The notes under the pieces: generated by a model | What the model saw: the letters and a program-made list of their open reading frames with translations, nothing else | What the model was told of the DNA's origin: nothing | The model's database searches: none | In this document: one piece after another, positions 1 through 64,000 of the stretch | Numbering within the stretch: position 1 is the stretch's first letter | How the letters are laid out: every line of letters begins with the position of its first letter | DNA from: an uncultured candidate division Zixibacteria bacterium | Lineage (GTDB): Bacteria; Zixibacteria; MSB-5A5; RBG-16-43-9 | Reading direction: 5' to 3' | Length of the DNA stretch: 64,000 nucleotides | Assembly: GCA_963713865.1 (NCBI GenBank) | Contig: OY970208.1 | Coordinates: 2,016,001-2,080,000 of the forward strand | Program-made: the position numbers and the translations under genes

Positions 1-1
1 T

Positions 2-786
2 CTGGATTTCCACAAGAAGCATTTCCCGGGCGGGCATCGCTACTGGAAAGTAACCTCAGCCAAAAGCGATTTAGCTGACAAATGGGAGTATTATCCCAAA
101 GATGCCCAGGCCCGGTGCCGGAAAATGCAAATCACTATACAGCTTTGGTAAAAAGACTTCTAAGTGAGTATCGTCAGCAGACTGGCAGAAAGGGTATAGT
201 CTGTGCTCCCTATGATGCAGAGCTTTTCGGACACTGGTGGTTTGAAGGAACCCAATTTCTGAAATTTGTCTTGAAATATATCGCTGAAGACCCGGAAATT
301 GAATTAACCACCTGTTCAAAATACTTGAACGAAACCAGACCCACACAGGTGATTTCCATACCAGAAGGCTCCTGGGGAGAAGGAGGTTATCATTATATCT
401 GGCTGAACCAGTGGACCGAATGGACCTGGAAACATATCTATGAGGATGAAAAAAGGATGCAGGATTTAGCCCGAAAATTCAAAAATACTCAGGATGGAAA
501 TCTACTAAAAATATTAAAACAAGCTGCCAGAGAACTTTTGTTATTACAATCTTCTGACTGGCAGTTTTTGATTTCCACCTGGAGTGCCAGAGACTATGCG
601 GAATTAAGACTTACCGAACATCATCAGAATTTTATTCGACTTTGTGAGATGGCAGAGAAGTATGGTAAAGGTGAACACGTTGACCCGGGTGAGTGGACCT
701 TCTTAGGTGACTGTGAAGCCCGGGATAAAGTATTTGAAGACATAAACCTCGACTGGTTCGCAGAGGTGGAATACCCGGCTGAGTAA
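2..786 (+). CDS. GH57/DUF1957 family 1,4-alpha-glucan branching enzyme, 3' part (5' truncated by window; apparent 1-nt frameshift near 113-117)
   Basis: Motifs PYDAELFGHWWFEG, EGSWG and ARELLLLQSSDWQF are typical of GH57 branching enzymes. Frame 2 upstream reads LDFHKKHFPGGHRYWKVT..., also family-like, and joins the 82..786 ORF by a one-base shift. Confidence 0.85.
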
Positions 787-796
787 AATATTTCTC

Positions 797-1186
797 GTGG
801 TGCGACCCGGCTTGTCTCGTCATAGGGGGATCAGGGTCACTCTATAATTTGTAGGGACAGAACATTGTTCTGTCCCTGCAGTTGTTTTTAAGGGTAAAAT
901 GTAGCGTCCGGGTTAATCCCTGACGTTAAAATCTCGTCCATTTGGACGCTACAAAACTTGAAAAGGAGAGGGAACTCAGGGTCGCAAAAATTTGTAGGGG
1001 CGTATTGCAATACGCCCCTACCATCTGGTTAGAAGCAAAATTCATCAGGAAAATGTAGCGTCCGGGTTAATCCCGAACATTTCTCTTCTTTTCGTCGGGC
1101 ATAAAGCCCGACGCTACAATTTCTTGGAGACACATGCGATGCCTCTCTACGTCTTTCATTCGGACAGAACACTGTTCTGTCCCTAC
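797..1186. repeat. Cluster of several distinct GTAG/CTAC-tagged REP-like palindromes
   Basis: GTAGGGACAGAACATTGTTCTGTCCCTGC (851-879); GTAGCGTCCGGGTTAATCCC (901, 1055); GTAGGGGCGTATTGCAATACGCCCCTAC (994-1021); CGTCGGGCATAAAGCCCGACGCTAC (1093-1117); GGACAGAACACTGTTCTGTCCCTAC (1162-1186). Confidence 0.85.
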
Positions 1187-1198
1187 AAAAAAACAAAC

Positions 1199-1226
1199 AA
1201 AAAGGGCGAATCACTTCGCCCTTTTT
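1199..1226. terminator. Bidirectional rho-independent terminator
   Basis: AAAAAGGGCGAA-TCAC-TTCGCCCTTTTT, between convergent genes and 20 nt past the OMP stop. Confidence 0.75.
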
Positions 1227-1246
1227 GGCAAACAAATTAGAAAGAA

Positions 1247-1906
1247 CTACTTCCCACCGAAACGATAGTTCAGAACAAATCCGACGTACGTGGTAATAGT
1301 ACTGTAACTTAACTCTTCCTTAACACCGTCAGCCCAATCAAAGTTACCCTTAGCAAAGCTAAATCTCCAACCAACTTCACCACCTACGCTGAAGTTATCA
1401 GAGGCATAGTACTCTACACCAAAAGCTGGAATGATACCAAAAGGACTGTTGACCTCCTTACTAATCTCTTCATCGGCTCTTTCACTTTCTGACACAGCAT
1501 TTAAGTCCACAGATGTGAAGGCCTTGAAAATTCCGCCGTAAAGGTAAGGTGTGATATTTCCACTCGTTCTCGGTTGCAGGTAGAATTTCACTCCCACATT
1601 AGGTATAAACTGGGTTATTGATGCCTTATTGTCAATTGAAACATCAGCGCCGCTCTCCTTATATTCGAAACTGGCGCGAGTCAAATCTAAACCGCCCAAG
1701 ATAACAACTCTCTCCCCCGCATCAACACCAAAATAGCAACCCAAAATCTCATTAGAAGGTAAGTAAGGAACAGATCCTGTGAACATCATGGGCGTGAGGT
1801 CAGTCTGCTTTAAGGATAAAGCCTTTACTCCGAAATTGAATCCAGCCTGGGCAGTGGCTGCTCCGAACAAAATCAAAATCCCTAAAACTAATAATGCCTT
1901 TCTCAT
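1247..1906 (-). CDS. Outer-membrane beta-barrel protein (OmpA/OmpW-like)
   Basis: Signal peptide ending AQA, alternating hydrophobic strands, C-terminal YVGFVLNYRF barrel signature, GGAGG SD. Confidence 0.8.
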   Translation of the reverse strand: MRKALLVLGILILFGAATAQAGFNFGVKALSLKQTDLTPMMFTGSVPYLPSNEILGCYFGVDAGERVVILGGLDLTRASFEYKESGADVSIDNKASITQFIPNVGVKFYLQPRTSGNITPYLYGGIFKAFTSVDLNAVSESERADEEISKEVNSPFGIIPAFGVEYYASDNFSVGGEVGWRFSFAKGNFDWADGVKEELSYSTITTYVGFVLNYRFGGK

Positions 1907-2318
1907 TTCTTTTCCTCCATTCTAAGGTTTACGTTCTATTATTTAAAAGAACCTCCTTTTTAACCTCTTTTGCATCACCTCCCTCAGGTTAAAAGGTTTA
2001 CAATTACAAATTATCTTAAAAAAACAAGTCGATTTAAGCTTGTCAAGTAAAAAATTTTCTTTCTTTCAAATTTTTTACTTTTTACTCCAACTCCTTTCTT
2101 TTATCCCAATACCTCCTTCAAGTGAAAAGTTAGGAATCTATAAATTGCGTTATATTAACTTAACCATTTTCATTTGTCAAGAAAAATATTTATTAATTCT
2201 CAAAAATATACCCAACTTAACTTTACTATACGCAAAACCAAACTCCGGGTTTGATTTATTTTTTAAGTAAATCCTCCATGTTTTTATTTAGGTTTACATA
2301 CTTTCCTTCAAAATTCAT

Positions 2319-3669
2319 TTAAAATTCAGTTTTCCCGGTGAATTTAAAGTTTCTAATCAGCAGAGCCGGGGTAACGATTACTCCAACATCTCCCCACCAG
2401 GGAATAGCGATTTTTCTTTGTCTGGATATCTGAGAGATATTGGAGAAAGCCTTGAGCATGCTTTCGGTAAAACGTAAATTCTTTACCCCCTGCTTTACTT
2501 TTCCATTCTCGATCCAGAAAGTTCCATCCCTGGTCATCCCGGTCATAAGGGCATTTTTAGTATCCAGATATCCATTGATATAATGAAAACGGGTGACCAG
2601 TAGCCCTTTCTCTAAAGACTCAATCATCTTCTTTAAAGAGGAATCGCCAGCCCTTACAAAAAGATTCAGGGGAACAGGCCCATCCGTAGCTGGAGGCGGC
2701 AGGGAATGTCCGGTGGATTTGACTTTGTCTTTATAAGCCGTCTGGGAATCATACACCAAACCTCTGGCTACACCTTTCTCGATCAGCACCACTCTCTTTT
2801 TGGGCATTCCTTCGAAATCAAATGGAAAAGGAATTCCGTTCTCCTCCGTTCCATCATCTATCAGGGTAAAATTATCTCCCATCACCTTCTTCCCCATTTT
2901 ACCATTTAAGAAGCTTGTTTCCTCTTGATATTGTTTGGCTCCCAATCCGATTATGCTCAGCCATTCAAACAGGTTTCCGACTGCAGCTGGTTCCAGAACA
3001 ACATCATATTCACCCGGCTCTACCCCTTTCGGCTTCTTTGAATCCAGAACATTTCTTAATAGCCGTCTCAGCCACTGTTTCGAAATCGATCTGGGTAACG
3101 TCCCGGCTTATACTTTCGGCATAGCCAGAGCTGTCATCTGACATAACTACCAGGTTTATGCTGGCTGAGGTAAATGGCTGATAGGCAGTAAGGCCATTAG
3201 TATTCAAAACCGCTATCTCCGACTGACCGGTGATAAAGGAACCCGCTACCGTTAAATTATGCTCTGTGGCTCTATCGCAGATTTTTTTAACTTCTTCTGC
3301 TCTCTGTTTGGGCGAGAAATCCTCAGTCTTTTTGAAAAAGGTTTTAAGTTTTTTGTATTTTTGCCTGATAGGGAAACCGGGGAAATCAGGATTCTCCTTC
3401 TGATGTAAAGCAATCTTATAAGCAGAAGTTAAAGTCTTGAGTAATGCATCTTTCTTAAAGGAATTGGTAGAACAGATTCCTATCCTTTTACCTAAAGCTA
3501 CTCTGAAGATGACTTTGCTGTTGCGTTCTGATACATTCTGGTGAATATAAGAGTTAGCATATCTGGTCAGTCCACTCTCTCCGCTGAAGAATAATGCCTC
3601 CGCCTGGTCTGCTTCTGATTTTTTTAAAACCGAATTTAATGTCTCCAAGATTTTCTCTTTTCCGATCAT
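2319..3669 (-). CDS. pmbA: TldE/PmbA family protein, split into ORFs 3010..3669 and 2319..2945 by a +1 frameshift near 3048
   Basis: TRYANSYIHQN N-terminus; FDFEG and TGMTRDG motifs in the C-terminal part. Removing one base gives continuous KCLDSKKPKGVEPGEYDVVLEP. Adjacent to tldD. Confidence 0.85.
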
Positions 3670-5108
3670 CTGCTTACTCCTACTTTAACATTTCTAAATC
3701 TGGCTGGAGCTACCCCATGCGCTACGTGCATAGTCTGCATCGGCTCGCCTTTTCCGCAGTTGGGTAGGCCCCAGATATGCCAGTGGTTCCGGTTACAAAC
3801 TGCATCACAGCTATTCCAGAATTCAGGGGTGATACCGGTATATACTGCGTTCTTATACATCTTTCCTTTTTTCCCTTCTTTTATCTCCCAGGCAGCTTCA
3901 ACCCCGAACTGGAAGTTTAACCTCTTATCATCGATAGACCAGCTCTTGTTCATATCCAGAAGAAATCCATCTTTCGTATCTGCGATCAGTTCCTCGTAAT
4001 CCCATTCTCCGGGCTCTAAGTTAATATTGGTCATCCGGATTAAAGGTATTCTATTCCAGCCTTCCGCTCGCATAGTACCGTTACTTTTCTGCTTGAGCAC
4101 CCCAGCCGTTTCTCTGGAGGTAAGATAACCAACGAAAACTCCATTTTTCACTAATTCTACTCGCTGAGCTTTTACCCCTTCATCATCATACCCGAAACTC
4201 CCCAAACCTCCTTCCAGGGTTGCGTCAGCATTGATGTTCACTTTGTCCGAACCATATTTTAACTTATTAAATTTATCCAGAGTGAGAAAACTACCTCCAG
4301 CTAAACTTATCTCGGTTCCCAAAACCCGGTCCAGTTCCGAAGGATGTCCGCAGGATTCATGCACCTGCAAAACCATCTGAGAACCGTTGATTATCACGGT
4401 AGTAACTGTATCCGGACAAGCCGGGGCACAAAGAAGTTCTAAGGCTTCTTCCCTTACCCGATCTGCGTTCTCTACTAATTTTAATTCTTCGATAAACTCA
4501 TACCCTCGGGTAGCAAAATCACCCCGATGAGAATTAGGATAAGACCTTCTCTGGACTTCATTGCCATCTACTGCAGTAGCCATAATTCCGGAACCGCTTT
4601 CCAGAATGAACTGCTGGATAAAAGCTCCTTCGGTTGAGGCAAATAGTTTTTCAGTTTTGTTGAAGTCCATACTCCCTTCTGCTACTTTGATCTTATTATT
4701 TTTTCGCAATATCTCCGTCGATCTTAGCAGAAGCTCAATTTTCTTTTCTAAAGACACGTTAAACGGATCGATCTGAAATTTCGAAGTATACGTATCCTCA
4801 AAAACCTCAGTGTGACTTAATCTAACCATCTCTTTCTTGGTTATGGAGCTAGCTTTGGCAATTTCTAAAGCCTGGATAGCTACTCTTTTCATCTCTGCTT
4901 CAGAGAGGATAGAACTGGAGGCAAACCCCCAGGCTCCGTTAGCGATAATACGGATGCCAAAACCCTGGTCCTCGTCACAGGAGATGCTTTCCACATTTCC
5001 ATTTTTTACCTGAATGCTCTCCGTCTGACGACGCACCTGTCTGATATCCGCATATTCCACTTTTTTTCTTTTCAGATAATCTAAAGTTTCCTTAATTGCT
5101 TCTTTCAA
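3666..5108 (-). CDS. tldD: TldD family metalloprotease
   Basis: HESCGHPSELDR metal motif, YDDEG, RMTNINL, NCGKGEP. Confidence 0.92.
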   Translation of the reverse strand: MKEAIKETLDYLKRKKVEYADIRQVRRQTESIQVKNGNVESISCDEDQGFGIRIIANGAWGFASSSILSEAEMKRVAIQALEIAKASSITKKEMVRLSHTEVFEDTYTSKFQIDPFNVSLEKKIELLLRSTEILRKNNKIKVAEGSMDFNKTEKLFASTEGAFIQQFILESGSGIMATAVDGNEVQRRSYPNSHRGDFATRGYEFIEELKLVENADRVREEALELLCAPACPDTVTTVIINGSQMVLQVHESCGHPSELDRVLGTEISLAGGSFLTLDKFNKLKYGSDKVNINADATLEGGLGSFGYDDEGVKAQRVELVKNGVFVGYLTSRETAGVLKQKSNGTMRAEGWNRIPLIRMTNINLEPGEWDYEELIADTKDGFLLDMNKSWSIDDKRLNFQFGVEAAWEIKEGKKGKMYKNAVYTGITPEFWNSCDAVCNRNHWHIWGLPNCGKGEPMQTMHVAHGVAPARFRNVKVGVSR

Positions 5109-5209
5109 ATCTTCCTCCTTTCTCAGAATCCAAGTAATCCTTTAAAAACATTTTTAATCTAAAAATTCAAAACTGTCTTGTCAAGTCAAATCAATCTCTT
5201 TTTTATTCT

Positions 5210-5237
5210 GCAGGGGCGTACTGCAATACGCCCCTGC
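5210..5237. repeat. REP-like palindrome, same family as 994-1021
   Basis: GCAGGGGCGTACTGCAATACGCCCCTGC. Confidence 0.75.
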
Positions 5238-5269
5238 GAATAATAAACAAAAAATCTATACTCTGGGAA

Positions 5270-6193
5270 TTATAAGTTGTGTCTAGAATAAACTTCTAAA
5301 AAACTTTCAACTCCCGAAAATGTGCTTTTCATCCCGGCAAGAAAATTGGCGAACTCGGATGATAGCTCAGCCTTATTGGTTTTAAGATACGCTAAAAGAA
5401 ACCCGGCTGAAAAAACATTTCCGCAGCCAGTAGGATCCACAGTATCTGTTAATTTTAGAGAAGCAGTATGATAAAAGTCGGCTTTTCTTTTTTCTTTATA
5501 ACATATTAAGGCCCCTTCTCTTCCGCGGGTAACTAATAAGATCTCAGGTCCTAAATCTAAAATCTTCTCTGCAAAAATTTCCAACTCTTCTTTTGAATGC
5601 AGCTTTCTTTTTGTGAGGACTTGCATCTCCTTTATATTCATCTGGACAATGTCAGCGATTTTTAAATATTCCTTCCAAAAAACCGGCACCTTAAAAAATC
5701 TTTCTCCGTTCTTTCTCATCCCCAGGATCAGGGAATGAAGGTCTATGAAAATTCGAGCTTTACTTTTTTGTCTTATCTTCTTTAAACTCTCCAGGTCAAT
5801 ATCAAAACCAGAGATGAAATTAATCAAGATACAATCGCTATTAAGATGGGGTTCAACTTGCCGGAACTCGATTCTGGGAACTAAATATTTTAAGATTTCC
5901 TTTTTGTCCCATTTTCTATTATAAAATAGATGAACGTGATTATTCTTCTCTTTAACCCTTGATATTCCACTCAGATCAAGGTTTTTAAATCCTCTCAGAT
6001 AAGAGAGAACCTTTTCATAGATATCTGAGCCCAAATTGCAAATGGGTAAAACAACAAGATTCTGAGTAGCAAGGAGCGCTAAAGGAATGATATTATAAAG
6101 AATCCCTCCAAAACTTCTAATCCTTTTCCTGTCTGGAAAAGTAATGGTATCACGGGTAATCGTGCCAATAATGGTTAGCTTGATCTGTTTCAT
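5270..6193 (-). CDS. PfkB family carbohydrate kinase
   Basis: SFGG near the N-terminus, N..E, VTRGREGA, and C-terminal DPTGCGNVF (the usual DxxGAGD has D replaced by N). Confidence 0.85.
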   Translation of the reverse strand: MKQIKLTIIGTITRDTITFPDRKRIRSFGGILYNIIPLALLATQNLVVLPICNLGSDIYEKVLSYLRGFKNLDLSGISRVKEKNNHVHLFYNRKWDKKEILKYLVPRIEFRQVEPHLNSDCILINFISGFDIDLESLKKIRQKSKARIFIDLHSLILGMRKNGERFFKVPVFWKEYLKIADIVQMNIKEMQVLTKRKLHSKEELEIFAEKILDLGPEILLVTRGREGALICYKEKRKADFYHTASLKLTDTVDPTGCGNVFSAGFLLAYLKTNKAELSSEFANFLAGMKSTFSGVESFLEVYSRHNL

Positions 6194-6196
6194 AAT

Positions 6197-7222
6197 TCAC
6201 GGAAGCCTTTTTGCAACTACCTCAAATACCTCTTCAGATGTTATCTCTTTCATACATCTGAAATGTTTTTCCGGACATTTCCTTCTCCCGTGAATACCAC
6301 AGGGTCGGCAATAAACTTTTTTCTGAATGACTATATCCTTTTCCCCGGTTGGGGCAAACCCGAACTCCGGGACGGTTGAGCCAAAAATTGCAACCACTGG
6401 AATCCGCATTGCCACTGCTATGTGCATCGGTGCAGTATCATTGGATAAAACCGCTTTACCTCTGGAAATCAAAACTGCAGATTGTAAAGGTGTAAGTTTA
6501 CCAGCCGCTATAAAGGGTTTATTTTTCATAGCTCTGGAGAGCTCCATACACAGCGGTTCATCTTCTTTCCCGCCTATGAAGACAACTTTAGCCCCAAGCT
6601 TTGCAATCAGAGATTCTGCTACCTGGCCAAACCTTTCCGGTAGCCACCGTTTAGTTTCCCAAACTGAGCCTGGAGCGATCTCCACTATCTTGTCATTTTT
6701 CTGAATATTCCAGCTTTTTAATAAATCATCCACGTATCTGAAATCATCTGTTGATGGAAATAGTTCAGGCAAAAATTCTTTTTCCGAAAATAAAACTTCC
6801 TCTAAAAGAGAGAGATTCCTTTTAATCTCTGATTGATTCTGAATATATTTGATTTTCCTGGTAAAAAGAAAAGAACCGGAGCTTTCATCAAAACCGACCC
6901 TCTGCGGGATTCCGGCAAAATAGGTTAAAAGTGCACTGCGCAGGGAGCGATGCGGAACAAAAGCTAAATCGAAAGCCATGCCCTTGATCTTTTTTATCAA
7001 CTTCAAAAAGTTGAAAATCCCTTCCTCTTTATCCTTTTTATCATAAACGATAATCCCCTGTAAATAGGGATTATTTTGCAAAAGCTCTTTAGTCTGGGGA
7101 ATAAGCAAAATAAATATTTTTGAGCGGGTATATTTTTTTCTTACCGCTTTTATCAGAGGAGTTATCAGAATCACGTCCCCCAAAAAAGCAGTCTGGATGA
7201 TCAGTATCTTTTCTGGATTCAT
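6197..7222 (-). CDS. waaF: LPS heptosyltransferase II (GT9)
   Basis: TAFLGDVIL, APGSVWETKRW, SNDTAPMHIA, IFGST, CRPCG motifs. Confidence 0.88.
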   Translation of the reverse strand: MNPEKILIIQTAFLGDVILITPLIKAVRKKYTRSKIFILLIPQTKELLQNNPYLQGIIVYDKKDKEEGIFNFLKLIKKIKGMAFDLAFVPHRSLRSALLTYFAGIPQRVGFDESSGSFLFTRKIKYIQNQSEIKRNLSLLEEVLFSEKEFLPELFPSTDDFRYVDDLLKSWNIQKNDKIVEIAPGSVWETKRWLPERFGQVAESLIAKLGAKVVFIGGKEDEPLCMELSRAMKNKPFIAAGKLTPLQSAVLISRGKAVLSNDTAPMHIAVAMRIPVVAIFGSTVPEFGFAPTGEKDIVIQKKVYCRPCGIHGRRKCPEKHFRCMKEITSEEVFEVVAKRLP

Positions 7223-7280
7223 AGATGAATGAAATTTTTCTTTACTCTATTTCAGGTAAGGCCCCCAGAGCTTTTTCAGC

Positions 7281-8177
7281 TCAATCTTTGATTGTGCTTT
7301 TCCATCTTCGATGAGGCCAGAACCAGTGATCCGGATACTTTCTGATATATTCCTCTAAAAGAGCGGTATAAGCCTGAGTCAAATTCCTGATATCATCATC
7401 TTTATTATTACTTTTCCGGATGTAAATTGGTTCCTCAAAAATTATCTTCTGCCGCCCGTTATCCTGACGGATTATGAAGCCCATAATGATAGGAGCCTCG
7501 GTCTTCAAGACAAAAGCAGCTGGACCCTTGGAAGTAGAAGCTGGATTGCCGAAAAAATTTACAATGGTTCCATCTTTACCTGCATCCTGGTCTGAAAGCA
7601 TTGCCACAAATCTGTTATTTCTTAAAGCTTTAATCACCCCTCTGGTAGCCGCACCCATCTTGATAATCCCTATACCCATCAACTGCCGGTATCTGTTCAT
7701 TAGATTATCCACTAACAGATTGTGCTGCTCACCCACTAAAAAATCAATGGGATAACCTTTTTGGCTTGTGGCTGCGCCCATCAACTCCCAGCTGCCAAAA
7801 TGTCCTGCAATCAAGATTGCACCTTTCTTACCAGTCAAAGCACGGTCAAAATTCTCCAGCCCTTCGAATTTAACAAACTTATCCAATTTCTTCTTCAGAA
7901 CCGGGAACATCGCATATTCAACCAATCCCCTCCCGATGTTTCGATAAGCTTCTCGGGCGATTCTTTTTATTTCTTTTTCAGTAAGTCCCTGACCAAAAGC
8001 TCTTTTTAAATTATCTAAAGTAACTTTTCTCCTTACTTTGAATAAACTAAAAGCTAAGTCTCCCAGGAAAGAACCTATACAGATAGAAGCTTGATAAGGA
8101 AGGATTTGAACCAGAGTCCCCAGCCCTCTGGTGAAAAGATATTCAATCCGGTGTCTCATCCTCCTCATTATAGCCAT
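7281..8177 (-). CDS. Lipid A lauroyl/palmitoleoyl acyltransferase (LpxL/HtrB family)
   Basis: GHFGSWE, LSDQDAG, FFG, PDHWFWPHRRWK. Confidence 0.9.
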   Translation of the reverse strand: MAIMRRMRHRIEYLFTRGLGTLVQILPYQASICIGSFLGDLAFSLFKVRRKVTLDNLKRAFGQGLTEKEIKRIAREAYRNIGRGLVEYAMFPVLKKKLDKFVKFEGLENFDRALTGKKGAILIAGHFGSWELMGAATSQKGYPIDFLVGEQHNLLVDNLMNRYRQLMGIGIIKMGAATRGVIKALRNNRFVAMLSDQDAGKDGTIVNFFGNPASTSKGPAAFVLKTEAPIIMGFIIRQDNGRQKIIFEEPIYIRKSNNKDDDIRNLTQAYTALLEEYIRKYPDHWFWPHRRWKSTIKD

Positions 8178-9072
8178 ACTTCCCTATCCTTTCTTCATAC
8201 TCCCATCTTTTCAAGGTCTTACGGTTGTAATACCTTTTCATAAGATAAAGAAATACCAGCAAAATGGCAAGCCCCAGCCAGAGCAAACCGGTATCTCCTA
8301 AAAAAGCTAACCAGTTATATCTTTTTTTAATAAAACTTGAAAATTCATTTTGAAAACCCATATAACTTGAGCCGGTAGTCTTAATAAAAGCTAAATCTAA
8401 ACTTTCCCCCGATGCTAAATCATCTAAAAGTTTAAAAAAACTTTCTTTTCCATATTCATCTAAGAAATATGACAAGGCTAGATAGCTTTCTGTATAAGAC
8501 AGTAGAGCCTTGTTATCACTGAACTGGTTTAAATTCTCTATCTGGGACAAAGGAATAATTGAATTAGTAAAGACTGCTCTTACCACTAAAATATCCTGAC
8601 CTATCTGCCATTCTTTAGACTGGAGCATGGCAAACCCCTCCTCTATCCAGCGGGGAAGTATTGCACCACTTGATTTTTTATCTAAGAATATATGGGCTAA
8701 CTCATGTTCTAATACTTCTGAAAATGGTCGACCATATCTGAATTTAGCTGGTGATTTTAAAATTATGAGATTTTGACTGGAGACAGCCACTCCTATACCC
8801 CAGTCCGGAAAATCAGGACCTAACCTGGATTTGAAATCTTCTTCACTTTCTGCTACATAAATTGTCAAGGGCTGAGTAAGCGAATCCTCAATAAATAAAG
8901 AGATGTCATTATAGGCCTTTTTTGCTAAAACCTCAATTTCCTGTTTAAGTTTTGGATTTCTGGTATGAATATCAAACCTTGGAATTGACCAAATATCTTC
9001 TGGAATAAAACAAATCCAGAAAAGAACCAAAACCCAAATCCATCCTAATCCCAGCCTTGACTTCTTTTCCAT
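8143..9072 (-). CDS. Peptidase MA-like zinc metalloprotease, membrane anchored
   Basis: HELAH plus downstream PRWIEEG; N-terminal signal and C-terminal TM. Confidence 0.8.
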   Translation of the reverse strand: MEKKSRLGLGWIWVLVLFWICFIPEDIWSIPRFDIHTRNPKLKQEIEVLAKKAYNDISLFIEDSLTQPLTIYVAESEEDFKSRLGPDFPDWGIGVAVSSQNLIILKSPAKFRYGRPFSEVLEHELAHIFLDKKSSGAILPRWIEEGFAMLQSKEWQIGQDILVVRAVFTNSIIPLSQIENLNQFSDNKALLSYTESYLALSYFLDEYGKESFFKLLDDLASGESLDLAFIKTTGSSYMGFQNEFSSFIKKRYNWLAFLGDTGLLWLGLAILLVFLYLMKRYYNRKTLKRWEYEERIGKYGYNEEDETPD

Positions 9073-11490
9073 TTATTTATTGATAAGTTTTTTCAGCAAA
9101 TCTTCGCCTTTCTTTTTCAAATCCTCTTTCAAATTCTCCTTCTGTTTTTTTAATTCTTCCTGAAACCTTTTCTCTGCCCCGGAGGTGCTGAGTGTAAATT
9201 TCGGACTTTTGACATTCCCTTCTATTTTGAAATCCAGAACCTTTCTTCCTTTCTCATCCTGAAAGAACTTATTTAGATCACCCAGATCCAGCTTACTGGA
9301 AAGCTCAGCCGAAAGGACAACAGATACCAGATAATCCAGACTTCCGTCTAAACCCACAGAACCGGTAGCCTTCCAGTCACCACTTTCGGATAAAGCTTCA
9401 AATTCCTCAAAAAATACTCTTCCATTATTAATCAGGAAAGAATTATTCAAAGTCTTTATCTTTTCTTCCTTAAATTCTTTTGTCTTAAGATAGGAGGAGA
9501 GTTGATTTAAAAGCTCCCAGTTCACCAGCTTGCCATCCGTAATCGTGCCTTTGCCCGAAGCTATCAAGGATTTAGTCATCTCTTCAGTAGTTCCCCCTTT
9601 TCCTGAAAAATTGGCTGTCAGATTAAGATTTCCAAAAAGATGGTCTTTGAAAAGAGCGAATCTGGACAGGAAATTATTGGCTTCGATCTTACTGGCACTG
9701 ACCTCTATATCAAACTGGGGATTATTAATATCCCTTAAATCATAAGTAGCATTACCACCCACTGAGCCATCATAGACATTTGCCACCACGTTCTCAATTT
9801 TAACCACTCTATCCTGAATTTCTAACTTCGCCACTAAGTTTTCCAATTCTACTTCGCGGAAAATCGCTTTTCTTACTTCTATCTGCCCAGAGGCATCTAT
9901 ATCCGGAAAAGGAGGTGCAGTTTTAACCTCTTTCTTCTCTCCGGTTTTAGCTTTTTGGCTTGCAGGTATAATCTCGTCTAAATTTAATAAAGGCGAGCTC
10001 AAGGTGAAACTCAAGAAGGGTTTTCGAGTCTCTCCCTTTTTTGCCATAAGTGACTGCAAGAGATTTTCTACTTTTCCTTTAAGACTCAAAGAGGATTTCC
10101 CTAAATTCAAACTGAGTTCACTTATATTCAAAATCCCTTTTGTAAATAAAATATCTCCGTTCAAATTATTCACCGGGACTGTAAGTGAAGGCGAGTTGAT
10201 TTCAATATCTCTCAAGTTGAATTTTCCAGATAAATCCAGTTGCTCAACTTTTTTAAACTTGCCAAAAGCTTTTATGTCTGCATCAACCGTGCCTGACAGG
10301 TTAGTCCCTTCAGGAAGTTTCTTAAGCTCTTTTACTATAGCCAGGTCAACTTTACTTTTCAGCTCAGCAGTAAGATTGGGGTCTGAAAAATTATCTATCA
10401 CTGCTTTAAACTCTAAAGGTGCATCACCCAATTTAGCATCTGAGGTAACGATACTCAATCTCTGATTATCAAAATCTATCTCCCCGGCAGGAAGAATAAA
10501 AGGTTTTGGAAACTTTGCAAAATCGATCTTCACATCCTGTAAGGTAACCATTCCCTCATAAGGAGGCAAAGTCTTTCCCTTGAGTTCCCCCTTTAGTGAG
10601 GATTTTACTCTCATCTTTCCTGAAGCTTTCAACTGGGATAAAGGCGAATCTTTACTTTTTGGAAAAGATTTTAACAGGTCTTGAATCGCTATATCTTTTG
10701 AAGATAGAACAATATCTGCTTTAGGATTAGTCCTTAAATTCTCTATTTTACCTTTTACCTCCAGGGAAACCTTAGCCAACTCTATTTTAATCTGTTCGAT
10801 ATTCAAAGAATCTCCCGGTAGATTAACTTTTAGATTATGCTGTAAGGAAAAGGAAAGTTCGGGTATCTGGCTTTTCAATCCCGGCAGGTTCAAATCTATT
10901 TTCTGGATAGAGAGTTTACCTTCAGACTTTCCATTTTCCATCTTGCTATCCATAACAAATTTCCCTTTTTGTTCAATTCCGCCCAGAAAAATCTTGCTTC
11001 CGTTAGAAAAATCATAATAAGTAAACTCACCCTCTTTTATCTGGACATTTTCAAATAGAATTAATGGCAAAGGACCCTCTCCACCTTTCAAAAGGTCAGC
11101 GATATTTAGAACCCTCTCTTTACTTTTTTCAATAAAAATCTCCGGCTTATCCAGGATTATCTTTTTTACCTCAATCCTTTTTTTCAATAAGGGCAGGAAT
11201 TTGACCCTGACTGAAAAGTTTTTAATTCTGAATAGATCTTCCTGCTCAAATCCAGGCAGATTGGAAATCTTAAGCCCTTTTATATCCACACCCAGACCTC
11301 TAAAGATGGATGGAGAGATATCTTCGATAACCACTTTGCGGTGTAAAGCTTCTTCCACCCGTGGCTGGATCATAGATATTAGCTTCTCTTTAGTAAAGAT
11401 AAGCCTTACGGCTAAAGAGGTGATTATTAAAAGAGCAATGATAATACCAATTACCCAGAGAACAATTTTCCAGCCTTTTTTGATTTTCAT
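9073..11490 (-). CDS. AsmA family protein (likely start ATG 11490)
   Basis: N-terminal TM, long beta-taco-like repeats, C-terminal GSVGLDGSLDY...IEGNVKSPK. The ORF extension to 11571 is translated REP. Confidence 0.85.
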   Translation of the reverse strand: MKIKKGWKIVLWVIGIIIALLIITSLAVRLIFTKEKLISMIQPRVEEALHRKVVIEDISPSIFRGLGVDIKGLKISNLPGFEQEDLFRIKNFSVRVKFLPLLKKRIEVKKIILDKPEIFIEKSKERVLNIADLLKGGEGPLPLILFENVQIKEGEFTYYDFSNGSKIFLGGIEQKGKFVMDSKMENGKSEGKLSIQKIDLNLPGLKSQIPELSFSLQHNLKVNLPGDSLNIEQIKIELAKVSLEVKGKIENLRTNPKADIVLSSKDIAIQDLLKSFPKSKDSPLSQLKASGKMRVKSSLKGELKGKTLPPYEGMVTLQDVKIDFAKFPKPFILPAGEIDFDNQRLSIVTSDAKLGDAPLEFKAVIDNFSDPNLTAELKSKVDLAIVKELKKLPEGTNLSGTVDADIKAFGKFKKVEQLDLSGKFNLRDIEINSPSLTVPVNNLNGDILFTKGILNISELSLNLGKSSLSLKGKVENLLQSLMAKKGETRKPFLSFTLSSPLLNLDEIIPASQKAKTGEKKEVKTAPPFPDIDASGQIEVRKAIFREVELENLVAKLEIQDRVVKIENVVANVYDGSVGGNATYDLRDINNPQFDIEVSASKIEANNFLSRFALFKDHLFGNLNLTANFSGKGGTTEEMTKSLIASGKGTITDGKLVNWELLNQLSSYLKTKEFKEEKIKTLNNSFLINNGRVFFEEFEALSESGDWKATGSVGLDGSLDYLVSVVLSAELSSKLDLGDLNKFFQDEKGRKVLDFKIEGNVKSPKFTLSTSGAEKRFQEELKKQKENLKEDLKKKGEDLLKKLINK

Positions 11491-11521
11491 TTTATTACCT
11501 CTTATTTTCAGTTTTTTTTTC

Positions 11522-11592
11522 GTAGGGCAACCCTTTAGGAGTGCTTTTTTTCTGCAAGGCTGAAGTCTCAAGACCTTGAGGCCTTGCCCTAC
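11522..11592. repeat. REP doublet with a nested hairpin
   Basis: GTAGGGCAACCCTTTAGGAGTGC ... GCAAGGCTGAAG[TCTCAAGACCTTGAG]GCCTTGCCCTAC. Confidence 0.7.
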
Positions 11593-11600
11593 CTATATTT

Positions 11601-12284
11601 CTATAAATTATAACTCTCGCCGATCTTGAGTATCTTCACTTTGGTCTTAGAGTCTTTTAGTTTATTGGCAAATATTTCCGGGTTTTGTTTAATGATATCA
11701 AAAGTATCAAAATGCATTGGAATAACCACTTTCGGATTTAGAAACTCTGTTGCCTTTACTGCATCCTCAATCCCCATTGTGAAATTATCCCCAATCGGAA
11801 TCAATGCTAAATCTAACTTATTCATCTCCCCTATCAATTTCATATCCGAAAAAAGTCCGGTATCCCCGGAATGATACACAATCTTTCCTGCAAAATTAAC
11901 CACGAATCCGCAAGGGTTGCCGGTATAGGTAATATCCTCATCTATTACTGCTGAGCCATGGTGAGCTATGGTCAGTTTAACCCGGCCGAAATTAAAATCC
12001 CGGCTTCCCCCGATATGCATAGGATGAACGTTAGCACCTTTTTTCTGGCAGTACATTGCCAGCTCAAACGGAGCAATAACCAAAGCATTATTCTTTTTAG
12101 CAATAGCTAATGCATCTCCTAAATGGTCACCGTGCCCGTGCGATAAAAGTATCGCTTCAACTTTGATCTCTTCTGGGCTTATTTTTGCTAAAGGATTTCC
12201 AGAAATAAAAGGATCAAAAATAATCTTATGCTCCTCATCCTCTAAAGTAAAACAAGAGTGCCCTAAATAAGTTAATTTGACCAT
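11601..12284 (-). CDS. UPF0173 metal-dependent hydrolase (metallo-beta-lactamase fold)
   Basis: LGHSCF, DPF, SHGHGDHLGD, HSGDT, IPMHF; SD GGAGGAG before ATG 12284. Confidence 0.9.
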   Translation of the reverse strand: MVKLTYLGHSCFTLEDEEHKIIFDPFISGNPLAKISPEEIKVEAILLSHGHGDHLGDALAIAKKNNALVIAPFELAMYCQKKGANVHPMHIGGSRDFNFGRVKLTIAHHGSAVIDEDITYTGNPCGFVVNFAGKIVYHSGDTGLFSDMKLIGEMNKLDLALIPIGDNFTMGIEDAVKATEFLNPKVVIPMHFDTFDIIKQNPEIFANKLKDSKTKVKILKIGESYNL

Positions 12285-12378
12285 AACTCCTCCATTTTCA
12301 TTCAAAGGTTTTATTTCCCTTCAATTCAATTTAAAAACTGTCAAGTCTTTGTCAAGAAAAAAGCCAGTTTAAGAGAAC

Positions 12379-12450
12379 GTAGGGACAGAATCCGCCTGAG
12401 GTGGATTCTGTCCCTACAAAATTCCCGTCGGGCATAAAACCCGACGCTAC
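12379..12450. repeat. Two REPs; the first carries a TCCGCCTGAGGTGGA mini-hairpin in its loop
   Basis: GTAGGGACAGAA[TCCGCCTGAGGTGGA]TTCTGTCCCTAC, compared with GTAGGGACAGAA[CATTG]TTCTGTCCCTGC at 851. CGTCGGGCATAAAACCCGACGCTAC matches 1093. Confidence 0.8.
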
Positions 12451-12478
12451 TTTCTTTTCCCTATCTACTGTATGCTGT

Positions 12479-15418
12479 TTACTGTCTACTTTTCAGTTTT
12501 CTCAATCTTTCCTTAGCATCTGCAATTTCAGGTATCCCCGGGTCAGCATTCTTCCATATATCCAGAAACTCCTCATATTTCTCAATCGCCTTTTTGTTCC
12601 AGCCAGATTTCTCATAAGCCAAGCCTAAAAGATAATAAGCTTTTACTGCCCTGTAAGACCACACTCTGTCATCGTCATATCTTGAGAGTGCCTTTTCTAA
12701 TTCAGATACTGCCTCGTCAAGTCTGCCTCTTTTCAAGTAAATTTCCGCCAGATGAGAACGGAGATCAAAAGATGGAGTTGGTGAGTCCTTATACGCCCTT
12801 TCTAAATAGCTCAATGCCATGGTGGTATCTCCTTTGACTAACTCTATGTCGCTCAATGTCCACCAGTAAGAAGACATTAGCTTTGGATTCTTTTCCTCAA
12901 TATCCTTTTTCAAAGCTTTTGCTAATTCTTCAGCTTCAGCAATTTTTCCACTCTTAGTGAGAAGAAAAGCGTAACCATCCCTCCCGTACACGGGATCATT
13001 AGGTTTGGCTTTCTTGTATATTTCCATGCCCATTTCCATTTCCTTTGATGCTAAATCCATCTTTTTCTGCCTTTCATAGAGAAGAAATGCCTTATCGAAA
13101 TGTTTATAAGCATTCATGTCCCCGTCAAACTGTTCCATTCTGTCTGCTGCAATGCCATCGTCTAAAACCTTGAGGGCATCTTCGAACTTCCCCTGGTAAG
13201 AAGGAATCAATTCTAAATATACCCTTCCCATTGACCTCAAACGCTTCTCGCTGTTAGAACAAAGTGCCTGAAAACAGCTTTCAGCTTTAGTATAATCTTT
13301 CTTGAAAACATACATATCCCCCAGCATGTACTGAGACGTAAAGAAGTCGGGTTTTATCTCTAATGCTTTCTTGTAAGATTCTATCGCTTGGTCGAGCTTA
13401 CCATTCCAGGCAAATAACTCAGCTCTTGAATCGTAGGGATTTGGTTCATCCGGGGCTAATTCTATATATTTGTTTATAGCCCAGATAGATTTGTCAAAAT
13501 CTCCCATTTCATTGTAGGCATAGGCTAGAATGTTGTAAGCTAGTTTATAGAGAGGGTCTATCTGGATGGCTTTGCTGAGATAATAAACTGCTTCTTTGAA
13601 CTCGTGGAGATTATTATTATAAATTTGTCCTAATACATAAAATGCGTCTTTTTCATCAGGGTAACTTTCAACTATTTTTTTTAGTCCGTTTATTGCTTGA
13701 GAATAATCACCTGTTATATAGGCTCCAAAACCTTTAATATAAAGTTTTTCCTTCTGGGTTATCTTATCTGTGTATTTCGCAGCTTTGGTAATGAACTCTC
13801 TTGCTGCCCTATCATCACCTGCATATCGATTAATTACTGCCAGCCAATAATATGCCATAGCAAAGGTAGAATCAAACTCTAGAGCTTTCTTGAGACTTTT
13901 CTCTGCCTCTGCAAAGTAAAGTTTGTAACCGTAATCAACGCCTTCGAGAAAGTAACGATATGCTTCTTGCGAATGGGTCGTAACCTTAGCTACAGACGGT
14001 TCCTTCTCCTGCTGGGCTGAGACAGGAAGAGTAAAACCTTTTTTGATTTCAACGGTTAGCCTATCAACTAAAGAGAAGACATCTTGCTCCTTTTCTCCCG
14101 TGATTCGTTGAGATGCCTTTATTTCACCAGTTCCGACATCGACTAACTGGGTTGTTATTTCGATTCTTGGCTTAACTTGGAGTATACTCCCCAGAAGCAT
14201 CCATTTAACCCCGGCTTTTGTGGCAACCTGGGATGCCATATTCTTATCTATCCTCTTTTCTCCCTCTCTTCCCAAAAGCTTGAGAATATCGTATAATCTC
14301 TGGCTGGATACTACCTTGAGATATTGCGACTCGGATAAACCAGTAATTAACAGATTAGTAACAATTTCACCAAGCTTTTGCTTGTCCTCCGGATCAGCCA
14401 GATTATCAAAATACATTACTGCTAAGGAGTTCTCTTTAGCTACTGCACCTTTTTCCGGAGCTACCTCAAATTTGAAAGGTTTAAGAATCAAGAAAAGTAA
14501 AATCAGGATGAAAACCACTGAGGCAGGAATAACAATCGGCAAAAGTTTCTTCTTAGGCTTAGGAGTAATCACTTCTTTTGGAATTTGACCGGTTTTCATG
14601 TATTCCAAATTTTTCTTTTCGTGCCTTAAATCTGCAAGTAAATCATCTATATGCTGGTATCTTTCCTCTTTATCTTTGATTAATGCTTTGAAGACGATCC
14701 GCTCTAATTCAGAGGAAACCTGATTATTGTATCTGGCTACAGGCTGAGGCTCTTCGTTGATTATCGAGTAAACAATAGCGGCCTGATGTTCTCCTCCAAA
14801 AGGTAAATTTTTGGTCAAAAGCTCATACAATACTACACCAAAAGAGAAGATATCGCTTCTTGAATCGACTTCCTCACCTTGAGCCTGCTCAGGTGACATA
14901 TAAGCTAAAGTCCCTAAGGTTGAGCGTGTCTTGGTCAGCTTGGTTGCTCCTTTCAGCTTTGCCAGTCCAAAATCCATTATCTTAACCTGACCTCGAGGAG
15001 TAAGCATTATGTTATCCGACTTGATATCCCGGTGCACAATCCCCTTCTCATGAGCCATAGCTAACCCTTCACATATCTGTATCCCGATATCCAGAACCTT
15101 TCTTATGGAGAGAGTTTCTTTCTCAATTACCTGCTTCAAAGTCCTGCCCTCACAGTATTCCATAACTATAAACATCTGCCCTTCAAATTCATCGATCTCG
15201 TAAATGGTAGTGATGTTAGGATGATTTAAAGCTGAAGCGGCTTTGGCTTCGTGGATAAACCTTTCCTTCTCAACAGCATCAGCGGTCAGATGTTGGGGTA
15301 AAAACTTCAAAGCGACCAGTCGATCCAGTTTGGTGTCTTGGGTTTTATAAACTATTCCCATTCCACCTTCCCCTAACTTTTCCAGAATTCTATAATGTGA
15401 GATCGTCCGTCCAATCAT
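12479..15418 (-). CDS. Ser/Thr protein kinase-TM-TolB/FlgO-like-TPR protein (K1)
   Basis: GEGGMG, ALK, HRDIKSDN, DFG, SPEQ; TM LPIVIPASVVFILILLFLIL; SLAVMYFDN domain; many TPRs. Confidence 0.92.
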   Translation of the reverse strand: MIGRTISHYRILEKLGEGGMGIVYKTQDTKLDRLVALKFLPQHLTADAVEKERFIHEAKAASALNHPNITTIYEIDEFEGQMFIVMEYCEGRTLKQVIEKETLSIRKVLDIGIQICEGLAMAHEKGIVHRDIKSDNIMLTPRGQVKIMDFGLAKLKGATKLTKTRSTLGTLAYMSPEQAQGEEVDSRSDIFSFGVVLYELLTKNLPFGGEHQAAIVYSIINEEPQPVARYNNQVSSELERIVFKALIKDKEERYQHIDDLLADLRHEKKNLEYMKTGQIPKEVITPKPKKKLLPIVIPASVVFILILLFLILKPFKFEVAPEKGAVAKENSLAVMYFDNLADPEDKQKLGEIVTNLLITGLSESQYLKVVSSQRLYDILKLLGREGEKRIDKNMASQVATKAGVKWMLLGSILQVKPRIEITTQLVDVGTGEIKASQRITGEKEQDVFSLVDRLTVEIKKGFTLPVSAQQEKEPSVAKVTTHSQEAYRYFLEGVDYGYKLYFAEAEKSLKKALEFDSTFAMAYYWLAVINRYAGDDRAAREFITKAAKYTDKITQKEKLYIKGFGAYITGDYSQAINGLKKIVESYPDEKDAFYVLGQIYNNNLHEFKEAVYYLSKAIQIDPLYKLAYNILAYAYNEMGDFDKSIWAINKYIELAPDEPNPYDSRAELFAWNGKLDQAIESYKKALEIKPDFFTSQYMLGDMYVFKKDYTKAESCFQALCSNSEKRLRSMGRVYLELIPSYQGKFEDALKVLDDGIAADRMEQFDGDMNAYKHFDKAFLLYERQKKMDLASKEMEMGMEIYKKAKPNDPVYGRDGYAFLLTKSGKIAEAEELAKALKKDIEEKNPKLMSSYWWTLSDIELVKGDTTMALSYLERAYKDSPTPSFDLRSHLAEIYLKRGRLDEAVSELEKALSRYDDDRVWSYRAVKAYYLLGLAYEKSGWNKKAIEKYEEFLDIWKNADPGIPEIADAKERLRKLKSRQ

Positions 15419-15567
15419 AGATCACACCTCCCGCTTTCGCTTCGCTTCAGCGGGATCCTCAAATTCGCAACCACTCGTTGAAAAAAGACTCGTGGGCGAA
15501 TTTGGGACATCCCACCCTCACCCAGCTTTTCTAAAATCTTGTAATGAGATATTGTTTTTCCAATCAT
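15415..15567 (-). pseudogene. 5'-only kinase copy (MIGKTISHYKILEKLGEGGM) interrupted by a 79-nt double-hairpin insert; 50-codon leader ORF whose stop overlaps the K1 ATG
   Basis: Reverse complement of 15508-15567 encodes the first 20 kinase residues. Insert at 15429-15507. GGT GTG ATC TAT (GVIY) then runs into the K1 ATG. Confidence 0.8.
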
Positions 15568-15611
15568 GATATTATTGTTTCATTTGTTCATTGTTCCATT
15601 GATTCAATCCC

Positions 15612-18188
15612 TTATCCTTTCGGCTTCAAAAGCTCCTTAAACGGCGGGTAATCCCACAACGATTCAAAGTCAACATCTGTATGGAGATCGATACTATAGG
15701 AGCGTCCTTGCAAAAAGCTCTCCTTCAGAAGGGCTATCGCCTGATCCTTGTCCCCCAGAATTGCTGCAATACATGCACGGTTATAAGTATACCCACCAAA
15801 AAGATATGGCTTCTTCAGGTTTTTGAGCCATTCAGAGACTCTCAGCGCTTTTTCTTTATCCCCTTGCCGAGCTGCTATAAGACCAAGCCACCCTTGATAA
15901 TCAATGTTGTCAGGCGAATCCTTGGCAAGTTCCTCGAAAATGCTCTTTGCCTCCTCCCATCGCCGAGCATCATACAGCGTAAGGGCATAGGCGTTGCGAA
16001 GGAGGGAATCCATCTCTTCAGCCGGCCTGCTTTTATACCATTGAACTGACTGGTCAAAAATCGTCATGGCAGCGTCTGCATACCCGTGAGCGCGCAATTC
16101 CTCTCCAGCACCTCTCATGGTACCTCCGGGAGTACCCGTGGCAATCCCGGGTTTGGTAAGGGTCAGACTTTCTTCAATAAGTTTTTTGACCTCCTCGATC
16201 TTCCCCAGGGCAGCAAGTGCCCGGATTTCGTAGTTCAAGGCACTCAGGGATGTCGGGAATCTTTTGCGAGCCTGTTTTGCGATTTCGAGTTCCTTTTTGT
16301 GCTCCCCCAGAAGGTGGTATGAGGCAGTGAAGAAACCCCAATAGAAGAGCCAGACTTGTTCCTGGTCAGCCATCTTGAACGCCTCAACGGCTTCTTTGGG
16401 GCGATTTACCAGAAATGCGTCCAAGCCCCACTCATAAGCATAGAAAGGTCCAGGCGCGATCTTGGCTGCTTCTCGCACAGCATTCAAGCATTTCATCCTA
16501 TCACCTGAAACCCAACCGCTTTCCTCGTCCAACCCCAATTGCTGAAGAGGAGTGAGTTGAGCACGGCGCAGATTAAGAAATCGCACCAGGGAATCTGCCT
16601 GTGCCAATTGCCCGAGGTTTATGTATGCAGCACACGCGTCGGTCAACGGAAAAAAGAACGATGTGTCTATAGTGTAAGCCCGCTTGAAGTATTCGAGTGC
16701 TCCCTGATAGTCGAACTGTTTTGAAAAGAGGTCCAATCCCTGGACGTACTGTTGGTATGCATCGTACTTAGGAGGCTTTGATACCTGCGTAGCCCATCCT
16801 TCCAGCCGTTTATCCAGCACAAGGGCAAGGGCGCCCAGCACCCGCTGGCGCACAGATTCAACTCCGTCCATGGTTTTTCTGGCTTCAGAGGTTACCGGTT
16901 CAATCGCCGTAAGAAGCTTTTCATTAGCATCCATTACCTTCGCTTGAAACTCGATAGTATCACCTAACTTGTAATAGGAACCAATCACAATCATGCTTGC
17001 ACCAGTTGCCTTGGCAATTGAGCGGACACTCTTGAGTTTTTCAAGTTCAGGCACTTTTTCTGGCGGAACAACTTCAGCTAAACCTGTCTGCAGAAGACTC
17101 TGGGTAGTCCAATCTGCAATCATCCGTCCAAGAGAATTAAGCGACGGGTCTCCGGTTTGGTTCTGGAACGGCACGACAACCACCCGCTTGGCAACCTGTT
17201 TTGAGACTTTAAATGGCTGCAGGAAAAAAATCACAACAACTGACCCGATAACCAAAACCGCTAATCCAACCAGCCATATCAGGTTTTTTCGGAAAAAGCT
17301 CGGTTGAGAAATGATTTTTGGCTCTGTCGGCAACGGTTGACTCACAATTGCTTCCGGCACACGGTGCACGCGTGAAGTATCTTTCTTCAGCCTGCGCAGC
17401 TCGATGACCACGTCCGCCATCGATTGGTATCTATCGTCCGGAGTCTTCTCCAGCAAACGATTGAGAATGTGAATTAGGTCTGAGGATGTATCCGGCAGAT
17501 ATTTCTGAATCGGTTCAGGGTCCTCATTCACAATCGAATACATCATCGCCGCCTCGTGCTCTCCCTTAAAGGGCAATTGTCCGGTGAGCATCTCGTAAAG
17601 GACAATGCCAAAGGAGAAAATATCAGACCTGGCATCTATCTCACCTCCCTGGATCTGTTCAGGTGCCATATAGGCAAGGGTCCCAACTGTGCTGGAGGTT
17701 TTCGTAAGTTTAAGAGAACCTTTTAGCTTTGCCAGGCCGAAATCCATCACCTTGACCTGGTTCTTGGAGTTGATCATTATATTATCAGATTTAATATCCC
17801 GATGGACTATTCCCTGACTGTGTGCCTCCTTTAACGCCTCCCCAATCTGGATGGCATAGGTTATTGCTTCGTTCACTGAAAGAGCTTTGCTCTCAAATTT
17901 CTTTCTTAAAGTCACACCGTCCACATATTCCATAACGATGAACTGCTGTCCTTTTTCCTCCTGAATATCATGGATTACACAGACGTTAGGATGATTTAAA
18001 GCTGAGGCTGATTTCGCCTCCTGTAAAAAGCGGGCTTTTTCAGCTTCGCTGGCTACGAGTTGAGGCGGGAGAAACTTCAGGGCTAAAAGCCGGTCAAGCT
18101 TAATATCCTGGGCTTTATAAACCACCCCCATCCCACCTTCACCCAGCTTCTCCAGGATTTTGTAATGTGAGATAGTTTTACCGATCAT
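15612..18188 (-). CDS. Ser/Thr protein kinase-TM-TolB-like-TPR protein (K2)
   Basis: Intact kinase motifs (HRDIKSDN, DFG, APEQ); TM LIWLVGLAVLVIGSVVVIFFL; VVVVPFQNQTGD domain; TPRs. Confidence 0.92.
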   Translation of the reverse strand: MIGKTISHYKILEKLGEGGMGVVYKAQDIKLDRLLALKFLPPQLVASEAEKARFLQEAKSASALNHPNVCVIHDIQEEKGQQFIVMEYVDGVTLRKKFESKALSVNEAITYAIQIGEALKEAHSQGIVHRDIKSDNIMINSKNQVKVMDFGLAKLKGSLKLTKTSSTVGTLAYMAPEQIQGGEIDARSDIFSFGIVLYEMLTGQLPFKGEHEAAMMYSIVNEDPEPIQKYLPDTSSDLIHILNRLLEKTPDDRYQSMADVVIELRRLKKDTSRVHRVPEAIVSQPLPTEPKIISQPSFFRKNLIWLVGLAVLVIGSVVVIFFLQPFKVSKQVAKRVVVVPFQNQTGDPSLNSLGRMIADWTTQSLLQTGLAEVVPPEKVPELEKLKSVRSIAKATGASMIVIGSYYKLGDTIEFQAKVMDANEKLLTAIEPVTSEARKTMDGVESVRQRVLGALALVLDKRLEGWATQVSKPPKYDAYQQYVQGLDLFSKQFDYQGALEYFKRAYTIDTSFFFPLTDACAAYINLGQLAQADSLVRFLNLRRAQLTPLQQLGLDEESGWVSGDRMKCLNAVREAAKIAPGPFYAYEWGLDAFLVNRPKEAVEAFKMADQEQVWLFYWGFFTASYHLLGEHKKELEIAKQARKRFPTSLSALNYEIRALAALGKIEEVKKLIEESLTLTKPGIATGTPGGTMRGAGEELRAHGYADAAMTIFDQSVQWYKSRPAEEMDSLLRNAYALTLYDARRWEEAKSIFEELAKDSPDNIDYQGWLGLIAARQGDKEKALRVSEWLKNLKKPYLFGGYTYNRACIAAILGDKDQAIALLKESFLQGRSYSIDLHTDVDFESLWDYPPFKELLKPKG

Positions 18189-18193
18189 CTTTT

Positions 18194-20788
18194 TTATATC
18201 TTTCGATTAATCAATTCTTCAAACGCTGGATAACCAGATAGATTCTCGAACGACGGCTCCAATTTAATATAAGCAGGTGTCATAAAATTGTTCTTCACCA
18301 AGAATTCGAGCATACGCACTGCCTCTTCTTTTTGTCCTGTAGCCGAATAAACGTAACTCAGGCTCCAAACCGCTCCAGACCACTCCACAGTTAGAAGGGA
18401 ATTCCCTAAACTTTTCTTCACTCTCTCTGCCTGCTCCAGGGCTTTTTTGGATTCTCCTTTTAATGAATAGGCTAAGGCTATTCTTAACCGACTATAATAT
18501 TCATTGGGAAGACCTTCAAATTCTTTGATTAAAGGTAGATTGAACTGAATGCAGGAATCCAAGTATATTTCCGCCTGTTTTTTATTTCCTCTCCTAAGCT
18601 CTGAGTAACTCAATTCTACAAACCATTCGCCAGCTGGGTTTTGTCGGCGTAATTCATTTGAATAATAAAAAACGCTGTCGGCCTCGCCTGACACCATAAA
18701 AATCCAATTCAAGGTCCCTAAAGAGGAGGTGCGCTGTGGGTCGATATTCAGAGATTTATGAGCCATTCTTTTTGCTTCTTCTAATTCACCCCAGACCAGG
18801 TGGCAACCACTCATGGCATCCCATATTGATGCATCGGTAGACTGAATCTCCAATCCTTTGTTAAAATATTCCTCCACCTTTTCTTTCTTCCCCCAGGCTG
18901 AGTACAAGCTTATAAACTTAGAGAATAAGGTAGCTTGGGTTGGCTTTACCTCTAACGCTCTCATCAAAGCACTCTCAGCTTTTGGATATTGACCAATGCT
19001 ATACCACCAGTATCCCAAAGTCCCCCAGCCTTCTCCATAATTAGGATTGGCTTTGACCGCTTCTTCTGCCTCTTGTATGCCCTTTTCGGTTTTCCCCTCG
19101 ACCATGTATAGCCTGGAGAGAGAGCGATGAGCCTCGGCCAAATCTGGGTCGAGAGCCAATGCTTTTAAGCTGGCTTTTTCAGCTTTTTCCAGCCAGGACT
19201 TCTTGGGGTCAACAGAAAACATCACATAGCTCGAATAGCAATCCGACAATCCAGCATAAGCTAAAGCAAAATTAGAATCAGCTTCCAATGCTTTTTCAAA
19301 CATCCTGGTTGACAGTTCCAGGCCTTCTTTAGTTGTACTTCCTCCTCCGAAATAATATTCCCGTCCTTGCAGATAGTAGTTGTAAGCTTGAACATTCAGG
19401 GTCGGTTTTTTTTCAATCCTTTCTACTTCAACTGGAGCAAGGGCAACTTTTAGTGCCTGGGCAACTGACTTAGCTACATCTGCCTGAATGGCAAATAGAT
19501 CCTCCATCTGTCTATCGTAGCTAGCTGCCCAAACGTGGAATCCATCACTGGCTTTAATCAGCTGACAAGTAATTCTGACCTTATCTCTGTATTTTTGGAC
19601 TGAACCTTCCATTACATACTTAACTCTTAACTTATCAGCTATCTCCTTAAGATTAATTGGTTTATTTTTGAATTGTTCAATGTCACTTCGGGAAGCAATC
19701 AGTAAGCCAGCGATTTGGGATAGCTGGGTGATAATATCTTCAGTCATTCCAGACGCAAAATAGTCATCTTCTTTATTTTCAGAGAGATTCCGCAAATACA
19801 GAACTGCTATGGAAGGTTTGCCAGCAGTAACTGGTTCTTTTTGTTTGAGAAATACTAAGTAAACTATAATAAGAATTAAAATCGCCATTAATCCTGCCAT
19901 CAATGGAAAAGCTCTCTTTTTGACTGGCTTGGGAGAATCAGTGGGTTTAGGTGTTACTCCTGTTTTGACATAATCCAAACTTTTCTTTTCCCTCCTCAAA
20001 TCTGCTAACAATTCATCAGCATGTTGATACCTTTCTTCTTTATCCTTTGCCAGTGCCTTGAAAACCATATCTTCTAACTTGGCGGAAACCTGATTGTTAA
20101 AACGGGCTACTGGCTGAGGTTCTTCATTAATTACCGAGTAAACAATAGCAGCTTGATGCTCTCCTCCAAAAGGAAGCTTCCCGGTCAGAAGCTCATATAA
20201 AACAACCCCAAATGAGAAGATATCACTTCTCTGGTCAACTTCCTCACCTTGAGCTTGCTCTGGTGACATATAGGCAAGAGTCCCTAAAGTTGAACGAGTC
20301 TTGGTCAGTTTGGTTGCTCCTTTCAGCTTTGCCAAACCGAAATCCATTATCTTCACCTGCCCTCGAGGAGTAAGCATTATATTGTCAGATTTGATATCTC
20401 GGTGCACAATCCCCTTCTCGTGAGCTAAAGCTAAACCTTCACATATCTGAATCCCGATATCCAAAACCTTTTTTATAGAAATGGTCTCTTTTTCAATTAT
20501 CTGCTTCAAAGTCTTACCCTCGCAATATTCCATCACTATAAACATCTGCCCTTCGAATTCATCGATCTCATAAATGGTGGTGATGTTCGTGTGATTTAAA
20601 GCTGAAGCTGCTTTGGCTTCGTGGATAAACCTTTCCTTCTCCTCAGACTCAGAGGTCAGATGCGGAGGTAAGAACTTTAAAGCCACCAGACGGTCTAATT
20701 TAGTGTCCTGGGCTTTATAGACCACACCCATTCCACCCTCACCCAGCTTCTCGACGATTTTATAATGAGAAATTATTTTACCGATCAT
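18194..20788 (-). CDS. Ser/Thr protein kinase-TM-TolB-like-TPR protein (K3)
   Basis: Kinase motifs; TM; PSIAVLYLRNLS...YFASGMTEDII; TPRs. Confidence 0.92.
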   Translation of the reverse strand: MIGKIISHYKIVEKLGEGGMGVVYKAQDTKLDRLVALKFLPPHLTSESEEKERFIHEAKAASALNHTNITTIYEIDEFEGQMFIVMEYCEGKTLKQIIEKETISIKKVLDIGIQICEGLALAHEKGIVHRDIKSDNIMLTPRGQVKIMDFGLAKLKGATKLTKTRSTLGTLAYMSPEQAQGEEVDQRSDIFSFGVVLYELLTGKLPFGGEHQAAIVYSVINEEPQPVARFNNQVSAKLEDMVFKALAKDKEERYQHADELLADLRREKKSLDYVKTGVTPKPTDSPKPVKKRAFPLMAGLMAILILIIVYLVFLKQKEPVTAGKPSIAVLYLRNLSENKEDDYFASGMTEDIITQLSQIAGLLIASRSDIEQFKNKPINLKEIADKLRVKYVMEGSVQKYRDKVRITCQLIKASDGFHVWAASYDRQMEDLFAIQADVAKSVAQALKVALAPVEVERIEKKPTLNVQAYNYYLQGREYYFGGGSTTKEGLELSTRMFEKALEADSNFALAYAGLSDCYSSYVMFSVDPKKSWLEKAEKASLKALALDPDLAEAHRSLSRLYMVEGKTEKGIQEAEEAVKANPNYGEGWGTLGYWWYSIGQYPKAESALMRALEVKPTQATLFSKFISLYSAWGKKEKVEEYFNKGLEIQSTDASIWDAMSGCHLVWGELEEAKRMAHKSLNIDPQRTSSLGTLNWIFMVSGEADSVFYYSNELRRQNPAGEWFVELSYSELRRGNKKQAEIYLDSCIQFNLPLIKEFEGLPNEYYSRLRIALAYSLKGESKKALEQAERVKKSLGNSLLTVEWSGAVWSLSYVYSATGQKEEAVRMLEFLVKNNFMTPAYIKLEPSFENLSGYPAFEELINRKI

Positions 20789-20796
20789 TCCTGAAC

Positions 20797-23406
20797 CTAT
20801 TTACTCCTTGCCAAAAGTTTCTGAAAGCGGGGTTGGTTACGTAAAGGAGCCCAGGTTGGGTCGATACGAAGATATGGAATTGAGATCTCCGAAGGGATCG
20901 ACAAAAGATACTCAAGCTGGTCTATGGCAGAGTCGTAATCACTAACCATAACATATATCTGTGCCAAATTCTGGACATAGCCAGGACCGTCGAGTGCATC
21001 CTTAGGTACAGGGAGTAATTCCACCCCTTTTTTCCCTTCCCGGATTGCCTCTTCTTTGCGTCCAAGCCCGGCATAAGCGATGCCGAGATAACTGTGGAAG
21101 AACGCCTCGCCTGGCCTTGACTGTATCCTGTTTTCGAGGATGATTCTAGCAGAGTCACTATAGACCAGTTTCAGCTGTTGTCGATTCAGCAAACCATATA
21201 TTTTAGCTTTAGTCAAAAAGTAAGATATTGTATCATTACGACCACCCGCATCCACGTATGCGCAGACCCCAGGTAGCCGACCTAATGCTGTCTGATAGTC
21301 TCCATCGAGAACATCCAACCATACCAAATCAGGCACAAGTAGCGACACATCTGCCTTTCCGGTCGCCTCATGGAAAACTTTCCTCGCTTTTTTTGTGTCA
21401 CCCTCCGAGATTTGATATAGCCAGGCCTTGCGACTATAAGCTACTGGCCAATCAGGAGCCAGAGAGATGACTCTGTCCAAGTAGTACTCTGCCTCGGCAT
21501 ATTTGCGCATAAGTCGGTAGGTAGTGGCAACCTCATCTGCCTTATCGTAGGCTCGCGGGTCAAGCTCTGCTGCCTTCTTGAGGTTAGTGACCGCCTGCTC
21601 GAATTTCCCCTGACGCCTTTGAACAAAACTGATAGCCGCAAGGAGGTCGCTGTTATTCGGCTGACCTTTCTGGGCAATTGCAAACTGCTCCAGGGCACGG
21701 TCATAGTCCCAGCTTCCCCAGTAGTAATAATAGCCCAGGGCCAAGTGCGCTTCAGGCAGATCCGGCTTCAGCTTCAGGGCTTTGTCCACAGCTTCTTTGG
21801 CTTTATTAAGGCGCTCGTCAGTATTGTCCCAATAAAACCAATACAGCCAAGAATGAGCCCATGAAAGTCTGGCATAGGCTAACGCAAAAGCCGGGTCTAA
21901 CTTCACCACTTTCTCATACATCTCTATAGCTATGCGGACATCTTTCTCCCCCTTACCATAAATAAAATAATCCTCACCGCGCAGATAGTATTCGTAAGCC
22001 TCAAGGTTCTCGGTCGGCTTGGCTGCTATGTACCGTTGCTCAGCTTCGAGAAGCGTGATGTTCAATGCAGAAGCTACCTTCTCTGCTATGTCAGCTTGAA
22101 GGGCAAAAACCTGCTCCAGAACACGGTCATATGTCTCGGCCCAAACATGGGTACCGTCTTTGACTCTGATTAGCTGGGGATTTATTCTTACCCGATTGTT
22201 AACTTCAGACTTATCCCATAGAATTGTCCCTTCTAAGACATACTGGACCCCCAATTCTCTGCCTATTTGCTGAACAGTTTTCTTGGTATCTTTGTATTGG
22301 AGAACACTGGTGCGGGAGATAACACCCAAACCGCTGACTTTGGCCAACTGGGTCGTTATCTCGTCGGTGATGCCATCAGCAAAATACTCCTGCTCTGGCG
22401 CTCCTAAATTTTCAAAGGGTAAAACCGCAAGCATCTTTATTCCGGATTCCGGCTCCTTTTTACTCAATAGGGTAAAGTATCCTACAATCAAAATAAGAAC
22501 CGCCAGTCCAGCCAAAACTAAGGGTAACATTTTCTTCTTGAGCGGCTTTTGTGTCTCTACGGGCTGAGCCAGCGTGGCTGTCTTCACATATTCCAAACTC
22601 TTCTTCTCGTGCCTTAAATCTGCCAACAATTCATCAGCATGTTGATACCTTTCCTCTCTGTCTTTTGCCAGTGCTTTGAAAACTATCCGCTCCAGTTCTG
22701 CTGAAACTTTGTTGTTATATCTGGCTACTTGCTGTGGCTGTTCATTGATTATCGAGAAAATAATAGCGGCCTGATGTTCACCCCCAAAGGGCAACTTTCC
22801 AGTTAAAAGCTCATATAAGACAACGCCAAAGGAAAAAATATCGCTTCTTGAATCTACTTCCTCGCCCTGAGCTTGCTCTGGTGACATATAAGCTAAAGTG
22901 CCCAAGGTTGAGCGAGTTTTGGTCAGCTTGGTTGCTCCCTTTAGCTTTGCCAATCCGAAATCCATTATCTTCACCTGACCCCGAGGAGTGAGCATTATGT
23001 TATCCGATTTGATATCCCTGTGCACAATCCCTTTCTCATGAGCCATAGCCAAACCTTCACATACCTGTATCCCAATATCCAGAACCTTCTTTATAGAGAG
23101 AGCTTCTTTCTCAATCACTTGCTTTAAAGTCCTGCCCTCACAATATTCCATCACTATAAACATCTGACCATCAAATTCATCAATCTCGTGAATAGTAGTG
23201 ATATTGGTATGACTTAAAGCTGATGCGGCTTTGGCTTCGTGAATGAATCTTTCCTTCTCAACAGCATCGGCGGTCAGATGTTGGGGTAGAAACTTCAAAG
23301 CCACTATTCTATCCAGCTTAGTGTCCTGGGCTTTGTAAACTATTCCCATACCACCTTCACCCAGCTTTTCGAGAATCTTATAATGCGAAATGGTTTTGCC
23401 AATCAT
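20797..23406 (-). CDS. Ser/Thr protein kinase-TM-TolB-like-TPR protein (K4)
   Basis: Kinase motifs; TM; LAVLPFENLG...YFADGITDEI; TPRs; C-terminal DPTWAPLR. Confidence 0.92.
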   Translation of the reverse strand: MIGKTISHYKILEKLGEGGMGIVYKAQDTKLDRIVALKFLPQHLTADAVEKERFIHEAKAASALSHTNITTIHEIDEFDGQMFIVMEYCEGRTLKQVIEKEALSIKKVLDIGIQVCEGLAMAHEKGIVHRDIKSDNIMLTPRGQVKIMDFGLAKLKGATKLTKTRSTLGTLAYMSPEQAQGEEVDSRSDIFSFGVVLYELLTGKLPFGGEHQAAIIFSIINEQPQQVARYNNKVSAELERIVFKALAKDREERYQHADELLADLRHEKKSLEYVKTATLAQPVETQKPLKKKMLPLVLAGLAVLILIVGYFTLLSKKEPESGIKMLAVLPFENLGAPEQEYFADGITDEITTQLAKVSGLGVISRTSVLQYKDTKKTVQQIGRELGVQYVLEGTILWDKSEVNNRVRINPQLIRVKDGTHVWAETYDRVLEQVFALQADIAEKVASALNITLLEAEQRYIAAKPTENLEAYEYYLRGEDYFIYGKGEKDVRIAIEMYEKVVKLDPAFALAYARLSWAHSWLYWFYWDNTDERLNKAKEAVDKALKLKPDLPEAHLALGYYYYWGSWDYDRALEQFAIAQKGQPNNSDLLAAISFVQRRQGKFEQAVTNLKKAAELDPRAYDKADEVATTYRLMRKYAEAEYYLDRVISLAPDWPVAYSRKAWLYQISEGDTKKARKVFHEATGKADVSLLVPDLVWLDVLDGDYQTALGRLPGVCAYVDAGGRNDTISYFLTKAKIYGLLNRQQLKLVYSDSARIILENRIQSRPGEAFFHSYLGIAYAGLGRKEEAIREGKKGVELLPVPKDALDGPGYVQNLAQIYVMVSDYDSAIDQLEYLLSIPSEISIPYLRIDPTWAPLRNQPRFQKLLARSK

Positions 23407-25728
23407 TCTTCCAATCCTATCTTTTTAATTAGTGCAACCACTCGTGGGTCTTTGCTATAGTCTTCCCATCCCGGGAAAGTTCGTATGAATAGCAGCATAA
23501 GAGACCTATATTCAGAAGCTTTTTCCAAACATTCGATAACCTTATCATGCTCACCTAAAGCAAGATATACTACGGCAAAGAGATAAGGATCTACATACCG
23601 ATGTTTTGATTCCTCGATTAAATCGCTAAGAATTTTGCGTGCCTCATTTTCTTTACCAGAACGCTGCATAAGCATAAGCCAGCCAACTAAGAGAAATACT
23701 GTTCTTTAAGGCAATTGATTTTTGATATTGATTTATCGCCTCGTTATACATTTTTTTACACAAATAACAATTACCAAGCATATCATACCCGAATGCTAAA
23801 GTGCTGTCGATTTTTAATATTTCATTGGCTAAGGTTATCGCACTATCACACTGTCCGGAATAGAGAAAAACATATACCATACTCGTGCTTATGTCAAAAG
23901 AAAGCGGGTCAAGCTCTCTGGCTTTCTTTGCTTTCCTTATTGCTTCATCAAACCGTTTCATTGCTGACAGGTAGTAAGCATACCAGGCATAAGCAGTTGC
24001 ATAATTTGGATTAAGCTCGATGGCTCGTTTGTAGTTTTCCTCAGCTCCCCTCCAATCCCATTCGTAACAAAATTTGACATCAGCCATAAGCACATACGCA
24101 TCCGCCAGCGTTTTGTCAAGGCTCAGTGCTTTCCTGGCTAATGAATCTACTTTCGGCCAGGCTTCCTTTGGTGGCATCGTAGCCAAAGCAAGATAATCAT
24201 ATCCTTTTGCCATACCGGTATAGGCTAAGGCATAGTCTGGGTCTTTCTGAATGGCCTCTTCAAAGTATTTGAATCCTTTTTCAACATCTGCGGGTGATAA
24301 TTTGTTGACGAAGTACATCCCTTTAAGATACAGCTCATGAGCTTCAGGATTGACTGTGCGGTAAGCTGCTAATTTTTGCTGTTCTTCAGGTGTTACAGTG
24401 ATTTTTATTTCACGTGCAATTGCCTGTGCAACTTCGCTCTGGAGTATCAGGATATCTTTAAATTTTCTGGTGAAATCACTTGCCCACAGGTGTTTCTCCG
24501 GTTTTGCCTTGATAAGTTGCGCCGTAATTCTGACATCGTCCTGCACTCGCTGAACCGACCCTTCTACAACCGCATCCACGTTTAAATCATGAGCTATCTC
24601 CGGCAACGATTTCTCTGTTTTCTTGAAATGCATGACCGAAGTCCGGGAGATAACCCGGAGTGCTTTGATTTTCGATAATTCCGAGATAAGCGCTTCAGTA
24701 ATTCCATCGGAGAAATACTCCTGCTCAGGATCAGCGGAGAGATTTTGGAAAGGCAGAACAGCTATTGAATTGATCGGCACTTCCCGTGAAGCGAAGAAAT
24801 AGAGTTTACTGAGGATAAGAATTGCGATTAGGATTGTAACACTGACATATACATAAATCGGTACCTTCATTAAACGCTTTGGTTTTCTCCTTTCTTGTAT
24901 TGGCGTCGTCGTTTCAAGTCTCTTCTTGAGATATTTAAAATCAGCCATCATCTCGTCAACATGCTGATAGCGTTCATCCTTCCCTTTTGACAATGCCTTA
25001 TCAATGATTTTTTGTAGTCCCTCTGGAACATTCGCTTTATACCTTGCCAGAGGTTCTGGGGTCTCATTTAAAATAGAATAGATTATCGCAGCTTCATGTT
25101 CCCCCTTGAAGGGAAGTTGTCCTGTAATCATCTCATACAACACCACTCCAAACGAGAAAATGTCTGAACGCTGGTCAACTTCCATCCCTTGAGCTTGCTC
25201 CGGGGACATATAGGCCAATGTGCCAACTGTAGAACCTGTCCTGGTTAGTTTGCTTACTCCTCGGAGCTTAGCCAAACCAAAATCCATGATCTTAACCTGA
25301 CCATCTTCTGTTAGCATGATGTTGTCAGATTTTATATCCCGATGGACTATCTCCTTCTTGTGGGCAGCATTTAGTCCCTCTGCTATCTGAATGGATATGT
25401 TCAAAATTTCTTCTATAGAAAAACTTCTCTGTTTAAGTAATTCTTTTATAGATCTACCTTCAATATAAGCCATGGAGATAAAGCATTCCCCTTCGACTTC
25501 ATCGATTTCATAAATGGTAGCTATATTGGGGTGGTCTAATGCAGATGCAGCTTTGGCTTCATGCTCAAATCTCATTTTGGCTTCACTATCGCACAAAAGA
25601 TGTTTTGACAAAAACTTTAGAGCTACTATCCGGTTCAACTTGGTGTCCTGGGCTTTATAAACTATTCCCATTCCACCTTCCCCTAACTTTTCCAGAATTC
25701 TATAATGTGAGATGTTTTTACCAATCAT
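23403..25728 (-). CDS. Ser/Thr protein kinase-TM-TolB-like-TPR protein (K5), +1 frameshift near 23664
   Basis: ORFs 23653..25728 and 23403..23675 join as AYA-RSGKENEARKIL when one base is removed. The C-terminus is homologous to the K6 end. Confidence 0.88.
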
Positions 25729-25731
25729 TGC

Positions 25732-25875
25732 TTATCCTTTATAGCCGCATGTATGAACCACATGGTTCATACCGCAGACTTTAGTCTGCGTCATTTTATC
25801 GCAAGCTGGATTCCTTCGAAATGGATCCGTAGGACTTGCGGTTACCTTATAATAAGATATCGTTTTACCAATCAT
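25732..25875 (-). pseudogene. 5'-only kinase copy (MIGKTISYYK) followed by REP doublet; 47-codon leader ORF ending just before the K5 start
   Basis: ATG ATT GGT AAA ACG ATA TCT TAT TAT AAG, then REP sequence, TAA GCA and the K5 ATG in the same frame. Confidence 0.7.
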
Positions 25876-25960
25876 GTTATTATTTATTCATTGTTTCATT
25901 TGTTCATTGATCCATTTTATCATTGAACCAATGAGTCAATCATTCAATGTTACAATCTTT

Positions 25961-28195
25961 TCATTTTTCAGATCTTATCTTTTTAAGCAGTACCGTGAAC
26001 CTCGGGTCTGAGCGCAGGCTATCCATAAAGGGAGCGGTTTTGAGAGTAGCCATCCAGGACTCTCGCTCATCATAAGCTTTATCCAGGTATTCAAATGCAT
26101 GATCCTTCTTACCCAGTCCACCATAGATTAGCGCTTTGTATAAAGACGAAACATACCTTTTTTTTGATAGTTCGTTCAATTGATCAAGCATTTTTAGCGC
26201 TTCATCTGTTTGTCCCGACAGAGCATAGGCTAATCCAAGATGCCCTATTCCGATTGGGCTGTTCATGGATAGCGCCACGAACCTTTTCAAAGATGCAATC
26301 GCTTCTTTCCACATTTCCTTGCCAACAAGGTTAAATCCCTGAAAAAGATAGGCTAAGGAGAAGTTCGGGTCCATCTCGAGCGTTCTTCGATATTGATCCA
26401 ATGCTTCATCATACTGGCGTGCCCAATACAATCCAAGTCCTACAACTGTGCTTATCATCAGGGAAAGGGGATCCAACTCAAGAGCCCGTTTCAATAATAT
26501 CGATGCTTCATCTAATCGTTCCATTGGTGCTAAAGACACCGCGTACCATTCGTACCCTGTCGCATAGTTTGGATTGAGATTAAGGGCACGCTTGAATTCC
26601 TCTTCAGCACCAATCCAGTCCCAGTCATAGAACGTTCGAATCCAACCCATTGAGGTATGAGCCTCGGCTAACTTGTCATCAATCTCCAAAGCTTTCTCCG
26701 CGGCAGTCCTTGCTCGCGGATAGGCCTCTTTTGGAGGAAGCCAACCAAAATGCCCTAACAAGATATAACAGTCAGCCATTCCTACATAGGCCAGTGCGTA
26801 GAGTGGATCCTTTTCAATGGCTTGTTGAAAGAACTCAATCCCCTTTTGTAGTCCTCCTTCATAGCGTCTGTTCCAGAAATAACGGCCCTTCAAATACAGG
26901 TTATAAGCTTCCTGGTTTTCAGTAAACCGCTTCACCAGTTTCGCTTTCTCTTCTTTTAAAAGCTTGACCTTTAATCTGTCCACAATTGCCAGAGAGATTT
27001 CATCCTGGATTGCAAAGATGTCTTCTATGTTTCTATCGTATTTATCTGACCAGAGATGATAGCCGTCAGCAACGTTAATAAGCTGGGCGGTAATGCGGAC
27101 CCTGTTTCCCGCTTTCCGTACACTCCCTTCAAGTAAGTTCTCAATATTCAGCTGCCTTCCAATCTCGCGGACATCTATTTCTTTACCTCTAAATGAAAAA
27201 GACGAAGTTCGGGCAACTACTCGCAAACCTTCCAACTGCGTGAGCGCATTGATGATTTCCTCTGCCATACCATCACAGAAGTACTCTTGCTCTTTATCTG
27301 CGCTTAAATTGGTAAATGGCAACACTGCGATGGAAGGCTGAATCTTTTTTGTATAAGATTGATCTGTCGAGATAGTTAATTCCAGCTCTTTTGAAAGTTT
27401 CCTCAAATCAGTTCTTAAGTCATCCATATTCTGGTAACGCACCTCCCGGTTTTTCTCCAGTGCCTTATCCACTATTTTCTGCAACCCTTCCGGAATATTG
27501 GTTTTATACCTTGCCAATGGTTCAGGTGTTTCATTTAAAATAGAATAAATTATCGCCGCAGTGTGCTCACCCTTGAAAGGAAGTTGTCCGGTTATCATCT
27601 CATACAAAACCACTCCAAAAGAGAAAATATCTGAACGATAGTCAACTTCTATCCCTTGAGCTTGTTCCGGTGACATATAAGCTAAAGTTCCCAGGGTTAA
27701 GCCAATAGTGGTCAGCTTGGTAGCACCTTTAAGCTTTGCCAAGCCGAAATCCATTATCTTTACTAAACCTTCATTAGTAAGCATTATGTTATCTGACTTA
27801 ATATCTCTATGAACAATACCTTTCTTGTGAGCCGCGTTTAATCCTTCTCCAGTCTGTATGGCTATCTCTAAAACTTCCTTTAAAGAAAAACTCTTTTCTT
27901 TCAAAAGCTCTTTGAGAGATTTCCCCTCTATGTATTCCATAGCAATAAAGCATTCCCCTTCTTTCTCATCTATTTCGTAAATGGTGGTGATATTTGGATG
28001 ATTCAAAGCAGATGCGGCTTTGGCTTCGTGAATGAATCTTTCCTTCTTCTCAAATTCAGAGGTCAGGTGCGGAGGTAAAAACTTTAAAGCCACCAAACGG
28101 TCCAGCTTGGTATCCTGGGCTTTGTAAACTATTCCCATTCCACCTTCCCCTAACTTTTCCAGAATTCTATAATGTGAGATGTTTTTACCAATCAT
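25961..28195 (-). CDS. Ser/Thr protein kinase-TolB-like-TPR protein without TM helix (K6)
   Basis: Kinase motifs followed directly by PSIAVLPFTNLS...YFCDGMAEEII with no hydrophobic segment; TPRs. Confidence 0.92.
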   Translation of the reverse strand: MIGKNISHYRILEKLGEGGMGIVYKAQDTKLDRLVALKFLPPHLTSEFEKKERFIHEAKAASALNHPNITTIYEIDEKEGECFIAMEYIEGKSLKELLKEKSFSLKEVLEIAIQTGEGLNAAHKKGIVHRDIKSDNIMLTNEGLVKIMDFGLAKLKGATKLTTIGLTLGTLAYMSPEQAQGIEVDYRSDIFSFGVVLYEMITGQLPFKGEHTAAIIYSILNETPEPLARYKTNIPEGLQKIVDKALEKNREVRYQNMDDLRTDLRKLSKELELTISTDQSYTKKIQPSIAVLPFTNLSADKEQEYFCDGMAEEIINALTQLEGLRVVARTSSFSFRGKEIDVREIGRQLNIENLLEGSVRKAGNRVRITAQLINVADGYHLWSDKYDRNIEDIFAIQDEISLAIVDRLKVKLLKEEKAKLVKRFTENQEAYNLYLKGRYFWNRRYEGGLQKGIEFFQQAIEKDPLYALAYVGMADCYILLGHFGWLPPKEAYPRARTAAEKALEIDDKLAEAHTSMGWIRTFYDWDWIGAEEEFKRALNLNPNYATGYEWYAVSLAPMERLDEASILLKRALELDPLSLMISTVVGLGLYWARQYDEALDQYRRTLEMDPNFSLAYLFQGFNLVGKEMWKEAIASLKRFVALSMNSPIGIGHLGLAYALSGQTDEALKMLDQLNELSKKRYVSSLYKALIYGGLGKKDHAFEYLDKAYDERESWMATLKTAPFMDSLRSDPRFTVLLKKIRSEK

Positions 28196-28321
28196 TGCTT
28201 ATCCTTTATAGCCGCAGGTATGAACCACATAATTCATACCTCAGACTTTAGTCTGCGCTACTTTATCGCATGCTTGAGCTTGTGGCTTCCCTATAATATT
28301 AGAAATTATTCTAACAATCAT
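28196..28321 (-). repeat. Leader homologous to 25729-25875: decayed kinase start plus REP doublet plus SD
   Basis: TGCTTATCCTTTATAGCCGCA.GTATGAACCACAT..TTCATACC.CAGACTTTAGTCTGCG is shared with 25729-25790. ATGATTGTTAGAATAATTTCT at 28321 is a degenerate kinase start. Confidence 0.75.
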
Positions 28322-28395
28322 AGTTTCCCGTTGATAGAGCTTTGATTACGTCCTTAATAAATTGAGAAATTATTTATTTGTCAACAAGGAAATTG

Positions 28396-28423
28396 TTGAC
28401 TCTCCTGTAATGAGATTTATATT
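28396..28423 (+). promoter_or_regulatory. Putative sigma70 promoter of tadA, with a divergent TTGACA at 28379-28384 facing the kinase array
   Basis: TTGACT-N16-TATATT. Confidence 0.45.
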
Positions 28424-28445
28424 GTAAACTGTAGGTAACCAAAAA

Positions 28446-28922
28446 ATGACCGAAAACCTGAATGAAAAATGGATGCAGGTAGCCCTACGGGAAGCAAGGA
28501 TAGCTCTTAAGAAAAAAGAGGTGCCAGTGGGTGCGGTAGCGGTCTATCAGGGTAAAATCATTGGCAGGGGACATAACCAGACCGAAAGTCTAAACGATCC
28601 CACTGCCCATGCTGAAATCTTAGCTATTGGAGCCGCCTCAAATTGCTTAAACTCCTGGAGACTTTCGGAAGCAGATTTATACGTTACCTTAGAGCCCTGC
28701 CCTATGTGTGCTGGAGCAATAGTATTATCCAGGATCAGAAAGCTGGTCTTTGGAGCTTATGATCCCAAAAGCGGTGCCTGTGGTTCCTTATATAATTTAG
28801 TTCAGGATAAAAGGTTTAACCATCAAGTAGAGTTAGTATCCGAGGTATTAAAAGATGAGTGTTCAGAGCTTCTTCAGGCTTTCTTTAAAGAACTGAGAGA
28901 AAGAAAAGATGAATCAGAATAA
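28446..28922 (+). CDS. tadA: tRNA adenosine(34) deaminase
   Basis: EVPVGA, DPTAHAE, TLEPCPMCAGA, DPKSGA. Confidence 0.95.
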   Translation: MTENLNEKWMQVALREARIALKKKEVPVGAVAVYQGKIIGRGHNQTESLNDPTAHAEILAIGAASNCLNSWRLSEADLYVTLEPCPMCAGAIVLSRIRKLVFGAYDPKSGACGSLYNLVQDKRFNHQVELVSEVLKDECSELLQAFFKELRERKDESE

Positions 28923-29442
28923 AATAGAATCAATTGAAAAGATATATCTCCGGATATTGCATTTAGGAATCCTCATGGACATATTTGCGCCCATAGTCGT
29001 ATTCTTTTTTGCAATTCTCCTCAGAGAGAGATTGATCCATATCCAGAGCATAAAGGAGCTAAACCTCTTATTCTATGTTTTATTAATAATAAGCTTGTTG
29101 GAGATTGCAGCAATTTTCATCTTCAGAAAAAGATTCTGGGAACCTTTTATTCAGAGGAAAGTAGGGCATCTGCCTATGGCGGACAGTCTTGCTCAGAATA
29201 AAGCAGATTCAAATCCTCACTGCTCTATTGAGCAAAATCTCGTTACCTTTGGAATAGTTATCTTTACCCTTTGTTTTTCTCCTTCACTTTATGGATTAAT
29301 CTATTATCTTTTAGGTGGAACCTGGGAGCATTTTGCCATATTCATTGCCATAACTTTTCTCTCTTTCCAGCTGTTTAAACCGAAACAGGAAGAGCTTGAA
29401 AAACTGACCAGAGATTTAAATGTAAGTGCAAATTCTTTTTAA
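28909..29442 (+). CDS. Hypothetical 4-TM membrane protein with a REP-derived in-frame loop
   Basis: Four hydrophobic segments; start overlaps tadA stop; loop 29161-29225 contains GTAGGGC and ATCTGCCTATGGCGGAC. Confidence 0.7.
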   Translation: MNQNKIESIEKIYLRILHLGILMDIFAPIVVFFFAILLRERLIHIQSIKELNLLFYVLLIISLLEIAAIFIFRKRFWEPFIQRKVGHLPMADSLAQNKADSNPHCSIEQNLVTFGIVIFTLCFSPSLYGLIYYLLGGTWEHFAIFIAITFLSFQLFKPKQEELEKLTRDLNVSANSF

Positions 29443-29506
29443 TTTATTTAATTTATTTTGTTCTTTTATAAACTCTTAAACTCTAAACTCCTAAACTGTC
29501 TTTCCC

Positions 29507-29601
<95 letters not shown>

Positions 29602-29796
29602 CTTAAGATTTTAACAAGAAGTTATGAGATGGCTATATTAAGTAGTGTCAAGTTCGTACCACAATTTTTGAGGTTATCTTATAGCCAGAATTTATTAAAG
29701 AGGTAATATTTACTACATAGACTACTCAGTCAATGGATAGATGGTAAGAAAGCGAGTAGGTACCTCAAAACGGATAGCTGAGCTTGCTTTCAAAGA

Positions 29797-32700
29797 TCAG
29801 AGAAAAAATTTAGGTTTATGTTGAAAAAAGTACTTCTCGAACTTAATTCTTTCATCTTGCTCAAACAACTGAGGGAGCGATACTAAGCAGCTCATTTTCT
29901 GGAGAGCATTGAGAGACGTATCCTTCTCAATCATTATGCCAAGATGTTTGGGCAACAACTCGAATAATAGCTGCTCCCTCTTCCTTTCGTCAGGAAAAAT
30001 CCTGTAACAAGTGCTTTTCAATGCACTCCAGGCATCCCTTACATACTTGTCGTTTCTTCGGTAACAACGCCACAAAAATGCAGCCCAGATGCTTGCAGCC
30101 CTATTCTCCTGCTCTTGGGATGCTATGCCTGATAGCACACCTCCTGAAGTCCGCAGGGAAAGCGCCCAGCTCGGATATTTCATGCATTCAGAGAGAATTG
30201 ATCCTGGAATGCTTCTGTCAAATAAAACGCTTACCCACCACTCTACTGCTAGACTTACCAATGCAAGGGGATTCAAAGTTGTATCACCAAACTGTTTCAA
30301 CAAAGTTCCTAAAATATCATCATTTAAGAAATCCTGGCTCTCGGGGAGTTTGCCCGGTTTTTTGAAGTCCCTTATCAACTCCTCCAATCGGGTCTTGAGA
30401 TCTGATACTCGAATCGGAATGGTTCTGAGATTCATCCGAATCATCTTAGCGATTAGGGCGGTGCGCTGACTGTTGGTGATTGTGTTATGTGTCACGAGTT
30501 TTTCCATAAAGCCTAATGTGCCTAAGGTAGATAATTGAAAATCTTTTTCTGCCCAGTGTCTGAAAATAGATTCGTCTGAATAAAGGGGTAATCCGAGTTC
30601 CTGGGCCAATAAGAGGTCACCCGTGCCGCTAGCCACCTGAACATCTAACGAAAGTTCATTCTTGACTCTTAGACTCGCACCATGATTTCCAGATTTATCA
30701 ATTCTATGTGTAGTAGATATGCCGGGGTTTCGTATTCGTATTTTAGAACGATTTGCCAGTCTCCATGTCTCTATCCTCTGTGCCAACGGATGAGGGCCTG
30801 TGATACCAAAGATATTATTGTCAACAATGAGCTTAGTACCTCTTGCGATCACAACCTCTTTGAAAGAACCTGTGAGTGCATCAAGAAGCCCGAACTGGGC
30901 TAACGTCAGCAGAGCAGTTATGTCGATACATATTACCTTCGCCATCTCTGCGATGCGAGATTCTCTTTCGAGATCGTTTACATCACCAAAAATGTGTATT
31001 GCATTTCCGAACTCCTTCGAACTGATACAATTATCCCAATATTCAAAAACTGAACCATAACCTGGGAGATATTGCGCTCTGAAAACTAATGGCCAGGGCT
31101 GATTTCTCACAGCAAGCTGTAGGGGGACAGTAGCCAAATATTGCGGAAGCATTATCTCAGATAGCTGAGCAAGAAAATGCTGTCTCATTTCTTCGCTGGA
31201 TAAACCGGACGGTATTTTCATCGTCTTGAAACTGGGATAATTGGGATACTTATTGGAAAATTCGGCTAAGCGAGCCTGAAACTCTCTAACCCATTCTTTT
31301 GCTTCTGTATCCATGTGCTCATTTGGAATTAGTGGGGACATAAAGAACATTACAAGATATCTTGCCTCTGACTCTGGCTTTCCGTGCGTTCTTTTGCCAA
31401 ACTCTACCACATGTCTCAGGATATCCTTAGGGTCGCCTTTACGCCGTTTTTTTAATTCATAAAGTTGGCAGTGAATCTCGGCGATTTCTTTTTCATCTTG
31501 TGTTTTTCCAAGTGCCATCGCAAAGAGCTTAATCGCTGTATCTAGCCGATTAGTATCAGTTGCGATAACCCCCATATTTCGAAGCACGGAATAATCCTTT
31601 TGACCGTGCTTTATATAAACTTGCATGACAGTGAAAGCACCTTCAGCATCGCCCATTTCCATCAAGGCGTAAGCTCTGTCACATAGGAAACGTAGCTCGC
31701 CTGGATAACGGATGAAGGCTTGTCGAAAAACTTGCTCTGCTTCCTCGGGTTTGCCCAAAACCATTAAGGCAGTACCTAAAAGGGAGAATTCCTCGAGGAT
31801 TAATTGTCTTTCTTGGTAGACTTTTCTCAAACATACCTCTATCTCAGCGGAATTTTCTGGAGTCGCGGGAGCAAGATTCAAAGCTAAGTGGCTTAGCAGC
31901 CTCAAATTGCTTGGATGATCTTGTGATGCTAATCGAATTATATTGATAGCTTCTTTTCTAGGAGCACCAGTCTTGATTGCAAGAGAGGCTTTGGTTATGG
32001 CAGACTCAGGAAGTAGTTCTGGTTCAGACTCGAGACGGTTTATCTGGTCGCGAGATTCGTTGATTTTACCCAATTCCCAAAAAGCAATTGCCGCAAGCGA
32101 ACGCACCAAGCCTTCTTCGTGCTTGTTAATAAAACCCGTCGCTTGTCGTTCTTTTAATAAATTAACTAACTCTTCATATTCCTCTGCAAAGAAAAAACAT
32201 AGCGCTAAATTATTGTAGACGGTTGGAGAGGTACATTGTGCCCGACATACAAATTGCATTAAAGGAATTGCTTCAACATATTTTTGTTGATAGAATAATG
32301 CCTCGGCTAACGCGAACTGGACTTCGTAACTTTCTGAATGTTGCCTCAGATAAGATTTACATATCTGTTCACTTTCAGCGTACCTACCGAAGAGGACTAA
32401 ACTTTTGGAATAATTAATGATGGTTGGCTCTGCCAGGCGTGGCATTCCTCTCGACTCGAACCAGCAGAATGCTTTTGCGTAGCGCTCACATGCTTTGTTC
32501 ATAGAGACTGTGTCCATTTCTCGCGGTCCCGGCCCTTCGATCGTTGAGTTCTTAGAGTTCACGTTGATCATATATAAGGATTTACGGAACAAAGCGTCAC
32601 CATAAACGGTCCAATATATTCCGTCCAGTTCTAAAGACAGGTTTTCTGTTTCTGCTAAAATATCGATAGCCATTTCTAAATTGCCCTCGCGCATATAAAC

Positions 32701-33867
32701 TTCAGCTAAAGCTATTGAGCATGCAACTCGTTCTTGGTTCCAGAGTGGTTTATTCCTCAGTAGATTCTCAGCTGAGCCTGCACCTTTTAAGTGTCCCATC
32801 CAGTAAGCTTTCAGTCGGAGCGCGGGGGCGAAATCTTTATCTTTTGATAGCACAAACTCTAAACGGTTCTCCCAATCAGCTGGCAATTGTTTGTGCTCGG
32901 AACTGTCCCTGGTTACAAGTTCGTATTGAGTAGACAATAAGTTGATATCATACTTCAGATCGCCGGGTCTTTTCTCATGAGCAGTTTCAAAAAACCGAAG
33001 CGCAGCTTCAAAATCGTTATTGTGAACGGCTAAGACACCTCTGTTATTATTGTATCGAGCTTTGACGCCCTCTGAGGCGGCGTCAATCTCAGTGCTCAGC
33101 TGGTCCAACACAACTTCCGCCTCTGAATCATGGAAGTTATTCAGTGCCGCAGAAACCTCTTTAATCCTCCGAAGTCGCTCCTGGTCCTCTTGCGATAAAG
33201 CCTCCCCTGTAGGTTCGACCACTCCTGCATCCACAAGCAGCGGAATTACTTTTTGCTGCACGAACTCATGTGGATCTCGCACGAATGTCTCTCTAACTTG
33301 TGCTTTCTCTATCTGGAAAGACGGCGCAATCACTTCGCCAATTTCTTTACTGATATTTAGGTCTACATAAAACTCCCGCACGTAGGATTCTATTTGCTTC
33401 TTGTATGATTCATTGATTCTTTGCGTGGTAGGCACCCGAAGTGTGATGGTCTTTTGTCGCAACCAATCTGGATTTTTCTTCTCAATCTCCTTTAGTGACT
33501 CATTCAACCATTCCCAATACAGAGGTTTCGCTTTTTTACCTATATCGCAGATACAAAGCATTGTAGGCATAGTCTTAATCCGTAACCAATCAACCGTCGC
33601 TGTTTCCAGTATCAGGGTAACTGCAGTATTGCTGTCTATGTAACATGGTTTTCTTGACCCCTTCAATTGAATTAGAAAATCTTCACGCAGTATTTGTTCA
33701 CTGATTATCGATACTATAATGTCCCATCCATAGTCTCTTTTAACCTCATTAATGACCCATTCTTGCGGACGGCAATAATTAAAAGTAGTGAGTGCCGTCT
33801 CGCCAGTTATGTGTGCCTGTGCTCTTTTGGGACCTTTACTTTGTGATCTCATCTTTTTCACCGACAA
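29797..33867 (-). CDS. DUF4365 (PD-(D/E)xK-like nuclease)-TPR-PIN-like large protein, putative anti-phage effector
   Basis: N-terminal RDYGWD...FLIQLKG (DUF4365 pattern); long TPR region; C-terminal ICIDITALLTL...LYSDE PIN-like motif. Confidence 0.7.
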   Translation of the reverse strand: MSVKKMRSQSKGPKRAQAHITGETALTTFNYCRPQEWVINEVKRDYGWDIIVSIISEQILREDFLIQLKGSRKPCYIDSNTAVTLILETATVDWLRIKTMPTMLCICDIGKKAKPLYWEWLNESLKEIEKKNPDWLRQKTITLRVPTTQRINESYKKQIESYVREFYVDLNISKEIGEVIAPSFQIEKAQVRETFVRDPHEFVQQKVIPLLVDAGVVEPTGEALSQEDQERLRRIKEVSAALNNFHDSEAEVVLDQLSTEIDAASEGVKARYNNNRGVLAVHNNDFEAALRFFETAHEKRPGDLKYDINLLSTQYELVTRDSSEHKQLPADWENRLEFVLSKDKDFAPALRLKAYWMGHLKGAGSAENLLRNKPLWNQERVACSIALAEVYMREGNLEMAIDILAETENLSLELDGIYWTVYGDALFRKSLYMINVNSKNSTIEGPGPREMDTVSMNKACERYAKAFCWFESRGMPRLAEPTIINYSKSLVLFGRYAESEQICKSYLRQHSESYEVQFALAEALFYQQKYVEAIPLMQFVCRAQCTSPTVYNNLALCFFFAEEYEELVNLLKERQATGFINKHEEGLVRSLAAIAFWELGKINESRDQINRLESEPELLPESAITKASLAIKTGAPRKEAINIIRLASQDHPSNLRLLSHLALNLAPATPENSAEIEVCLRKVYQERQLILEEFSLLGTALMVLGKPEEAEQVFRQAFIRYPGELRFLCDRAYALMEMGDAEGAFTVMQVYIKHGQKDYSVLRNMGVIATDTNRLDTAIKLFAMALGKTQDEKEIAEIHCQLYELKKRRKGDPKDILRHVVEFGKRTHGKPESEARYLVMFFMSPLIPNEHMDTEAKEWVREFQARLAEFSNKYPNYPSFKTMKIPSGLSSEEMRQHFLAQLSEIMLPQYLATVPLQLAVRNQPWPLVFRAQYLPGYGSVFEYWDNCISSKEFGNAIHIFGDVNDLERESRIAEMAKVICIDITALLTLAQFGLLDALTGSFKEVVIARGTKLIVDNNIFGITGPHPLAQRIETWRLANRSKIRIRNPGISTTHRIDKSGNHGASLRVKNELSLDVQVASGTGDLLLAQELGLPLYSDESIFRHWAEKDFQLSTLGTLGFMEKLVTHNTITNSQRTALIAKMIRMNLRTIPIRVSDLKTRLEELIRDFKKPGKLPESQDFLNDDILGTLLKQFGDTTLNPLALVSLAVEWWVSVLFDRSIPGSILSECMKYPSWALSLRTSGGVLSGIASQEQENRAASIWAAFLWRCYRRNDKYVRDAWSALKSTCYRIFPDERKREQLLFELLPKHLGIMIEKDTSLNALQKMSCLVSLPQLFEQDERIKFEKYFFQHKPKFFL

Positions 33868-34132
33868 ATTTCTTTTGCTAAACTAATCATTGGAATTATT
33901 TTTTATTAAATTCAATATATCATAAAATTCCCGACCGTGCAAGTATATTTAAATCCTTCAATAAGCATTTGAATTGTCTCGTTTTTCAACATCTAAAATT
34001 TTGTAATAAAGTTAGTTAATAAGCTAATGTTTCGCGATGATCTCATTTAGCTGTAGATAGACATTACTGTTCTTTAGTATCAAACTGTGTCCTTTGCTTG
34101 TTGAGTCAATTTCACATATTTATTATAGCGGA

Positions 34133-34163
34133 AACCTTTCCACAGGATCCTGCGGACAGGTTT
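34133..34163. terminator. Hairpin downstream of pilC, likely terminator
   Basis: AAACCTTTCCACAGGATCCTGCGGACAGGTTT imperfect palindrome about 70 nt after the pilC stop. Confidence 0.45.
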
Positions 34164-34234
34164 TGATCCGTTTTTCTTAAAATATAGAAGACCGGAGACT
34201 TCTACTACCTAAGACTGACTTTGGTTTGGAAAAT

Positions 34235-35431
34235 TTACTTTAGCGTTCCGAAAGATTGATAAAGCGGCATAAAGGCAGAAAGTAGAATCAAAGCGGCAAA
34301 ACCGCCAAACCCGATTAAGATGAGGGGTTCAAGCAAAGTCAGGATTCTTTTGGTAAGCCTTTCGATATCCTTTTCAAAATATTCATTCACCTTGAGAAGC
34401 TGTTTATCTACCATCCCATTTTCCTCCCCTAAAGCCACCATGCTGACCATAAAAGGAGGAAAAGGAAGCCCTTTCATTGACTCGGAGAGAGACTCTCCTC
34501 TGGTAATTCTCTCTTGCATAATCTCCACTGAACGAACAATGCTATGATTTCCAATAGTCCCTTTTAACAGGTCAAGAGAGGGTAATAGCCCGAAGCCGGT
34601 TTTCAATAATAATGCAAGGTAATGACAGAATTTTGATAAAACTGTTTTCTGAACCAATGGCCCGAAAAGGGGAAATTTTATCTTTACAAAGCTCATATTA
34701 TATTTTCCAGCCTCAGTCCTGGAATAGATAAAAATTCCAATTACAACTGCCATAATGATGACAAGAAAAACGAGCCACGATCCTCTTACCAAACCAGTGC
34801 CAGCCATAACCACTCTGGTAATCAAAGGCAAAGGTGCTCCCAGCTCTTTCACCAGCTCCATCATTTTGGGCATAAGATAGAAAGCATAAAAACCTGCCAC
34901 GCCGGACATAACCACCATAATCAAAATCGGGTACATCATCGCTTGTTTAAGCGAAGATTCTAATTCCTCCTGTCTTTCTATAGAGACTACCAGCTCTTGC
35001 ATTATATCGGTCAGATGCCCGCTAGATTCACCTGCCCTTATGGCGCCTATATAAAAAGGAGGAAATACCTGAGGATAAGAAGCGATAGACTCCCCTAAAC
35101 TTCCGGTTGCTTCTATCTTTTTAGCCATATCTGCAATTATATTCCGGAATTTAGGGTTTCTCTCCTGAGCAGCAATATGAGAAAAAGCTTTTAAGATAGG
35201 CAGTCCTGCTGAAAGCATCAACTGTAACTGAAGGGTAAAAGATAAAATGTCCCTTTTTTGTATTTTCCCAGCTAAAGAAAATCCTTTCTTGGCTACCTTT
35301 TTGGTAACCTGAACCGGGTATAATCCCTTCTGACGGATTACACCCTCAGCCTCCTCTAAACTCCTTGCCTGACAGGCCCCTTTAACTTCTTTGTTCTTCG
35401 GGTCTACTGCTTTATAGGTATATTCTGCCAT
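34235..35431 (-). CDS. pilC: Type IV pilus/T2SS platform protein PilC/GspF/MshG
   Basis: Two GspF repeats (AGESSG, LGEENG), AMMYP and LLEP motifs, three TMs. Confidence 0.9.
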   Translation of the reverse strand: MAEYTYKAVDPKNKEVKGACQARSLEEAEGVIRQKGLYPVQVTKKVAKKGFSLAGKIQKRDILSFTLQLQLMLSAGLPILKAFSHIAAQERNPKFRNIIADMAKKIEATGSLGESIASYPQVFPPFYIGAIRAGESSGHLTDIMQELVVSIERQEELESSLKQAMMYPILIMVVMSGVAGFYAFYLMPKMMELVKELGAPLPLITRVVMAGTGLVRGSWLVFLVIIMAVVIGIFIYSRTEAGKYNMSFVKIKFPLFGPLVQKTVLSKFCHYLALLLKTGFGLLPSLDLLKGTIGNHSIVRSVEIMQERITRGESLSESMKGLPFPPFMVSMVALGEENGMVDKQLLKVNEYFEKDIERLTKRILTLLEPLILIGFGGFAALILLSAFMPLYQSFGTLK

Positions 35432-37068
35432 TAGCCTGCTACTCTTAAAACCTCATCTAAGGTTGTTGTTCCAGCTAAAACTTTTTTTATCCCGTCCTCA
35501 AACATCGATTCTATCTTGGCTACTTTTTCTATTTCATATGAAGTAGCCCTTTGGGCTATTAACTGATTTATCTCTGGAGTTACCTCTAAGACCTCGAAAA
35601 TCCCCATTCTGCCTCTATATCCGGTATATTTACATTTTTCACAACCTTTCCCTTTATAGAGAGTCATCTTCTGTAACCTTTCTAAATGATAAGGTGCAAG
35701 ATCCTCTTCTTTCGGGGTATAGGTTGCCTTGCAGTGTGGACAGATCTTACGCAGAAGCCTCTGGGCAATAACTGCCAATAAGGATGTAGCTACGATAAAC
35801 GGCTCCATCCCCATATCCAAAAGGCGAGCTACGGATGCAGAAGCAGTGTTGGCATGTACCGTTGAGAAGACTAAATGTCCAGTCATAGAAGCCCTGAAAG
35901 CCATCTGAGCGGTCTCAGTGTCTCTTATCTCTCCTATCAGGATCACATCCGGATCATGCCTCATCATGGCTCTCAGACCTTTGGCAAAAGTGTGTCCAGC
36001 CTTTTCTGAAACCTGGGATTGCTTGGTTAAAGGGATCTGGGACTCTATCGGGTCTTCTAAAGTGATGATATTCTTCTCCAAAGCGTTTAAGGTTTTTAAT
36101 GCCGCATAAAGAGTTGTCGATTTACCAGATCCGGTTGGACCGGTTATAACGATCATCCCGAACGATTTCTGCACAAGCCTTCTGAATTTCTCCAGATTAT
36201 CTCCGGTAAATCCAAGCTGGTCCAGGCTCAAAAGAAACCTGGGCTTTGCCAGAATCCTCATAACCACAGATTCACCATGCATAATCGGTAAAGTGGAGAC
36301 TCTGATATCCACCTCTTTGTTATTATATTTAAAACGGATACTCCCATCCTGAGGAATCCTTTGTTCGGTTATATCCATACTTCCCATAATCTTCACTCGA
36401 CTTACTGCTGCCGAATATATTTTTTTGGGAAGACTAAATCCTGGCTCCAGGATACCATCAATCCGATACCTGATTCGTCCTACTTTATCATCTACCTCTA
36501 AGTGAATATCTGTTGCGCCCTCTCTTATCCCGTGAGCAACAATGGCGTCAACCAATTTTATCAAAGGAGGGGTTTCATTTTCCACTTCCTCTACGCTCAG
36601 GGTTTGAATCAGGCTCTCCTCGATAATCTTATCTGTAGCTGCTCCCATTCCATAAAAAGCATCTATAGCCGCTAAGATATCCTCCTCGGCTGCAATTCGT
36701 GGCTCTATTTGCAAGTTCGTAATTTTCCTGAGCTTATCAATAGCCATTATATCGTTCGGATTCGCCATTGGTACTATGAGCTTCTTATCGATTATCTCTG
36801 AGGGGATGAGCTTGAATTCCCGTGCAATCACCTCCGGCACAAGCTGTATGGCATCAAGCTCTACCGGATTAATGCTGAAATCAAAATAGGTAGTTCCAGA
36901 TTGCTGACTTAAAAGCTTAAGGATTACATTCGGATTGACGAACCCTAATCTTTCGCAGATAATACCTACCTTCTCTCCGGTCCTTTTCTGTTCACGGAGA
37001 GCGACCTCAAATTGTTTAGGTGTAACAATTTTTGATTCCAGAAGTAACTCACCCAGCGATTTAGTCAT
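35431..37068 (-). CDS. pilB: Type IV pilus assembly ATPase PilB/GspE/MshE
   Basis: Walker A GPTGSGKS, TLEDPIE, DPDVILIGEIRD, CPHC/CEKC zinc site, N-terminal MshEN-like domain. Confidence 0.93.
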   Translation of the reverse strand: MTKSLGELLLESKIVTPKQFEVALREQKRTGEKVGIICERLGFVNPNVILKLLSQQSGTTYFDFSINPVELDAIQLVPEVIAREFKLIPSEIIDKKLIVPMANPNDIMAIDKLRKITNLQIEPRIAAEEDILAAIDAFYGMGAATDKIIEESLIQTLSVEEVENETPPLIKLVDAIVAHGIREGATDIHLEVDDKVGRIRYRIDGILEPGFSLPKKIYSAAVSRVKIMGSMDITEQRIPQDGSIRFKYNNKEVDIRVSTLPIMHGESVVMRILAKPRFLLSLDQLGFTGDNLEKFRRLVQKSFGMIVITGPTGSGKSTTLYAALKTLNALEKNIITLEDPIESQIPLTKQSQVSEKAGHTFAKGLRAMMRHDPDVILIGEIRDTETAQMAFRASMTGHLVFSTVHANTASASVARLLDMGMEPFIVATSLLAVIAQRLLRKICPHCKATYTPKEEDLAPYHLERLQKMTLYKGKGCEKCKYTGYRGRMGIFEVLEVTPEINQLIAQRATSYEIEKVAKIESMFEDGIKKVLAGTTTLDEVLRVAG

Positions 37069-38433
37069 TTTTCCCACCTGTGGATTTCAGAAAGCTGACC
37101 CTTTGACTAACACTTCTTATTAAATCTGAATTTTTTTCAGAAGAATTATTCAGGAAAAGTTGATAGTAGGTCAATGCCTCAATTTTTTCTCCAGCCAGAT
37201 CTTTTGCTCTTCCCAAAGAATAGAGGATCTCGGGTCATTCGGATTAAACTGATATGCCTCTGCATAGGCTTTTATGGCTTCTCCCAGCTTATTTTGTGCC
37301 TCCAGATTTCTACCTTTTAACAAATAGGCATTGCTATTTTGGGGGTCTGCTGTAAAAAGCCTGTTTAAAAATTCATCTGCTTTTTCAAATTCGTTTTTCC
37401 TCTGATATAAAAATGCAGTGTTATACAAAACCTTAGGATCTCCAGGTCTTTTATTTATTAGGTTGTTCAGTTCGTTCTCGGCTTCAAACATTCTACCCTC
37501 CTCCAGATAGACTGTGGATAGATTCAAACGGGCTGGATAATAACTTGAATCCAGAGCCAGTGCTTTGAGGTAGCATTCCTCAGCTTCTTTTAGTTCTCCT
37601 GCTTTCTGGCTGCTCAACCCGAAGTCAAAATAGTTCTTCGCCAATTGACTGTTATCTTGAACCGAAACCTTATTTTCAGTTTTAGAATTCATCTCAGAGG
37701 AAGGAGTTGATAAAACCAGCCTATCAGGTAGGGAGATTTTAGCCTTAGGCAATTTATTTTCAGCTTTAAGGGCTGGTGATTTAATCTCAGTATTTGCAGA
37801 TGTGGATATTTTCTCTTCTTTCTGAGAAATCATCTTCTCTGATTGGGATTCCACTTTTTTTATATCCTGAAATTTTTGAGCAGGTGTAGAAGCTACGACT
37901 TCAGGAGGATTCACCTTTTCTTTTGAGGAAGTCTTAGTAGGAATATCTCTCTTCGTATCAATTTTAGTAGACGGGGTTTGAGCTACGGGCTTATCTGTCT
38001 TTAAAGAGGACTTATTTTCTGTTTTCAACACTTCCTTTTTTTCAGCCAGATTACTTTTTTTGTCAATTAAAGCTGGACCTGAGATCGCTGAAGAATCCAT
38101 CTTTTCTTCAGCTGAAACTTTGATAGAAGAATCTGTTGGTGGAGCATTTTGAACCGAAGAAGTCTGAGCTAAAGACTTGTTCCCAGCTTTTTTCATCCTT
38201 TCAGCTAAATTCGCCTTTGGTTTAGCTATAGGAGCAGAGGAATTCTTAAATTTGATGTTCCATACAAAATAACCTGCAGTTCCCAACATTAAAAATACCA
38301 TCAAAAACAGAATTAAGGGTAATACTCTTCTTCTTTTTTTCGGTAAAACAGGAATGACATCCTCAGATGTCTGTACTTTTATTTCAGATCTTTCCGCTTC
38401 TATCTTTTTTACAACCTCTGATATCAGTTTCAT
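37061..38433 (-). CDS. TM-anchored TPR protein (MshN-like), apparent 1-nt frameshift near 37230
   Basis: N-terminal TM, low-complexity linker, TPRs. The shifted frame continues ILYSLGRAKDLAGEKIEALTYYQLFL... to TAA at 37061, overlapping the pilB ATG. Confidence 0.75.
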
Positions 38434-39449
38434 ATATTTTTCAATTTCTCCAATTCCATTCTTTTTAACGATCCTATCCGGCTTAAAAGCCTGCTCTCCG
38501 AAGAAATCAGCCCTTTTAGGCTTTCAGAGCCATCCAGGATATGCTTTTCTAAAAGGATTTTGGTGTTATCCACAAACGCCGCCATCAGCGCTCTTTCGCA
38601 CAGGGCATTAACCAGGCGAGGTGTTCCGGATGATAATTTGTATATTTCATTTATAGCCTCCGGTGTGAAACTTATCTTTGGATCACCTCCCGCGATATTC
38701 AATTGAGCTTTAATATAGGACCTGATCTCTACTGGTTCAAAAGGCAAAAGATGATAGCGAACCAGGATACGCTGATCTAACTGTCTTAAACCTCTGCTCT
38801 TTAACTTCTCCTCAAATTCCGGTTGGGCAAAAAGGACTATCTGCAAGAGTTTATCTTTTTGAGTCTCTAAATTAGATAAAAACCTTAAACCCTCCAGTGC
38901 CTCATCCTTTAGCGATTGAGCCTCATCCACTAAAAGGACAACCCTTTTTTTCTCCCGGTAAAAATTGAAAAGAAAATGGGCTAATCTCTCTAAAAGCTCC
39001 CCTTCTGTTAAAACCTCCTCTTTATCATAATGCTCTGAGGAGTAACCCAAAAGGGTGATCATCATCTCCCTGGATGAAACCCTGGGGTCAAAAATCCTTG
39101 AGATCTTCAGATCGCTTCCTCCTTTTTCTATAAAGTAGCGCGAGAGGATGGTTTTGCCTGTGCCCGGCTCACCTGAGATCAGAGTAAATCCCATCCCCTC
39201 ATAGATCCCATATCTCAGGTGATTTAAAGCCTCAGCATGAGAATTGGAAAAGAAGAAAAACTTTGGATCCGGAGTTACCGAAAATGGTTCCTCTTTAAAC
39301 CCAAAGAATTCCCGGTAAGCTTCGATCAGATCAACCCGAATAATACCTTCTTTTCCCTCCTTTTTCCCGGAGAGATCAAATTCTTCAGTTGAAAATCTTT
39401 TGTCTTCAATTTCCTCTTCAGGTGTGGAACGATAAATAAGCTTCATCAA
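38430..39449 (-). CDS. ExeA/MshM-like AAA+ ATPase
   Basis: FGFKEEPFSVTPDP, GEPGTGKT, LVDEAQ, GTPRLVNALC. Confidence 0.9.
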   Translation of the reverse strand: MMKLIYRSTPEEEIEDKRFSTEEFDLSGKKEGKEGIIRVDLIEAYREFFGFKEEPFSVTPDPKFFFFSNSHAEALNHLRYGIYEGMGFTLISGEPGTGKTILSRYFIEKGGSDLKISRIFDPRVSSREMMITLLGYSSEHYDKEEVLTEGELLERLAHFLFNFYREKKRVVLLVDEAQSLKDEALEGLRFLSNLETQKDKLLQIVLFAQPEFEEKLKSRGLRQLDQRILVRYHLLPFEPVEIRSYIKAQLNIAGGDPKISFTPEAINEIYKLSSGTPRLVNALCERALMAAFVDNTKILLEKHILDGSESLKGLISSESRLLSRIGSLKRMELEKLKNI

Positions 39450-39450
39450 T

Positions 39451-40908
39451 TTATTCCTCCTTATAACTTAATTTAGTGACCTTGGGGGTCAAAACAATTA
39501 CCAGCTCTGATCTGATTTCTGTTCTCTCATCTCGTTTAAAGAAAAATCCCAGTAGTGGAATATCACCTAAAATTGGAACTTTTTTCTGATTTACTACCTG
39601 TTTGGAAGTGATTAATCCACCCAGGATCACACTCTCTCCATCTTTTACCCCTACGGTCGTACTTACCTCTCTTATATCTAAAATAGGAGCCTTTAAGGTT
39701 TGCCCCTGAAATTCAAACTCTTCCCACTGGTTTATATTTGTAACAATAGGGACAACCTGTAAAGTTACATAATCCTCAGAGGATATAAAAGCCGTAACTC
39801 CCATCAACATACCTAAAAGAGCTGTCTTCTGTTTAGGGATTATTACTGGCTGTCCTATCTGTACCCCTCCTGGTAAGCCGGTTAATTCCCAGTAAACTTG
39901 CACCTGTCCCACATTTATCATTGCAGTCTGCCCGTTCAAAACATTTAACCTGGGTTTAGAAAGTACTTTTACCTTACCATATTGCCCTAAGATGTTGAAT
40001 AGAAAAGAAGCATCCGAGGTAGAACCGCTAAGCTGTAAAATCGAACCAGGCAAGGAAAGTTTTTGGCTGGCCTCAATATTTATCTTATGCTTATCAAGTA
40101 AAACTGAAGTAAGAGCAGACCAATCAATACCATAGGATTTCTGGTCCTGTAAGGTTACCTCTAAAACCTCAGCTTCTATTATCACCTGGCGACCTAAGGA
40201 ATTTTTTACCTGATTAATAAACCCTTCTACCTCTTTTAGATTTCTCTTCCTGTCAGTAACCACCACTATCCCGCTTAATTTATTTATGAAATAGTCTCCT
40301 TCAGAGGAAATCAATTTTTTTACACCATCCTCTATCTGCTTCCACAGATCCATCGACTCTTCATTGGTTTTACCTGAAATCTGAAAACTACCCGTTAACC
40401 CTCCAATATCGGTATTAGTCCCTAAGACATCGCCACCCACATTAATACTTGAAGTTGTTTTGTTCGGAACCTCGCCTATCTCAAATTTCTGGGTGTCAAA
40501 AAGTTTTATGTGCAGAGAAGGACTATTGGTAGAATAAAGATACTCTGTAGTACTTAATATGGTCTCCAGGGCTTCCTCCAGAGTCTGATTCTGAAAACTC
40601 ACTGTTACTGGAACTCTTGGGTTCACCCCTTTCTCCCAGACTATATTTAATCCAGCCTCAGAAGCTATGGGAACCAGGACATCTTCTAAAGGCGTTTCTT
40701 TAGCGGAGAAAGAAAAAAATCTGTTTTTTAAAACCTTACCTTCCATCTCCGGAAGAAGATTTAACTCCGGTGGAAGCTCAGCTACCTTTTCAGCTTTTAG
40801 TGGCTGAAGGCTCTGCGAGCCCTCCTGAATAACGTTCTTAGAGGCACAGGAAAAACTCAACAGAGAAATAAAAACAGATATGAAAAAATACTTTAAAAAC
40901 CTACTCAT
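39451..40908 (-). CDS. mshL: Secretin, MshL type (lipoprotein)
   Basis: Lipobox LSFSC; secretin core RQVIIEAEVLEV, GIDWS, KVPILGDIPLLG. Confidence 0.88.
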   Translation of the reverse strand: MSRFLKYFFISVFISLLSFSCASKNVIQEGSQSLQPLKAEKVAELPPELNLLPEMEGKVLKNRFFSFSAKETPLEDVLVPIASEAGLNIVWEKGVNPRVPVTVSFQNQTLEEALETILSTTEYLYSTNSPSLHIKLFDTQKFEIGEVPNKTTSSINVGGDVLGTNTDIGGLTGSFQISGKTNEESMDLWKQIEDGVKKLISSEGDYFINKLSGIVVVTDRKRNLKEVEGFINQVKNSLGRQVIIEAEVLEVTLQDQKSYGIDWSALTSVLLDKHKINIEASQKLSLPGSILQLSGSTSDASFLFNILGQYGKVKVLSKPRLNVLNGQTAMINVGQVQVYWELTGLPGGVQIGQPVIIPKQKTALLGMLMGVTAFISSEDYVTLQVVPIVTNINQWEEFEFQGQTLKAPILDIREVSTTVGVKDGESVILGGLITSKQVVNQKKVPILGDIPLLGFFFKRDERTEIRSELVIVLTPKVTKLSYKEE

Positions 40909-41629
40909 TTTTACCCCCTTCAAAAGAAGGGACCGGATGATAACCTAAAATCAGATCTCTTCCGTCCCTGGTAAGAACCACTCTATCAGAATTAATTTCT
41001 GAGACTAACCATCCTTCAAACAGATCACCTACTTTAACCCAGGCTTTTTTATTTGCCATGTAAAGTAAGGCTGATTTTTTAACATCACTAATTAGAATAG
41101 CCTTAACCATAATTTTATCTTGACTTTTCGTCTGAGTATTTGATACCGGTTTGGAAGTGAAAACAGGAACTGGACTAAAGCCTTTCTTCATCTTGGCTAA
41201 CTCATCTCTTAACTTCTCCTGCTCCAGAGAATCTCTAAGCAATTCTACCTGCATCTTGATGATCTTTATACTTTCCTCTAATTCCGTGATCCTTCTGTTC
41301 CCGTTTCCAAAAGGATCTCTCCAGGCTTTGAGCATTTGATAAAGAGGAGTCTCTCCAGGCAGTTTCTGAGTTGAATCTGCTTTAGCGACTTTAACTGAAC
41401 TATCCGGAGAGACATTTTCTTTGGTTTGGCTGGCTGGTTGAGTTTGACTTTCTGGTTTTCTTCTTAATTGGGGTCTCTCCACTGTCCTTTTATTTTTGAG
41501 TTCAGCTTTAACTTCTTCTTTTCCTCCTCCGGATATCATTTTAAAAGCAAAGAAACCGATTATCACAACAAGGACTAAGCCAAAAACTAAAAAGACCTTT
41601 TTGTTTTTTAATAACTCTTTAGATAGCAT
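40901..41629 (-). CDS. Pilus assembly protein, PilP/MshK-like
   Basis: N-terminal TM, RDPF motif, C-terminal beta domain VKVGDLFEGWLVSEI; operon position. Confidence 0.6.
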   Translation of the reverse strand: MLSKELLKNKKVFLVFGLVLVVIIGFFAFKMISGGGKEEVKAELKNKRTVERPQLRRKPESQTQPASQTKENVSPDSSVKVAKADSTQKLPGETPLYQMLKAWRDPFGNGNRRITELEESIKIIKMQVELLRDSLEQEKLRDELAKMKKGFSPVPVFTSKPVSNTQTKSQDKIMVKAILISDVKKSALLYMANKKAWVKVGDLFEGWLVSEINSDRVVLTRDGRDLILGYHPVPSFEGGKNE

Positions 41630-41631
41630 CT

Positions 41632-42162
41632 TTAGGAACCTCCCGGGGAAAGATAATATTTAATCCTCAGCTTAAGTTTGCCCGGAATATTAATTTCCTT
41701 TCCACCTAGAGTGAATAAATCCACAATAAAAGGGTATTCCCTGAAATTATCTAATAAGATTATCAACTGGTCATAGGAGGAGTAATTAGTTACTCCCATT
41801 TCAATAGGTATCTCCTTAATCCCTACCAGACTAGGAAAATCGGGACTATTTTTTTCCTGACCAACTTTCACCTGACATTCTAAACTTACCTGACTCATCA
41901 AACTCTGCATAAACTTCTCTAACAGAGCCTTATTCACCTGAGATTCTGCCACATAAGGAACTTCCTGAAGTTTACCCCCTTTTAATCTCCTTAAAGCCAG
42001 AGATTCGCTCAGTCTTCTTACCTCATCCAAATGTGCTTTCAGCCCAACTACACTTACTTTCTTCTGGTTTATCTGGGCTTGCAAAGATCGAATTTGCCTG
42101 ATCCCGAAGAATAAAATCAAGACAATCACTACTACCGCTATTAAAAAGAATTGTTTTTTCAC
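41632..42162 (-). CDS. Pilus assembly protein, PilO/MshJ-like
   Basis: TM, coiled coil, ferredoxin-like C-terminus (SYDQLIILL); operon position. Confidence 0.55.
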   Translation of the reverse strand: MKKQFFLIAVVVIVLILFFGIRQIRSLQAQINQKKVSVVGLKAHLDEVRRLSESLALRRLKGGKLQEVPYVAESQVNKALLEKFMQSLMSQVSLECQVKVGQEKNSPDFPSLVGIKEIPIEMGVTNYSSYDQLIILLDNFREYPFIVDLFTLGGKEINIPGKLKLRIKYYLSPGGS

Positions 42163-42165
42163 TCT

Positions 42166-43515
42166 TTATCCCTTTAAAGTCATATTCACTTTAAATTTTA
42201 AGTTATCCCCTTCCAGTTTGCGTTCCAAGTTTGGACTTGCCCATATAGTTGATTGATTGAAAAGAATCCTTAACTCCTCCGCTCTATAAAAACTCTCGAC
42301 TTTATCTTCCCCTTGAATAATTCCGTTGATTTCCGCGTGCCATTTTTTACCTGCTCTTTTAACTGTCAAGGAATTAAGGGTGATGTCATCCGGAACTATC
42401 CTGGCTAATTCTAAAAGGAAATTAGTCCAGGCTGGCTGTGCCTCAACCGAGTTTGAGACCAACTCAACCGAAAGCTCCTTCAGCTCATTTTCTCTCTTTT
42501 TGATCTCGCCTTGAACCGCTTTTTCATCATCTAAAAGATTTAACCAATCGAGTGAATATTTTAGATTCGCGCCTAAGATAAAAAGAGTTATTCCAACGAA
42601 AACAGAAACTAAAATAGTAGCTACCTTTCTATTTTTCCTCGTTTCTTTAATCGAGGTAGGAACAAGGGAAAACTGGAACTTCTTAGGAGTTAAAAGCGCT
42701 AATCCTAAGCATCCCGGATAAGTCAGAAGCTCTTCATTGGAGCCCTGAAAAATTTCTTCTGCCCACACTGGCACGACCTTCAATTCCACCTTCTTCTTCA
42801 GGGCTTCTAAAAAATCTGAAGGTTTAAAACTACCACCTACCACGATCTTTTCGATCTTATCCTGGGGAAAGTTCTCCGTATAAAATAGAATGGTTTGATG
42901 AATATCTCTAATCAGCCGATCAGTTTCTCCTACCCCTTCCTCCATCTTTAAAGGAAGACCACGGGTTATCCTTATCTCCTTACCCTTAAAGATCAATATT
43001 CGGCTTCTATCCCCAGAGACATCCACAAATGCAACATTTTCATTCTCCTTTAGCTCACCTAATTTTTCTAAAAGGGTTCTTACCGCCATAGGATAAGTGG
43101 TGAAGATAGAGGGCTTCGTCTTTAAATTGGAGAAAAGAGAGACCAGTTCTTCTAAATGTTTTCTCCCTAAGCCTACCACCATAACTTTCGCTTGAGTTCC
43201 TGCAGTCTCCACCTCTACTTGTCCAAGCTCTTCGTATAGGTATTCGGATTCCTCTTCAAATATTTTTTTGGTCTCTTGCTGGATGGAGCTTTTGAAGAGG
43301 TTACCCTTCAGAGGGGGCATGAAAATCGTTTTATGCACAGAACCTTCTATGCTCCCGCATACCCTGATGTCTAATTTTCTCTTTTCTTCGGAAAGATATT
43401 TTGCCAGCTCTTCTCTGCTAAGCTTCAATAGTTTGATAACCTTGATCGTATCCCGATAAGGTTCTGCCAAAACCAGTTTGGCAAGCTCTCCATCCCATTC
43501 AACTGCTAAGATCAA
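42166..43515 (-). CDS. PilM-PilN fusion (MshI/GspL-like)
   Basis: Actin-like N-terminal part (FVDVSG, IVVGG), TM, PilN-like LLELARIVPDDITLNSL. Confidence 0.7.
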   Translation of the reverse strand: MILAVEWDGELAKLVLAEPYRDTIKVIKLLKLSREELAKYLSEEKRKLDIRVCGSIEGSVHKTIFMPPLKGNLFKSSIQQETKKIFEEESEYLYEELGQVEVETAGTQAKVMVVGLGRKHLEELVSLFSNLKTKPSIFTTYPMAVRTLLEKLGELKENENVAFVDVSGDRSRILIFKGKEIRITRGLPLKMEEGVGETDRLIRDIHQTILFYTENFPQDKIEKIVVGGSFKPSDFLEALKKKVELKVVPVWAEEIFQGSNEELLTYPGCLGLALLTPKKFQFSLVPTSIKETRKNRKVATILVSVFVGITLFILGANLKYSLDWLNLLDDEKAVQGEIKKRENELKELSVELVSNSVEAQPAWTNFLLELARIVPDDITLNSLTVKRAGKKWHAEINGIIQGEDKVESFYRAEELRILFNQSTIWASPNLERKLEGDNLKFKVNMTLKG

Positions 43516-43543
43516 TTCTTCTCCTTAATCTTAATTCTTTTCT

Positions 43544-44365
43544 TTAAGGATAGATATCATCGCCCAAACCGCCATCATCTATCTTGTTCGGTCCCGAGGA
43601 ATAGAATTTATTCCCAGTGGGATCCCAGATATATTCAATCCCCCAGGGATCAATTAACTTATCCGCATCATTTATCAAACCAGCTTTAGTTAGTGAAGCC
43701 ACTCCGGTAACTAAAGACCAGTTAATGATCCCGTCCCAGTTTCCCGGTGGATCATTTAGACCTACATCTACAAAGCCATCACCATCATCATCGTTTTCCG
43801 CTAAGATCTGTGACGCCTGGTTTAACACTGCTATTTCTTCCTCAATCTCCCTTCTCCAGGAGATAGCGGCTTCCAATTCTGATTGGGAGATATAGATTAA
43901 AATATCGTCGAAATCAGGATTAGAGCTTTTCTGAGTATATCTTCCATCCGAAACAGTTGTATTCTCCTCGTCAAATCTCAGGTTTCTCCCGGAAGAGATT
44001 AATATTGCTGCAGTAGTTCCAATACTCTTACCATCAACTTTCAAATCTGCCAAAGGATTACCCCCGTTCGTAGCCACATATACGTAATATTTATCTTTAT
44101 AGTTCTCATCTGTTTGGGCTGAAGGAGCCAGTTCTAACTCATTGACTGGCAGGACATAATTTGTATCTGGCGAAGGGAGAACTAAATTCCTCTCATAATA
44201 ATTTAAAATCGCTTTTTTTATCTCCTCCATCTCCTTCTTTGTAGCTCTTTCTTTTTCTAATTTGCTGATCGCCCCATACAAATTAACCACAGATAGAGTA
44301 AGTATACCCATAATCGCTGAAACGATTAACAGCTCTATCAAAGAAAACCCTTTCTCTTTTTTCAT
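43544..44365 (-). CDS. Minor pilin/pseudopilin with prepilin N-terminus
   Basis: KG|FSLIELLI class III signal; GspG-like C-terminal DPWG...SSGPN...DDI. Confidence 0.85.
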   Translation of the reverse strand: MKKEKGFSLIELLIVSAIMGILTLSVVNLYGAISKLEKERATKKEMEEIKKAILNYYERNLVLPSPDTNYVLPVNELELAPSAQTDENYKDKYYVYVATNGGNPLADLKVDGKSIGTTAAILISSGRNLRFDEENTTVSDGRYTQKSSNPDFDDILIYISQSELEAAISWRREIEEEIAVLNQASQILAENDDDGDGFVDVGLNDPPGNWDGIINWSLVTGVASLTKAGLINDADKLIDPWGIEYIWDPTGNKFYSSGPNKIDDGGLGDDIYP

Positions 44366-44531
44366 TTATATTAATCGAAAATTCATTACTGCGTAACTGT
44401 TCAGAAGCCCTGTTGCCCGCCAAGTTTCTTAGCGAAAAAACCTTATTTTCACCCCGCTTCATATTCTTATTTTATTTAGACTCACACCCCCTGAAGAGGA
44501 CTTTCTCCAGGATACTTAAAACTTTTTTTGT

Positions 44532-44559
44532 GGGGATGCACCCGTACGGGTGCATCCCC
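44532..44559 (-). terminator. Terminator/attenuator after the major pilin gene
   Basis: Perfect hairpin GGGGATGCACCCGTACGGGTGCATCCCC about 20 nt after the stop. Confidence 0.65.
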
Positions 44560-44579
44560 TTCTACTTCTTTTTAATCCC

Positions 44580-45098
44580 TTAATCTATGAAGTAGTAAAG
44601 ATCAATCCTCCCTGAGCCAGTATAGACACCATCTGCAGTTATTACTCCGGTGGTATCCACGCCATCATCCAACTGCCGATCTATGTTTCCGGCAACTTCA
44701 GGTGGCAGACTGATGCTGGCATAATTACCCTGGCGGTGAGTAGTCCCAATCATAGACGTGTCAGACCATCCCCACACGTATGTGCCTCCAAACGGGCTTC
44801 TCCGGCTTTGATGCGCTAAGTTCTCAGACTCCATATCGTTCCAGACTGTAGAATCAGCATCAAACTGGCCATTGCCATCCCTATCTCCAGGTAGCTGCTC
44901 AAACTTATCAAAGTAAGTGTAAGCACCAGCATAGAGTCCCTGCAGGTCTTTTACCTGCCTTCTTATCTTGGCGTTATTGATCATCTGGGCACCTCCTAAG
45001 ATGGCACCGATCAGAAGACCGATAATCACCAATCCGATGGCTAACTCGACTAAGGTAAAACCACTCTCTTTACCCAACAGCTTCCTCATTTCCTTCAC
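44580..45098 (-). CDS. Probable major type IV pilin
   Basis: SG|FTLVELAIGLVIIGLL class III signal; strong SD AAGGAGGTG; own downstream hairpin. Confidence 0.88.
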   Translation of the reverse strand: MKEMRKLLGKESGFTLVELAIGLVIIGLLIGAILGGAQMINNAKIRRQVKDLQGLYAGAYTYFDKFEQLPGDRDGNGQFDADSTVWNDMESENLAHQSRRSPFGGTYVWGWSDTSMIGTTHRQGNYASISLPPEVAGNIDRQLDDGVDTTGVITADGVYTGSGRIDLYYFID

Positions 45099-45300
45099 TT
45101 TTATATCACCTCCTTTCTTTTAGGATTTAATGACAACACCGAAAAGGTTTATTCTGATCCGTTGGAAACCAGAGAAGAATCCAAAATCCATAAATTTGCC
45201 TTAAGAAGATGATTTTTTTGATTGGAATATGTTTCCGCTGCTGGGAATCGGTCGGATAATGTTACTTGCAGGCCCCCCTCATACCCGTCCACTTTTTCAC

Positions 45301-45327
45301 TAATCGGAATACCTGAGGAAAACTTGA
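45301..45327 (-). promoter_or_regulatory. Putative sigma28 (FliA-type) promoter for the pilus cluster
   Basis: Minus strand TCAAGTTT-N11-TCCGATTA against consensus TAAAGTTT-N11-GCCGATAA. Confidence 0.55.
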
Positions 45328-45510
45328 GGGAAATACTAATTTTTTTACAGAATAAACTGGATATATAACATCTATTTAATTATAAACATCTCTGTGATGA
45401 AAAACATAAGAGTTATAATAAATATCCTTTTGAAATAATACTTCTTACCGATACTGATATTAATGGAATCAAAAAGTGGAAACTGTTGAATCAAAAGGAG
45501 ACTAAAAAAA

Positions 45511-45762
45511 GTGCCCGGGAAAATAAAACAGCTATTATGGATATTCTTGATCGATACTTACATTATCCTTATATCCTTTGCCTTTTTAAAAGTCCTGGAG
45601 CTTATGTTTAAATCTTTCTGGGCAAAAAAGCTTGTCCTTTTCAAGATCATCGATCTCACCTTCACCCTGCCGGTCCTTTTAGCCTATGCTTTCCTGCTCT
45701 CTTTTGATTTAAGCGAGTGTTTCTTCAGAAATAAATCCGGAAACAAAAAAGATGGACAATAA
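45511..45762 (+). CDS. Small hypothetical membrane protein
   Basis: AAGGAG SD, GTG start, two hydrophobic segments. Confidence 0.55.
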   Translation: MPGKIKQLLWIFLIDTYIILISFAFLKVLELMFKSFWAKKLVLFKIIDLTFTLPVLLAYAFLLSFDLSECFFRNKSGNKKDGQ

Positions 45763-46042
45763 AATACTCGATAATCTGGATATAAAGAAATTTGGCTCTC
45801 CGGAAGTTTTATCTCTGGTCATCTTACGGGTTTTAAAGATAGTCCTTTTCTGCCTCAGTCTTACTTTCCTTTTCTGGCTATTTTTGCTAAAAAGCTATAT
45901 TATGTTTACTCTGCTTTTAGGAGTAGTTCTGGGAAGCGTGGCTGAGATTATAACAAATTCCAGAAAAGGGTCTTTAAAAGACAGACCCGTAGAGGAAAAA
46001 GTTGAAGAGCGGGAGAAAAAAGAACTGGTAACTTCTGAATGA
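45752..46042 (+). CDS. Small hypothetical membrane protein
   Basis: Overlaps previous stop; two TMs and a charged tail. Confidence 0.6.
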   Translation: MDNKILDNLDIKKFGSPEVLSLVILRVLKIVLFCLSLTFLFWLFLLKSYIMFTLLLGVVLGSVAEIITNSRKGSLKDRPVEEKVEEREKKELVTSE

Positions 46043-46327
46043 TTTATTCTTTCTGCTCAAAGCAGTAACCAGGATAAAACACAGAATTTATCTTTTATCC
46101 GAACCTTTTCCCCTAATCAAAAGTCTCAAAATTTTGTTGCCTTTCTTAAATAATCTAACTATAATAAAATTAAAGTTTAGAGTGAACTGGCATCTCGAAC
46201 AAACGCTAAACTAACAATCCGCCTCAGGCGGACAAACTGTATTCGGAGGAGAAGTTTTTGTCTTAAATAGGTTATTATAAAATTTTAAACCGTTTGGCAT
46301 TTTTCTCCAAACGCCAAACTGTATTCC

Positions 46328-46438
46328 GGAGAGATGTCCGAGTCCCGCCTTCGACGGGACAAGCTGGTCTAAGGAGCACGCCTGGTCATCCCGCCAAAAG
46401 CGGGAGATCCTGCTGAAAGCGGTGAAGAGAGCGTGTAG
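46328..46438 (+). pseudogene. 5' partial tRNA-Ser copy with hairpin inserts in the D-loop (46343-46363) and anticodon (46386-46427)
   Basis: Removing the two inserts gives GGAGAGATGTCCGAGCTGGTCTAAGGAGCACGCCTGGAGAGCGTGTAG, identical to the start of the tRNA at 46446. Confidence 0.85.
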
Positions 46439-46445
46439 GAGATAC

Positions 46446-46537
46446 GGAGAGATGTCCGAGCTGGTCTAAGGAGCACGCCTGGAGAGCGTGTAGCCCTTAA
46501 AAAGGGCTCCTGGGTTCGAATCCCAGTCTCTCCGCCA
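46446..46537 (+). tRNA. tRNA-Ser(GGA)
   Basis: GGAGAGA/TCTCTCC acceptor stem, CACGC-CTGGAGA-GCGTG anticodon arm, long variable arm, GGTTCGAATCC, GCCA. Confidence 0.95.
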
Positions 46538-46788
46538 GTTTTTAACTTTAGAATTGACAAATATACCCAAATTGGATAAAATATAATTTTAATTACAAAA
46601 AATAACTATAAAGTTACTAAAAGATTGAAGAAATTAAAATGCAAATTGTAATTTGAAAGAGACAATTTCGATACTTTTGGATTTTAATTATAACGTTGTG
46701 TAGCAGGTAAGCATATCCTAAGGACTGTTTGACAAAAAGAATTTTCTACAAAATATTATGATGACTTCTTTTTGCTAAGGCTTATTTC

Positions 46789-48081
46789 GTGGAGAATAAA
46801 GGATTAGAGTCAAGGTTAGATAATATGATAAATATTAAAGATGAAATAGTAAGGAATATTTTGGACAGCATGTCGGTAACTTCAGAGGGAAATATAGAAT
46901 GGTATAATTTTCAGTCATTAAAATATAATCACTATTCATTATTGCTGTTATCTGATTTGATGCTAGATAATAAATTTCGATCAAGACTTAACGCTTTAAG
47001 ATACTATTTTACTTCCGGAAATGACACCTATTGGGGGATTGAATTAACTTCAGTCTTCAAACAAATGAAGATGGAGAATAAATCAACATTTATAGATTTC
47101 AAGCAAAATTTGGATTCATTACTGCAAAATATTGAGGAGAGTTCAAGACCAGTAAAGTATGAACTGTATTATCCACTAAACATAAAAACAAACAACAAAA
47201 TAGAATCTATTAAATTTAGAGATATTCAAATAGAGATAAAAGATTACGAAGAAGTTAAAAATATATTAGAAAACCCAGCGCTCGAAAAAGAATTAGATTC
47301 TGAAAGACTAACAAAATCAAAATACAAATACATTAAAGTTACATTATGGTCTAGAAATCAGAATTATGCAGAACAAGTTGCAACAAAATACGCCAATTTG
47401 ATCTTGGGTTTTATAGCATATTCACAGAATTACGGACATGCCTTAATTGCGATTGTGGGAATCCCTAAGGAATTAACACGATTAAAACTGAACTATATTT
47501 TTGCTTTCAAGGAGGAATCTTACTCGGGATATTATTATTTTGAAGATAAATCTGACAATAGAGAGACTTATAATTTAAGTGATGATGATATTAGAAACTT
47601 GAATACTTTTGTAAAGCAATTTAATCAAGCGAATAAAAAAAAACAAGAGGTTTTGTTTAAAACAATAAGTTTATATTACTCTGGCTTAACCGAAAAGGAA
47701 ATAAACTACTCTTTTTTGAATTTTTGGAAATCCTTGGAGTTTATTACACTTAAAAAAAAAGGAACACCGCATTTAGAAATTACCAGAAGACTGAAGTCAA
47801 TTATAAAAAATCTAACACCTCTTGATGAATATATAATTGACAGGATTTATTCACTTAGAAATAATTTGATTCATGATGGAGCTTATGATATTTCTCAATA
47901 TGATAGGAATCTCTTAAAAACTTACACGGAAGGTATGATTAAATTTTTCATGTTTCAATTAAGCAAATATGAAATTCAGGAAATACAAACTATTTTCCAA
48001 TTCCTACAGAAGGATAAGGTAACACTTACTAAGAGTAAAGATTTACTTGATTTTGTTATTAAGTTAAAGGGAGAAAGATAA
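46789..48081 (+). CDS. HEPN-domain protein (ApeA-like architecture), putative defence RNase
   Basis: C-terminal FLNFWKSLE...YSLRNNLIHDG (Rx4H); markedly AT-rich; lies just after a tRNA. Confidence 0.7.
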   Translation: MENKGLESRLDNMINIKDEIVRNILDSMSVTSEGNIEWYNFQSLKYNHYSLLLLSDLMLDNKFRSRLNALRYYFTSGNDTYWGIELTSVFKQMKMENKSTFIDFKQNLDSLLQNIEESSRPVKYELYYPLNIKTNNKIESIKFRDIQIEIKDYEEVKNILENPALEKELDSERLTKSKYKYIKVTLWSRNQNYAEQVATKYANLILGFIAYSQNYGHALIAIVGIPKELTRLKLNYIFAFKEESYSGYYYFEDKSDNRETYNLSDDDIRNLNTFVKQFNQANKKKQEVLFKTISLYYSGLTEKEINYSFLNFWKSLEFITLKKKGTPHLEITRRLKSIIKNLTPLDEYIIDRIYSLRNNLIHDGAYDISQYDRNLLKTYTEGMIKFFMFQLSKYEIQEIQTIFQFLQKDKVTLTKSKDLLDFVIKLKGER

Positions 48082-48175
48082 ATGACCTGCTCATTTTATC
48101 AGGTGATCAGACATCTAACCCATTTTTCTTAAAACCAGTAACCCCACCTTGCTCACCAGGTGGGATTATTCGATC

Positions 48176-48270
48176 GTAGAGACGCATCGAATGCGTCTCC
48201 CATAAAAAAACGGATACCTTAAGGTATCCGTTACAAAAAATATTCGTCCGTCAGAAACGTCGGACGCTAC
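48176..48270. repeat. Cluster of GTAG/GTAA-type REPs
   Basis: GTAGAGACGCATCGAATGCGTCTC; AACGGATACCTTAAGGTATCCGTTAC; CGTCCGTCAGAAACGTCGGACGCTAC. Confidence 0.75.
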
Positions 48271-48340
48271 TACTCTTTTTGTCAAGCAGCCCTGAGGACA
48301 TGCTTGACCTACAATATACTCTCTTAAACTCTTTATCCCT

Positions 48341-49756
48341 TTATCCCTTATTTCCCAGAGAGCAAAGATACTCGTGGATCGATCTGGCAGCTTTTCGTCC
48401 GGCTCCCATAGCCAGAATAACAGTTGCCGCACCGGTAACCACATCTCCTCCAGCCCAAACCCTTTCCATAGAGGTCTTACCAGTCTGTTCATCCGCAACG
48501 ATATTCCCGTTTTTCCCTACTTCTAACCCGGGTGTAGCCGCTGGAATAAGCGGGTTCGGGCTGTTACCGATGGCACATACCACCGCATCCACCGGTAAAA
48601 TTGTTTCTGAGCCTTCGATCGGAATTGGTTTTCTCCTGCCAGAGGAATCAGGCTCGCCTAACTCCATCTTGAGGTATTCAATTTCCTTGACCCACCCGTT
48701 TTCATCTCCAGTATATCGAATGGGGAGAGTCAAAAACTCGAAAATAATCCCTTCCTCCTCTGCATTTTCTATCTCCTCTAAACGAGCTGGAAGTTCCTGT
48801 CTGGATCTCCTGTAAATAATCCTGGTCTCTGCACCTAATCTCAGGGCAGTTCTGGCACAATCCATAGCCACGTTTCCCCCGCCGATAACTGCAACTCTTT
48901 TATGATTCTTTATGGGAGTATGAAACTCCGGGAAGAGAAAACCTTTCATCAGGTTCATCCTGGTCAGATATTCATTGGCTGAATAAACGCCATTCAGGTT
49001 TTCGCCAGGTATGTTCATAAACCAGGGAAGCCCCGCCCCGGAACCGACAAATACAGCATCAAATTCCTGCAGAAGATTATCCACGGTTCTGGTTTTTCCC
49101 ACCACAAAATCGGTTAATATTTTCACCCCTAATTTCCTGAGGTATTCAACTTCTCTGTTTACGATAGCCTTAGGAAGCCTGAATTCCGGGATACCATAAA
49201 TCAGGACCCCTCCCATCTTATGCAGAGCTTCAAAAATAGTAACCTGATGCCCTAATTTTATCAGGTCTCCAGCTACAGTTAGCCCTGCCGGCCCCCCACC
49301 CACAATTGCCACCTTTCTTCCAGTAGCTGGTGGAATTTCAGGTATCTCCAGCTTATCTTGCTCCGCTTCCCAGTCTGCCAGGAACCGCTCTAAACGACCA
49401 ATTGCGATCTGCCCTCCTTTTTTCTGGAGAATACAGGTCTCCTCGCACTGTTCCTCCTGTGGACAGACCCGACCGCAGACCGCTGGCAGTAAATTTTTTT
49501 CTTTTAATACCCTTATTCCTGCAGATAAATCTTTTTCAGCTATTCGTTTGATAAAGCCGGGAATGTTTATCTCCACCGGACACTTAATAACGCATTTTGG
49601 ATTTTTGCACTGCAGACATCTCTGGGCTTCCTCAACTGCAGTTTCAAACGGATACCCCAAAGCCACCTCGTTGAAATTATGCCTTCTTACTTCAGGCATC
49701 TGTTTGGGCATTTCCCTTCTTTTCAAATCCAGCTTTTTTTTCTGCGGCTCAGACAT
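48341..49756 (-). CDS. nfnB: NfnB/SudA (GltD-like) flavoprotein, large subunit of NADH-dependent ferredoxin:NADP+ oxidoreductase
   Basis: RCLQCKNPKC..CP, CGRVCPQE.QCE, GGGPAG, GGGNVAMD, GDVVTGAATVILAM; adjacent to nfnA. Confidence 0.9.
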   Translation of the reverse strand: MSEPQKKKLDLKRREMPKQMPEVRRHNFNEVALGYPFETAVEEAQRCLQCKNPKCVIKCPVEINIPGFIKRIAEKDLSAGIRVLKEKNLLPAVCGRVCPQEEQCEETCILQKKGGQIAIGRLERFLADWEAEQDKLEIPEIPPATGRKVAIVGGGPAGLTVAGDLIKLGHQVTIFEALHKMGGVLIYGIPEFRLPKAIVNREVEYLRKLGVKILTDFVVGKTRTVDNLLQEFDAVFVGSGAGLPWFMNIPGENLNGVYSANEYLTRMNLMKGFLFPEFHTPIKNHKRVAVIGGGNVAMDCARTALRLGAETRIIYRRSRQELPARLEEIENAEEEGIIFEFLTLPIRYTGDENGWVKEIEYLKMELGEPDSSGRRKPIPIEGSETILPVDAVVCAIGNSPNPLIPAATPGLEVGKNGNIVADEQTGKTSMERVWAGGDVVTGAATVILAMGAGRKAARSIHEYLCSLGNKG

Positions 49757-49767
49757 AAAATAATTCC

Positions 49768-50610
49768 CTATGATCTTTCAGCATGCTCTTCACACCTGCT
49801 GGTCCTGAGAGGAATAACCTCCTCTTTCAAGTATGTTTTGCGGCGCTGTAAAAGCTCAGCCCAGTTAACCTGATGACCGTCGAAATCCGGACCATCCACG
49901 CAGGCAAACTTTGTGCTGGTTCCTATAGTTACACGACATACACCGCACATCCCGGTGCCATCGATCATAATTGGATTCAGGCTTACGATAGTTTTTATGT
50001 TCAAGGGTCTGCTTATATCCGATCCTCTTTTCATAAGAAAGGTGCAGCCATTGATAATGATTCGACTGATTGGCTCTTCAGAGGATTGAATGATTTCAGG
50101 AAGCCGATTTATATGTCCCCGGTATCCCTTTGTTCCATCCCTGGTGATCTGGAAGAACTTATCAGAGACTTCTTTAAGCCTGTCCTCCCAGTAAAAAAGA
50201 TATGAGCTTCTGGCTTCTATAATTGTGATTACCTTATTATTTTTCTGTTTAAGTGCTCTAACAACCGGGAAAATACTCCCGATCCCGTAACATCCGCCAA
50301 TACAGAGAACCGTGCCAAAATTTTCGATTTCCGTGGGATTCCCCAGTGGTCCCACCACAGTTGGAATGCTGGTTCCGCCTTTAACTGAAGCCAGCCTTCC
50401 TGTAGTATTACCAACATTCATCAAAATAACCGTAACTGTCCCTTCTTTTTCGTCCCAATCAGAAACGGATAATGGTATCCTTTCCCCATCTTCGTCTGCT
50501 CGTAAAATAACGAATTGTCCTGGTTTCACCTGCTGGGCAACTGCCGGTGCTTCCAGGGTCAAAAGATGAATATTAGGCACGATCATCTGGTTTTTTATCA
50601 GTTTAAACAT
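49768..50610 (-). CDS. nfnA: NfnA/SudB (PyrK-like) FAD/[2Fe-2S] subunit
   Basis: PGQFVI, GERIPL, GPLG, MIDGTGMCGVCR, CVDGPDF. Confidence 0.9.
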   Translation of the reverse strand: MFKLIKNQMIVPNIHLLTLEAPAVAQQVKPGQFVILRADEDGERIPLSVSDWDEKEGTVTVILMNVGNTTGRLASVKGGTSIPTVVGPLGNPTEIENFGTVLCIGGCYGIGSIFPVVRALKQKNNKVITIIEARSSYLFYWEDRLKEVSDKFFQITRDGTKGYRGHINRLPEIIQSSEEPISRIIINGCTFLMKRGSDISRPLNIKTIVSLNPIMIDGTGMCGVCRVTIGTSTKFACVDGPDFDGHQVNWAELLQRRKTYLKEEVIPLRTSRCEEHAERS

Positions 50611-53134
50611 CTTTTTCCCTTATTCTTACTGGATGGGGGTTAGGTCCAACCGCTTCACCTTGACTTAAGGTAACGTGAAGTGTTCCCTGAGATTGATCAT
50701 CTGAAATTTTAGCAATCCAGACCTTCTCAAACTGAGCTGAGGAAACGACAACTTCATCCCCCTGGAATATCCCGGCTTTCTTAGCATCCTCCGGATTTAA
50801 CACTATTATCCCATCATCGAATAACTTCCTTGTGCCTTTAACCCAGGTGGTAAGAGAAAAACCACGATAAGAATGTTCAGAAAGAGAAGTGTTAAGGATA
50901 AAGGGGAATCCTTTATTTGCTCTTTTAGTCTCTTTTGGCTTCGTTTGCGGAATGGTCAACTCCCCTTCGCATATCAGAGAACCAGCTTGGCGTTCGACAT
51001 TATCAAAATCTCCAAATCCCTTTACGATGGAGGAGATCTCTTTATGAATCTCTCGAGGATTGGAGAAATCAAACCCTTCTTTCCCCATTTTTTTAGCGAT
51101 AAGGCAGAGTATCTTCCAGTCAGGTAAAGCTTGACCGGGAGGGTTAACCCCTTTTCTTACCCTTTGAATTCGTCCCTCACCATTGACGAATGTTCCGTCT
51201 ATTTCTGTAAAAGCGGCTGAAGGAAGGACAAGATCAGCTTTGTATAAGGGATCCGGTGGATAAATGTTTTGAAAAATCACGAAATCGGATGGGAGTAGGA
51301 AGTTTGAGGGAGCCTCTCCTATGAGGTAAAGCACCTTCATTTTAGTTTTAGATGAAAGTGCTGCTGCATTCCACGAAGGAGAGAAATCGGGAAGGTTTGC
51401 ATTCCACACTTTTCTAAGACTGTCTAACCTCTTTTTATCAGTGGAAGAAAACCCGCCGGGAAGAATTTCAGGATAAGCACCCATGAGAATGGAACCGACC
51501 AGATTGTTCTGGGCTGGCAAGGGGAGAATCCCGGCGCCAACATTTCGTGCTAACTTCTCTATATTCTCAAAAATCTGATGACTTTTGTCGTATTGCAGAA
51601 AATCTGAACCTACAAGGATTACAGGAGCAGAGGCTTCCATAAGCATTTTCGCTGCTCTAACAAGTTCATCCTTGAGATTTCCGCTCTTCCCTTTTGAGCC
51701 TTGCGGTGATGTCCGGGTTCCTTTTTCCTCAGTCAAACTTACTAATGAACCAAGAAGATCAGCTTCCATCCCGGGAACTGGTCTAAGCCACTTCTCAGCG
51801 ATCAGGGCGAGATTATGTTCTCCGGGATTGATAGAAATTATTTTTGCACCCCTTTTTATCGCCTTTCTAAGCTCAACTCCGACAACTGATCTTCCGAACC
51901 TGGTATCCAGCCCCACACAAAGGATGACTGAGGCATTTTTTAATTTCGAAAGTGGAACACTCATTTTCAAAAGGTTCAGGTAAGCATTGAAACCAGTTCC
52001 ATAGAACACTCTTGCAGAAGTATCGATATTGGACGAGCCCATAACAACTCTGGTAAATTTCTGGGCAATGTATAGATCTTCATTAGAGCAATTGGGTGAA
52101 ACCAGCATAGCATACTGTTCTGGTGAGCAAGTTGAAAGTTTATCAACCATTAATTCGAGAGCTTCTTCCCAGGATAATTCTACTCTGGTTTTATCCTGAA
52201 TTTTATATGGTTTTTTCAAACGCTGGTGATTATTTACCAGCTCGGTAATACAGAATCTCCCTTTAACGCATGAATGTCCTTTATTCACCAGATTATCTTC
52301 TGCCGGAAGAGTGCCAATGATTTCATTTTCTTTTATCAGTAAACGTATCTGACACCCTACTCCACACAAAGGACAGGTTGTGATTTCTTCACGCTCGGCT
52401 TTACCCTCCCATTTACTCACTTTTTCCGAAAGAGCACCAGTCGGGCAAACGGATACGCAAGCTCCGCAGAATTCACAGCCTGCCTCTAAATGAGTGCGGT
52501 CATAAGCCGGTCCAATAACCGTATGCCGTCCCCTCTGTTTAAAAGTTAAAGTGTTAGCGTTACGAATTTCCTGACACATCCGGATACATCTTCCGCATAG
52601 AATGCACAGGTTATAATCCCGGTCGTAGAAAGGGTCATCTTTTTCTACCCTGAGGTTACGATAATAGATAGGATAGTTAATCTCATTCACTCCCAATTTC
52701 TCCACTACCTCCTGCAGTTCACACTGTTTATCATTCGGACAATACCGGCACCCCGTGGTTACTCCCGCTTTGCGGATCGTTCCCATAAAGTTTTTGCATT
52801 CCTCTTTTTCTTCGCAGATCAAACAGCTCGAAGTATGCTCGCTTAAAATCAACTGTAAAATCTCCATTCTCACTGACTGGACTTGAGCAGTATGAGTTCT
52901 TATTACCATCTCCTGTTCAACTGGAGTTGTGCAGGCTGTGGGGAAGCCACGCATCCCCTCAACTTCCACTATGCACATACGACAGCCCCCGAAGGGAGTC
53001 AAGTCCCTGTGAGCGCAGAGGGTAGGAATGTAGATATTATTCTGCTCAGCCGCTTGAAGGATGGTCAACCCTCTGTCTACCTCAAACATTTGGTTATCTA
53101 TATTAATGGTAACTTTCTCGTTTCGTTTACTCAT
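50603..53134 (-). CDS. NuoG/formate dehydrogenase alpha-like Fe-S protein lacking the Mo/W-ligating Cys/Sec
   Basis: N-terminal 2Fe-2S, His/Cys cluster, 2x[4Fe-4S], CPLCGVGC; NIDTSARVFY where FDH has N.DxCAR.[C/U]H. Confidence 0.85.
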   Translation of the reverse strand: MSKRNEKVTINIDNQMFEVDRGLTILQAAEQNNIYIPTLCAHRDLTPFGGCRMCIVEVEGMRGFPTACTTPVEQEMVIRTHTAQVQSVRMEILQLILSEHTSSCLICEEKEECKNFMGTIRKAGVTTGCRYCPNDKQCELQEVVEKLGVNEINYPIYYRNLRVEKDDPFYDRDYNLCILCGRCIRMCQEIRNANTLTFKQRGRHTVIGPAYDRTHLEAGCEFCGACVSVCPTGALSEKVSKWEGKAEREEITTCPLCGVGCQIRLLIKENEIIGTLPAEDNLVNKGHSCVKGRFCITELVNNHQRLKKPYKIQDKTRVELSWEEALELMVDKLSTCSPEQYAMLVSPNCSNEDLYIAQKFTRVVMGSSNIDTSARVFYGTGFNAYLNLLKMSVPLSKLKNASVILCVGLDTRFGRSVVGVELRKAIKRGAKIISINPGEHNLALIAEKWLRPVPGMEADLLGSLVSLTEEKGTRTSPQGSKGKSGNLKDELVRAAKMLMEASAPVILVGSDFLQYDKSHQIFENIEKLARNVGAGILPLPAQNNLVGSILMGAYPEILPGGFSSTDKKRLDSLRKVWNANLPDFSPSWNAAALSSKTKMKVLYLIGEAPSNFLLPSDFVIFQNIYPPDPLYKADLVLPSAAFTEIDGTFVNGEGRIQRVRKGVNPPGQALPDWKILCLIAKKMGKEGFDFSNPREIHKEISSIVKGFGDFDNVERQAGSLICEGELTIPQTKPKETKRANKGFPFILNTSLSEHSYRGFSLTTWVKGTRKLFDDGIIVLNPEDAKKAGIFQGDEVVVSSAQFEKVWIAKISDDQSQGTLHVTLSQGEAVGPNPHPVRIREKDV

Positions 53135-55025
53135 CCGCACTTCTCCCCTTGGACCTGATGATGATAGCATCGCCGGCTATAGCGTCAAAACGACAGATCT
53201 CATAACATGCTCTGCACTTTATACATTTGGATGGATCAAGGTTATGTGGCTCTGCCCTGGGTCCGGTAATGGCACCCGTGGGACATACGCTGACACAGCG
53301 TTGACATCCAGTACATTTACCCGGGATAACCCGGTATTCGATAAGCTCTCTGCAAACCGTAGCCGGACAGTACTTTTCCTTTATATGCTGGAGATATTCT
53401 GGTCTGAAATAACGGAGCGTAGTCATAACCGGATTCGGGGCAGTCTGTCCCAAGCCGCAGAGCGAGCCTTTTTTAACCGTTTCCCCCAGAGTCTGAAGTT
53501 TTAAAAGGTCATCTGTTTGCCCTTCCCCTTTGGTAATCCTTTCAAGGATTTCCACCATATGCCTGGATCCAACGCGACAGGGAGAACATTTGCCACAGGA
53601 TTCCTTCTGTGTAAAATCCAGAAAATAGCGGGCAATATCCACCACGCAGGTATCTTCATCCATCACGATCAGACCTCCAGAACCCATTATCGAGCCAGCC
53701 TCGGTCAGCGATTCATAATCCACTGTCGTGTCTAAAAATTCCTCTGAGAGACAACCGCCTGAAGGTCCGCCGGTTTGGACTGCTTTGAAAGGCTTCCTTG
53801 AACCGCCCCCTATATCAAAAATTATTTTTCTGAGTGTCATTCCCAATGGAACTTCGATCAAACCTGAGCGGCGGATCTTTCCGACCAGAGAAAATGTTTT
53901 CGTGCCGTAATTCCCCTGGGTGCCGTATTGCCTGTACCAGGAAGCACCGTTTCTCAAAATGTTGGGGAGAGTCCCGAGTGTCTCCACATTATTAATGATG
54001 GTGGGCATGCGAGTGAAGACCCGCGACTGCCGGGAAAGGAGGCCGTGGTCCGTGGCATGCCTCTTTTCCCTTCTATGGAAGCAATCAGAGCAGTCTCCTC
54101 ACCGCAGACAAAAGCCCCGGCCCCTTCTTTAATGGTGATGTCGAAATCAAACCCCGACATTCTGGATGTTCTTTCCCAGAAAGCCATATTCTCTCATCTG
54201 GGTTATGGCTTTCTTCAAGCGGGCAATGGCTAAAGGATATTCTGCCCTTATGTAGATATATCCCCGGGAAGCACCAATGGCATAAGCTGCGATAAGCATC
54301 CCTTCAAGGACTGAATGTGGATCCCCCTCTATCAGGGACCGGTTCATAAACGCTCCCGGATCTCCTTCGTCTGCATTGCAGATCATATACTTTGTTTTAG
54401 CGGAAGATTTTTTACAAATCTCCCATTTCTTATAAGTGGGAAACCCTGCTCCACCCCTCCCCCGCAATCCGGATTCTTTTACCTCTTCGATTACCTTGTC
54501 AGGTCCCTTGGTGAACGCATTCATAATCCCCAGGTATCCCTGGTTAGCTAAGTAATGGTCGATCTCCTCCGGGTCTATGAATCCGCAATTTCTGAGCACG
54601 ACTCTCACTTGAGGCTTAAGCATGGGAAGATCGAAAAAACCTGGAATCCCGTTTGTAAATTTACAGTTTTCATCTCCGAAATGCCCCACTGCCAGCTGTG
54701 CCTGAGGATCACCTTGGATTAAATAGGACCCGATTATCTTTTGAGCTTTTTCCGGATTGACATTAGCGTAACTTATCCGTGGACGATCTGGTAACTTTAT
54801 ATCCATAAGTGGTTCCAGATAACAGGGTCCAATACATCCCACCTGGACAATTTTTGCTTTCAACCGGTTTTCTTTCAGTGTCTTCTGAACCGAGCCCAGC
54901 ACTTCCATAGCCCCTGCCGCCCTGCCGCAGGAGGCGGTACCCAGATAAATAACCGGTATTTTACTGGATTCGAGCAAATTCCATTTCTTCTGGGCTTCTT
55001 TTCTTTTTATGTCGAAGCTATTCAT
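53127..55025 (-). CDS. nuoF: HydB/NuoF-type NADH-binding flavoprotein with N-terminal thioredoxin-like 2Fe-2S and C-terminal 2x[4Fe-4S]; three single-base insertions at ~54158, ~54049 and ~54010
   Basis: [48 protein letters not shown] are spread over ORFs 54147..55025, 53954..54187 and 53127..54008. Confidence 0.85.
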
Positions 55026-55470
55026 ATCTATCTAAAATCCCTTTTAAACGAATCACGGTCATCCGGCTGTGGATATCATCGTTAATCTGAACCACCGGTG
55101 CCAGAGCACAGCAACCTAAACAAGCCACTCGTTGAAGATCGAACTTCCTATCTTTAGTTGTTTGTCCGGTAGAAATCTCCAGTTCTCTTTCCAATGCCTC
55201 GCAGAGAACCTGCCCTCCACGCACATGGCAGGCAGTTCCCAGGCAGACTTTGATGGAGTTTCTGCCCGGCGGATTAAACCGAAATTGGGAATAAAAAGAA
55301 GCCACCCCGAAGATCTGGTTTTCGGAGATTTTCAAAAACCGGGAAATGGATTTAACAGCTTCCTTCGAGATGTAACCAAACTTTTCTTGAATCTTCTGGA
55401 GAAGCGGAATCAAATCCCCCTCTTCACCCTGGAACCCTGATAATATTTCGGTATAATCTTTATCTGACAC
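55018..55470 (-). CDS. nuoE: HydC/NuoE-type [2Fe-2S] subunit
   Basis: GVASFYSQF, VCLGTACH, CLGCCALAP. Confidence 0.92.
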   Translation of the reverse strand: MSDKDYTEILSGFQGEEGDLIPLLQKIQEKFGYISKEAVKSISRFLKISENQIFGVASFYSQFRFNPPGRNSIKVCLGTACHVRGGQVLCEALERELEISTGQTTKDRKFDLQRVACLGCCALAPVVQINDDIHSRMTVIRLKGILDRYE

Positions 55471-55500
55471 AGAATGATCTCCAGCTCATATTCGAATTTA

Positions 55501-56787
55501 TTATCCTCCCTTTTCCCCTTTTTGTGCCAGGAAGACGCAATCGGTAAGATTCACCTCTCCTCTTACGTAATCCTCGGCAAAAGCCATACAGGTAGGTGCT
55601 CCGCAGTAGCCGCAGTCTATCTGGCGAAGTTTCTTATATACCCTTTCCTTCTCTTTCATTCTCTTGATGGATGTTTCCAGATCAGTGTCGAAGTATTTAG
55701 TAGGACGGGGTAAAATAGGATTTTCGATGAAATAATATCCCCGCTTCAAATTCTCTTCTATCCTCTCATCCTCTATCTCTATGCGATTTTCATATTTCAC
55801 CCTTTGCTTGATGCTGTTAGTCCGGGCGACATACGGGCTTTCCACGTTAAATTTTCCGCCTATGCACCCTAACATACAGGCAAGAGCTTCTACGAAATCG
55901 ATGTTGCGGAGTTTTGAATTCTCAATATCGTCTAAGATCTTCATCACGTGATCCAGTCCAGAGACAGCCAGCCAGTTCTCCATCTCCACTGTCCGGGTCA
56001 TACCACCAAGTATAGCCCAGCCTGCATTAAAAGAGAAATCTGTTGGCACATCTTTTTCATTAAATTTCTCCTTTATCGCTACAATATGAGGCAGCAATAC
56101 GGAATAGACATCCCGGATCGAAAAAACTCCATCAAACCAGGACTTTGCCTTTTCAGCCGGCTGTTTGATTGAAACGATCTTTGCCGGACAGGGTGATATA
56201 TAGATTATCCCAATCTCTTCCGATTTCAATCCTAACTTATCCGGGAAACTCATCCTGATCTCCTTGGCAGTTACCTCCCTGGGCACATCCAGTGGCACCA
56301 CCAGTTCCACCAGATCAGGATATTTGACCTGGATCAACCTTAGCATAGAAGGACAGTGTGAGGATATTAGAGGGCGCCTCCCCTGATATTTCTTCATATA
56401 TTTAACCAATGCCCTGCCCAGAGCTACCGAAGAGGTCCCGACATCCACAATTTCATCGAAACCGAGTTTTTTAAGTGCCAGATGAACGATATAAGGATGA
56501 ATGTTCGATTCGAATTGGGAATAGAGCACCGGGGAAGGCACTATCACTTTATATTTGAAATAGGATAGCTCAGCCACCAGGTCAGTGATTGGGACGATTG
56601 CTCCGGAGGGGCATACGGATATGCAAGTGCCACAATCGACGCAGAGCTCTTCAGATACGACAGCCTTGCCACCTCTAACCCGAATGGCCTGGGTAGGACA
56701 GTGACGCATACAGGTCATGTGTCCGCGACACTTGTCCATATCTACTTTGTGAGCATGATAATATTGTGCCAACTGATGTTCCCTCAC
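55501..56787 (-). CDS. Atypical [FeFe]-hydrogenase-like protein (group C/D type) with N-terminal 2x[4Fe-4S] and C-terminal FeS domain
   Basis: P1 SSHCP, P2 SPCPAK, P3 EALACMLGCIGG; C-terminal DCGYCGAPTC. Confidence 0.82.
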   Translation of the reverse strand: MREHQLAQYYHAHKVDMDKCRGHMTCMRHCPTQAIRVRGGKAVVSEELCVDCGTCISVCPSGAIVPITDLVAELSYFKYKVIVPSPVLYSQFESNIHPYIVHLALKKLGFDEIVDVGTSSVALGRALVKYMKKYQGRRPLISSHCPSMLRLIQVKYPDLVELVVPLDVPREVTAKEIRMSFPDKLGLKSEEIGIIYISPCPAKIVSIKQPAEKAKSWFDGVFSIRDVYSVLLPHIVAIKEKFNEKDVPTDFSFNAGWAILGGMTRTVEMENWLAVSGLDHVMKILDDIENSKLRNIDFVEALACMLGCIGGKFNVESPYVARTNSIKQRVKYENRIEIEDERIEENLKRGYYFIENPILPRPTKYFDTDLETSIKRMKEKERVYKKLRQIDCGYCGAPTCMAFAEDYVRGEVNLTDCVFLAQKGEKGG

Positions 56788-56803
56788 CGTCTAAAACCAG
56801 CCT

Positions 56804-57601
56804 TCAGATGAAAAACTTTATCTGCAGTATAGTCCCTTTTCCAACCACGCTTTTGATCTGTAGCTCATCCGAGTTTTTCTTTATGTTTGGCAGTCCCATG
56901 CCGGAGCCAAAACCCATAGCTCTCATTTCTTCAGTGGCAGTAGTATACCCTTCCTGCATAGCCAATTCCACGTCCGGGATACCCTTCCCTTCATCTTCAA
57001 TCACCACTTCAATCAGCCGGGGAGTAATTGAGAGATTAACTTTAGCCTTTCTGGCGTGCATAACCACATTCATCTCCCCCTCGTAAGTAGAGATAGCAAC
57101 TCTTCGCACAAGCTTTGGATCCAATCCTATTTTTTTCAGGATAGATTTAACCTCAGTAGAAACCAATCCCGCATTCGCAAAATCGTTTCCCTGAATGATA
57201 AATTCATGGCTCAGCAGCATCTCTTCAGTCTTTTGTCCAGCCGGGATTATTTTAGATCCCTGGCGTTTTCCTTTCTTGATTGCATCTATCCTGACGCAAG
57301 CATCGTACATATCCAGCTCGGTGGAGAGTAAGACCAGAAGGTTATCTCTAGCAAACTTTTCCGCTCCATCCTTAGGTTTTTTACCCCGGATGAATACTAC
57401 CCCCTTAAACTCTGCCATGTGAGCGGATATCACCGCCTGCTGGGTTGCCAGACCGGTAAGCAGGATGGAATTGGGTCTGCCAAATGCTAAAACGTCACTC
57501 ATCAGGTCAGAAGCATATATATGCTCAACTCCGGTATCGAGTTTATCCTCTCCCTCGATTACCGAAGCCTCCAGAACATCTTTTATCATCTTTATCTCCA
57601 C
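56804..57601 (-). CDS. DRTGG domain fused to RsbT/RsbW-like (HATPase) Ser/Thr kinase
   Basis: ASDLMSDVLAF DRTGG N-terminus; YEGEMNVVMHA, DEGKGI, GFGSGMGLPN. Confidence 0.85.
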   Translation of the reverse strand: MEIKMIKDVLEASVIEGEDKLDTGVEHIYASDLMSDVLAFGRPNSILLTGLATQQAVISAHMAEFKGVVFIRGKKPKDGAEKFARDNLLVLLSTELDMYDACVRIDAIKKGKRQGSKIIPAGQKTEEMLLSHEFIIQGNDFANAGLVSTEVKSILKKIGLDPKLVRRVAISTYEGEMNVVMHARKAKVNLSITPRLIEVVIEDEGKGIPDVELAMQEGYTTATEEMRAMGFGSGMGLPNIKKNSDELQIKSVVGKGTILQIKFFI

Positions 57602-57685
57602 AGTGGTTGCCTTATTTCATACCTCTATGCCTGTTAACAAACGGCTTTAAACGCTCTGATCAAGATATGGATTAATCTGAGCTGA

Positions 57686-58021
57686 TTATTTTGTACCCAG
57701 GCCCATACCATAAAGCTTTCCCACCAGTTCGAATGTAGAGAGTTCAGTGGACAGGATGGCGATATTATATCTGCTGGCAAGATCGATCGTCTCCTGCGGA
57801 ACCACCTTTCCGCTGGTGATTATGATTGCGGAAACATCCACCAGATTGGCGGCGGGCACGACACTCTTATGGGTCTGAACTGTCAGCCAGAGGTTCCCGG
57901 ATTTAGCGCTGGCCATAACGTCGCTTAACATGTCTGAAACGAATACCCCCTCCACTTTCCGGTGCTCGAATTTACTTAACGGTTTAAGCCCGATCTTTTC
58001 AATTAAATCTTGAGTGGTCAT
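57686..58021 (-). CDS. DRTGG domain protein (likely start 58021)
   Basis: SDMLSDVM, WLTVQTH; SD AGGAG. Confidence 0.85.
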   Translation of the reverse strand: MTTQDLIEKIGLKPLSKFEHRKVEGVFVSDMLSDVMASAKSGNLWLTVQTHKSVVPAANLVDVSAIIITSGKVVPQETIDLASRYNIAILSTELSTFELVGKLYGMGLGTK

Positions 58022-58061
58022 GAAAGCTCTCCTGCTTATTGGGAATGAATTTAAGTTAAAA

Positions 58062-58619
58062 TCAAAATAGAGGTTTCCTCTCCTCTGGTGGTTCCAGCGA
58101 AAGCATACCCACATCGTGAACAAAATCTCCTTTACAGCGAGAAAGATCTTCGATCAGGTTAAATGGAACGATTTTAATTCTCGAGCGGTTTATGTCCCTC
58201 CCCTGGTTAAAATAATCGGTGAGTATATCCAGTTTATATTCGGGTATCGGTTTTTCCTTTGCCTTCGGAAGAAAACCGAATGCTACCATAACCCAGGTTC
58301 TCTCTGCTTCATATTTCTTCCTTAGAATCTCCACCCCGCAATCCGGTAAACAGCCGGTGCAATGCAAAAGCCCCATAAGGTCATTGTATTTTTCTAGGTG
58401 GTTGCACTTGGTACACTGCAGGTCAAATCTGAATGACTGGGCGTTTTCCACCCTGCTCCAGTAACAGTCCCCCTCGCGATATTTGTCACCCAGAATAGGA
58501 ATATCTTCCACGGAAAAATAAGTCCTCAGTCCACTGCAATGAAAACATTTCTCGAAAACTACAAAACCAAACTGGATATTCGTCATTTTCCACTGGTGCT
58601 GGCATTCAGGCATTTTCAT
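58062..58619 (-). CDS. Cys-rich hypothetical protein (putative metal binding), first gene of the redox operon
   Basis: CQHQW, CFHC, CTKC, CTGCLPDC motifs; SD AGGGAG. Confidence 0.7.
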   Translation of the reverse strand: MKMPECQHQWKMTNIQFGFVVFEKCFHCSGLRTYFSVEDIPILGDKYREGDCYWSRVENAQSFRFDLQCTKCNHLEKYNDLMGLLHCTGCLPDCGVEILRKKYEAERTWVMVAFGFLPKAKEKPIPEYKLDILTDYFNQGRDINRSRIKIVPFNLIEDLSRCKGDFVHDVGMLSLEPPEERKPLF

Positions 58620-59031
58620 CTGCTCCCTGTTCTAAGGTTTGAGGGGAAAGACACCTTTACTATATAGCAATTTATTTCCTGCCTGCATTTTTTACTATTG
58701 TCTAATTTTTGTTTTCATTGGCATCTACTTTTCGAAGATAAATAATAACGCACCCGCTTAAAAAAGTCAAGCATAGATGTTTTAAAAAATATTTTTAAAT
58801 CAAATTATTTACTTTTTTGATTAATCCTCGAACCTAAAATTAATCATACACTTTTAAAACTTCAGTTAATACTGACATACGATAAGTTTTTTAATGATAA
58901 GCCCTTAGCCCAGATAGATTTTTTATAGGACTGGTTGATCTTATATGTTAGTGTCCGATAGGATCGTTTGACATTAAGACATACATATACCCGACTTCCA
59001 TAACGCTCACCATCGTGTCGGGCGAGTATCT

Positions 59032-59166
59032 TGTTATTGCTAAGAATCCACAATAGGGGGACGACGAAACAATCTGTATCTATTGAGTATACGGATTACT
59101 TCACTCCCTCCAGTCGCTCGCAATGTCTCCTAATAAGAGAACGTCAGGGATAAACCCGGACGCTAT
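59032..59166. repeat. Inverted pair of GTCATTGCGAG..GAAGCAATC-like repeats plus a GTAG REP
   Basis: TGTTATTGCTAAG...GACGACGAAACAATCT and GGATTACTTC...GCTCGCAATGTC. CGTCAGGGATAAACCCGGACGCTA is close to the reverse complement of the 901 REP. Confidence 0.55.
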
Positions 59167-59204
59167 ATTTTCCCCTTTGAACTTTTGAGCTTTTGAACCC
59201 TTTT

Positions 59205-60452
59205 TTATCCTTCTACACTTTCTATAAGCCCCCCACCAATCACCTTTTCCCCTTCATAGAAAACTGCTGACTGACCTGGAGTGATTGCCCTTTCAGGTTT
59301 TTCAAATTCGACTAAAACCCTTAGTGGAGTGCAAGAGCTTGCTCTTGCATTTCTTCCATAAGCATCAGCCTCAAGGTCAACATCGACAAGCTGATGCATT
59401 CCTGTATCTTGCCACCTCTTCACATCTTCGGGAAATAGAGAAATTGTGGCTTTTGCAGGAGAATGCAGGTACCTGATTTTAACTGAACAGTTCAATTTTT
59501 CTTTGAGCTCAGGGATGGAAATCCAATTCAATTGAGACACAATAAAAGTAGTCTTAAAGAGGTCTTTGTTCTCACCTATATAAATCACATTTTCATCCGG
59601 GTCGATTTTAACCACATACAAAGGCTTTCCAAAAGCAATCTTCAGCCCTCTTCTCTGCCCGATAGTATAAAAAGGAACCCCTTTATGCTCGCCAATTTTT
59701 TTCTTCTTTAGATCATAAATAGGTCCAGGCTTTATTTGGTCAGAAAATTTTTGCAAAGCTACATCGTTCCATTCTTTTAAAAAACGCTCATAATCATCAT
59801 CCGGCACAAAGCAAATCTCCTGGCTTTCTTCTTTGAAAGCAGTTTTTAGATTATATTTTTTGGCTAACTCCCTAACCTCTTTTTTAGTCAGCTCCCCTAA
59901 GGGGAAAATCGTCTTGGAGAGATTCTCCTGAGACAGTCCCCATAAGGCATAAGACTGGTCCTTCTGAGCATCGATACCTTTTAGAAGTAGAAACCTTTTC
60001 TCTTTTTCTGAGTATTTTATCCGGGCATAATGACCAGTAGCCAGAAACTCTGCCCCAAGTTCTTTCGCTCTATCCCATAGCAGTTTCCATTTTATCCCAG
60101 TATTACAAACTATACAGGGATTAGGAGTTCTCCCCTTTTTGTATTCCTCTACGAAATTATTAATAACCTTATCTTTGAATTTTTCTTTGAAATCCAAAAC
60201 ATAATGGGGGATTCCAAGTTTTTGGCAGATATTCCGGGCATCATTCATTGCTTCCAGTGAACAGCACCTGCCATCTTTATATAAATCTCCTCCGACATCT
60301 GAATAATCCCAGAGCTTGAGGGTAATCCCGATAACCTCAAAACCTTTATCTTTTCCTAAGGATTCAGATTCGGATAATAGAAAAGCTGCCAGTGATGAGT
60401 CCACCCCGCCAGACATCGCCACCACCACCTGCGGTTTTGATGTTTTTATCAT
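59205..60452 (-). CDS. mnmA: tRNA 2-thiouridine(34) synthase MnmA, with two apparent in-frame insertions
   Basis: AMSGGVDSS, TPNPCIVCN, ATGHYA, KDQSY, ESQEICF, YTIGQRRG, AITPGQSAVFY. Confidence 0.95.
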   Translation of the reverse strand: MIKTSKPQVVVAMSGGVDSSLAAFLLSESESLGKDKGFEVIGITLKLWDYSDVGGDLYKDGRCCSLEAMNDARNICQKLGIPHYVLDFKEKFKDKVINNFVEEYKKGRTPNPCIVCNTGIKWKLLWDRAKELGAEFLATGHYARIKYSEKEKRFLLLKGIDAQKDQSYALWGLSQENLSKTIFPLGELTKKEVRELAKKYNLKTAFKEESQEICFVPDDDYERFLKEWNDVALQKFSDQIKPGPIYDLKKKKIGEHKGVPFYTIGQRRGLKIAFGKPLYVVKIDPDENVIYIGENKDLFKTTFIVSQLNWISIPELKEKLNCSVKIRYLHSPAKATISLFPEDVKRWQDTGMHQLVDVDLEADAYGRNARASSCTPLRVLVEFEKPERAITPGQSAVFYEGEKVIGGGLIESVEG

Positions 60453-60468
60453 TTCCTGTAAATCCGAT

Positions 60469-60846
60469 TTAGGATTTTTTATTTCTATTCTTGTAATCTT
60501 CTATAGCTTTATGTAAAGCATCAGCCGCTAAATTTGAACAGTGCATTTTATTAGCAGGAAGCCCATCTAATGCTTCAGCCACTGTCTGCTTGGAAATTTT
60601 CTCTGCCTCTTCTAAAGTCTTATTTTTAACCAGCTCCGTGATCATACTCGAAGTCGCAATAGCGGCGCCACATCCAAATGTTTTGAATTTCGCTTCCGTA
60701 ATCCGATTATCCTTTACCCTGATATAAAGTTTCATAATATCGCCACATACTGGATTACCGATTTCCCCTACACCGTCAGCATTTTCAATTTCACCCACGT
60801 TTCTCGGGTTTTGAAAATGTTCCATTACTTTAGCGCTATATGGCAT
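60469..60846 (-). CDS. iscU: Fe-S scaffold IscU/NifU-N
   Basis: HFQNPRNVG, PVCGD, FGCG, KMHCS. Confidence 0.93.
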   Translation of the reverse strand: MPYSAKVMEHFQNPRNVGEIENADGVGEIGNPVCGDIMKLYIRVKDNRITEAKFKTFGCGAAIATSSMITELVKNKTLEEAEKISKQTVAEALDGLPANKMHCSNLAADALHKAIEDYKNRNKKS

Positions 60847-60896
60847 ATTATCCTCTTTTTATATAATTAGTTATATTATTATCTTAGAGTATTACA

Positions 60897-62069
60897 CTAA
60901 GCCTTCTCTTTTTGATAAATAGGCGACATAGCTCTCAATCTTGAAACTATCTCTGGCAGCACTTCGACCGCATAATCTATGTCATCTATAGTATTACTCC
61001 TTCCAAAACTAAACCTTAAAGAACTCTGGGCTAAATCCGGAGGCACTCCCATAGCAGAGAGAACATGAGATGGTTCCAAGGTACCTGAAGTGCAGGCAGA
61101 GCCTGAAGCAACTGCTATCCCCTTTAAATCCAGGCTCAAAATAATCGACTCGCCTTCTACTCCCTTAAAGGAAAGGTTTAAGGTATTCGGGATTCTAAGC
61201 TCAGGATGACCATTTAGATAAACATCCGGAATTTTTTCTGTTATCCTCTCAAAAAATCTCTCGGAAAGATTTTTCAATCTATTATCCTCTTTCTCCATAT
61301 CCCTGTTTGCGATCTCAAGTGCTTTAGCCAGTCCCACGATTCCAGGGACATTCTCAGTTCCCGCTCTTCTTGCCTTTTCGTGATGACCTCCATGTGCCAA
61401 GGGAGTTAACCTTACCCCTCTTCTTATGTAGATTGCTCCCACTCCTTTGGGACCATAAAATTTATGAGCGGATAGTGAAAGTAAATCCACACCCAATCTA
61501 TTTACATCGATCTTTATTTTACCTGTGGATTGAACTGCATCCGTATGAAAATAAACTCCATTTTCCCTGGCAATTTTAGAGAGCTCCGGGATAGGCTCAA
61601 TTGTGCCTACTTCATTATTAGCGTGCATTATGCTAACCAGTATTGTTTCTTTTCTGATATTCTTTTTCAACTCATTCGGGTCAACCAAACCGTATCTATC
61701 TACAGGCAGATACGTTACCTCAAACCCTTCTCTTTCTAAAAACTTACAACTCTCTAAAACCGCATGATGCTCTATCTTAGAAGTTACGATATGATTCCCT
61801 TTCTTTGCATTAGCCCAGGCAATCCCTTTAACCGCTAAATTATCCGATTCAGTCCCTCCACTGGTAAAATATATCTCTAAGGGGTCTGCATTTAATAACT
61901 TTGCTACCTTCTCTCTGGATTCTTCTAAAGCTACCTTAGCCTCTCTGCCAAAACTATGGATGCTGGAGGCATTTCCAAAACCTTCTTTATAAAAAGGAAG
62001 CATCGCCTCAAGCACTTCCGGATGAACCGGAGTGGTAGCGTTATGATCTAAATAGATTTTTCTATCCAT
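60897..62069 (-). CDS. iscS: Cysteine desulfurase IscS/NifS
   Basis: YLDHNATT, GNASS.H, SAHKFYGPKG, SGSACTS. Confidence 0.95.
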   Translation of the reverse strand: MDRKIYLDHNATTPVHPEVLEAMLPFYKEGFGNASSIHSFGREAKVALEESREKVAKLLNADPLEIYFTSGGTESDNLAVKGIAWANAKKGNHIVTSKIEHHAVLESCKFLEREGFEVTYLPVDRYGLVDPNELKKNIRKETILVSIMHANNEVGTIEPIPELSKIARENGVYFHTDAVQSTGKIKIDVNRLGVDLLSLSAHKFYGPKGVGAIYIRRGVRLTPLAHGGHHEKARRAGTENVPGIVGLAKALEIANRDMEKEDNRLKNLSERFFERITEKIPDVYLNGHPELRIPNTLNLSFKGVEGESIILSLDLKGIAVASGSACTSGTLEPSHVLSAMGVPPDLAQSSLRFSFGRSNTIDDIDYAVEVLPEIVSRLRAMSPIYQKEKA

Positions 62070-62512
62070 TTTTTCGAACTCCTTTTGAAATTAATATTTA
62101 TCTTTTCTTTTTTCAAGTCTTTTAAAGTAATGCTGGAAAGCATCTCGTCGATTTTGTCTTCAAGTCTTTTCCATAAAACTCTGGTTATGCAGGTGGAAGG
62201 ACCGGTACAGCTTTTCTCCCTCAAACTCGGGTTATCACAGTAGGAAATAGAAAAAGGTCCATCTAAGGCATTAATAACCTGGCTTACCGTGATTTTATCC
62301 TCATCTAAGGCTAAAATATACCCGCCCTTAGCTCCTCTCACACTTTCCACTATGCCTGCCTTTTTTAACTTATTGAAGATCTGCTCCAGATAATCAATAG
62401 ACATCTTCTGCCTTTTAGAGAGACTCCTCAAATTAACCGGATCTTCTCTCGTAAGGGTGGAGAGATCCAGAAGCGCCCTTAAACCATATCTCCCGCGGGT
62501 TGATATATTCAT
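62048..62512 (-). CDS. iscR: Rrf2 family regulator, IscR-like
   Basis: STRGRYGLRA, YLEQIF, SVRGAKGGY, three Cys; upstream of iscS-iscU. Confidence 0.88.
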   Translation of the reverse strand: MNISTRGRYGLRALLDLSTLTREDPVNLRSLSKRQKMSIDYLEQIFNKLKKAGIVESVRGAKGGYILALDEDKITVSQVINALDGPFSISYCDNPSLREKSCTGPSTCITRVLWKRLEDKIDEMLSSITLKDLKKEKININFKRSSKKWIEKSI

Positions 62513-62541
62513 AAGCTTCCTCTTAACCTATCATCTTTTTT

Positions 62542-62575
62542 AATATACGTAATTCCTACTAAATTTGTCAAGATT
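62542..62575 (-). promoter_or_regulatory. Sigma70 promoter overlapped by an IscR-type operator
   Basis: TTGACA-N18-TATATT; 25-nt imperfect palindrome AATCTTGACAAATTTAGTAGGAATT. Confidence 0.6.
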
Positions 62576-62643
62576 AATTTCAAAATATTTTACTCCCTTC
62601 TCAAGGAAAGGATTAGCGAGATGAAGAATATGTATTCGCGGCA

Positions 62644-62759
62644 TAAGGGCAGGTTGTCCCGCCAACGGCGGGATACCCCTACCTTATTTTTTATGTGATC
62701 GTCGGGTCCCCTGACCCGATTTGCCTTAGGCGAACCAGGTCAGTCCGCCTCAGGCGGAT
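62644..62759. repeat. REP cluster with nested mini-hairpins
   Basis: TAAGGGCAGGTT[GTCCCGCCAACGGCGGGAT]ACCCCTACCTTA; TCGGGTCCCCTGACCCGA; ATTTGCCTTAGGCGAAC; GTCCGCCTCAGGCGGAT. Confidence 0.75.
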
Positions 62760-62816
62760 GGCAAGCACTAAAAATAAAACCACCCTTTTCGTTAAGCCTA
62801 AAGCCCAATGCAATAG

Positions 62817-63476
62817 TTATTTCAATCTCCTTAAAAGCTCTTTTGTAGCTTTTTTCACATCCTCTGCCATAAATATTGCTGAGATAACTGCTATTCTTCT
62901 TACACCAGTTGAGATAATCTGGTCAACATTACTTAAGTTAATACCCCCTATGGGGAAAATCGGAATATGGAGAATCTCATTTGCTTCTTTTATAATCTCC
63001 GTTCCTAAAGGTTTTGCAATATCCTTGGAACTGGTATCAAATATAGGACCAAGCCCGATATAATCAGCCCTTTCCCTCTCCTTTAATTTCGCAGTCTTAA
63101 GGTCGCAGGCAGAAGCGCCAATTATTCTCTCTGAACCCAAGATTTTCCTTGCTTCCTTTATGGGGAGGTCATCTTCACCTAAATGCACCCCTTCCGCATC
63201 AATCAGTTTTGCAACATCTACCCGGTCATTGATAATTAATGGAATTTTCTTTTTTCGGGTGATTTTTTGTATTTCTTTTGCTTTTTCCAGAAATTCTTTA
63301 TCGGATGATTCTTTATCCCGAAATTGGATCATCTGGGCACCACCCTCAATTGCAAGGCTAATCAGTTTTATTAAATCTCTATTCAAGCATAAGCCTGGAT
63401 CAGCAATAGCATAAAGCTGAACCTTTTCCAGAACCTTTTCTTTGTTTAATAACTTACTTCTTCCTGGCATTTTCAA
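62817..63476 (-). CDS. thiE: Thiamine-phosphate synthase
   Basis: QFRDK, IINDRVD, GVHLG, GPIFDTSSK, PIGGI. Confidence 0.92.
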   Translation of the reverse strand: MKMPGRSKLLNKEKVLEKVQLYAIADPGLCLNRDLIKLISLAIEGGAQMIQFRDKESSDKEFLEKAKEIQKITRKKKIPLIINDRVDVAKLIDAEGVHLGEDDLPIKEARKILGSERIIGASACDLKTAKLKERERADYIGLGPIFDTSSKDIAKPLGTEIIKEANEILHIPIFPIGGINLSNVDQIISTGVRRIAVISAIFMAEDVKKATKELLRRLK

Positions 63477-63999
63477 TTAAAGATTTGAATATAAGTTTTG
63501 AGTTTTTCTTTTCAAAGTCAACTTCCGGATGCCATTGAACTGAAAGCAAATAGTTATCTTTGATGCTCTCCATTGCCTCAATTACCCCATCCTCCTTAGA
63601 CCAGGCAGTTGCTGCAAATCCTGGGGCAATCTTTTTTATAAGCTGATGATGGCTGGTATTAACCACAATCTCTTTTTTACCAATTATTGAAAATAATTTT
63701 GAATCTTCTTTTATAATTGCTCGATGCCTCTTTTTATAATTTATAATTTTACTCCCTTTATGATCAAAAGTAGGCTCATCTCTTAAAGACAAGTCCTGAT
63801 AAAGCGTACCTCCAAAAGCTATATTTATCACCTGATGACCACGGCAGATTCCTAAAATTGGAATTTTTCTATCTCTTGCTTTTTTAACCAGTTTTAATTC
63901 AAATTTATCTCTGTCCGGGGTAAGTTTTACACTCTCATGCTCAATTTTTTCCCCGTAATAAATCGGATGAACATCATACCCACCACTTATCAGGATGCC
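63454..63999 (-). CDS. Peptidase C26 / gamma-glutamyl-gamma-aminobutyrate hydrolase family (5' truncated by window)
   Basis: Frame stays open to the window edge: GILISGGYDV...PILGICRGHQ, NTSHHQ, VQWHPE. Confidence 0.9.
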   Translation of the reverse strand, partial: GILISGGYDVHPIYYGEKIEHESVKLTPDRDKFELKLVKKARDRKIPILGICRGHQVINIAFGGTLYQDLSLRDEPTFDHKGSKIINYKKRHRAIIKEDSKLFSIIGKKEIVVNTSHHQLIKKIAPGFAATAWSKEDGVIEAMESIKDNYLLSVQWHPEVDFEKKNSKLIFKSLIENARKK

Positions 64000-64000
64000 A

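Follow-up and report, generated by a model that had tools for sequence, protein, structure and literature searches.

The 64-kb window, by which we mean the whole stretch of DNA analysed, belongs to an anaerobic Gram-negative bacterium that is not cyanobacterial; it carries LPS genes and an Fe-hydrogenase-like/NuoEF set, and of the loci compared, a Zixibacteria MAG has the proteins most similar to its own. Between the genes, REP-type hairpin modules are arranged as a mosaic, the smallest of them being GC-rich mini-hairpins. The larger modules, or host palindromes, are the known 28-29-nt GTAG...CTAC 'double-foot' REPs of RAYT subclass 2.4 (group 4). GTAG/CTAC feet are carried by the palindromes at 851, 901, 994, 1055, 11522 and 12379, and the host REPs are identical across many phyla and lie inside RAYT genes in related loci. 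One of them, REP-A, occurs here in short and long forms:

851..879, unstranded: short REP-A, 29 nt, the 'empty' comparator
1158..1186, unstranded: second short REP-A, with a degenerate 5' foot
12379..12417, unstranded: long REP-A, 39 nt, with GTAG...CTAC feet and an 18-bp stem (-27.1 kcal/mol, z -8.2)

The mini-hairpins form one family with TCCGCC/GGCGGA stems or the one-pair-longer TCCCGCC/GGCGGGA stems and loops of 3-7 nt; the unit found as an insertion is ~21 nt. Outside the tRNA fragment described below, the members and candidate members in the window are:

12391..12405, unstranded: TCCGCC type, 15 nt, one G.T pair; takes the position of the 5-nt REP-A loop
15429..15455, unstranded: TCCCGC/GCGGGA hairpin with a 15-nt loop; abuts a kinase start codon on the upstream side
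29169..29183, unstranded: doubtful TCCGCC member with 3 mismatches, in a probable membrane-protein ORF, just after GTAGGGCA
46218..46232, unstranded: free-standing TCCGCC-N3-GGCGGA hairpin in the tRNA-Ser leader; exact 15-mer, equal to the copy at 62744
62657..62673, unstranded: TCCCGCC type, with a CCCCTAC REP foot 2 nt downstream
62720..62734, unstranded: degenerate mini-hairpin whose base changes preserve pairing
62744..62758, unstranded: exact 15-mer, TCCGCC-N3-GGCGGA, with the same letters as the copy at 46218

A promoter-like site is present at 46137-46165, upstream of the mini-hairpin at 46218.

The TCC(C)GCC units are real and exceed chance expectation. At up to 3 mismatches, the 15-mer gave 9 strand matches at 5 places in the 64-kb window against a shuffle mean of 0.75, and 0 of 100 shuffles reached 9 matches; those at 21746 and 29169 have 3 mismatches each, fall within ORFs and are counted as doubtful. 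The pattern TCCCGC-N3-12-GCGGGA had 2 matches in the window versus 0.00 expected. There are about 9 units in the 64 kb, and all of the solid ones lie within the ~6.6 kb listed as intergenic. The copies at 46218 and 62744 share their 15-mer but have flanks unrelated to each other, and the degenerate unit at 62720-62734 is identical to a copy in locus L064 at 12/15 positions with the fold retained. The initial annotation had listed TCCGCC-type units at 12391, 29168, 46217, 62719 and 62743, from which we retain all except the doubtful 29168, with 62719 as a degenerate copy; its TCCCGC..GCGGGA units at 15429, 46342, 46389 and 62656 were all found (15429-15455, 46343-46363, 46389-46405 and 62657-62673).

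Several signatures of conventional mobile repeats were sought around these units. No GTAG or CTAC lies directly at the foot of any mini-hairpin in its flanks, the sole near-foot case being 62657, where CCCCTAC is 2 nt off. The flanks of 35 hairpins contain no common target motif (CCAG, CTGG, CAGG and CCTG occur near 2-4 each, patternless), and a blastn-short search of the window and loci for a donor copy of the 21-nt units returned chance matches alone, the best being 13 nt of coding sequence at E 0.025. The mini-hairpins do not qualify as a MITE or REPIN: they are single hairpins of 15-21 nt with an ambiguous junction repeat of at most 1-2 nt. A nested-hairpin scan of the window and loci that allowed bulges was dropped (138 rows, mostly AT-rich or trivial), and apparent split genes were rejected as candidate insertion sites when they proved to be frameshifts instead.

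A census of perfect hairpins in the window and 120 loci (1.22 Mb in total) revealed that TCCGCC (8), CCCGCC (6) and TCCCGC (6) lead the GC-rich loop-proximal arms in number once the query REP and an array in L031 are left aside. Five of the seven free TCCGCC hairpins fall in the 101 kb that come from genomes with long REP-A (the window, L033 and L064), where an even spread would place 0.6. TCCGCC and TCCCGCC versions occupy the equivalent position of homologous ~80-nt elements in L032 and L064; pairing holds the family together, as in this exchange and in the paired changes at 62720. Repeated copies of the units are present, whether free, within a REP or within composite elements, in several genomes, and two loops of a tRNA fragment are filled by them. 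The proposal of a second, ultra-short element is partly supported: it survives in its shared stems, found free, in a REP and in tRNA-fragment loops, but the list on which it was built was mixed and its 'filled' REP is not private to this genome.

That REP is the long REP-A at 12379. Its arms are the same as those of the copies at 851 and 1158, and the 15-nt hairpin stands in place of their CATTG or CACTG loop, which is replaced and not split. It had been read as a filled site with 851 as the empty one, a reading that we abandon: the 39-nt form is a conserved subfamily, present with the same boundaries in three further MAGs, of Ignavibacteria (L033; twice in L064) and Zixibacteria (L103). Because the long form is conserved as a whole unit and its loop is replaced, it provides no evidence of local insertion at 12379 and tells little about insertion in the window. 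Long forms are rare (3/70 perfect double-foot REPs), and a plasmid collection searched with long and short REP-A gave no match. Placement in REP loops had been claimed for 11566, 25808 and 62656 as well; it stands for 12379 relative to 851 and 1158, whereas the first two sites hold unrelated sequences and the unit at 62657 is weakly enclosed (z -2.35).

The shared boundaries of long REP-A, together with a 5-nt loop that is replaced rather than interrupted, fit ordinary REP diversity, in which the hairpins are loop or inner-stem variants or cluster partners that are copied with their REP and do not move by themselves. So do the clusters of other genomes: in L064 (14950-15230) the mini-hairpin is a peer among six other REP-type hairpins, and REP-A and the mini-hairpin come as a fixed pair in L057 and L078. 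Since the mini-hairpin of other genomes is also an equal partner of REPs within clusters and composite elements, the earlier description of an element that rides on REPs is too narrow. Passages of Di Nocera, De Gregorio and Rocco 2013 (PMC3733652) describe comparable REP families, in which short loops coexist with long ones that are self-complementary inside, GC-rich at the ends, up to 27 bp; several families occur per genome, mostly 3' of genes, and some REPs are nested in small CCGSSCC(n3,4)GGSSCGG palindromes. The initial annotation had allowed that the units might match a described REP class with variable loops, and through these long, self-complementary, GC-ended variants they partly do. 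In the same passages, however, the long loop is a part of the REP, whereas the hairpin of the window also occurs alone, in other elements and in the tRNA fragment, and the nesting described for T. roseum is the reverse of that seen here, with the REP inside the small palindrome. REP diversity also leaves unexplained the identical 15-mers with unrelated flanks and two clean insertions in a tRNA-gene fragment, and we consider it a somewhat unlikely account of the whole.

The fragment lies immediately upstream of an intact tRNA gene:

46328..46438, plus strand: truncated duplicate of tRNA-Ser(GGA), nucleotides 1-48, with two insertions; ends exactly after GTAG
46343..46363, plus strand: 21-nt hairpin insertion of the TCCCGC..GCGGGA type in the D loop of the truncated copy, placed by alignment to the intact gene
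46386..46427, plus strand: 42-nt insertion in the anticodon loop of the truncated copy, two related ~20-nt units in tandem
46389-46405: TCCCGC..GCGGGA unit within the 42-nt insertion
46446..46537, plus strand: intact tRNA-Ser(GGA), the 'empty' reference, 7 nt downstream of the truncated copy

Alignment of the two revealed that the truncated copy is identical to the intact gene at 48/48 positions and that the 21-nt D-loop and 42-nt anticodon-loop inserts are the sole differences. The inserts are clean relative to the intact gene, with a junction repeat of at most 1-2 nt, and the tandem units of the larger one share 16 identities in a 23-column alignment. The earlier claim of hairpins in tRNA loops holds for the D and anticodon loops, with the correction that their host is a truncated duplicate and not a working tRNA; neither ARAGORN nor Rfam calls it. 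A tRNA intron (group I or bulge-helix-bulge) does not account for the interruptions, as the interrupted copy is without nucleotides 49-92. A fold-back (self-templated) origin of the inserts was rejected because the inserted arms are not complementary to the tRNA flanks. Among the sites analysed, the fragment is the strongest evidence for hairpin insertion. The perfect identity of the backbone implies that insertion outpaced point mutation, and since such inserts could not be tolerated in the intact gene, the fragment acts as a trap. With both loops filled and an intact reference beside it, it shows to the single base where a unit went in, how long the unit is and which way it points. The clean insertions into both loops of this half-copy suggest that very small DNA modules land in hairpin loops.

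A parallel case comes from a CPR genome, a Roizmanbacteria MAG (L030), which contains a 24/24-identical copy of tRNA-Pro nucleotides 7-30 with a 36-nt hairpin in its D loop and a RAYT gene ~330 nt away; the filling is unrelated in sequence to the mini-hairpin family. The tRNA-Pro copy starts, and the tRNA-Ser fragment ends, exactly at GTAG, which passages of PMC8266576 give as the RAYT recognition tetranucleotide. These are 2 cases among 17 tRNAs examined, and numbers are small. GTAG content was set aside as a predictor of tRNA duplication (copies in 2/9 tRNAs with GTAG versus 0/8 without), the sample being too small, and repeats of tRNA 3' ends in L056 were excluded as a different phenomenon, consisting of 184-nt tandem units that end in the tRNA 3' end.

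Two further loops in the window are filled by other sequences:

11554..11587, unstranded: REP with GCAAGGC/GCCTTGC arms, whose loop (11561-11580) is an unrelated 20-nt hairpin-forming segment
25811..25833, unstranded: 23-nt loop filling of a CGCAAG/CTTGCG hairpin, missing from the paralogous region at 28196 and unrelated to the family

The L064 copy of the first palindrome has a 3-nt loop in place of the 20 nt. The initial annotation had gathered all of its sites into one family, which we could not sustain: the hairpins at 11566 and 25808 have no relation to the family, and membership of 29168 is doubtful. Because the fillings at 11561, at 25811 and in L030 are unrelated sequences, the common factor may be the loop and not the element.

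We hypothesized that the mini-hairpins are modules that reach the single-stranded loops of DNA hairpins through a RAYT acting in trans, a tentative reading to which we assign a probability of about 0.45. Modules would be inserted or swapped into the exposed loops, most likely by a RAYT, an HUH enzyme acting on single-strand DNA, whose gene would lie elsewhere in the genome and which would work in trans on folded single strands. We infer the mobility of the units, the loops as their target and the RAYT as the agent from the patterns described above. A tblastn search found no RAYT gene in the 64-kb window, in agreement with the earlier statement that it holds no transposase, and no RAYT is linked to mini-hairpins in the window or loci. 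Passages of PMC8266576 report C|T cleavage for RAYTs of groups 2 and 3; this model does not fit the junctions of the tRNA-Ser inserts. A bolder version, which we regard as doubtful, is that an active single-strand DNA cut-and-join system, probably of group 4 RAYTs, takes any GTAG-footed hairpin, including tRNA-gene arms, and that GTAG-delimited partial tRNA duplications and ~21-nt modules loaded into exposed loops would be its footprints.

The diversity of the fillings at 11561-11580, at 25811-25833 and in L030 could also mean that no element is involved. Loops would then be fragile in replication, and template switching, slippage and filler synthesis would produce both loop hairpins and adjacent partial duplications. 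Consistent with this, one unit stands twice in tandem in the 42-nt insert, partial tandem REP duplications are common in RAYT linkers (e.g., P0007, P0017 and P0076), hairpin clusters adjoin duplicated 5' ends of tRNA and kinase genes, and the junctions have no transposase-like signature. However, the inserted units copy their flanks in neither orientation, no donor turned up locally, and TCC(C)GCC stems recur across contexts and phyla, so we find this account distinctly improbable.

Less probable still is a functional account, in which selection keeps the hairpins as RNA structures or as structures that bind protein (for example to stabilise transcripts, as weak terminators or in the leader of the tRNA precursor) and their recurrence reflects function and not mobility: stems are kept by G.T pairs and paired changes, units lie either 3' of genes or, following a promoter-like site, within the tRNA-Ser leader, and the 46218 copy is terminator-like on the minus strand, but function explains neither placement in the loops of a dead tRNA fragment nor recurrence of the stems in unrelated genomes and contexts, and the mini-hairpins are not intrinsic (Rho-independent) terminators, defined as a GC-rich hairpin followed by a T run, since the T run is absent at 62657 and 62744, terminator-like sites in 62450-62850 number 0, and the single, marginal site at 46218 is within shuffle expectation (1 found versus a mean of 0.7).

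As tiny nested repeats, the mini-hairpins resemble REP loop variants and cyanobacterial SDRs. The SDRs of Nostocaceae are reportedly 21-27 nt long and are said to consist of modules nested in one another, with the hairpin kept by paired changes. In this small sample, the mini-hairpins share these features, namely nesting (in REP-A and in 80-nt composites) and paired stem changes (TCCGCC/TCCCGCC and 62720), and they too are very small units with precise insertions, here measuring 21 and 42 nt against the uninterrupted tRNA gene. No enzyme is known for SDRs, nor for the mini-hairpins. Passages of later papers on Elhai et al. 2008 (Genome Res 18:1484) place the insertion point of SDR5 between the 3rd and 4th nucleotide of HIP1 and report SDRs from Nostocaceae only. 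Our host is not cyanobacterial and lies outside that range, the target here is apparently a hairpin loop and not a fixed octamer, and the cores are shorter (15-17 nt) and GC-rich. Insertion sequences that target REP palindromes are said to be the subject of work by Tobes and Pareja in 2006 and of work on IS1397. The aim at REPs is as here, but those are full elements of about a thousand bases with their own transposase. Like the subclass 2.4 (group 4) REPtrons of TnpA(REP)/RAYT in passages of Quentin et al. 2018 (PMC6006769), our host REPs are of the double-foot type (GT[AG]G ... C[TC]AC) and patchily distributed over phyla; unlike those REPtrons, the mini-hairpins have no GTAG foot and the window has no RAYT, and those passages contain no description of hairpins in REP or tRNA loops.

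According to passages of PMC8266576, there is as yet no settled account of the spread of REPs and other tiny repeats. If the insertions are enzymatic, the tRNA arms and 21-nt units would be concrete test substrates for a group 4 RAYT, and the idea of 'very small mobile elements' would reach beyond Nostocaceae; if they are not, the fragment would be a record of hairpin-loop growth by mutation, relevant to intergenic structure in uncultivated phyla. Should the cut-and-join version be true, no mobile DNA units smaller than the mini-hairpins would be known outside cyanobacteria, and the mini-hairpins would have spread across phyla alongside RAYT genes that bear their own REP in coding sequence. 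REP-A lies within the RAYT ORFs of L005, L015, L030 and L095, which bears out the earlier association of GTAG-tagged REPs with RAYTs. The long form of the REP-A peptide was absent from the 120 homologues inspected, and the REP-A peptide is present in 65 of the best 120.

Upstream of the intact tRNA-Ser(GGA) gene, the DNA repeats gene nucleotides 1-48 with 48/48 identity, and this copy is broken by exactly two segments:

46446-46537, intact tRNA-Ser(GGA)
46328-46438, interrupted copy of gene nucleotides 1-48
46343-46363, D-loop insert in the copy, 21 nt
46386-46427, anticodon-loop insert in the copy, 42 nt

Both inserts fold as hairpins of the TCCCGCC type, one of two stem types of the GC-rich mini-hairpins, and the longer insert consists of two related ~20-nt units in tandem, which align over 23 columns with 16 identities. 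The initial annotation had placed such units in tRNA loops, and these inserts bear it out. The copy ends exactly after GTAG, which in the gene is the foot of the variable-arm hairpin. Read as a filled/empty comparison within one locus, this arrangement shows real insertions into hairpin loops, and the presence of three units in a backbone without a single substitution implies that the process outpaced point mutation. The interrupted copy and its hairpins seem to lie in the tRNA-Ser leader, to judge from a promoter-like site at 46137-46165. In addition, within 46233-46327 the 12-nt word CAAACTGTATTC followed by GGAG, the first tRNA bases, occurs at 46233 and again at 46316, both times directly behind a hairpin, which suggests that the tRNA-Ser 5' end was duplicated once before, in a round since decayed. 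A limited literature search returned no description of hairpin inserts in the loops of tRNA-gene fragments, which is not proof of absence.

Loci from other genomes (L numbers) were retrieved by scanning one genome per species for the arm sequences of REP-A, the REP at 851, with a free loop of 3-33 nt, yielding at least 120 loci, and flanks were retrieved for 80. Among 17 tRNA genes in the window and these loci, the same pattern was seen for one more, tRNA-Pro in L030, from a Roizmanbacteria MAG. Nucleotides 7-30 are copied there (3079-3138, minus strand) with 24/24 identity, starting exactly at GTAG, and the D loop of the copy holds a 36-nt hairpin with a 12-bp stem. The gene itself follows 23 nt downstream of the copy, and a RAYT gene lies ~330 nt away. 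The 36-nt hairpin is AT-rich, unrelated to the mini-hairpin family of the window, and has no repeat elsewhere in the 13 kb of the locus. Loops are also filled in the window: the REP at 11554-11587 has a 20-nt loop versus 3 nt in its L064 copy, and a hairpin loop upstream of one of six tandem paralogues of a Ser/Thr kinase fused to TPR repeats (12479-28195; 60-86% DNA identity over 300-nt blocks) has 23 extra nt versus a paralogue. Loop filling therefore extends beyond the TCC(C)GCC family. The L030 tRNA also has a 3' half-copy on its downstream side. In front of their true start, three kinase paralogues (15359-15567, 25701-25875 and 28168-28330) carry a remnant of the opening 28-60 bases of their coding sequence, and a hairpin-rich segment of 90-120 nt separates the two; like the tRNA-Ser case, this is a 5'-end gene duplication beside REP-like hairpins.

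The window holds the following mini-hairpins:

12391, 46218 and 62744, TCCGCC/GGCGGA arms, 3-nt loop
62720, degenerate copy with pairing kept
15429, 46343, 46389 and 62657, second type, TCCCGC(C)/(G)GCGGGA arms

Each type greatly exceeds its chance expectation in the window. For the TCCGCC type, nine 15-mer strand matches compare with 0.75 expected, a count that none of 100 shuffles reached; for the TCCCGC type, two compare with 0.00. The existence of the units is thereby confirmed. Those at 46218 and 62744 are identical 15-mers in unrelated flanks. The TCCGCC-like sites first proposed at 12391, 46217, 62719 and 62743 stand; the one at 29168 (29169 in our own list) is doubtful, as is our match at 21746, both having three mismatches and lying inside ORFs.

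Among GC-rich loop-proximal arms in the 1.22 Mb of window and loci, the family's three arm words are the most frequent, bar the query REP and one array. Five of seven free TCCGCC hairpins fall within the 101 kb from genomes also holding the long REP-A, where 0.6 would be expected if evenly spread; the retrieval pattern biases counts of REP-A, and nested copies were left out of this association count. A mini-hairpin and REP-A form a fixed pair in L057 and L078, and in the L064 cluster the mini-hairpin is one of seven different hairpins. The loci also yielded a composite palindromic element of ~80-90 nt, bounded by GTCATT..GAG and CTC..AATGAC:

L032, 5693-5784
L064, 6918-6995 and 11575-11656
L067, 4677-4756
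L042, 8034-8121

Four of the five copies contain two inner hairpins, one of them the TCC(C)GCC hairpin; the module is absent from the L042 copy, whose interior is different. The second inner hairpin has a loop of 4 to 22 nt depending on the copy, and a CCCTAC foot is present in some copies; the window contains no such element. The TCCGCC and TCCCGC(C) types are one family: at the same position of homologous ~80-nt composites, L032 carries the shorter version and L064 the longer. In an unrelated MAG (L031, 15754-16300 and beyond), a repeat with a GC-rich hairpin of 8 bp recurs regularly every ~67 nt, 64 copies being counted by arm; it resembles a CRISPR-type array or a tandem array of another kind.

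The REP at 12379 had been taken as a copy of the one at 851 with a unit inserted into its loop. REP-A arms there do enclose a 15-nt hairpin, where copies 851 and 1158 have CATTG or CACTG, but the old loop is absent and the hairpin has thus replaced it rather than split it. This 39-nt form recurs with identical boundaries at L033:10001, L064:10001 and L064:3482 (the last with changes in the arms), as well as in L103; it is therefore a subfamily spreading as a unit. Di Nocera et al. 2013 (PMC3733652) describe REP families with short loops and with long, self-complementary, GC-ended loops, as well as REPs nested with small GC-rich palindromes. This goes part of the way towards the refuting case named in the initial annotation, a match to a described REP class with variable loops. 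Ordinary REP loop variation, with no independent movement of mini-hairpins, is in our judgment a rather unlikely explanation.

The host palindromes belong to a known kind. The 29-nt REP-A is letter-for-letter identical in MAGs labelled Omnitrophota, Zixibacteria, Latescibacteria, Ignavibacteria, several CPR groups, Gammaproteobacteria, Anaerolineae and others. RAYT (PF01797) genes in the loci each carry one in-frame GTAG...CTAC REP between the HuH and Tyr motifs:

L005, 5876-6454
L015, 9729-10274
L030, 3387-3776
L045, 10985-11515 and 12184-12744
L095, 67-531

In L005, L015, L030 and L095 this REP is REP-A, in agreement with the association of GTAG-tagged REPs with RAYTs cited initially. It encodes VGTEQCSVPT or VGTEHCSVPT, a peptide present in 65 of the best 120 of 2,947 homologues; the rest of these 120 mostly have variants or the peptide of another REP, and four lack a recognisable REP peptide. 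Different RAYT clades carry different REPs. REP-A and its RAYT link match the picture of TnpA(REP) subclass 2.4 (group 4 of Bertels) in Quentin et al. 2018 (PMC6006769), with 'double-foot' REPs, in-frame REPs in the gene and a patchy distribution; the in-gene REP is already described there, and the cross-phylum sequence identity is striking. Other REP families of the window (e.g., 48176, 1093/12426 and 11522) recur in Ignavibacteria and Zixibacteria loci, and the length of perfect double-foot REPs is strikingly constant: of 70 copies in 16 stem families, 67 are 28-29 nt long.

Mini-hairpins recur, are used as modules and occupy two loops by insertion. We tentatively propose, with a probability of about 0.45, that an HUH Y1 enzyme moves or swaps these modules in trans on folded single strands, because the host REPs belong to the RAYT system and because both tRNA fragments break at GTAG, the RAYT recognition motif according to PMC8266576. 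Several findings speak against HUH Y1 movement: mini-hairpins have no GTAG foot and their flanks no common motif, insert junctions do not fit the cleavage between C and T given in that paper, no donor copy of the inserts occurs in the window or loci, and, as the initial annotation stated for transposases, the 64-kb window has no RAYT. Replication errors at hairpins, by filler synthesis and slippage, would account for the unrelated fillings, the tandem unit in the 42-nt insert and the numerous partial duplications seen within RAYT linkers; we consider them an improbable source overall. Selected RNA structures are a poor candidate, weakened by the absence of T runs.

Among known systems, mini-hairpins tested negative as REPs (by GTAG), terminators, tRNA introns and MITEs. 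They work most like the small dispersed repeats (SDRs) of Nostocaceae, characterised as very small modules that insert precisely into another repeat; this likeness is one of described behaviour, and mini-hairpins lie outside the taxon reported for SDRs.

In the window (G+C ~41%), the minus strand carries most genes. Their content is that of an anaerobic Gram-negative bacterium, with lipid A and heptosyltransferase genes, type II secretion/type IV pilus genes and an Fe-hydrogenase-like/NuoEF cluster, besides the six kinase paralogues. Among the fetched loci, the Zixibacteria MAG locus L032 gave the best protein matches (64% identity, one protein). Around tRNA-Ser(GGA), 1.7 kb (45099-46788) are without ORFs of at least 100 aa, the next ORF (46789-48081) has no Pfam match, and block 46001-48000 has 31.8% G+C. 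Frameshifts occur in a NuoF-like gene (53127-55025, two), a PmbA/TldD-like gene (2319-3669, one) and one kinase paralogue (23407-25728, one), which are either pseudogenes or small assembly indel errors. Intergenic DNA (~6.6 kb) is dense with palindromes that start with GTAG and end with CTAC, and imperfect 7-9-nt tandem repeats (CATTGTT-like) form runs at 25874-25950 and 15574-15600, upstream of two kinase paralogues.

Follow-up and report, generated by a model that had tools for sequence, protein, structure and literature searches.

A kinase gene start interrupted by hairpins and restarted downstream: a candidate coupled leader in uncultured Zixibacteria

Organization of the locus upstream of K1

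We analyzed a window of 64,000 nt (the whole stretch of DNA considered here) from an uncultured Zixibacteria bacterium. The minus strand is the coding strand of all the genes discussed. The locus lies between two kinase genes: K2 (15612..18188, minus strand), an upstream Pkinase+TPR paralogue of 858 aa identified from the list of ORFs and by Pfam, and K1 (12479..15418, minus strand), an intact gene of 979 aa with Pkinase and TPR domains (Pfam). An A-rich spacer devoid of Shine-Dalgarno (SD)-like motifs (15568..15611, minus strand) runs from the K2 stop to an ATG (15567-15565) that starts 44 nt past this stop and opens an upstream ORF (15415..15567, minus strand). This ORF has 50 codons followed by a TGA (15417-15415), which overlaps the K1 start as ATGA. 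Its first 20 codons, MIGKTISHYKILEKLGEGGM (15508..15567, minus strand; the stub, or A), correspond to codons 1-20 of a kinase, as they match a DNA profile built from 15 kinase 5' ends (nhmmer, genome-wide E-value of 4.3e-11).

The stub is followed by a 79-nt insert made of two hairpins (15507-15429, minus strand). Hairpin 1 (TCCCAAATTCGC...GCGAATTTGAGGA; 15456..15507, minus strand) has 52 nt and was delimited by its fold and covariation. Hairpin 2 (TCCCGCTGAAGCGAAGCGAAAGCGGGA; 15429..15455, minus strand) has a 7-bp stem around GAA-GCGAAGC-GAA and was delimited by fold, identity, and a covariance model. Next comes a segment, B (GGTGTGATCT; 15419..15428, minus strand), resembling kinase codons 21-24, i.e., GVIY with the next AT. 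The sequence GGTGTGATCTAT (15428-15417), whose final AT is the AT of the K1 ATG (15418-15416), is alike at 11 of 12 positions to GGTGTGGTCTAT, which is found exactly at codons 21-24 in seven of the 15 full paralogue starts compared. The junction between hairpin 2 and B spells the SD motif GGAGGTG (15425..15431, minus strand), with GGA coming from the hairpin and GGTG from the kinase-like codons. The restart gene K1 then opens with 60 nt (A'; 15359..15418, minus strand) that are near-invariant across four related loci, synonymous sites included. A consensus scan of positions 15300-15750 found no terminator-like or promoter-like site.

The sequence-only reading of this DNA had described a kinase 5' end interrupted by two hairpins after 20 codons, with the next kinase codons running into the K1 ATG, a stub ORF of 50 codons overlapping K1, and an SD created at the junction. 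All these elements were recovered, and the profile match shows that the stub is more than a chance resemblance. The comparison with insert-free orthologous loci, which the same reading had proposed, was not informative. In genus g3, hairpin repeats but no kinase come after the K2 orthologue, hence these loci tell nothing about the state before the insert. The useful insert-free comparison is a paralogous, uninterrupted junction at genome positions 999194-999561 (C1): its alignment to the locus covers query positions 2-393 and ends at the insert, and the spacer at 15568..15611 is homologous to the one preceding the uninterrupted kinase start at genome position 999502.

Mosaic kinases and other stubs

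Genomes have 15-20 kinase paralogues each, and this one includes several truncated copies. K1 is a mosaic: its nucleotides 16-75 are identical to K5 (60 nt), and from about nucleotide 90 onwards it is closest to K3 and K4. A run of 38 identical nucleotides is also shared by a stub and the next paralogue in genome G001.

Two further stub leaders lie in the same array. The one preceding K5 (25732..25875, minus strand) is different from that of K1, with ten kinase-like codons (MIGKTISYYK) followed by REP-type hairpins, in a leader ORF of 47 codons ending in TAA-GCA-ATG; its stub has a genome-wide nhmmer E-value of 0.96 and an upstream-copy score of 15.5. The one preceding K6 (28196..28321, minus strand; MIVRIISNII...) is a degenerate paralogue of the K5 leader, with an ORF broken by a TGA and many replacements in the stub. 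Both look like decaying deletion remnants. The sequence-only reading had proposed a genome-wide search for 5' gene stubs. No such class of protein genes exists here: of the 2358 ORFs with 120 aa or more, K1 and K5 are the two that are preceded by a copy of their own start. When direct repeats close to each other were scanned by k-mers, most were intragenic protein repeats and tRNA duplicates. The parallel drawn with a tRNA locus is real, the genome having a tRNA-Ser stub interrupted by CCCGCC...GGCGGG hairpins.

Folding, covariation, and copy number of the hairpins

The two hairpins together fold at -35.5 kcal/mol (z-score of -3.25), a value equaled by none of 200 shuffled sequences, and hairpin 2 alone folds at -14.5 kcal/mol. 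In hairpin 1, four pairs are compensatory, i.e., changed on both sides; 98.7% of the alignment cells are paired, versus 36-41% when the alignment is slid, and none of 500 shuffles reached the covariation score, although covariation is also expected in hairpin repeats acting at the DNA level and thus does not prove a role of the RNA. The flanks of the hairpin-1 loop, minus 15 nt, equal CCCACGAGTGGTTGC upstream of K4, and AATTTGAGG..TGTGA resembles the leader of a kinase at genome position 2309125.

In the genome of 2.72 Mb, the 79-nt insert has no second copy. A blastn-short search returned the insert itself and chance pieces of 12-21 nt, which led us to reject a multi-copy mobile insert. The pattern of hairpin 2 also occurs once, and only its 6-bp stem CCCGCT/AGCGGG is common to 10 other hairpins of the genome.

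Other identities were considered for the insert. A search of positions 15200-15800 against Rfam 15 gave no meaningful match, the three hits (E-values of 0.87-9.7) being to eukaryotic snoRNA and lncRNA models. A hammerhead-like reading of CUGAAG...GAAA in hairpin 2, made by eye, was rejected since the core does not fit and no Rfam ribozyme matched. An attenuator acting as an intrinsic terminator found no support either: hairpin 2 is followed by GGUGUGAUCUAUG, with no U run, and there were no terminator-like sites. Finally, the resemblances to sequences upstream of K4 and of the kinase at 2309125 had suggested that the insert is the 3' coding end of a lost kinase. We dropped this idea because hairpin 1 is also present in relatives, where its changes are compensatory and the junction is the same; the exact match of 12 nt had an E-value of 8.7.

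Distribution of the module

A covariance model identified the module in 10 of the 34 genomes of one Zixibacteria order. Searched with the exact pattern, the phylum (285 genomes) gave 10 positive genomes, all from this order (none of the 251 genomes elsewhere), and the 14 matches in genomes were all at kinase stubs. Metagenomes provided 38 matches, of which 24 are kinase-stub loci and 14 are in unrelated GC-rich coding DNA. Metagenomes included, there are 32 distinct loci (31 parsed together and L103, read separately), one of them without restart gene. The module is old and common to four families of the order, and is neither a recent local insertion nor an isolated remnant of decay. It is also dispensable, since the model had no match in the 24 other genomes of the order, several of which are estimated to be 95-98% complete.

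Hairpin 2 is the conserved core of the module. Hairpin 1 is found only in its long form, in families f1 and f2, and is a later addition to an older form with hairpin 2 only. In the genomes examined, the short form is confined to families f3 and f4 and the long form to f1 and f2, which fits vertical descent. Among the 31 restart loci, the upstream ORF is open to the ATGA in 25, stops 6-7 nt before the ATG in three, and stops early in the other three. The 25 open ORFs span four lengths (34, 43, 50, and 67 aa), and hence at least three separate further insertions have kept the frame and added no stop. Some copies are decaying: G001:C6 and the metagenome locus L110 combine a degenerate stub with an early stop, and in G017:C87 the stub is broken, the hairpin weak, and the restart gene truncated. 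In the locus without restart (G021), B runs directly on into a decayed kinase body, which carries stops and is put out of frame by an insert of 80 nt. The insert is therefore harmful where the restart is absent. Hairpins also nest in the module: a CCCGCT-N4/5-AGCGGG hairpin lies inside hairpin 2 in G015:C2, and the metagenome loci L103 and L093 have further nested hairpins.

Sequence constraint on the module and the stub

To assess the conservation of the module, we compared 11 loci in 39 between-family pairs. Hairpin 2 together with B (37 nt) is 93.1% identical between families, whereas the identity at third codon positions is 51.8% in the stub and 47.4% in the restart gene. The segment A' has 58, 55, 58, and 57 of 60 nt identical with four other loci, which have differing bodies and come from at least three genera, and the identity falls after about nucleotide 57-75.

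The stub is conserved in its amino acids. Its codons 2-20 have a pN/pS of 0.10 (pS of 0.755; 14 loci, 91 pairs), compared with 0.077 for real gene starts, but gene conversion is active in the family, and conservation statistics across loci, those on the module included, are thus not independent samples. All eight differences between the stub of this genome and the nearest paralogue start are synonymous. Within loci, the comparison between the stub and its own restart gene gives a pN/pS of 0.093 (pS of 0.86; 28 loci). The two show no excess similarity, with 485 identical amino acids versus 481.4 +/- 2.5 after shuffling and 264 versus 264 at third positions; hence, intralocus conversion does not explain the constraint. 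At codon 10, 20 of 28 stubs have K and 22 of 28 restart genes have R, a contrast that fits a cassette bringing its own gene start. Deviations from the amino-acid consensus, including replacements in the Gly-loop, are about 1.8 times more common in stubs than in restart genes (count made by eye). The part of the peptide encoded by the hairpins varies freely (R/Q, S/G, E/K/V, V/A).

A putative coupled leader and its origin

The GGAGGTG motif lies 6 nt before the K1 ATG and its GGAGG core 8 nt away. The 3' end of the 16S rRNA carries the anti-SD CCTCC, and GGAGG is found upstream of 247 of 1705 ORF starts in this genome, versus 34 of 1705 in a control window within genes. The start of the stub is less well equipped: an SD-like 4-mer at -18..-4 is present in only 15 of 31 loci, and there is none in this genome (G000). 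The GGA with which the K1 SD (GGAGGUG) begins belongs to the 3' arm of hairpin 2 and is paired in the predicted fold. The structure around the downstream ribosome-binding site would thus be inhibitory, as in coupled pairs of ORFs. Two other traits of such pairs, the same orientation and the stop/start overlap, are found here and at 25 of the 31 restart loci. In its treatment of translational coupling, a review (PMC12548453) presents models of RNA unfolding and of reinitiation or scanning, and reports the highest coupling efficiency where stop and start are close together. The comparative data favor coupling, which the sequence-only reading had raised as a possibility, because the upstream ORF is open to the ATGA in so many loci.

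We lean, with moderate confidence, towards a coupled upstream ORF whose translation opens a hairpin masking the SD, that originated by insertion of a hairpin, and that now belongs to a cassette moving among paralogues by recombination. The sequences show the anatomy and its conservation, the covariation of the hairpin, the upkeep of frame and overlap, and the mosaic genes, whereas co-transcription, coupling, any regulatory input, and actual reading of the upstream ORF by ribosomes are inferred. A single transcript would span K2, the stub, and K1. Ribosomes would initiate at the AUG of the stub and read 50 codons, opening hairpins 1 and 2, before terminating at the UGA of the AUGA. K1 would then start at the same AUG through the GGAGGUG located 6 nt upstream, by reinitiation or by fresh initiation on the newly exposed SD. 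When the upstream ORF is not translated, a stable hairpin 2 would keep the first half of the SD. As to the origin, a small hairpin element, with the CCCGCT/AGCGGG stem of a repeat family of this genome, may have entered a kinase paralogue between its codons 20 and 21. The rest of the split paralogue would have been lost up to the ATG of the next gene, at an AT microhomology. The unit conserved today would be the hairpin or hairpins, the SD, and the first ~57 nt of the restart gene. Recombination among paralogues would have set this cassette onto different kinase bodies, and each time the first 20 codons of the recipient would have become the upstream ORF. The mosaic structure of K1, the near-invariance of A' before differing gene bodies, and the contrast at codon 10 speak for such a cassette.

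Alternative explanations

The arrangement could instead be a neutral relic with no function of its own, left by a paralogue that was killed by the hairpin insertion and mostly deleted. It would persist, and occur on several kinase subfamilies, only because of ectopic gene conversion and unequal crossing-over among paralogues, which would go on copying and refreshing it. We regard this as unlikely, yet as a reading that deserves weight. The conversion tracts are visible (60 nt between K1 and K5, 38 nt in G001), the distribution is patchy (10 of 34 genomes), decayed copies exist (G021, G001:C6, G017:C87), the K5 and K6 stubs of the same array resemble plain deletion remnants, several paralogues of this genome are truncated, and stubs deviate more than restart genes, even in the Gly-loop. 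However, the near-identity of hairpin 2 and the SD (93%) beside synonymous sites at around 50% requires either constraint or a recent transfer between families. The latter is disfavored by the separation of short and long forms, and a relic would not be expected to have gone through three or more further insertions with the frame and the ATGA intact in 25 of 31 loci.

Selection might also act on the peptide. In one version, which seems improbable to us, a restart cassette of 100-150 nt (hairpin, SD, and replacement for the first 20 codons) spreads by homology among kinase paralogues, making a coupled upstream ORF out of the recipient's gene start on each occasion, and the peptide mimicking the kinase N-terminus is selected as a micro-protein or nascent-chain sensor that sets kinase output. 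In another, to which we give even less credit, the stub peptide itself is what is selected, as a micro-protein or nascent chain of 34-50 aa resembling, in its first 20 residues, the beta1 strand and Gly-rich loop of the kinase. Its target would be the kinases or a factor recognizing their N-terminus, or else it would act as a stalling sensor before the hairpin. The low pN/pS of the stub (across loci and relative to its own restart), the eight synonymous differences out of eight from the nearest paralogue start, and the lack of excess similarity to the restart gene are consistent with this version. Yet the same statistics arise if functional paralogues refresh the stubs through conversion or crossing-over within them, the hairpin-encoded remainder of the peptide changes freely, and replacements in the Gly-loop are tolerated.

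It is very doubtful that hairpin 2, and later hairpin 1, are active REP-like mobile elements, moved by a hairpin-binding transposase or nuclease that repeatedly targets the Gly-loop DNA of kinase genes, the conserved sequence being its recognition site. The genome has eight matches above the cut-off to the Y1 transposase family PF01797, whose relation to hairpin 2 is only hypothetical, and many of its hairpin repeats adjoin GTAG/CTAC. The CCCGCT-N4/5-AGCGGG family at 10 other sites, the nested hairpins in G015:C2, L103, and L093, and the interrupted tRNA-Ser stub also suggest mobility of hairpins. Still, the B|ATG restart junction is common to all loci, an outcome that independent insertions could not give, the full hairpin 2 is single-copy in this genome and found only at kinase stubs in the genomes searched, and no GTAG/CTAC tag flanks hairpin 1 or 2. 

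In the bypass of T4 gene 60, take-off and landing codons are matched and a long ORF resumes after the gap. A similar recoding here, with ribosomes bypassing the insert to join stub codon 20 to the GVIY codons, is scarcely credible and already contradicted by the sequence: there is a hairpin right after the would-be take-off and an SD-like GGAGG before the would-be landing, but the two codons are unmatched (ATG versus GGT), reading on past GVIY enters the restart gene in another frame, which in this genome closes after 12 codons, and the restart gene opens with a conserved start and 20 conserved codons of its own.

Comparison with known systems

Coupled leader ORFs with an SD-occluding hairpin are classically represented by secM-secA and the ermC leader. 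The K1 leader resembles them in being a short same-strand upstream ORF with a stop/start overlap, and in having the downstream SD inside the upstream ORF, partly paired in a predicted hairpin that the ribosome would open. It differs from them in that it copies the 5' end (20 codons) of the gene family that it would control, kept at the amino-acid level, with a hairpin nearly invariant across families and with no known arrest motif or ligand. A literature search, mainly at the level of abstracts, found no description of leader ORFs copied from the 5' end of their own gene or of kinase leaders in Zixibacteria.

REP elements have a conserved GTAG tetranucleotide beside a palindrome, and RAYT/Y1 transposases are implicated in their biology. 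Like the REPs and small hairpin repeats of this genome, the hairpins of the module are short GC-rich palindromes that nest in each other. Unlike REPs, which have many dispersed copies, they lack GTAG/CTAC and are as a rule single-copy per genome (neither the insert nor the hairpin-2 pattern has a second copy in G000), and hairpin 2 is always at one place in the kinase 5' end, with a conserved loop sequence. Rickettsia palindromic elements and mitochondrial byp elements are palindromes inserted within coding genes. The K1 insert is likewise a small hairpin-forming insert inside a protein-coding sequence, but it is neither part of the protein nor bypassed, and the gene restarts downstream.

Integrative elements may carry a replacement gene end, e.g., tRNA 3' ends at att sites. 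As in these elements, the target is split and the insert supplies a new intact end, so that the gene remains complete, with a stub on the far side. In contrast, the K1 cassette has only ~100-150 nt and no integrase, replaces the 5' coding end along with the SD and the start codon, and is most likely transferred between paralogues by homologous recombination.

Implications for kinase regulation and annotation

The upstream ORFs of 34-50 codons look like truncated kinase genes, for which they might be taken during annotation. The arrangement is conserved in related uncultured sediment bacteria and probably controls the amount of kinase. If a peptide-selected restart cassette were the correct explanation, it would represent a new class of self-installing translational regulator. 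If the coupled leader that we favor is real, a disruptive hairpin insertion can turn regulatory: the cassette brings its own ribosome-binding site, start codon, and N-terminal codons, and hence the interrupted gene stays whole, while its displaced start would be reused as a coupled upstream ORF. It would then be a cis-regulatory leader born from selfish hairpin DNA that has spread through a paralogous family of sensor kinases in an uncultured phylum.

An interrupted kinase start upstream of K1

The source genome (G000) is a single contig of 2.72 Mb with a G+C content of 40%. On its minus strand, the window carries a tandem array of six paralogues with Pkinase and TPR domains: K1 (12479-15418), K2 (15612-18188), K3 (18194-20788), K4 (20797-23406), K5 (23653-25728), and K6 (25961-28195). 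Direct reading of the interval between K2 and K1 showed that the sequence-only reading had described it exactly in all details. A stub starting with the ATG at 15567 copies 20 kinase codons, MIGKTISHYKILEKLGEGGM, and is followed by a 79-nt insert of two minus-strand hairpins, hairpin 1 (15456-15507) and hairpin 2 (15429-15455). Then comes GGTGTGATCTAT, whose final two bases are the first two of the K1 ATG. The stub ORF has 50 codons, its TGA stop lies within an ATGA overlap, and GGAGGTG spans the point where hairpin 2 meets the kinase-like codons. The stub was matched (E 4.3e-11) by a profile built from 15 paralogue 5' ends, and GGTGTGATCTAT is identical at 11 of 12 positions to GGTGTGGTCTAT, a string that occupies codons 21-24 without a mismatch in seven of 15 complete paralogue starts. 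The two-hairpin fold reaches -35.5 kcal/mol, a value equalled by none of 200 shuffles. The insert occurs once in G000, and an Rfam search returned nothing for it.

The loop of hairpin 2 (15429-15455) contains GCGAAGC, an unusually stable DNA mini-hairpin, with GAA on either side. One GAAGC unit is absent at G001:C27, G001:C6, G021:C18, and the metagenome locus L110, shifting the frame of the upstream ORF. The loop flanks of hairpin 1 (15467-15478), once 15 internal bases are removed, equal CCCACGAGTGGTTGC in the 3' remnant of K5 (23434-23445, minus strand), upstream of K4; with an exact part of 12 nt (E 8.7), this match is probably due to chance. The remnant itself (23407-23652, minus strand) reads as a TPR C-terminus ending in ...DPRVVALIKKIGLEE. 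As these 246 nt between the premature stop of K5 and the K4 start still encode TPR sequence, K5 is truncated. Further shortened paralogues start at genome positions 999502 (184 aa), 2310785 (37 aa), and 2299083 (628 aa).

Proposed translation of the leader and coupling to K1

To compare leaders, we parsed 31 distinct loci and read another, L103, by eye. In the short form (families f3 and f4), the stub is followed by CCTG or TCTG, hairpin 2, GGTGTGGTCT, and ATG; in the long form (f1 and f2, including the window), hairpin 1 takes the place of these four bases. Among the 31 loci that have a restart gene, the upstream ORF remains open to the ATGA overlap in 25, stops 6-7 nt before the ATG in three, and stops early in three. 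These 25 ORFs have four lengths (34, 43, 50, and 67 aa), and the frame is kept, with no stop gained, through hairpin 1 (+48 nt), a nested hairpin at G015:C2 (+27 nt), and a nested pair at L103. Hairpin 2 with the next 10 nt shows a between-family identity of 93.1% (11 loci, 39 pairs); in the same comparisons, third codon positions are 51.8% identical in the stub and 47.4% in the restart gene. In the alignment of nine long-form leaders, 98.7% of hairpin 1 cells are paired, against 36-41% when the alignment is slid, and four pairs have changes on both sides. Three of them co-vary as two haplotypes, which may represent one event, and the fourth is distributed independently.

The 16S rRNA 3' end carries CCTCC and GGAGG precedes ORF starts in 247 of 1705 cases (34 of 1705 in a control window), indicating that G000 initiates via Shine-Dalgarno sequences. 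In the predicted fold, the GGA of GGAGGUG is base-paired within hairpin 2, and no terminator-like or promoter-like sites were found between K2 and K1. A ribosome on the stub ORF would have to unwind both hairpins and would terminate on the K1 start. Two coupling models, RNA unfolding and reinitiation/scanning, are set out in a review (PMC12548453), where the efficiency of both peaks when stop and start lie very close together. The K1 leader, with hairpins to be opened and a stop on the K1 start, fits the models as presented there. The sequence-only reading of an insert followed by a restart, possibly coupled, is supported by the ATGA-ending ORFs, and we lean slightly towards translation of the stub ORF opening the hairpins and being coupled to the K1 start.

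A minority reading is that the stub peptide itself is selected. Its low pN/pS resembles selection on a peptide: for stub codons 2-20 it is 0.10 between loci (pS 0.755), for real gene starts 0.077 (pS 0.826; both 14 loci, 91 pairs), and between stubs and their own restart genes 0.093 (pS 0.86; 28 loci). However, stubs swap sequence with functional paralogues, which could equally produce low values: in G001, 38 consecutive nt of one stub recur unchanged at the start of the next gene, and 60 nt are identical between K1 and K5. Counted by eye, amino-acid deviations are also about 1.8 times more frequent in stubs than in restart genes, and they include Gly-loop changes not tolerable in a kinase. 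It is this exchange and these deviations that leave peptide function a minority reading. Stubs are no more similar to their own restart gene than to others.

A unit shared among kinase genes

The first 60 nt of K1 are identical at 55-58 positions in G005, G001:C27, and two metagenome loci; in these loci the gene bodies diverge past around nt 57-75 and the stubs differ by 15-20%. K1 is a mosaic, matching K5 over nt 16-75 and nearest to K3/K4 from around nt 90. Codon 10 encodes K in 20 of 28 stubs and R in 22 of 28 restart genes. The DNA 5' of the stub varies by locus: G001:C27 and G013:C70 have a promoter-like region there, and G000 has the K2 3' end plus a spacer homologous to the one preceding the uninterrupted kinase start at genome position 999502. 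The conserved unit takes in the hairpin and reaches into the restart gene. The simplest account would be that hairpin(s), Shine-Dalgarno, and the first ~57 nt move together, copied by paralogue recombination onto different kinase genes, the recipient's own start becoming the stub. The first ~57 nt of the restart gene (15359-15418, minus strand; L047, L056, L086, L100) are near-invariant at synonymous sites in at least three genera, a possible mRNA-level constraint.

Origin of the leader and other 5' stubs

Hairpin 2 shares its stem, CCCGCT/AGCGGG, with a family of small hairpins present at 10 other sites in G000, and in relatives such hairpins nest within the leader. G000 has many hairpin repeats and eight matches to Y1 transposases. 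All loci have the same TCT|ATG junction, which indicates that it arose once; the AT common to both sides would fit an illegitimate deletion reaching the next gene's start. The restart is missing at one locus, G021:C18, where the GVV... codons continue into a kinase body. This body contains stops and does not share the reading frame of the stub (the insert there has 80 nt), which makes the locus a pseudogene. Its layout is the one expected before restart acquisition, but could equally reflect subsequent loss of the restart copy. A repeat that forms a hairpin and reads GCAGACTAAAGTCTGC and then GGCTACC (reverse complement GGTAGCC) is present at over 20 genomic sites, and five kinase genes have it in their upstream DNA; the window copies lie at 25729-25845 and 28196-28290 (minus strand). 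Four copies contain a 27-nt hairpin (TATGAACC...GGTTCATA...) between TGCGG direct repeats.

The genome-wide search for 5' stubs proposed from the sequence did not reveal a wider class. Looking for copies of an ORF's own start up to 350 nt upstream (ORFs of at least 120 aa; 99th percentile score 14.5), only K1 (score 20) and K5 (15.5) were recovered among 2358 ORFs. The K5 leader is different, with ten kinase-like codons, then REP-type hairpins, in a 47-codon ORF ending TAA-GCA-ATG; the K6 leader is a degenerate, broken paralogue of it. Neither was present among the matches listed in the search of relatives, and both fit ordinary deletion remnants. The parallel drawn with a tRNA locus proved real: two CCCGCC...GGCGGG hairpins interrupt a tRNA-Ser(GGA) 5' stub (46328-46445, plus strand) that copies around nt 1-47 of the tRNA, and the intact tRNA (46446-46537) begins 7 nt after this copy. 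The stub part matched DNA in the four relatives listed (G005, G014, G016, G019), in some cases at a distance of about 270-320 nt from the tRNA; among the matches listed, G001 and G003 had only the intact tRNA-Ser.

Distribution of the module

A private, one-off insert is ruled out by the identical layout found in relatives (40 searched). It occurs at five loci in G001, of the same genus, and in further genera and families. Among 285 genomes from the phylum, the exact pattern of hairpin 2 and Shine-Dalgarno was found in 10, every one within one order, and in none of the 251 outside it. Leaving G000 aside, it is present in 2/8 genomes of f1, 2/20 of f2, 1/1 of f3, and 4/4 of f4. A covariance model of hairpin 2, Shine-Dalgarno, and start recovered the same 10 of the order's 34 genomes plus one decayed copy. 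Of 38 matches from one metagenome scan, 24 are module loci and 14 lie in unrelated GC-rich coding DNA. The module is dispensable in 24 of the order's 34 genomes. Some copies are decaying. At L137 (G017:C87:9745-9794 and flanks), hairpin 2 is weaker, the stub has been broken, and additional hairpin repeats truncate the restart copy after five codons; with a new kinase start ~150 nt further on, this is a second-generation stub.

Coupled upstream ORFs and hairpin-repeat insertions are known kinds, and a literature search at the level of titles and abstracts found no description of such a leader. The module is a conserved leader restricted to this lineage, new in its design.

Follow-up and report, generated by a model that had tools for sequence, protein, structure and literature searches.

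A tRNA-Ser(GGA) gene in a Zixibacteria genome preceded by the probable remains of a small GIY-YIG nuclease cassette

The tRNA-Ser(GGA) gene and its interrupted 5' copy

The window analysed here is a stretch of 64,000 nt from an uncultured Zixibacteria bacterium (assembly GCA_963713865.1, contig OY970208.1, positions 2,016,001 to 2,080,000 of the forward strand), and positions without a contig prefix are counted from its first letter. It contains an intact tRNA-Ser(GGA) gene that reaches 51.8 bits with the Rfam tRNA model and is the sole gene with a GGA anticodon among the 49 tRNA genes of this 2.72-Mb genome (G000). A copy of the first 48 nt of this gene, broken by two hairpin-forming inserts, lies immediately upstream (Table 1). 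Gene and copy agree without mismatch over 47 aligned positions, distributed over three exact blocks: 46327-46342 equals 46445-46460 (tRNA nt 1-15), 46362-46385 equals 46459-46482 (nt 14-37) and 46427-46438 equals 46482-46493 (nt 37-48). These blocks confirm the layout described in an earlier note on this DNA, namely a 48-nt 5' copy that ends 7 nt before the intact gene, its D-loop interrupted by a 21-nt hairpin and its anticodon by a double hairpin of 42 nt.

The larger insert is made of two related 21-nt units with a repeat register of 19 nt and splits the second from the third anticodon base. Both inserts form hairpins in the predicted fold, in which the anticodon stem of the copy closes round the double hairpin, and the region as a whole folds better than shuffled versions of it (z -4.4 as DNA, z -3.4 as RNA). 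The copy ends at nt 48, without T arm and 3' acceptor strand. No Rfam family, neither tRNA nor intron, matches 46328-46438, and up to an E value of 1 the only matches besides the tRNA are sX4 and a plastid 3' UTR, both below threshold and chance-like. A tRNA intron (group I or bulge-helix-bulge) is ruled out, since the copy is incomplete past nt 48 and Rfam finds no intron.

Judged from its hexamers, the promoter-like element in Table 1 is probably the promoter of tRNA-Ser(GGA). As it lies upstream of all other parts, everything between it and the tRNA would then be 5' leader.

Table 1 Features of the tRNA-Ser(GGA) region in window positions
Feature	Position	Strand	Basis or remark
Promoter-like TTGCCT-17-TATAAT	46137..46165	+	10/12 matches; same hexamers and spacing in same-genus genome G001
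Native leader copy 1 (CAAACGCTAAACT..GTATTC)	46200..46245	+	identity with G001 ends at 46244
Putative 3'-end relic of a GIY-YIG gene (GGAGGAGAAG....TAA)	46246..46266	+	alignment to ORF tails of relatives
Native leader copy 2, without hairpin	46307..46327	+	repeat analysis; directly abuts the tRNA in the empty allele
Disabled 5' copy of tRNA-Ser(GGA), nt 1-48	46328..46438	+	repeat blocks; homologous units at 10 other loci
21-nt hairpin insert in D-loop, after tRNA nt 15	46343..46363	+	letters TCCCGCC..GGGACAAG; placement of AG ambiguous
42-nt double hairpin in anticodon (nt 36-38), after nt 37	46386..46427	+	second hairpin degenerate
7-nt joint GAGATAC, copy to intact tRNA	46439..46445	+	position of the GIY-YIG gene in relatives
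Intact tRNA-Ser(GGA), encoded CCA	46446..46537	+	ARAGORN, Rfam
430-aa strain-specific ORF, no part of the feature	46789..48081	+	no family match

Interrupted copies and GIY-YIG genes at related loci

The locus was searched against 61 related genomes, and the best 30 tRNA-Ser(GGA) loci, our own among them, were examined. Interrupted 5' copies were found at 11 of these 30 loci (our own and 10 others), which span three families of the order and hold 15 units, all upstream of an intact tRNA gene. An insert of 21-42 nt follows nt 37 in 14 of the 15 units, whereas in the last one (L006) the insert is a variant and follows nt 33. Ten units have an insert of 21-22 nt behind nt 15, which the other five lack. 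The letters of the D-loop hairpin (CGCCTTCGACGGGACAAG) are common to our locus, L011 and L019 in near-identical form. Over the tRNA-derived parts of these units, 23 of 694 positions deviate from the resident tRNA, a near-identity that could reflect function, or else recency or gene conversion. Two or three units are stacked in tandem at L007, L010 and L019, and repeated invasion therefore happens.

An ORF lies between copy and intact tRNA at seven of the 11 loci and is missing from four, ours included. Five of the seven ORFs are intact, encode 79-84 aa with 75-78% mutual identity and match the Pfam family GIY-YIG (E 3e-19 to 4e-16) over residues 1-66; the other two carry one frameshift each. 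GIY-YIG is the only Pfam family found in them, the NCBIfam group I intron endonuclease model gives 18.5 bits at a cut-off of 56, and the closest solved structures are the UPF0213 proteins BH0048 and EF2693 (the Ssn clade being cd10448).

By homology, 46328-46445 is the ORF-less form of a unit that in its complete state consists of a disabled copy, a predicted mini nuclease gene and the intact tRNA. The features that define such a cassette were taken from the relatives' loci. Our locus shares with them the partial tRNA copy with GC-rich mini-hairpins beside an intact tRNA, and has a mere 7 nt in the place of the GIY-YIG ORF of about 80 codons. For lack of this ORF it is classed as a cassette relic rather than a complete member, its putative membership of the group being based on homology over 111 nt, 48 of which are tRNA.

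Empty, full and decayed alleles

The genome is 92.6% identical to that of the same-genus relative G001 over 1497 nt upstream of the tRNA, the similarity ending at 46244. G001 is empty: after the position equal to 46244 its leader runs directly into the tRNA. Further alleles were found on contigs from four metagenome runs (X1-X4), placed at 88% likeness, which represent relatives and not the strain itself. At most 0.42 of the sampled words of the stretch are present in any one run. One contig (X1 record 5) carries the same ORF-less form as the window and bridges 46170-46491 with 10 differing letters. A 15-kb contig (X3 record 16) joins 46326 to 46445, lacking exactly the 118-nt unit, and another (X4 record 24) is likewise empty, the skipped unit measuring 118-124 nt across the X3 and X4 contigs. 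In X4 record 23 the interrupted copy is followed by CGAAAAA-ATGTACTATGTATATG, which is the start of a GIY-YIG gene (MYYVY...). The unit is thus present or absent as a whole among close relatives, with G001, X3 and X4 providing empty sites, and empty, full and decayed alleles coexist in nature. Alignment of the locus across relatives had been proposed in the earlier note; as described, it yields the interrupted copy at 11 of 30 loci and none in G001.

The DNA upstream of the copy has a history of its own. The repeated parts 46200-46245 and 46307-46327 are native leader (CAAACGCyAAACT..GTATTC), and the 44 nt from 46200 to 46243 match further sites in G000, G001 and other relatives. A still shorter tRNA copy had been reported at 46234-46252, behind a mini-hairpin at 46217. 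The hairpin is there (46217-46233, 7 pairs), but it is part of leader copy 1, occurs in the leader of G001 as well before a tRNA without extra copy, and is not followed by a tRNA copy: the actual letters at 46234-46252 are AAACTGTATTCGGAGGAGA, unlike those first read, and the repeat at that place is native leader.

The leaders of the Ser-GGA, Ser-GCT, Val-GAC and Gly-TCC tRNAs in this genome have repeats of the CAAAC/TAAAC type and end with AAACTGT(A/C)TT before the tRNA.

The most plausible reading of GGAGGAGAAG..TAA at 46246-46266 is the end of an earlier nuclease gene that has since been deleted, with no third tRNA copy involved. The relatives' ORFs terminate in ...KGGEAF(R/K)KLL..., and the putative relic aligns with these GGEAF.. 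tails. The X1 contig has 11 extra letters behind 46249, which extend the reading to GGEAFKKFLS-stop, and a loose end from X4 reads AFKQLLS-stop. In G000 alone the match amounts to about 10-12 nt, and the reading as an older relic depends on these related contigs.

Taken together, we consider it likely that two insertions of a small selfish cassette specific for tRNA-Ser(GGA), one after the other, have left the decayed sequence at 46200-46445. The proximal and younger cassette would have had its nuclease gene deleted down to 7 nt. The distal and older one would have lost its tRNA copy, leaving approximately the last seven codons (ten in the related strain), the stop and the spacer. The 5' copy would then be a fossil at the DNA level that is probably transcribed within a long 5' leader and subsequently discarded.

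The downstream DNA and a possible role of the copy

The 430-aa ORF downstream of the tRNA had been taken for a HEPN RNase gene, an assignment that is not confirmed. Comparison with Pfam, NCBIfam and PADLOC gave no family and no HEPN match. The ORF has an RNNLIH motif near the C-terminus (the HEPN motif being Rx4-6H), and among its protein-atlas neighbours with a family HEPN_Apea makes up only 15-17% of members at scores of 0.88-0.90, which is a weak lead. No homologue was found at any of the 29 relatives' loci, which reach about 1.5 kb downstream. Beyond the tRNA gene, the sequence bears no relation to that of G001, and the region 46789-48081 may be a variable island.

This downstream difference, together with the fact that tRNA genes are common integration sites (PMC9897764, accessible part), would be in keeping with the attachment-site duplication of an integrase-borne island, an explanation which, along with an assembly artefact, we regard as extremely improbable. 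The tRNA fragments at integrase attachment sites (Williams 2002, cited in PMC9897764) resemble our copy in being partial and in leaving an intact gene whose function is maintained by the duplicate. They are, however, 3' parts found kilobases from the gene, at the distal end of an integrase-bearing island, whereas the duplicate here is a 5' part with hairpin inserts, 7 nt from the gene and without integrase, and the window contains no second tRNA 3' end (with up to 3 mismatches). An integrase attachment site, which would show a 3' direct repeat together with an integrase island, was therefore rejected. According to the accessible part of the same source, prokaryotic tRNA gene fragments are attributed to CRISPR and integrating elements, and that part mentions neither hairpins nor endonucleases (PMC9897764). 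As to an artefact, mis-assembly being a concern raised in the earlier note, the layout is identical on the independent contig of the related strain (X1 record 5) and recurs at the 10 relatives' loci; mis-assembly is excluded.

It is also possible that the copy is at work today, as part of the tRNA precursor or as a tRNA-like decoy, for example for an anticodon nuclease or in processing control; the earlier note had suggested a co-transcribed decoy tied to the supposed HEPN RNase. The copy lies downstream of the likely tRNA promoter and is hence probably transcribed, its tRNA-derived parts are identical at 47 of 47 positions, the region folds better than shuffles, and the hairpin stems of comparable copies at tRNA-Val(GAC) covary (see below). 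The identity, however, is explained equally by recency or gene conversion, and the copy is absent from G001 and from two related alleles in the metagenome contigs. Moreover, the 3' half of the tRNA is missing from it, no Rfam family matches it, and the neighbouring gene, with its HEPN nature unconfirmed, is not conserved. A function of this kind therefore appears very unlikely, and we retain the view of a decayed cassette.

Mini-hairpins and the copies at tRNA-Val(GAC)

Mini-hairpins of the TCCCGC..GCGGGA type occur 108 times in G000. Nesting within larger hairpins was observed for 33 of the 108, compared with 196 of 2000 random places, and for 12 of them an "empty" paralogous site exists, in comparison with which part of a REP-like hairpin has given way to the mini-hairpin. 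The genome also has nine matches to Y1 transposases. Free movement of hairpins into stem-loops is thus still going on in this genome and may have played a part at the tRNA-Ser(GGA) locus. The suggestion of the earlier note that mini-hairpins target stem-loops thus agrees with the genome-wide picture, but at this locus the hairpins are not separate hits, because the same two sites, partly with the same letters, recur at the loci of 10 relatives. Its idea that the gene was restored by a 5' re-duplication is likewise half right: the tRNA does remain intact thanks to the duplicated 5' part, which, however, belongs to a nuclease-gene unit.

In several REP-like families the mini-hairpin takes the place of the loop together with a portion of the 3' arm, filled and empty sites coexisting in the same genome (e.g. 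C1:97346 vs. 30630 and 1388762 vs. 761740).

An alternative that we consider unlikely is that the hairpins are free mini-elements, each about 21 nt in length, which a resident enzyme (for instance a Y1 transposase of the REP type or a GIY-YIG nuclease) inserted into a dead 5' duplicate already in place, independently of any cassette. The mini-hairpins just described, the Y1 matches and eight small GIY-YIG genes of this genome would provide both the element and the candidate enzymes, and the insert lengths at the locus are multiples of 21. The near-identical units of L002 and L028 differ by the clean presence or absence of the 21-nt D-loop hairpin, which is missing from five of the 15 otherwise similar units. 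Hairpins can therefore be gained or lost singly, and this would fit a free mini-element as well. On the other hand, the same sites with partly the same letters are found together with the ORF in three families of the order, the core letters of the D-loop hairpin occur once in the whole genome, and close relatives have or lack the entire 118-nt unit and not single hairpins. These observations favour insertion of the hairpins as parts of a nuclease cassette.

A related arrangement is found at tRNA-Val(GAC), which in our genome is preceded by a copy of nt 1-27 with a mini-hairpin replacing the anticodon arm (G000:C1:1963798-1963990). Such an ORF-less hairpin copy is present at 11 of 23 relatives' loci (L115-L137), sometimes twice and often with a duplicated leader. 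Its hairpin stems covary (TCCCGC..GCGGGA, TCCCGA..TCGGGA, TCCCCCGCC..GGCGGGGGA). An ORF-bearing form was not seen among the 23 loci, so the ORF is not always traceable, and the pattern gives a hint of independent persistence or spread of units without an ORF.

More speculatively, and with considerable doubt on our part, the ORF-less hairpin-bearing half copies may be non-autonomous members of a new class of DNA parasites specific for tRNA genes. Mini GIY-YIG nucleases would then recognise DNA hairpins in single-stranded tRNA genes and act in trans on hairpin-marked duplicates, much as transposases do on MITEs. This would explain the persistence of ORF-less copies across an order, as at tRNA-Val(GAC), and also the covarying stems and the mini-hairpins that replace parts of other hairpin repeats.

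Partial tRNA copies and small GIY-YIG genes elsewhere in the genome

A search for interrupted copies at the other tRNA genes, also proposed in the earlier note, showed that hairpin-bearing partial copies flank six of the 49 tRNA genes of G000: Ser-GGA, Val-GAC, Asn-GTT (two copies), Gly-TCC (two copies), Ser-GCT and the initiator Met-CAT. The genome encodes eight small GIY-YIG ORFs, seven of which adjoin a tRNA gene or tRNA fragment. Six of the eight stand between an intact tRNA gene, which they follow directly, and a copy or fragment (Gly-TCC, Ala-TGC, Ser-GCT and three times Met-CAT), one is found beside a 19-nt tRNA-Ser fragment, and for the last one no tRNA-like neighbour was detectable. 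As these eight genes share only 34-44% identity with the Ser(GGA) type, no cognate enzyme is left for the tRNA-Ser(GGA) locus.

The most elaborate arrangement follows the initiator tRNA-Met(CAT), with three identical tandem units of 344 bp, each consisting of a GIY-YIG ORF of 76 or more codons and a tRNA-Met copy that is nearly complete and carries mini-hairpins in D-loop and variable region (G000:C1:330682-331789). Behind them stands a fourth, different hairpin-bearing tRNA-like relic. At G000:C1:1312542-1312948 a GIY-YIG ORF and a tRNA-Ala fragment without anticodon arm directly follow tRNA-Ala(TGC), which itself follows tRNA-Ile(GAT), apparently within the spacer of an rRNA operon.

Association of the nuclease clade with tRNA genes across phyla

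With the five intact ORFs as queries and one genome per species, a wider scan gave 289 relatives; from these, 80 loci were retained. The phyla include Zixibacteriota, Omnitrophota, Patescibacteria, Bacteroidota, Planctomycetota and Acidobacteriota, among others. A tRNA gene is present at 60 of the 80 loci and lies within 150 nt of the ORF at 54. At 40 of the 57 loci with a tRNA gene on the same strand within 250 nt, a partial copy of that tRNA lies beyond the ORF, defined as exact blocks adding up to 18 nt or more on the side of the ORF opposite to the tRNA, and a GC-rich mini-hairpin is found in 34 of these 40 copies. The type of tRNA tracks the lineage of the ORF (Ser-GGA, Glu-TTC, Asp-GTC, Asn-GTT, Pro).

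Relation to known systems and possible mechanism

Two known kinds of element stand behind the cassette design, selfish nucleases of the GIY-YIG family and hairpin repeats. The latter include REP/BIME sequences with their RAYT transposases, to which the present case bears a likeness in its short, multiplying and nested palindromes, the genome having both such repeats and nine Y1 matches. REPs are not known to label disabled copies of tRNAs or to move together with a GIY-YIG gene. Free-standing GIY-YIG homing endonucleases consist of several domains and have a DNA-binding part. Unlike these enzymes of the Seg/I-TevI type, the ORFs described here (79-84 aa) comprise the catalytic domain only and have no separate DNA-binding domain, and we know of no hairpin-disabled duplicate of the target in the Seg design. 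There is also a clear likeness: as described in the accessible part of the source, SegB of phage T4 is a free-standing GIY-YIG homing endonuclease encoded in the tRNA gene cluster of T4, and its gene spreads together with its flanks after cutting of the allele that lacks it (PMC2330249). The alleles with and without the unit reported here fit spread of this type.

A second comparison is with the Ssn proteins, single-domain GIY-YIG nucleases that cut single-stranded DNA beside their own hairpin repeats (NTS/SRM), which also flank their genes (Chenal et al. 2025, PMC11893778, accessible part). The authors of that study note that the order hairpin-gene-hairpin resembles a mobile element. Common to both systems are small single-domain GIY-YIG ORFs with short GC-rich hairpins nearby. 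The Ssn hairpins, however, are dispersed in hundreds of copies and serve in the control of transformation (PMC11893778), whereas those described here are inside a disabled copy of one tRNA that adjoins the intact gene. The word tRNA does not occur in the accessible text of the Ssn paper (PMC11893778), nor does the corresponding part of the 2006 survey of the GIY-YIG family describe an association with tRNA genes (PMC1564403). A search of a paper library gave no description of a GIY-YIG cassette at bacterial tRNA genes with hairpin-disabled duplicates, and the design of a tRNA-nested mini GIY-YIG cassette seems to be previously undescribed in print.

The following mechanism may be envisaged for the cassette. 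The predicted nuclease would cut the cassette-free tRNA gene, probably in the form of single-stranded DNA folded into arms, at the loops that correspond to the hairpin sites. Repair from a cassette-bearing allele would then copy the cassette in, amounting to homing as known for the Seg genes of T4, and the intact tRNA copy would keep the host viable. As to the hairpins, they could be the nuclease's own recognition sites, by analogy with the Ssn nucleases, or they could serve to split the duplicated sequence into pieces of 15, 22 and 11 nt. In either case the duplicate would escape both cutting and loss by recombination with the intact gene.

Among bacterial proteins that still lack an agreed function, single-domain GIY-YIG proteins of the UPF0213/Ssn kind belong to the most common. 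A cassette that inserts at tRNA genes, always accompanied by a hairpin-disabled duplicate, and whose state varies between present, absent and decayed from one close strain to another would provide this clade with a concrete biology, selfish spread at essential and conserved targets, and such cassettes would supply a natural set of nuclease/target pairs. The value of the present locus lies in its allele series and its putative two-generation relic, which would represent the end of the life cycle of a cassette after loss of the nuclease gene and indicates that two rounds of invasion can stack. For genome annotation the relics are a hazard, as they resemble odd tRNA leaders or pseudo-tRNAs.

A different kind of insertion is found at tRNA-Pro(GGG), where an exact 48-nt copy of the 3' part of the gene stands 601 nt downstream (G000:C1:1898360-1899008). 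The interval has no hairpin and holds one small ORF that is not of the GIY-YIG family and has a signal-peptide-like start.
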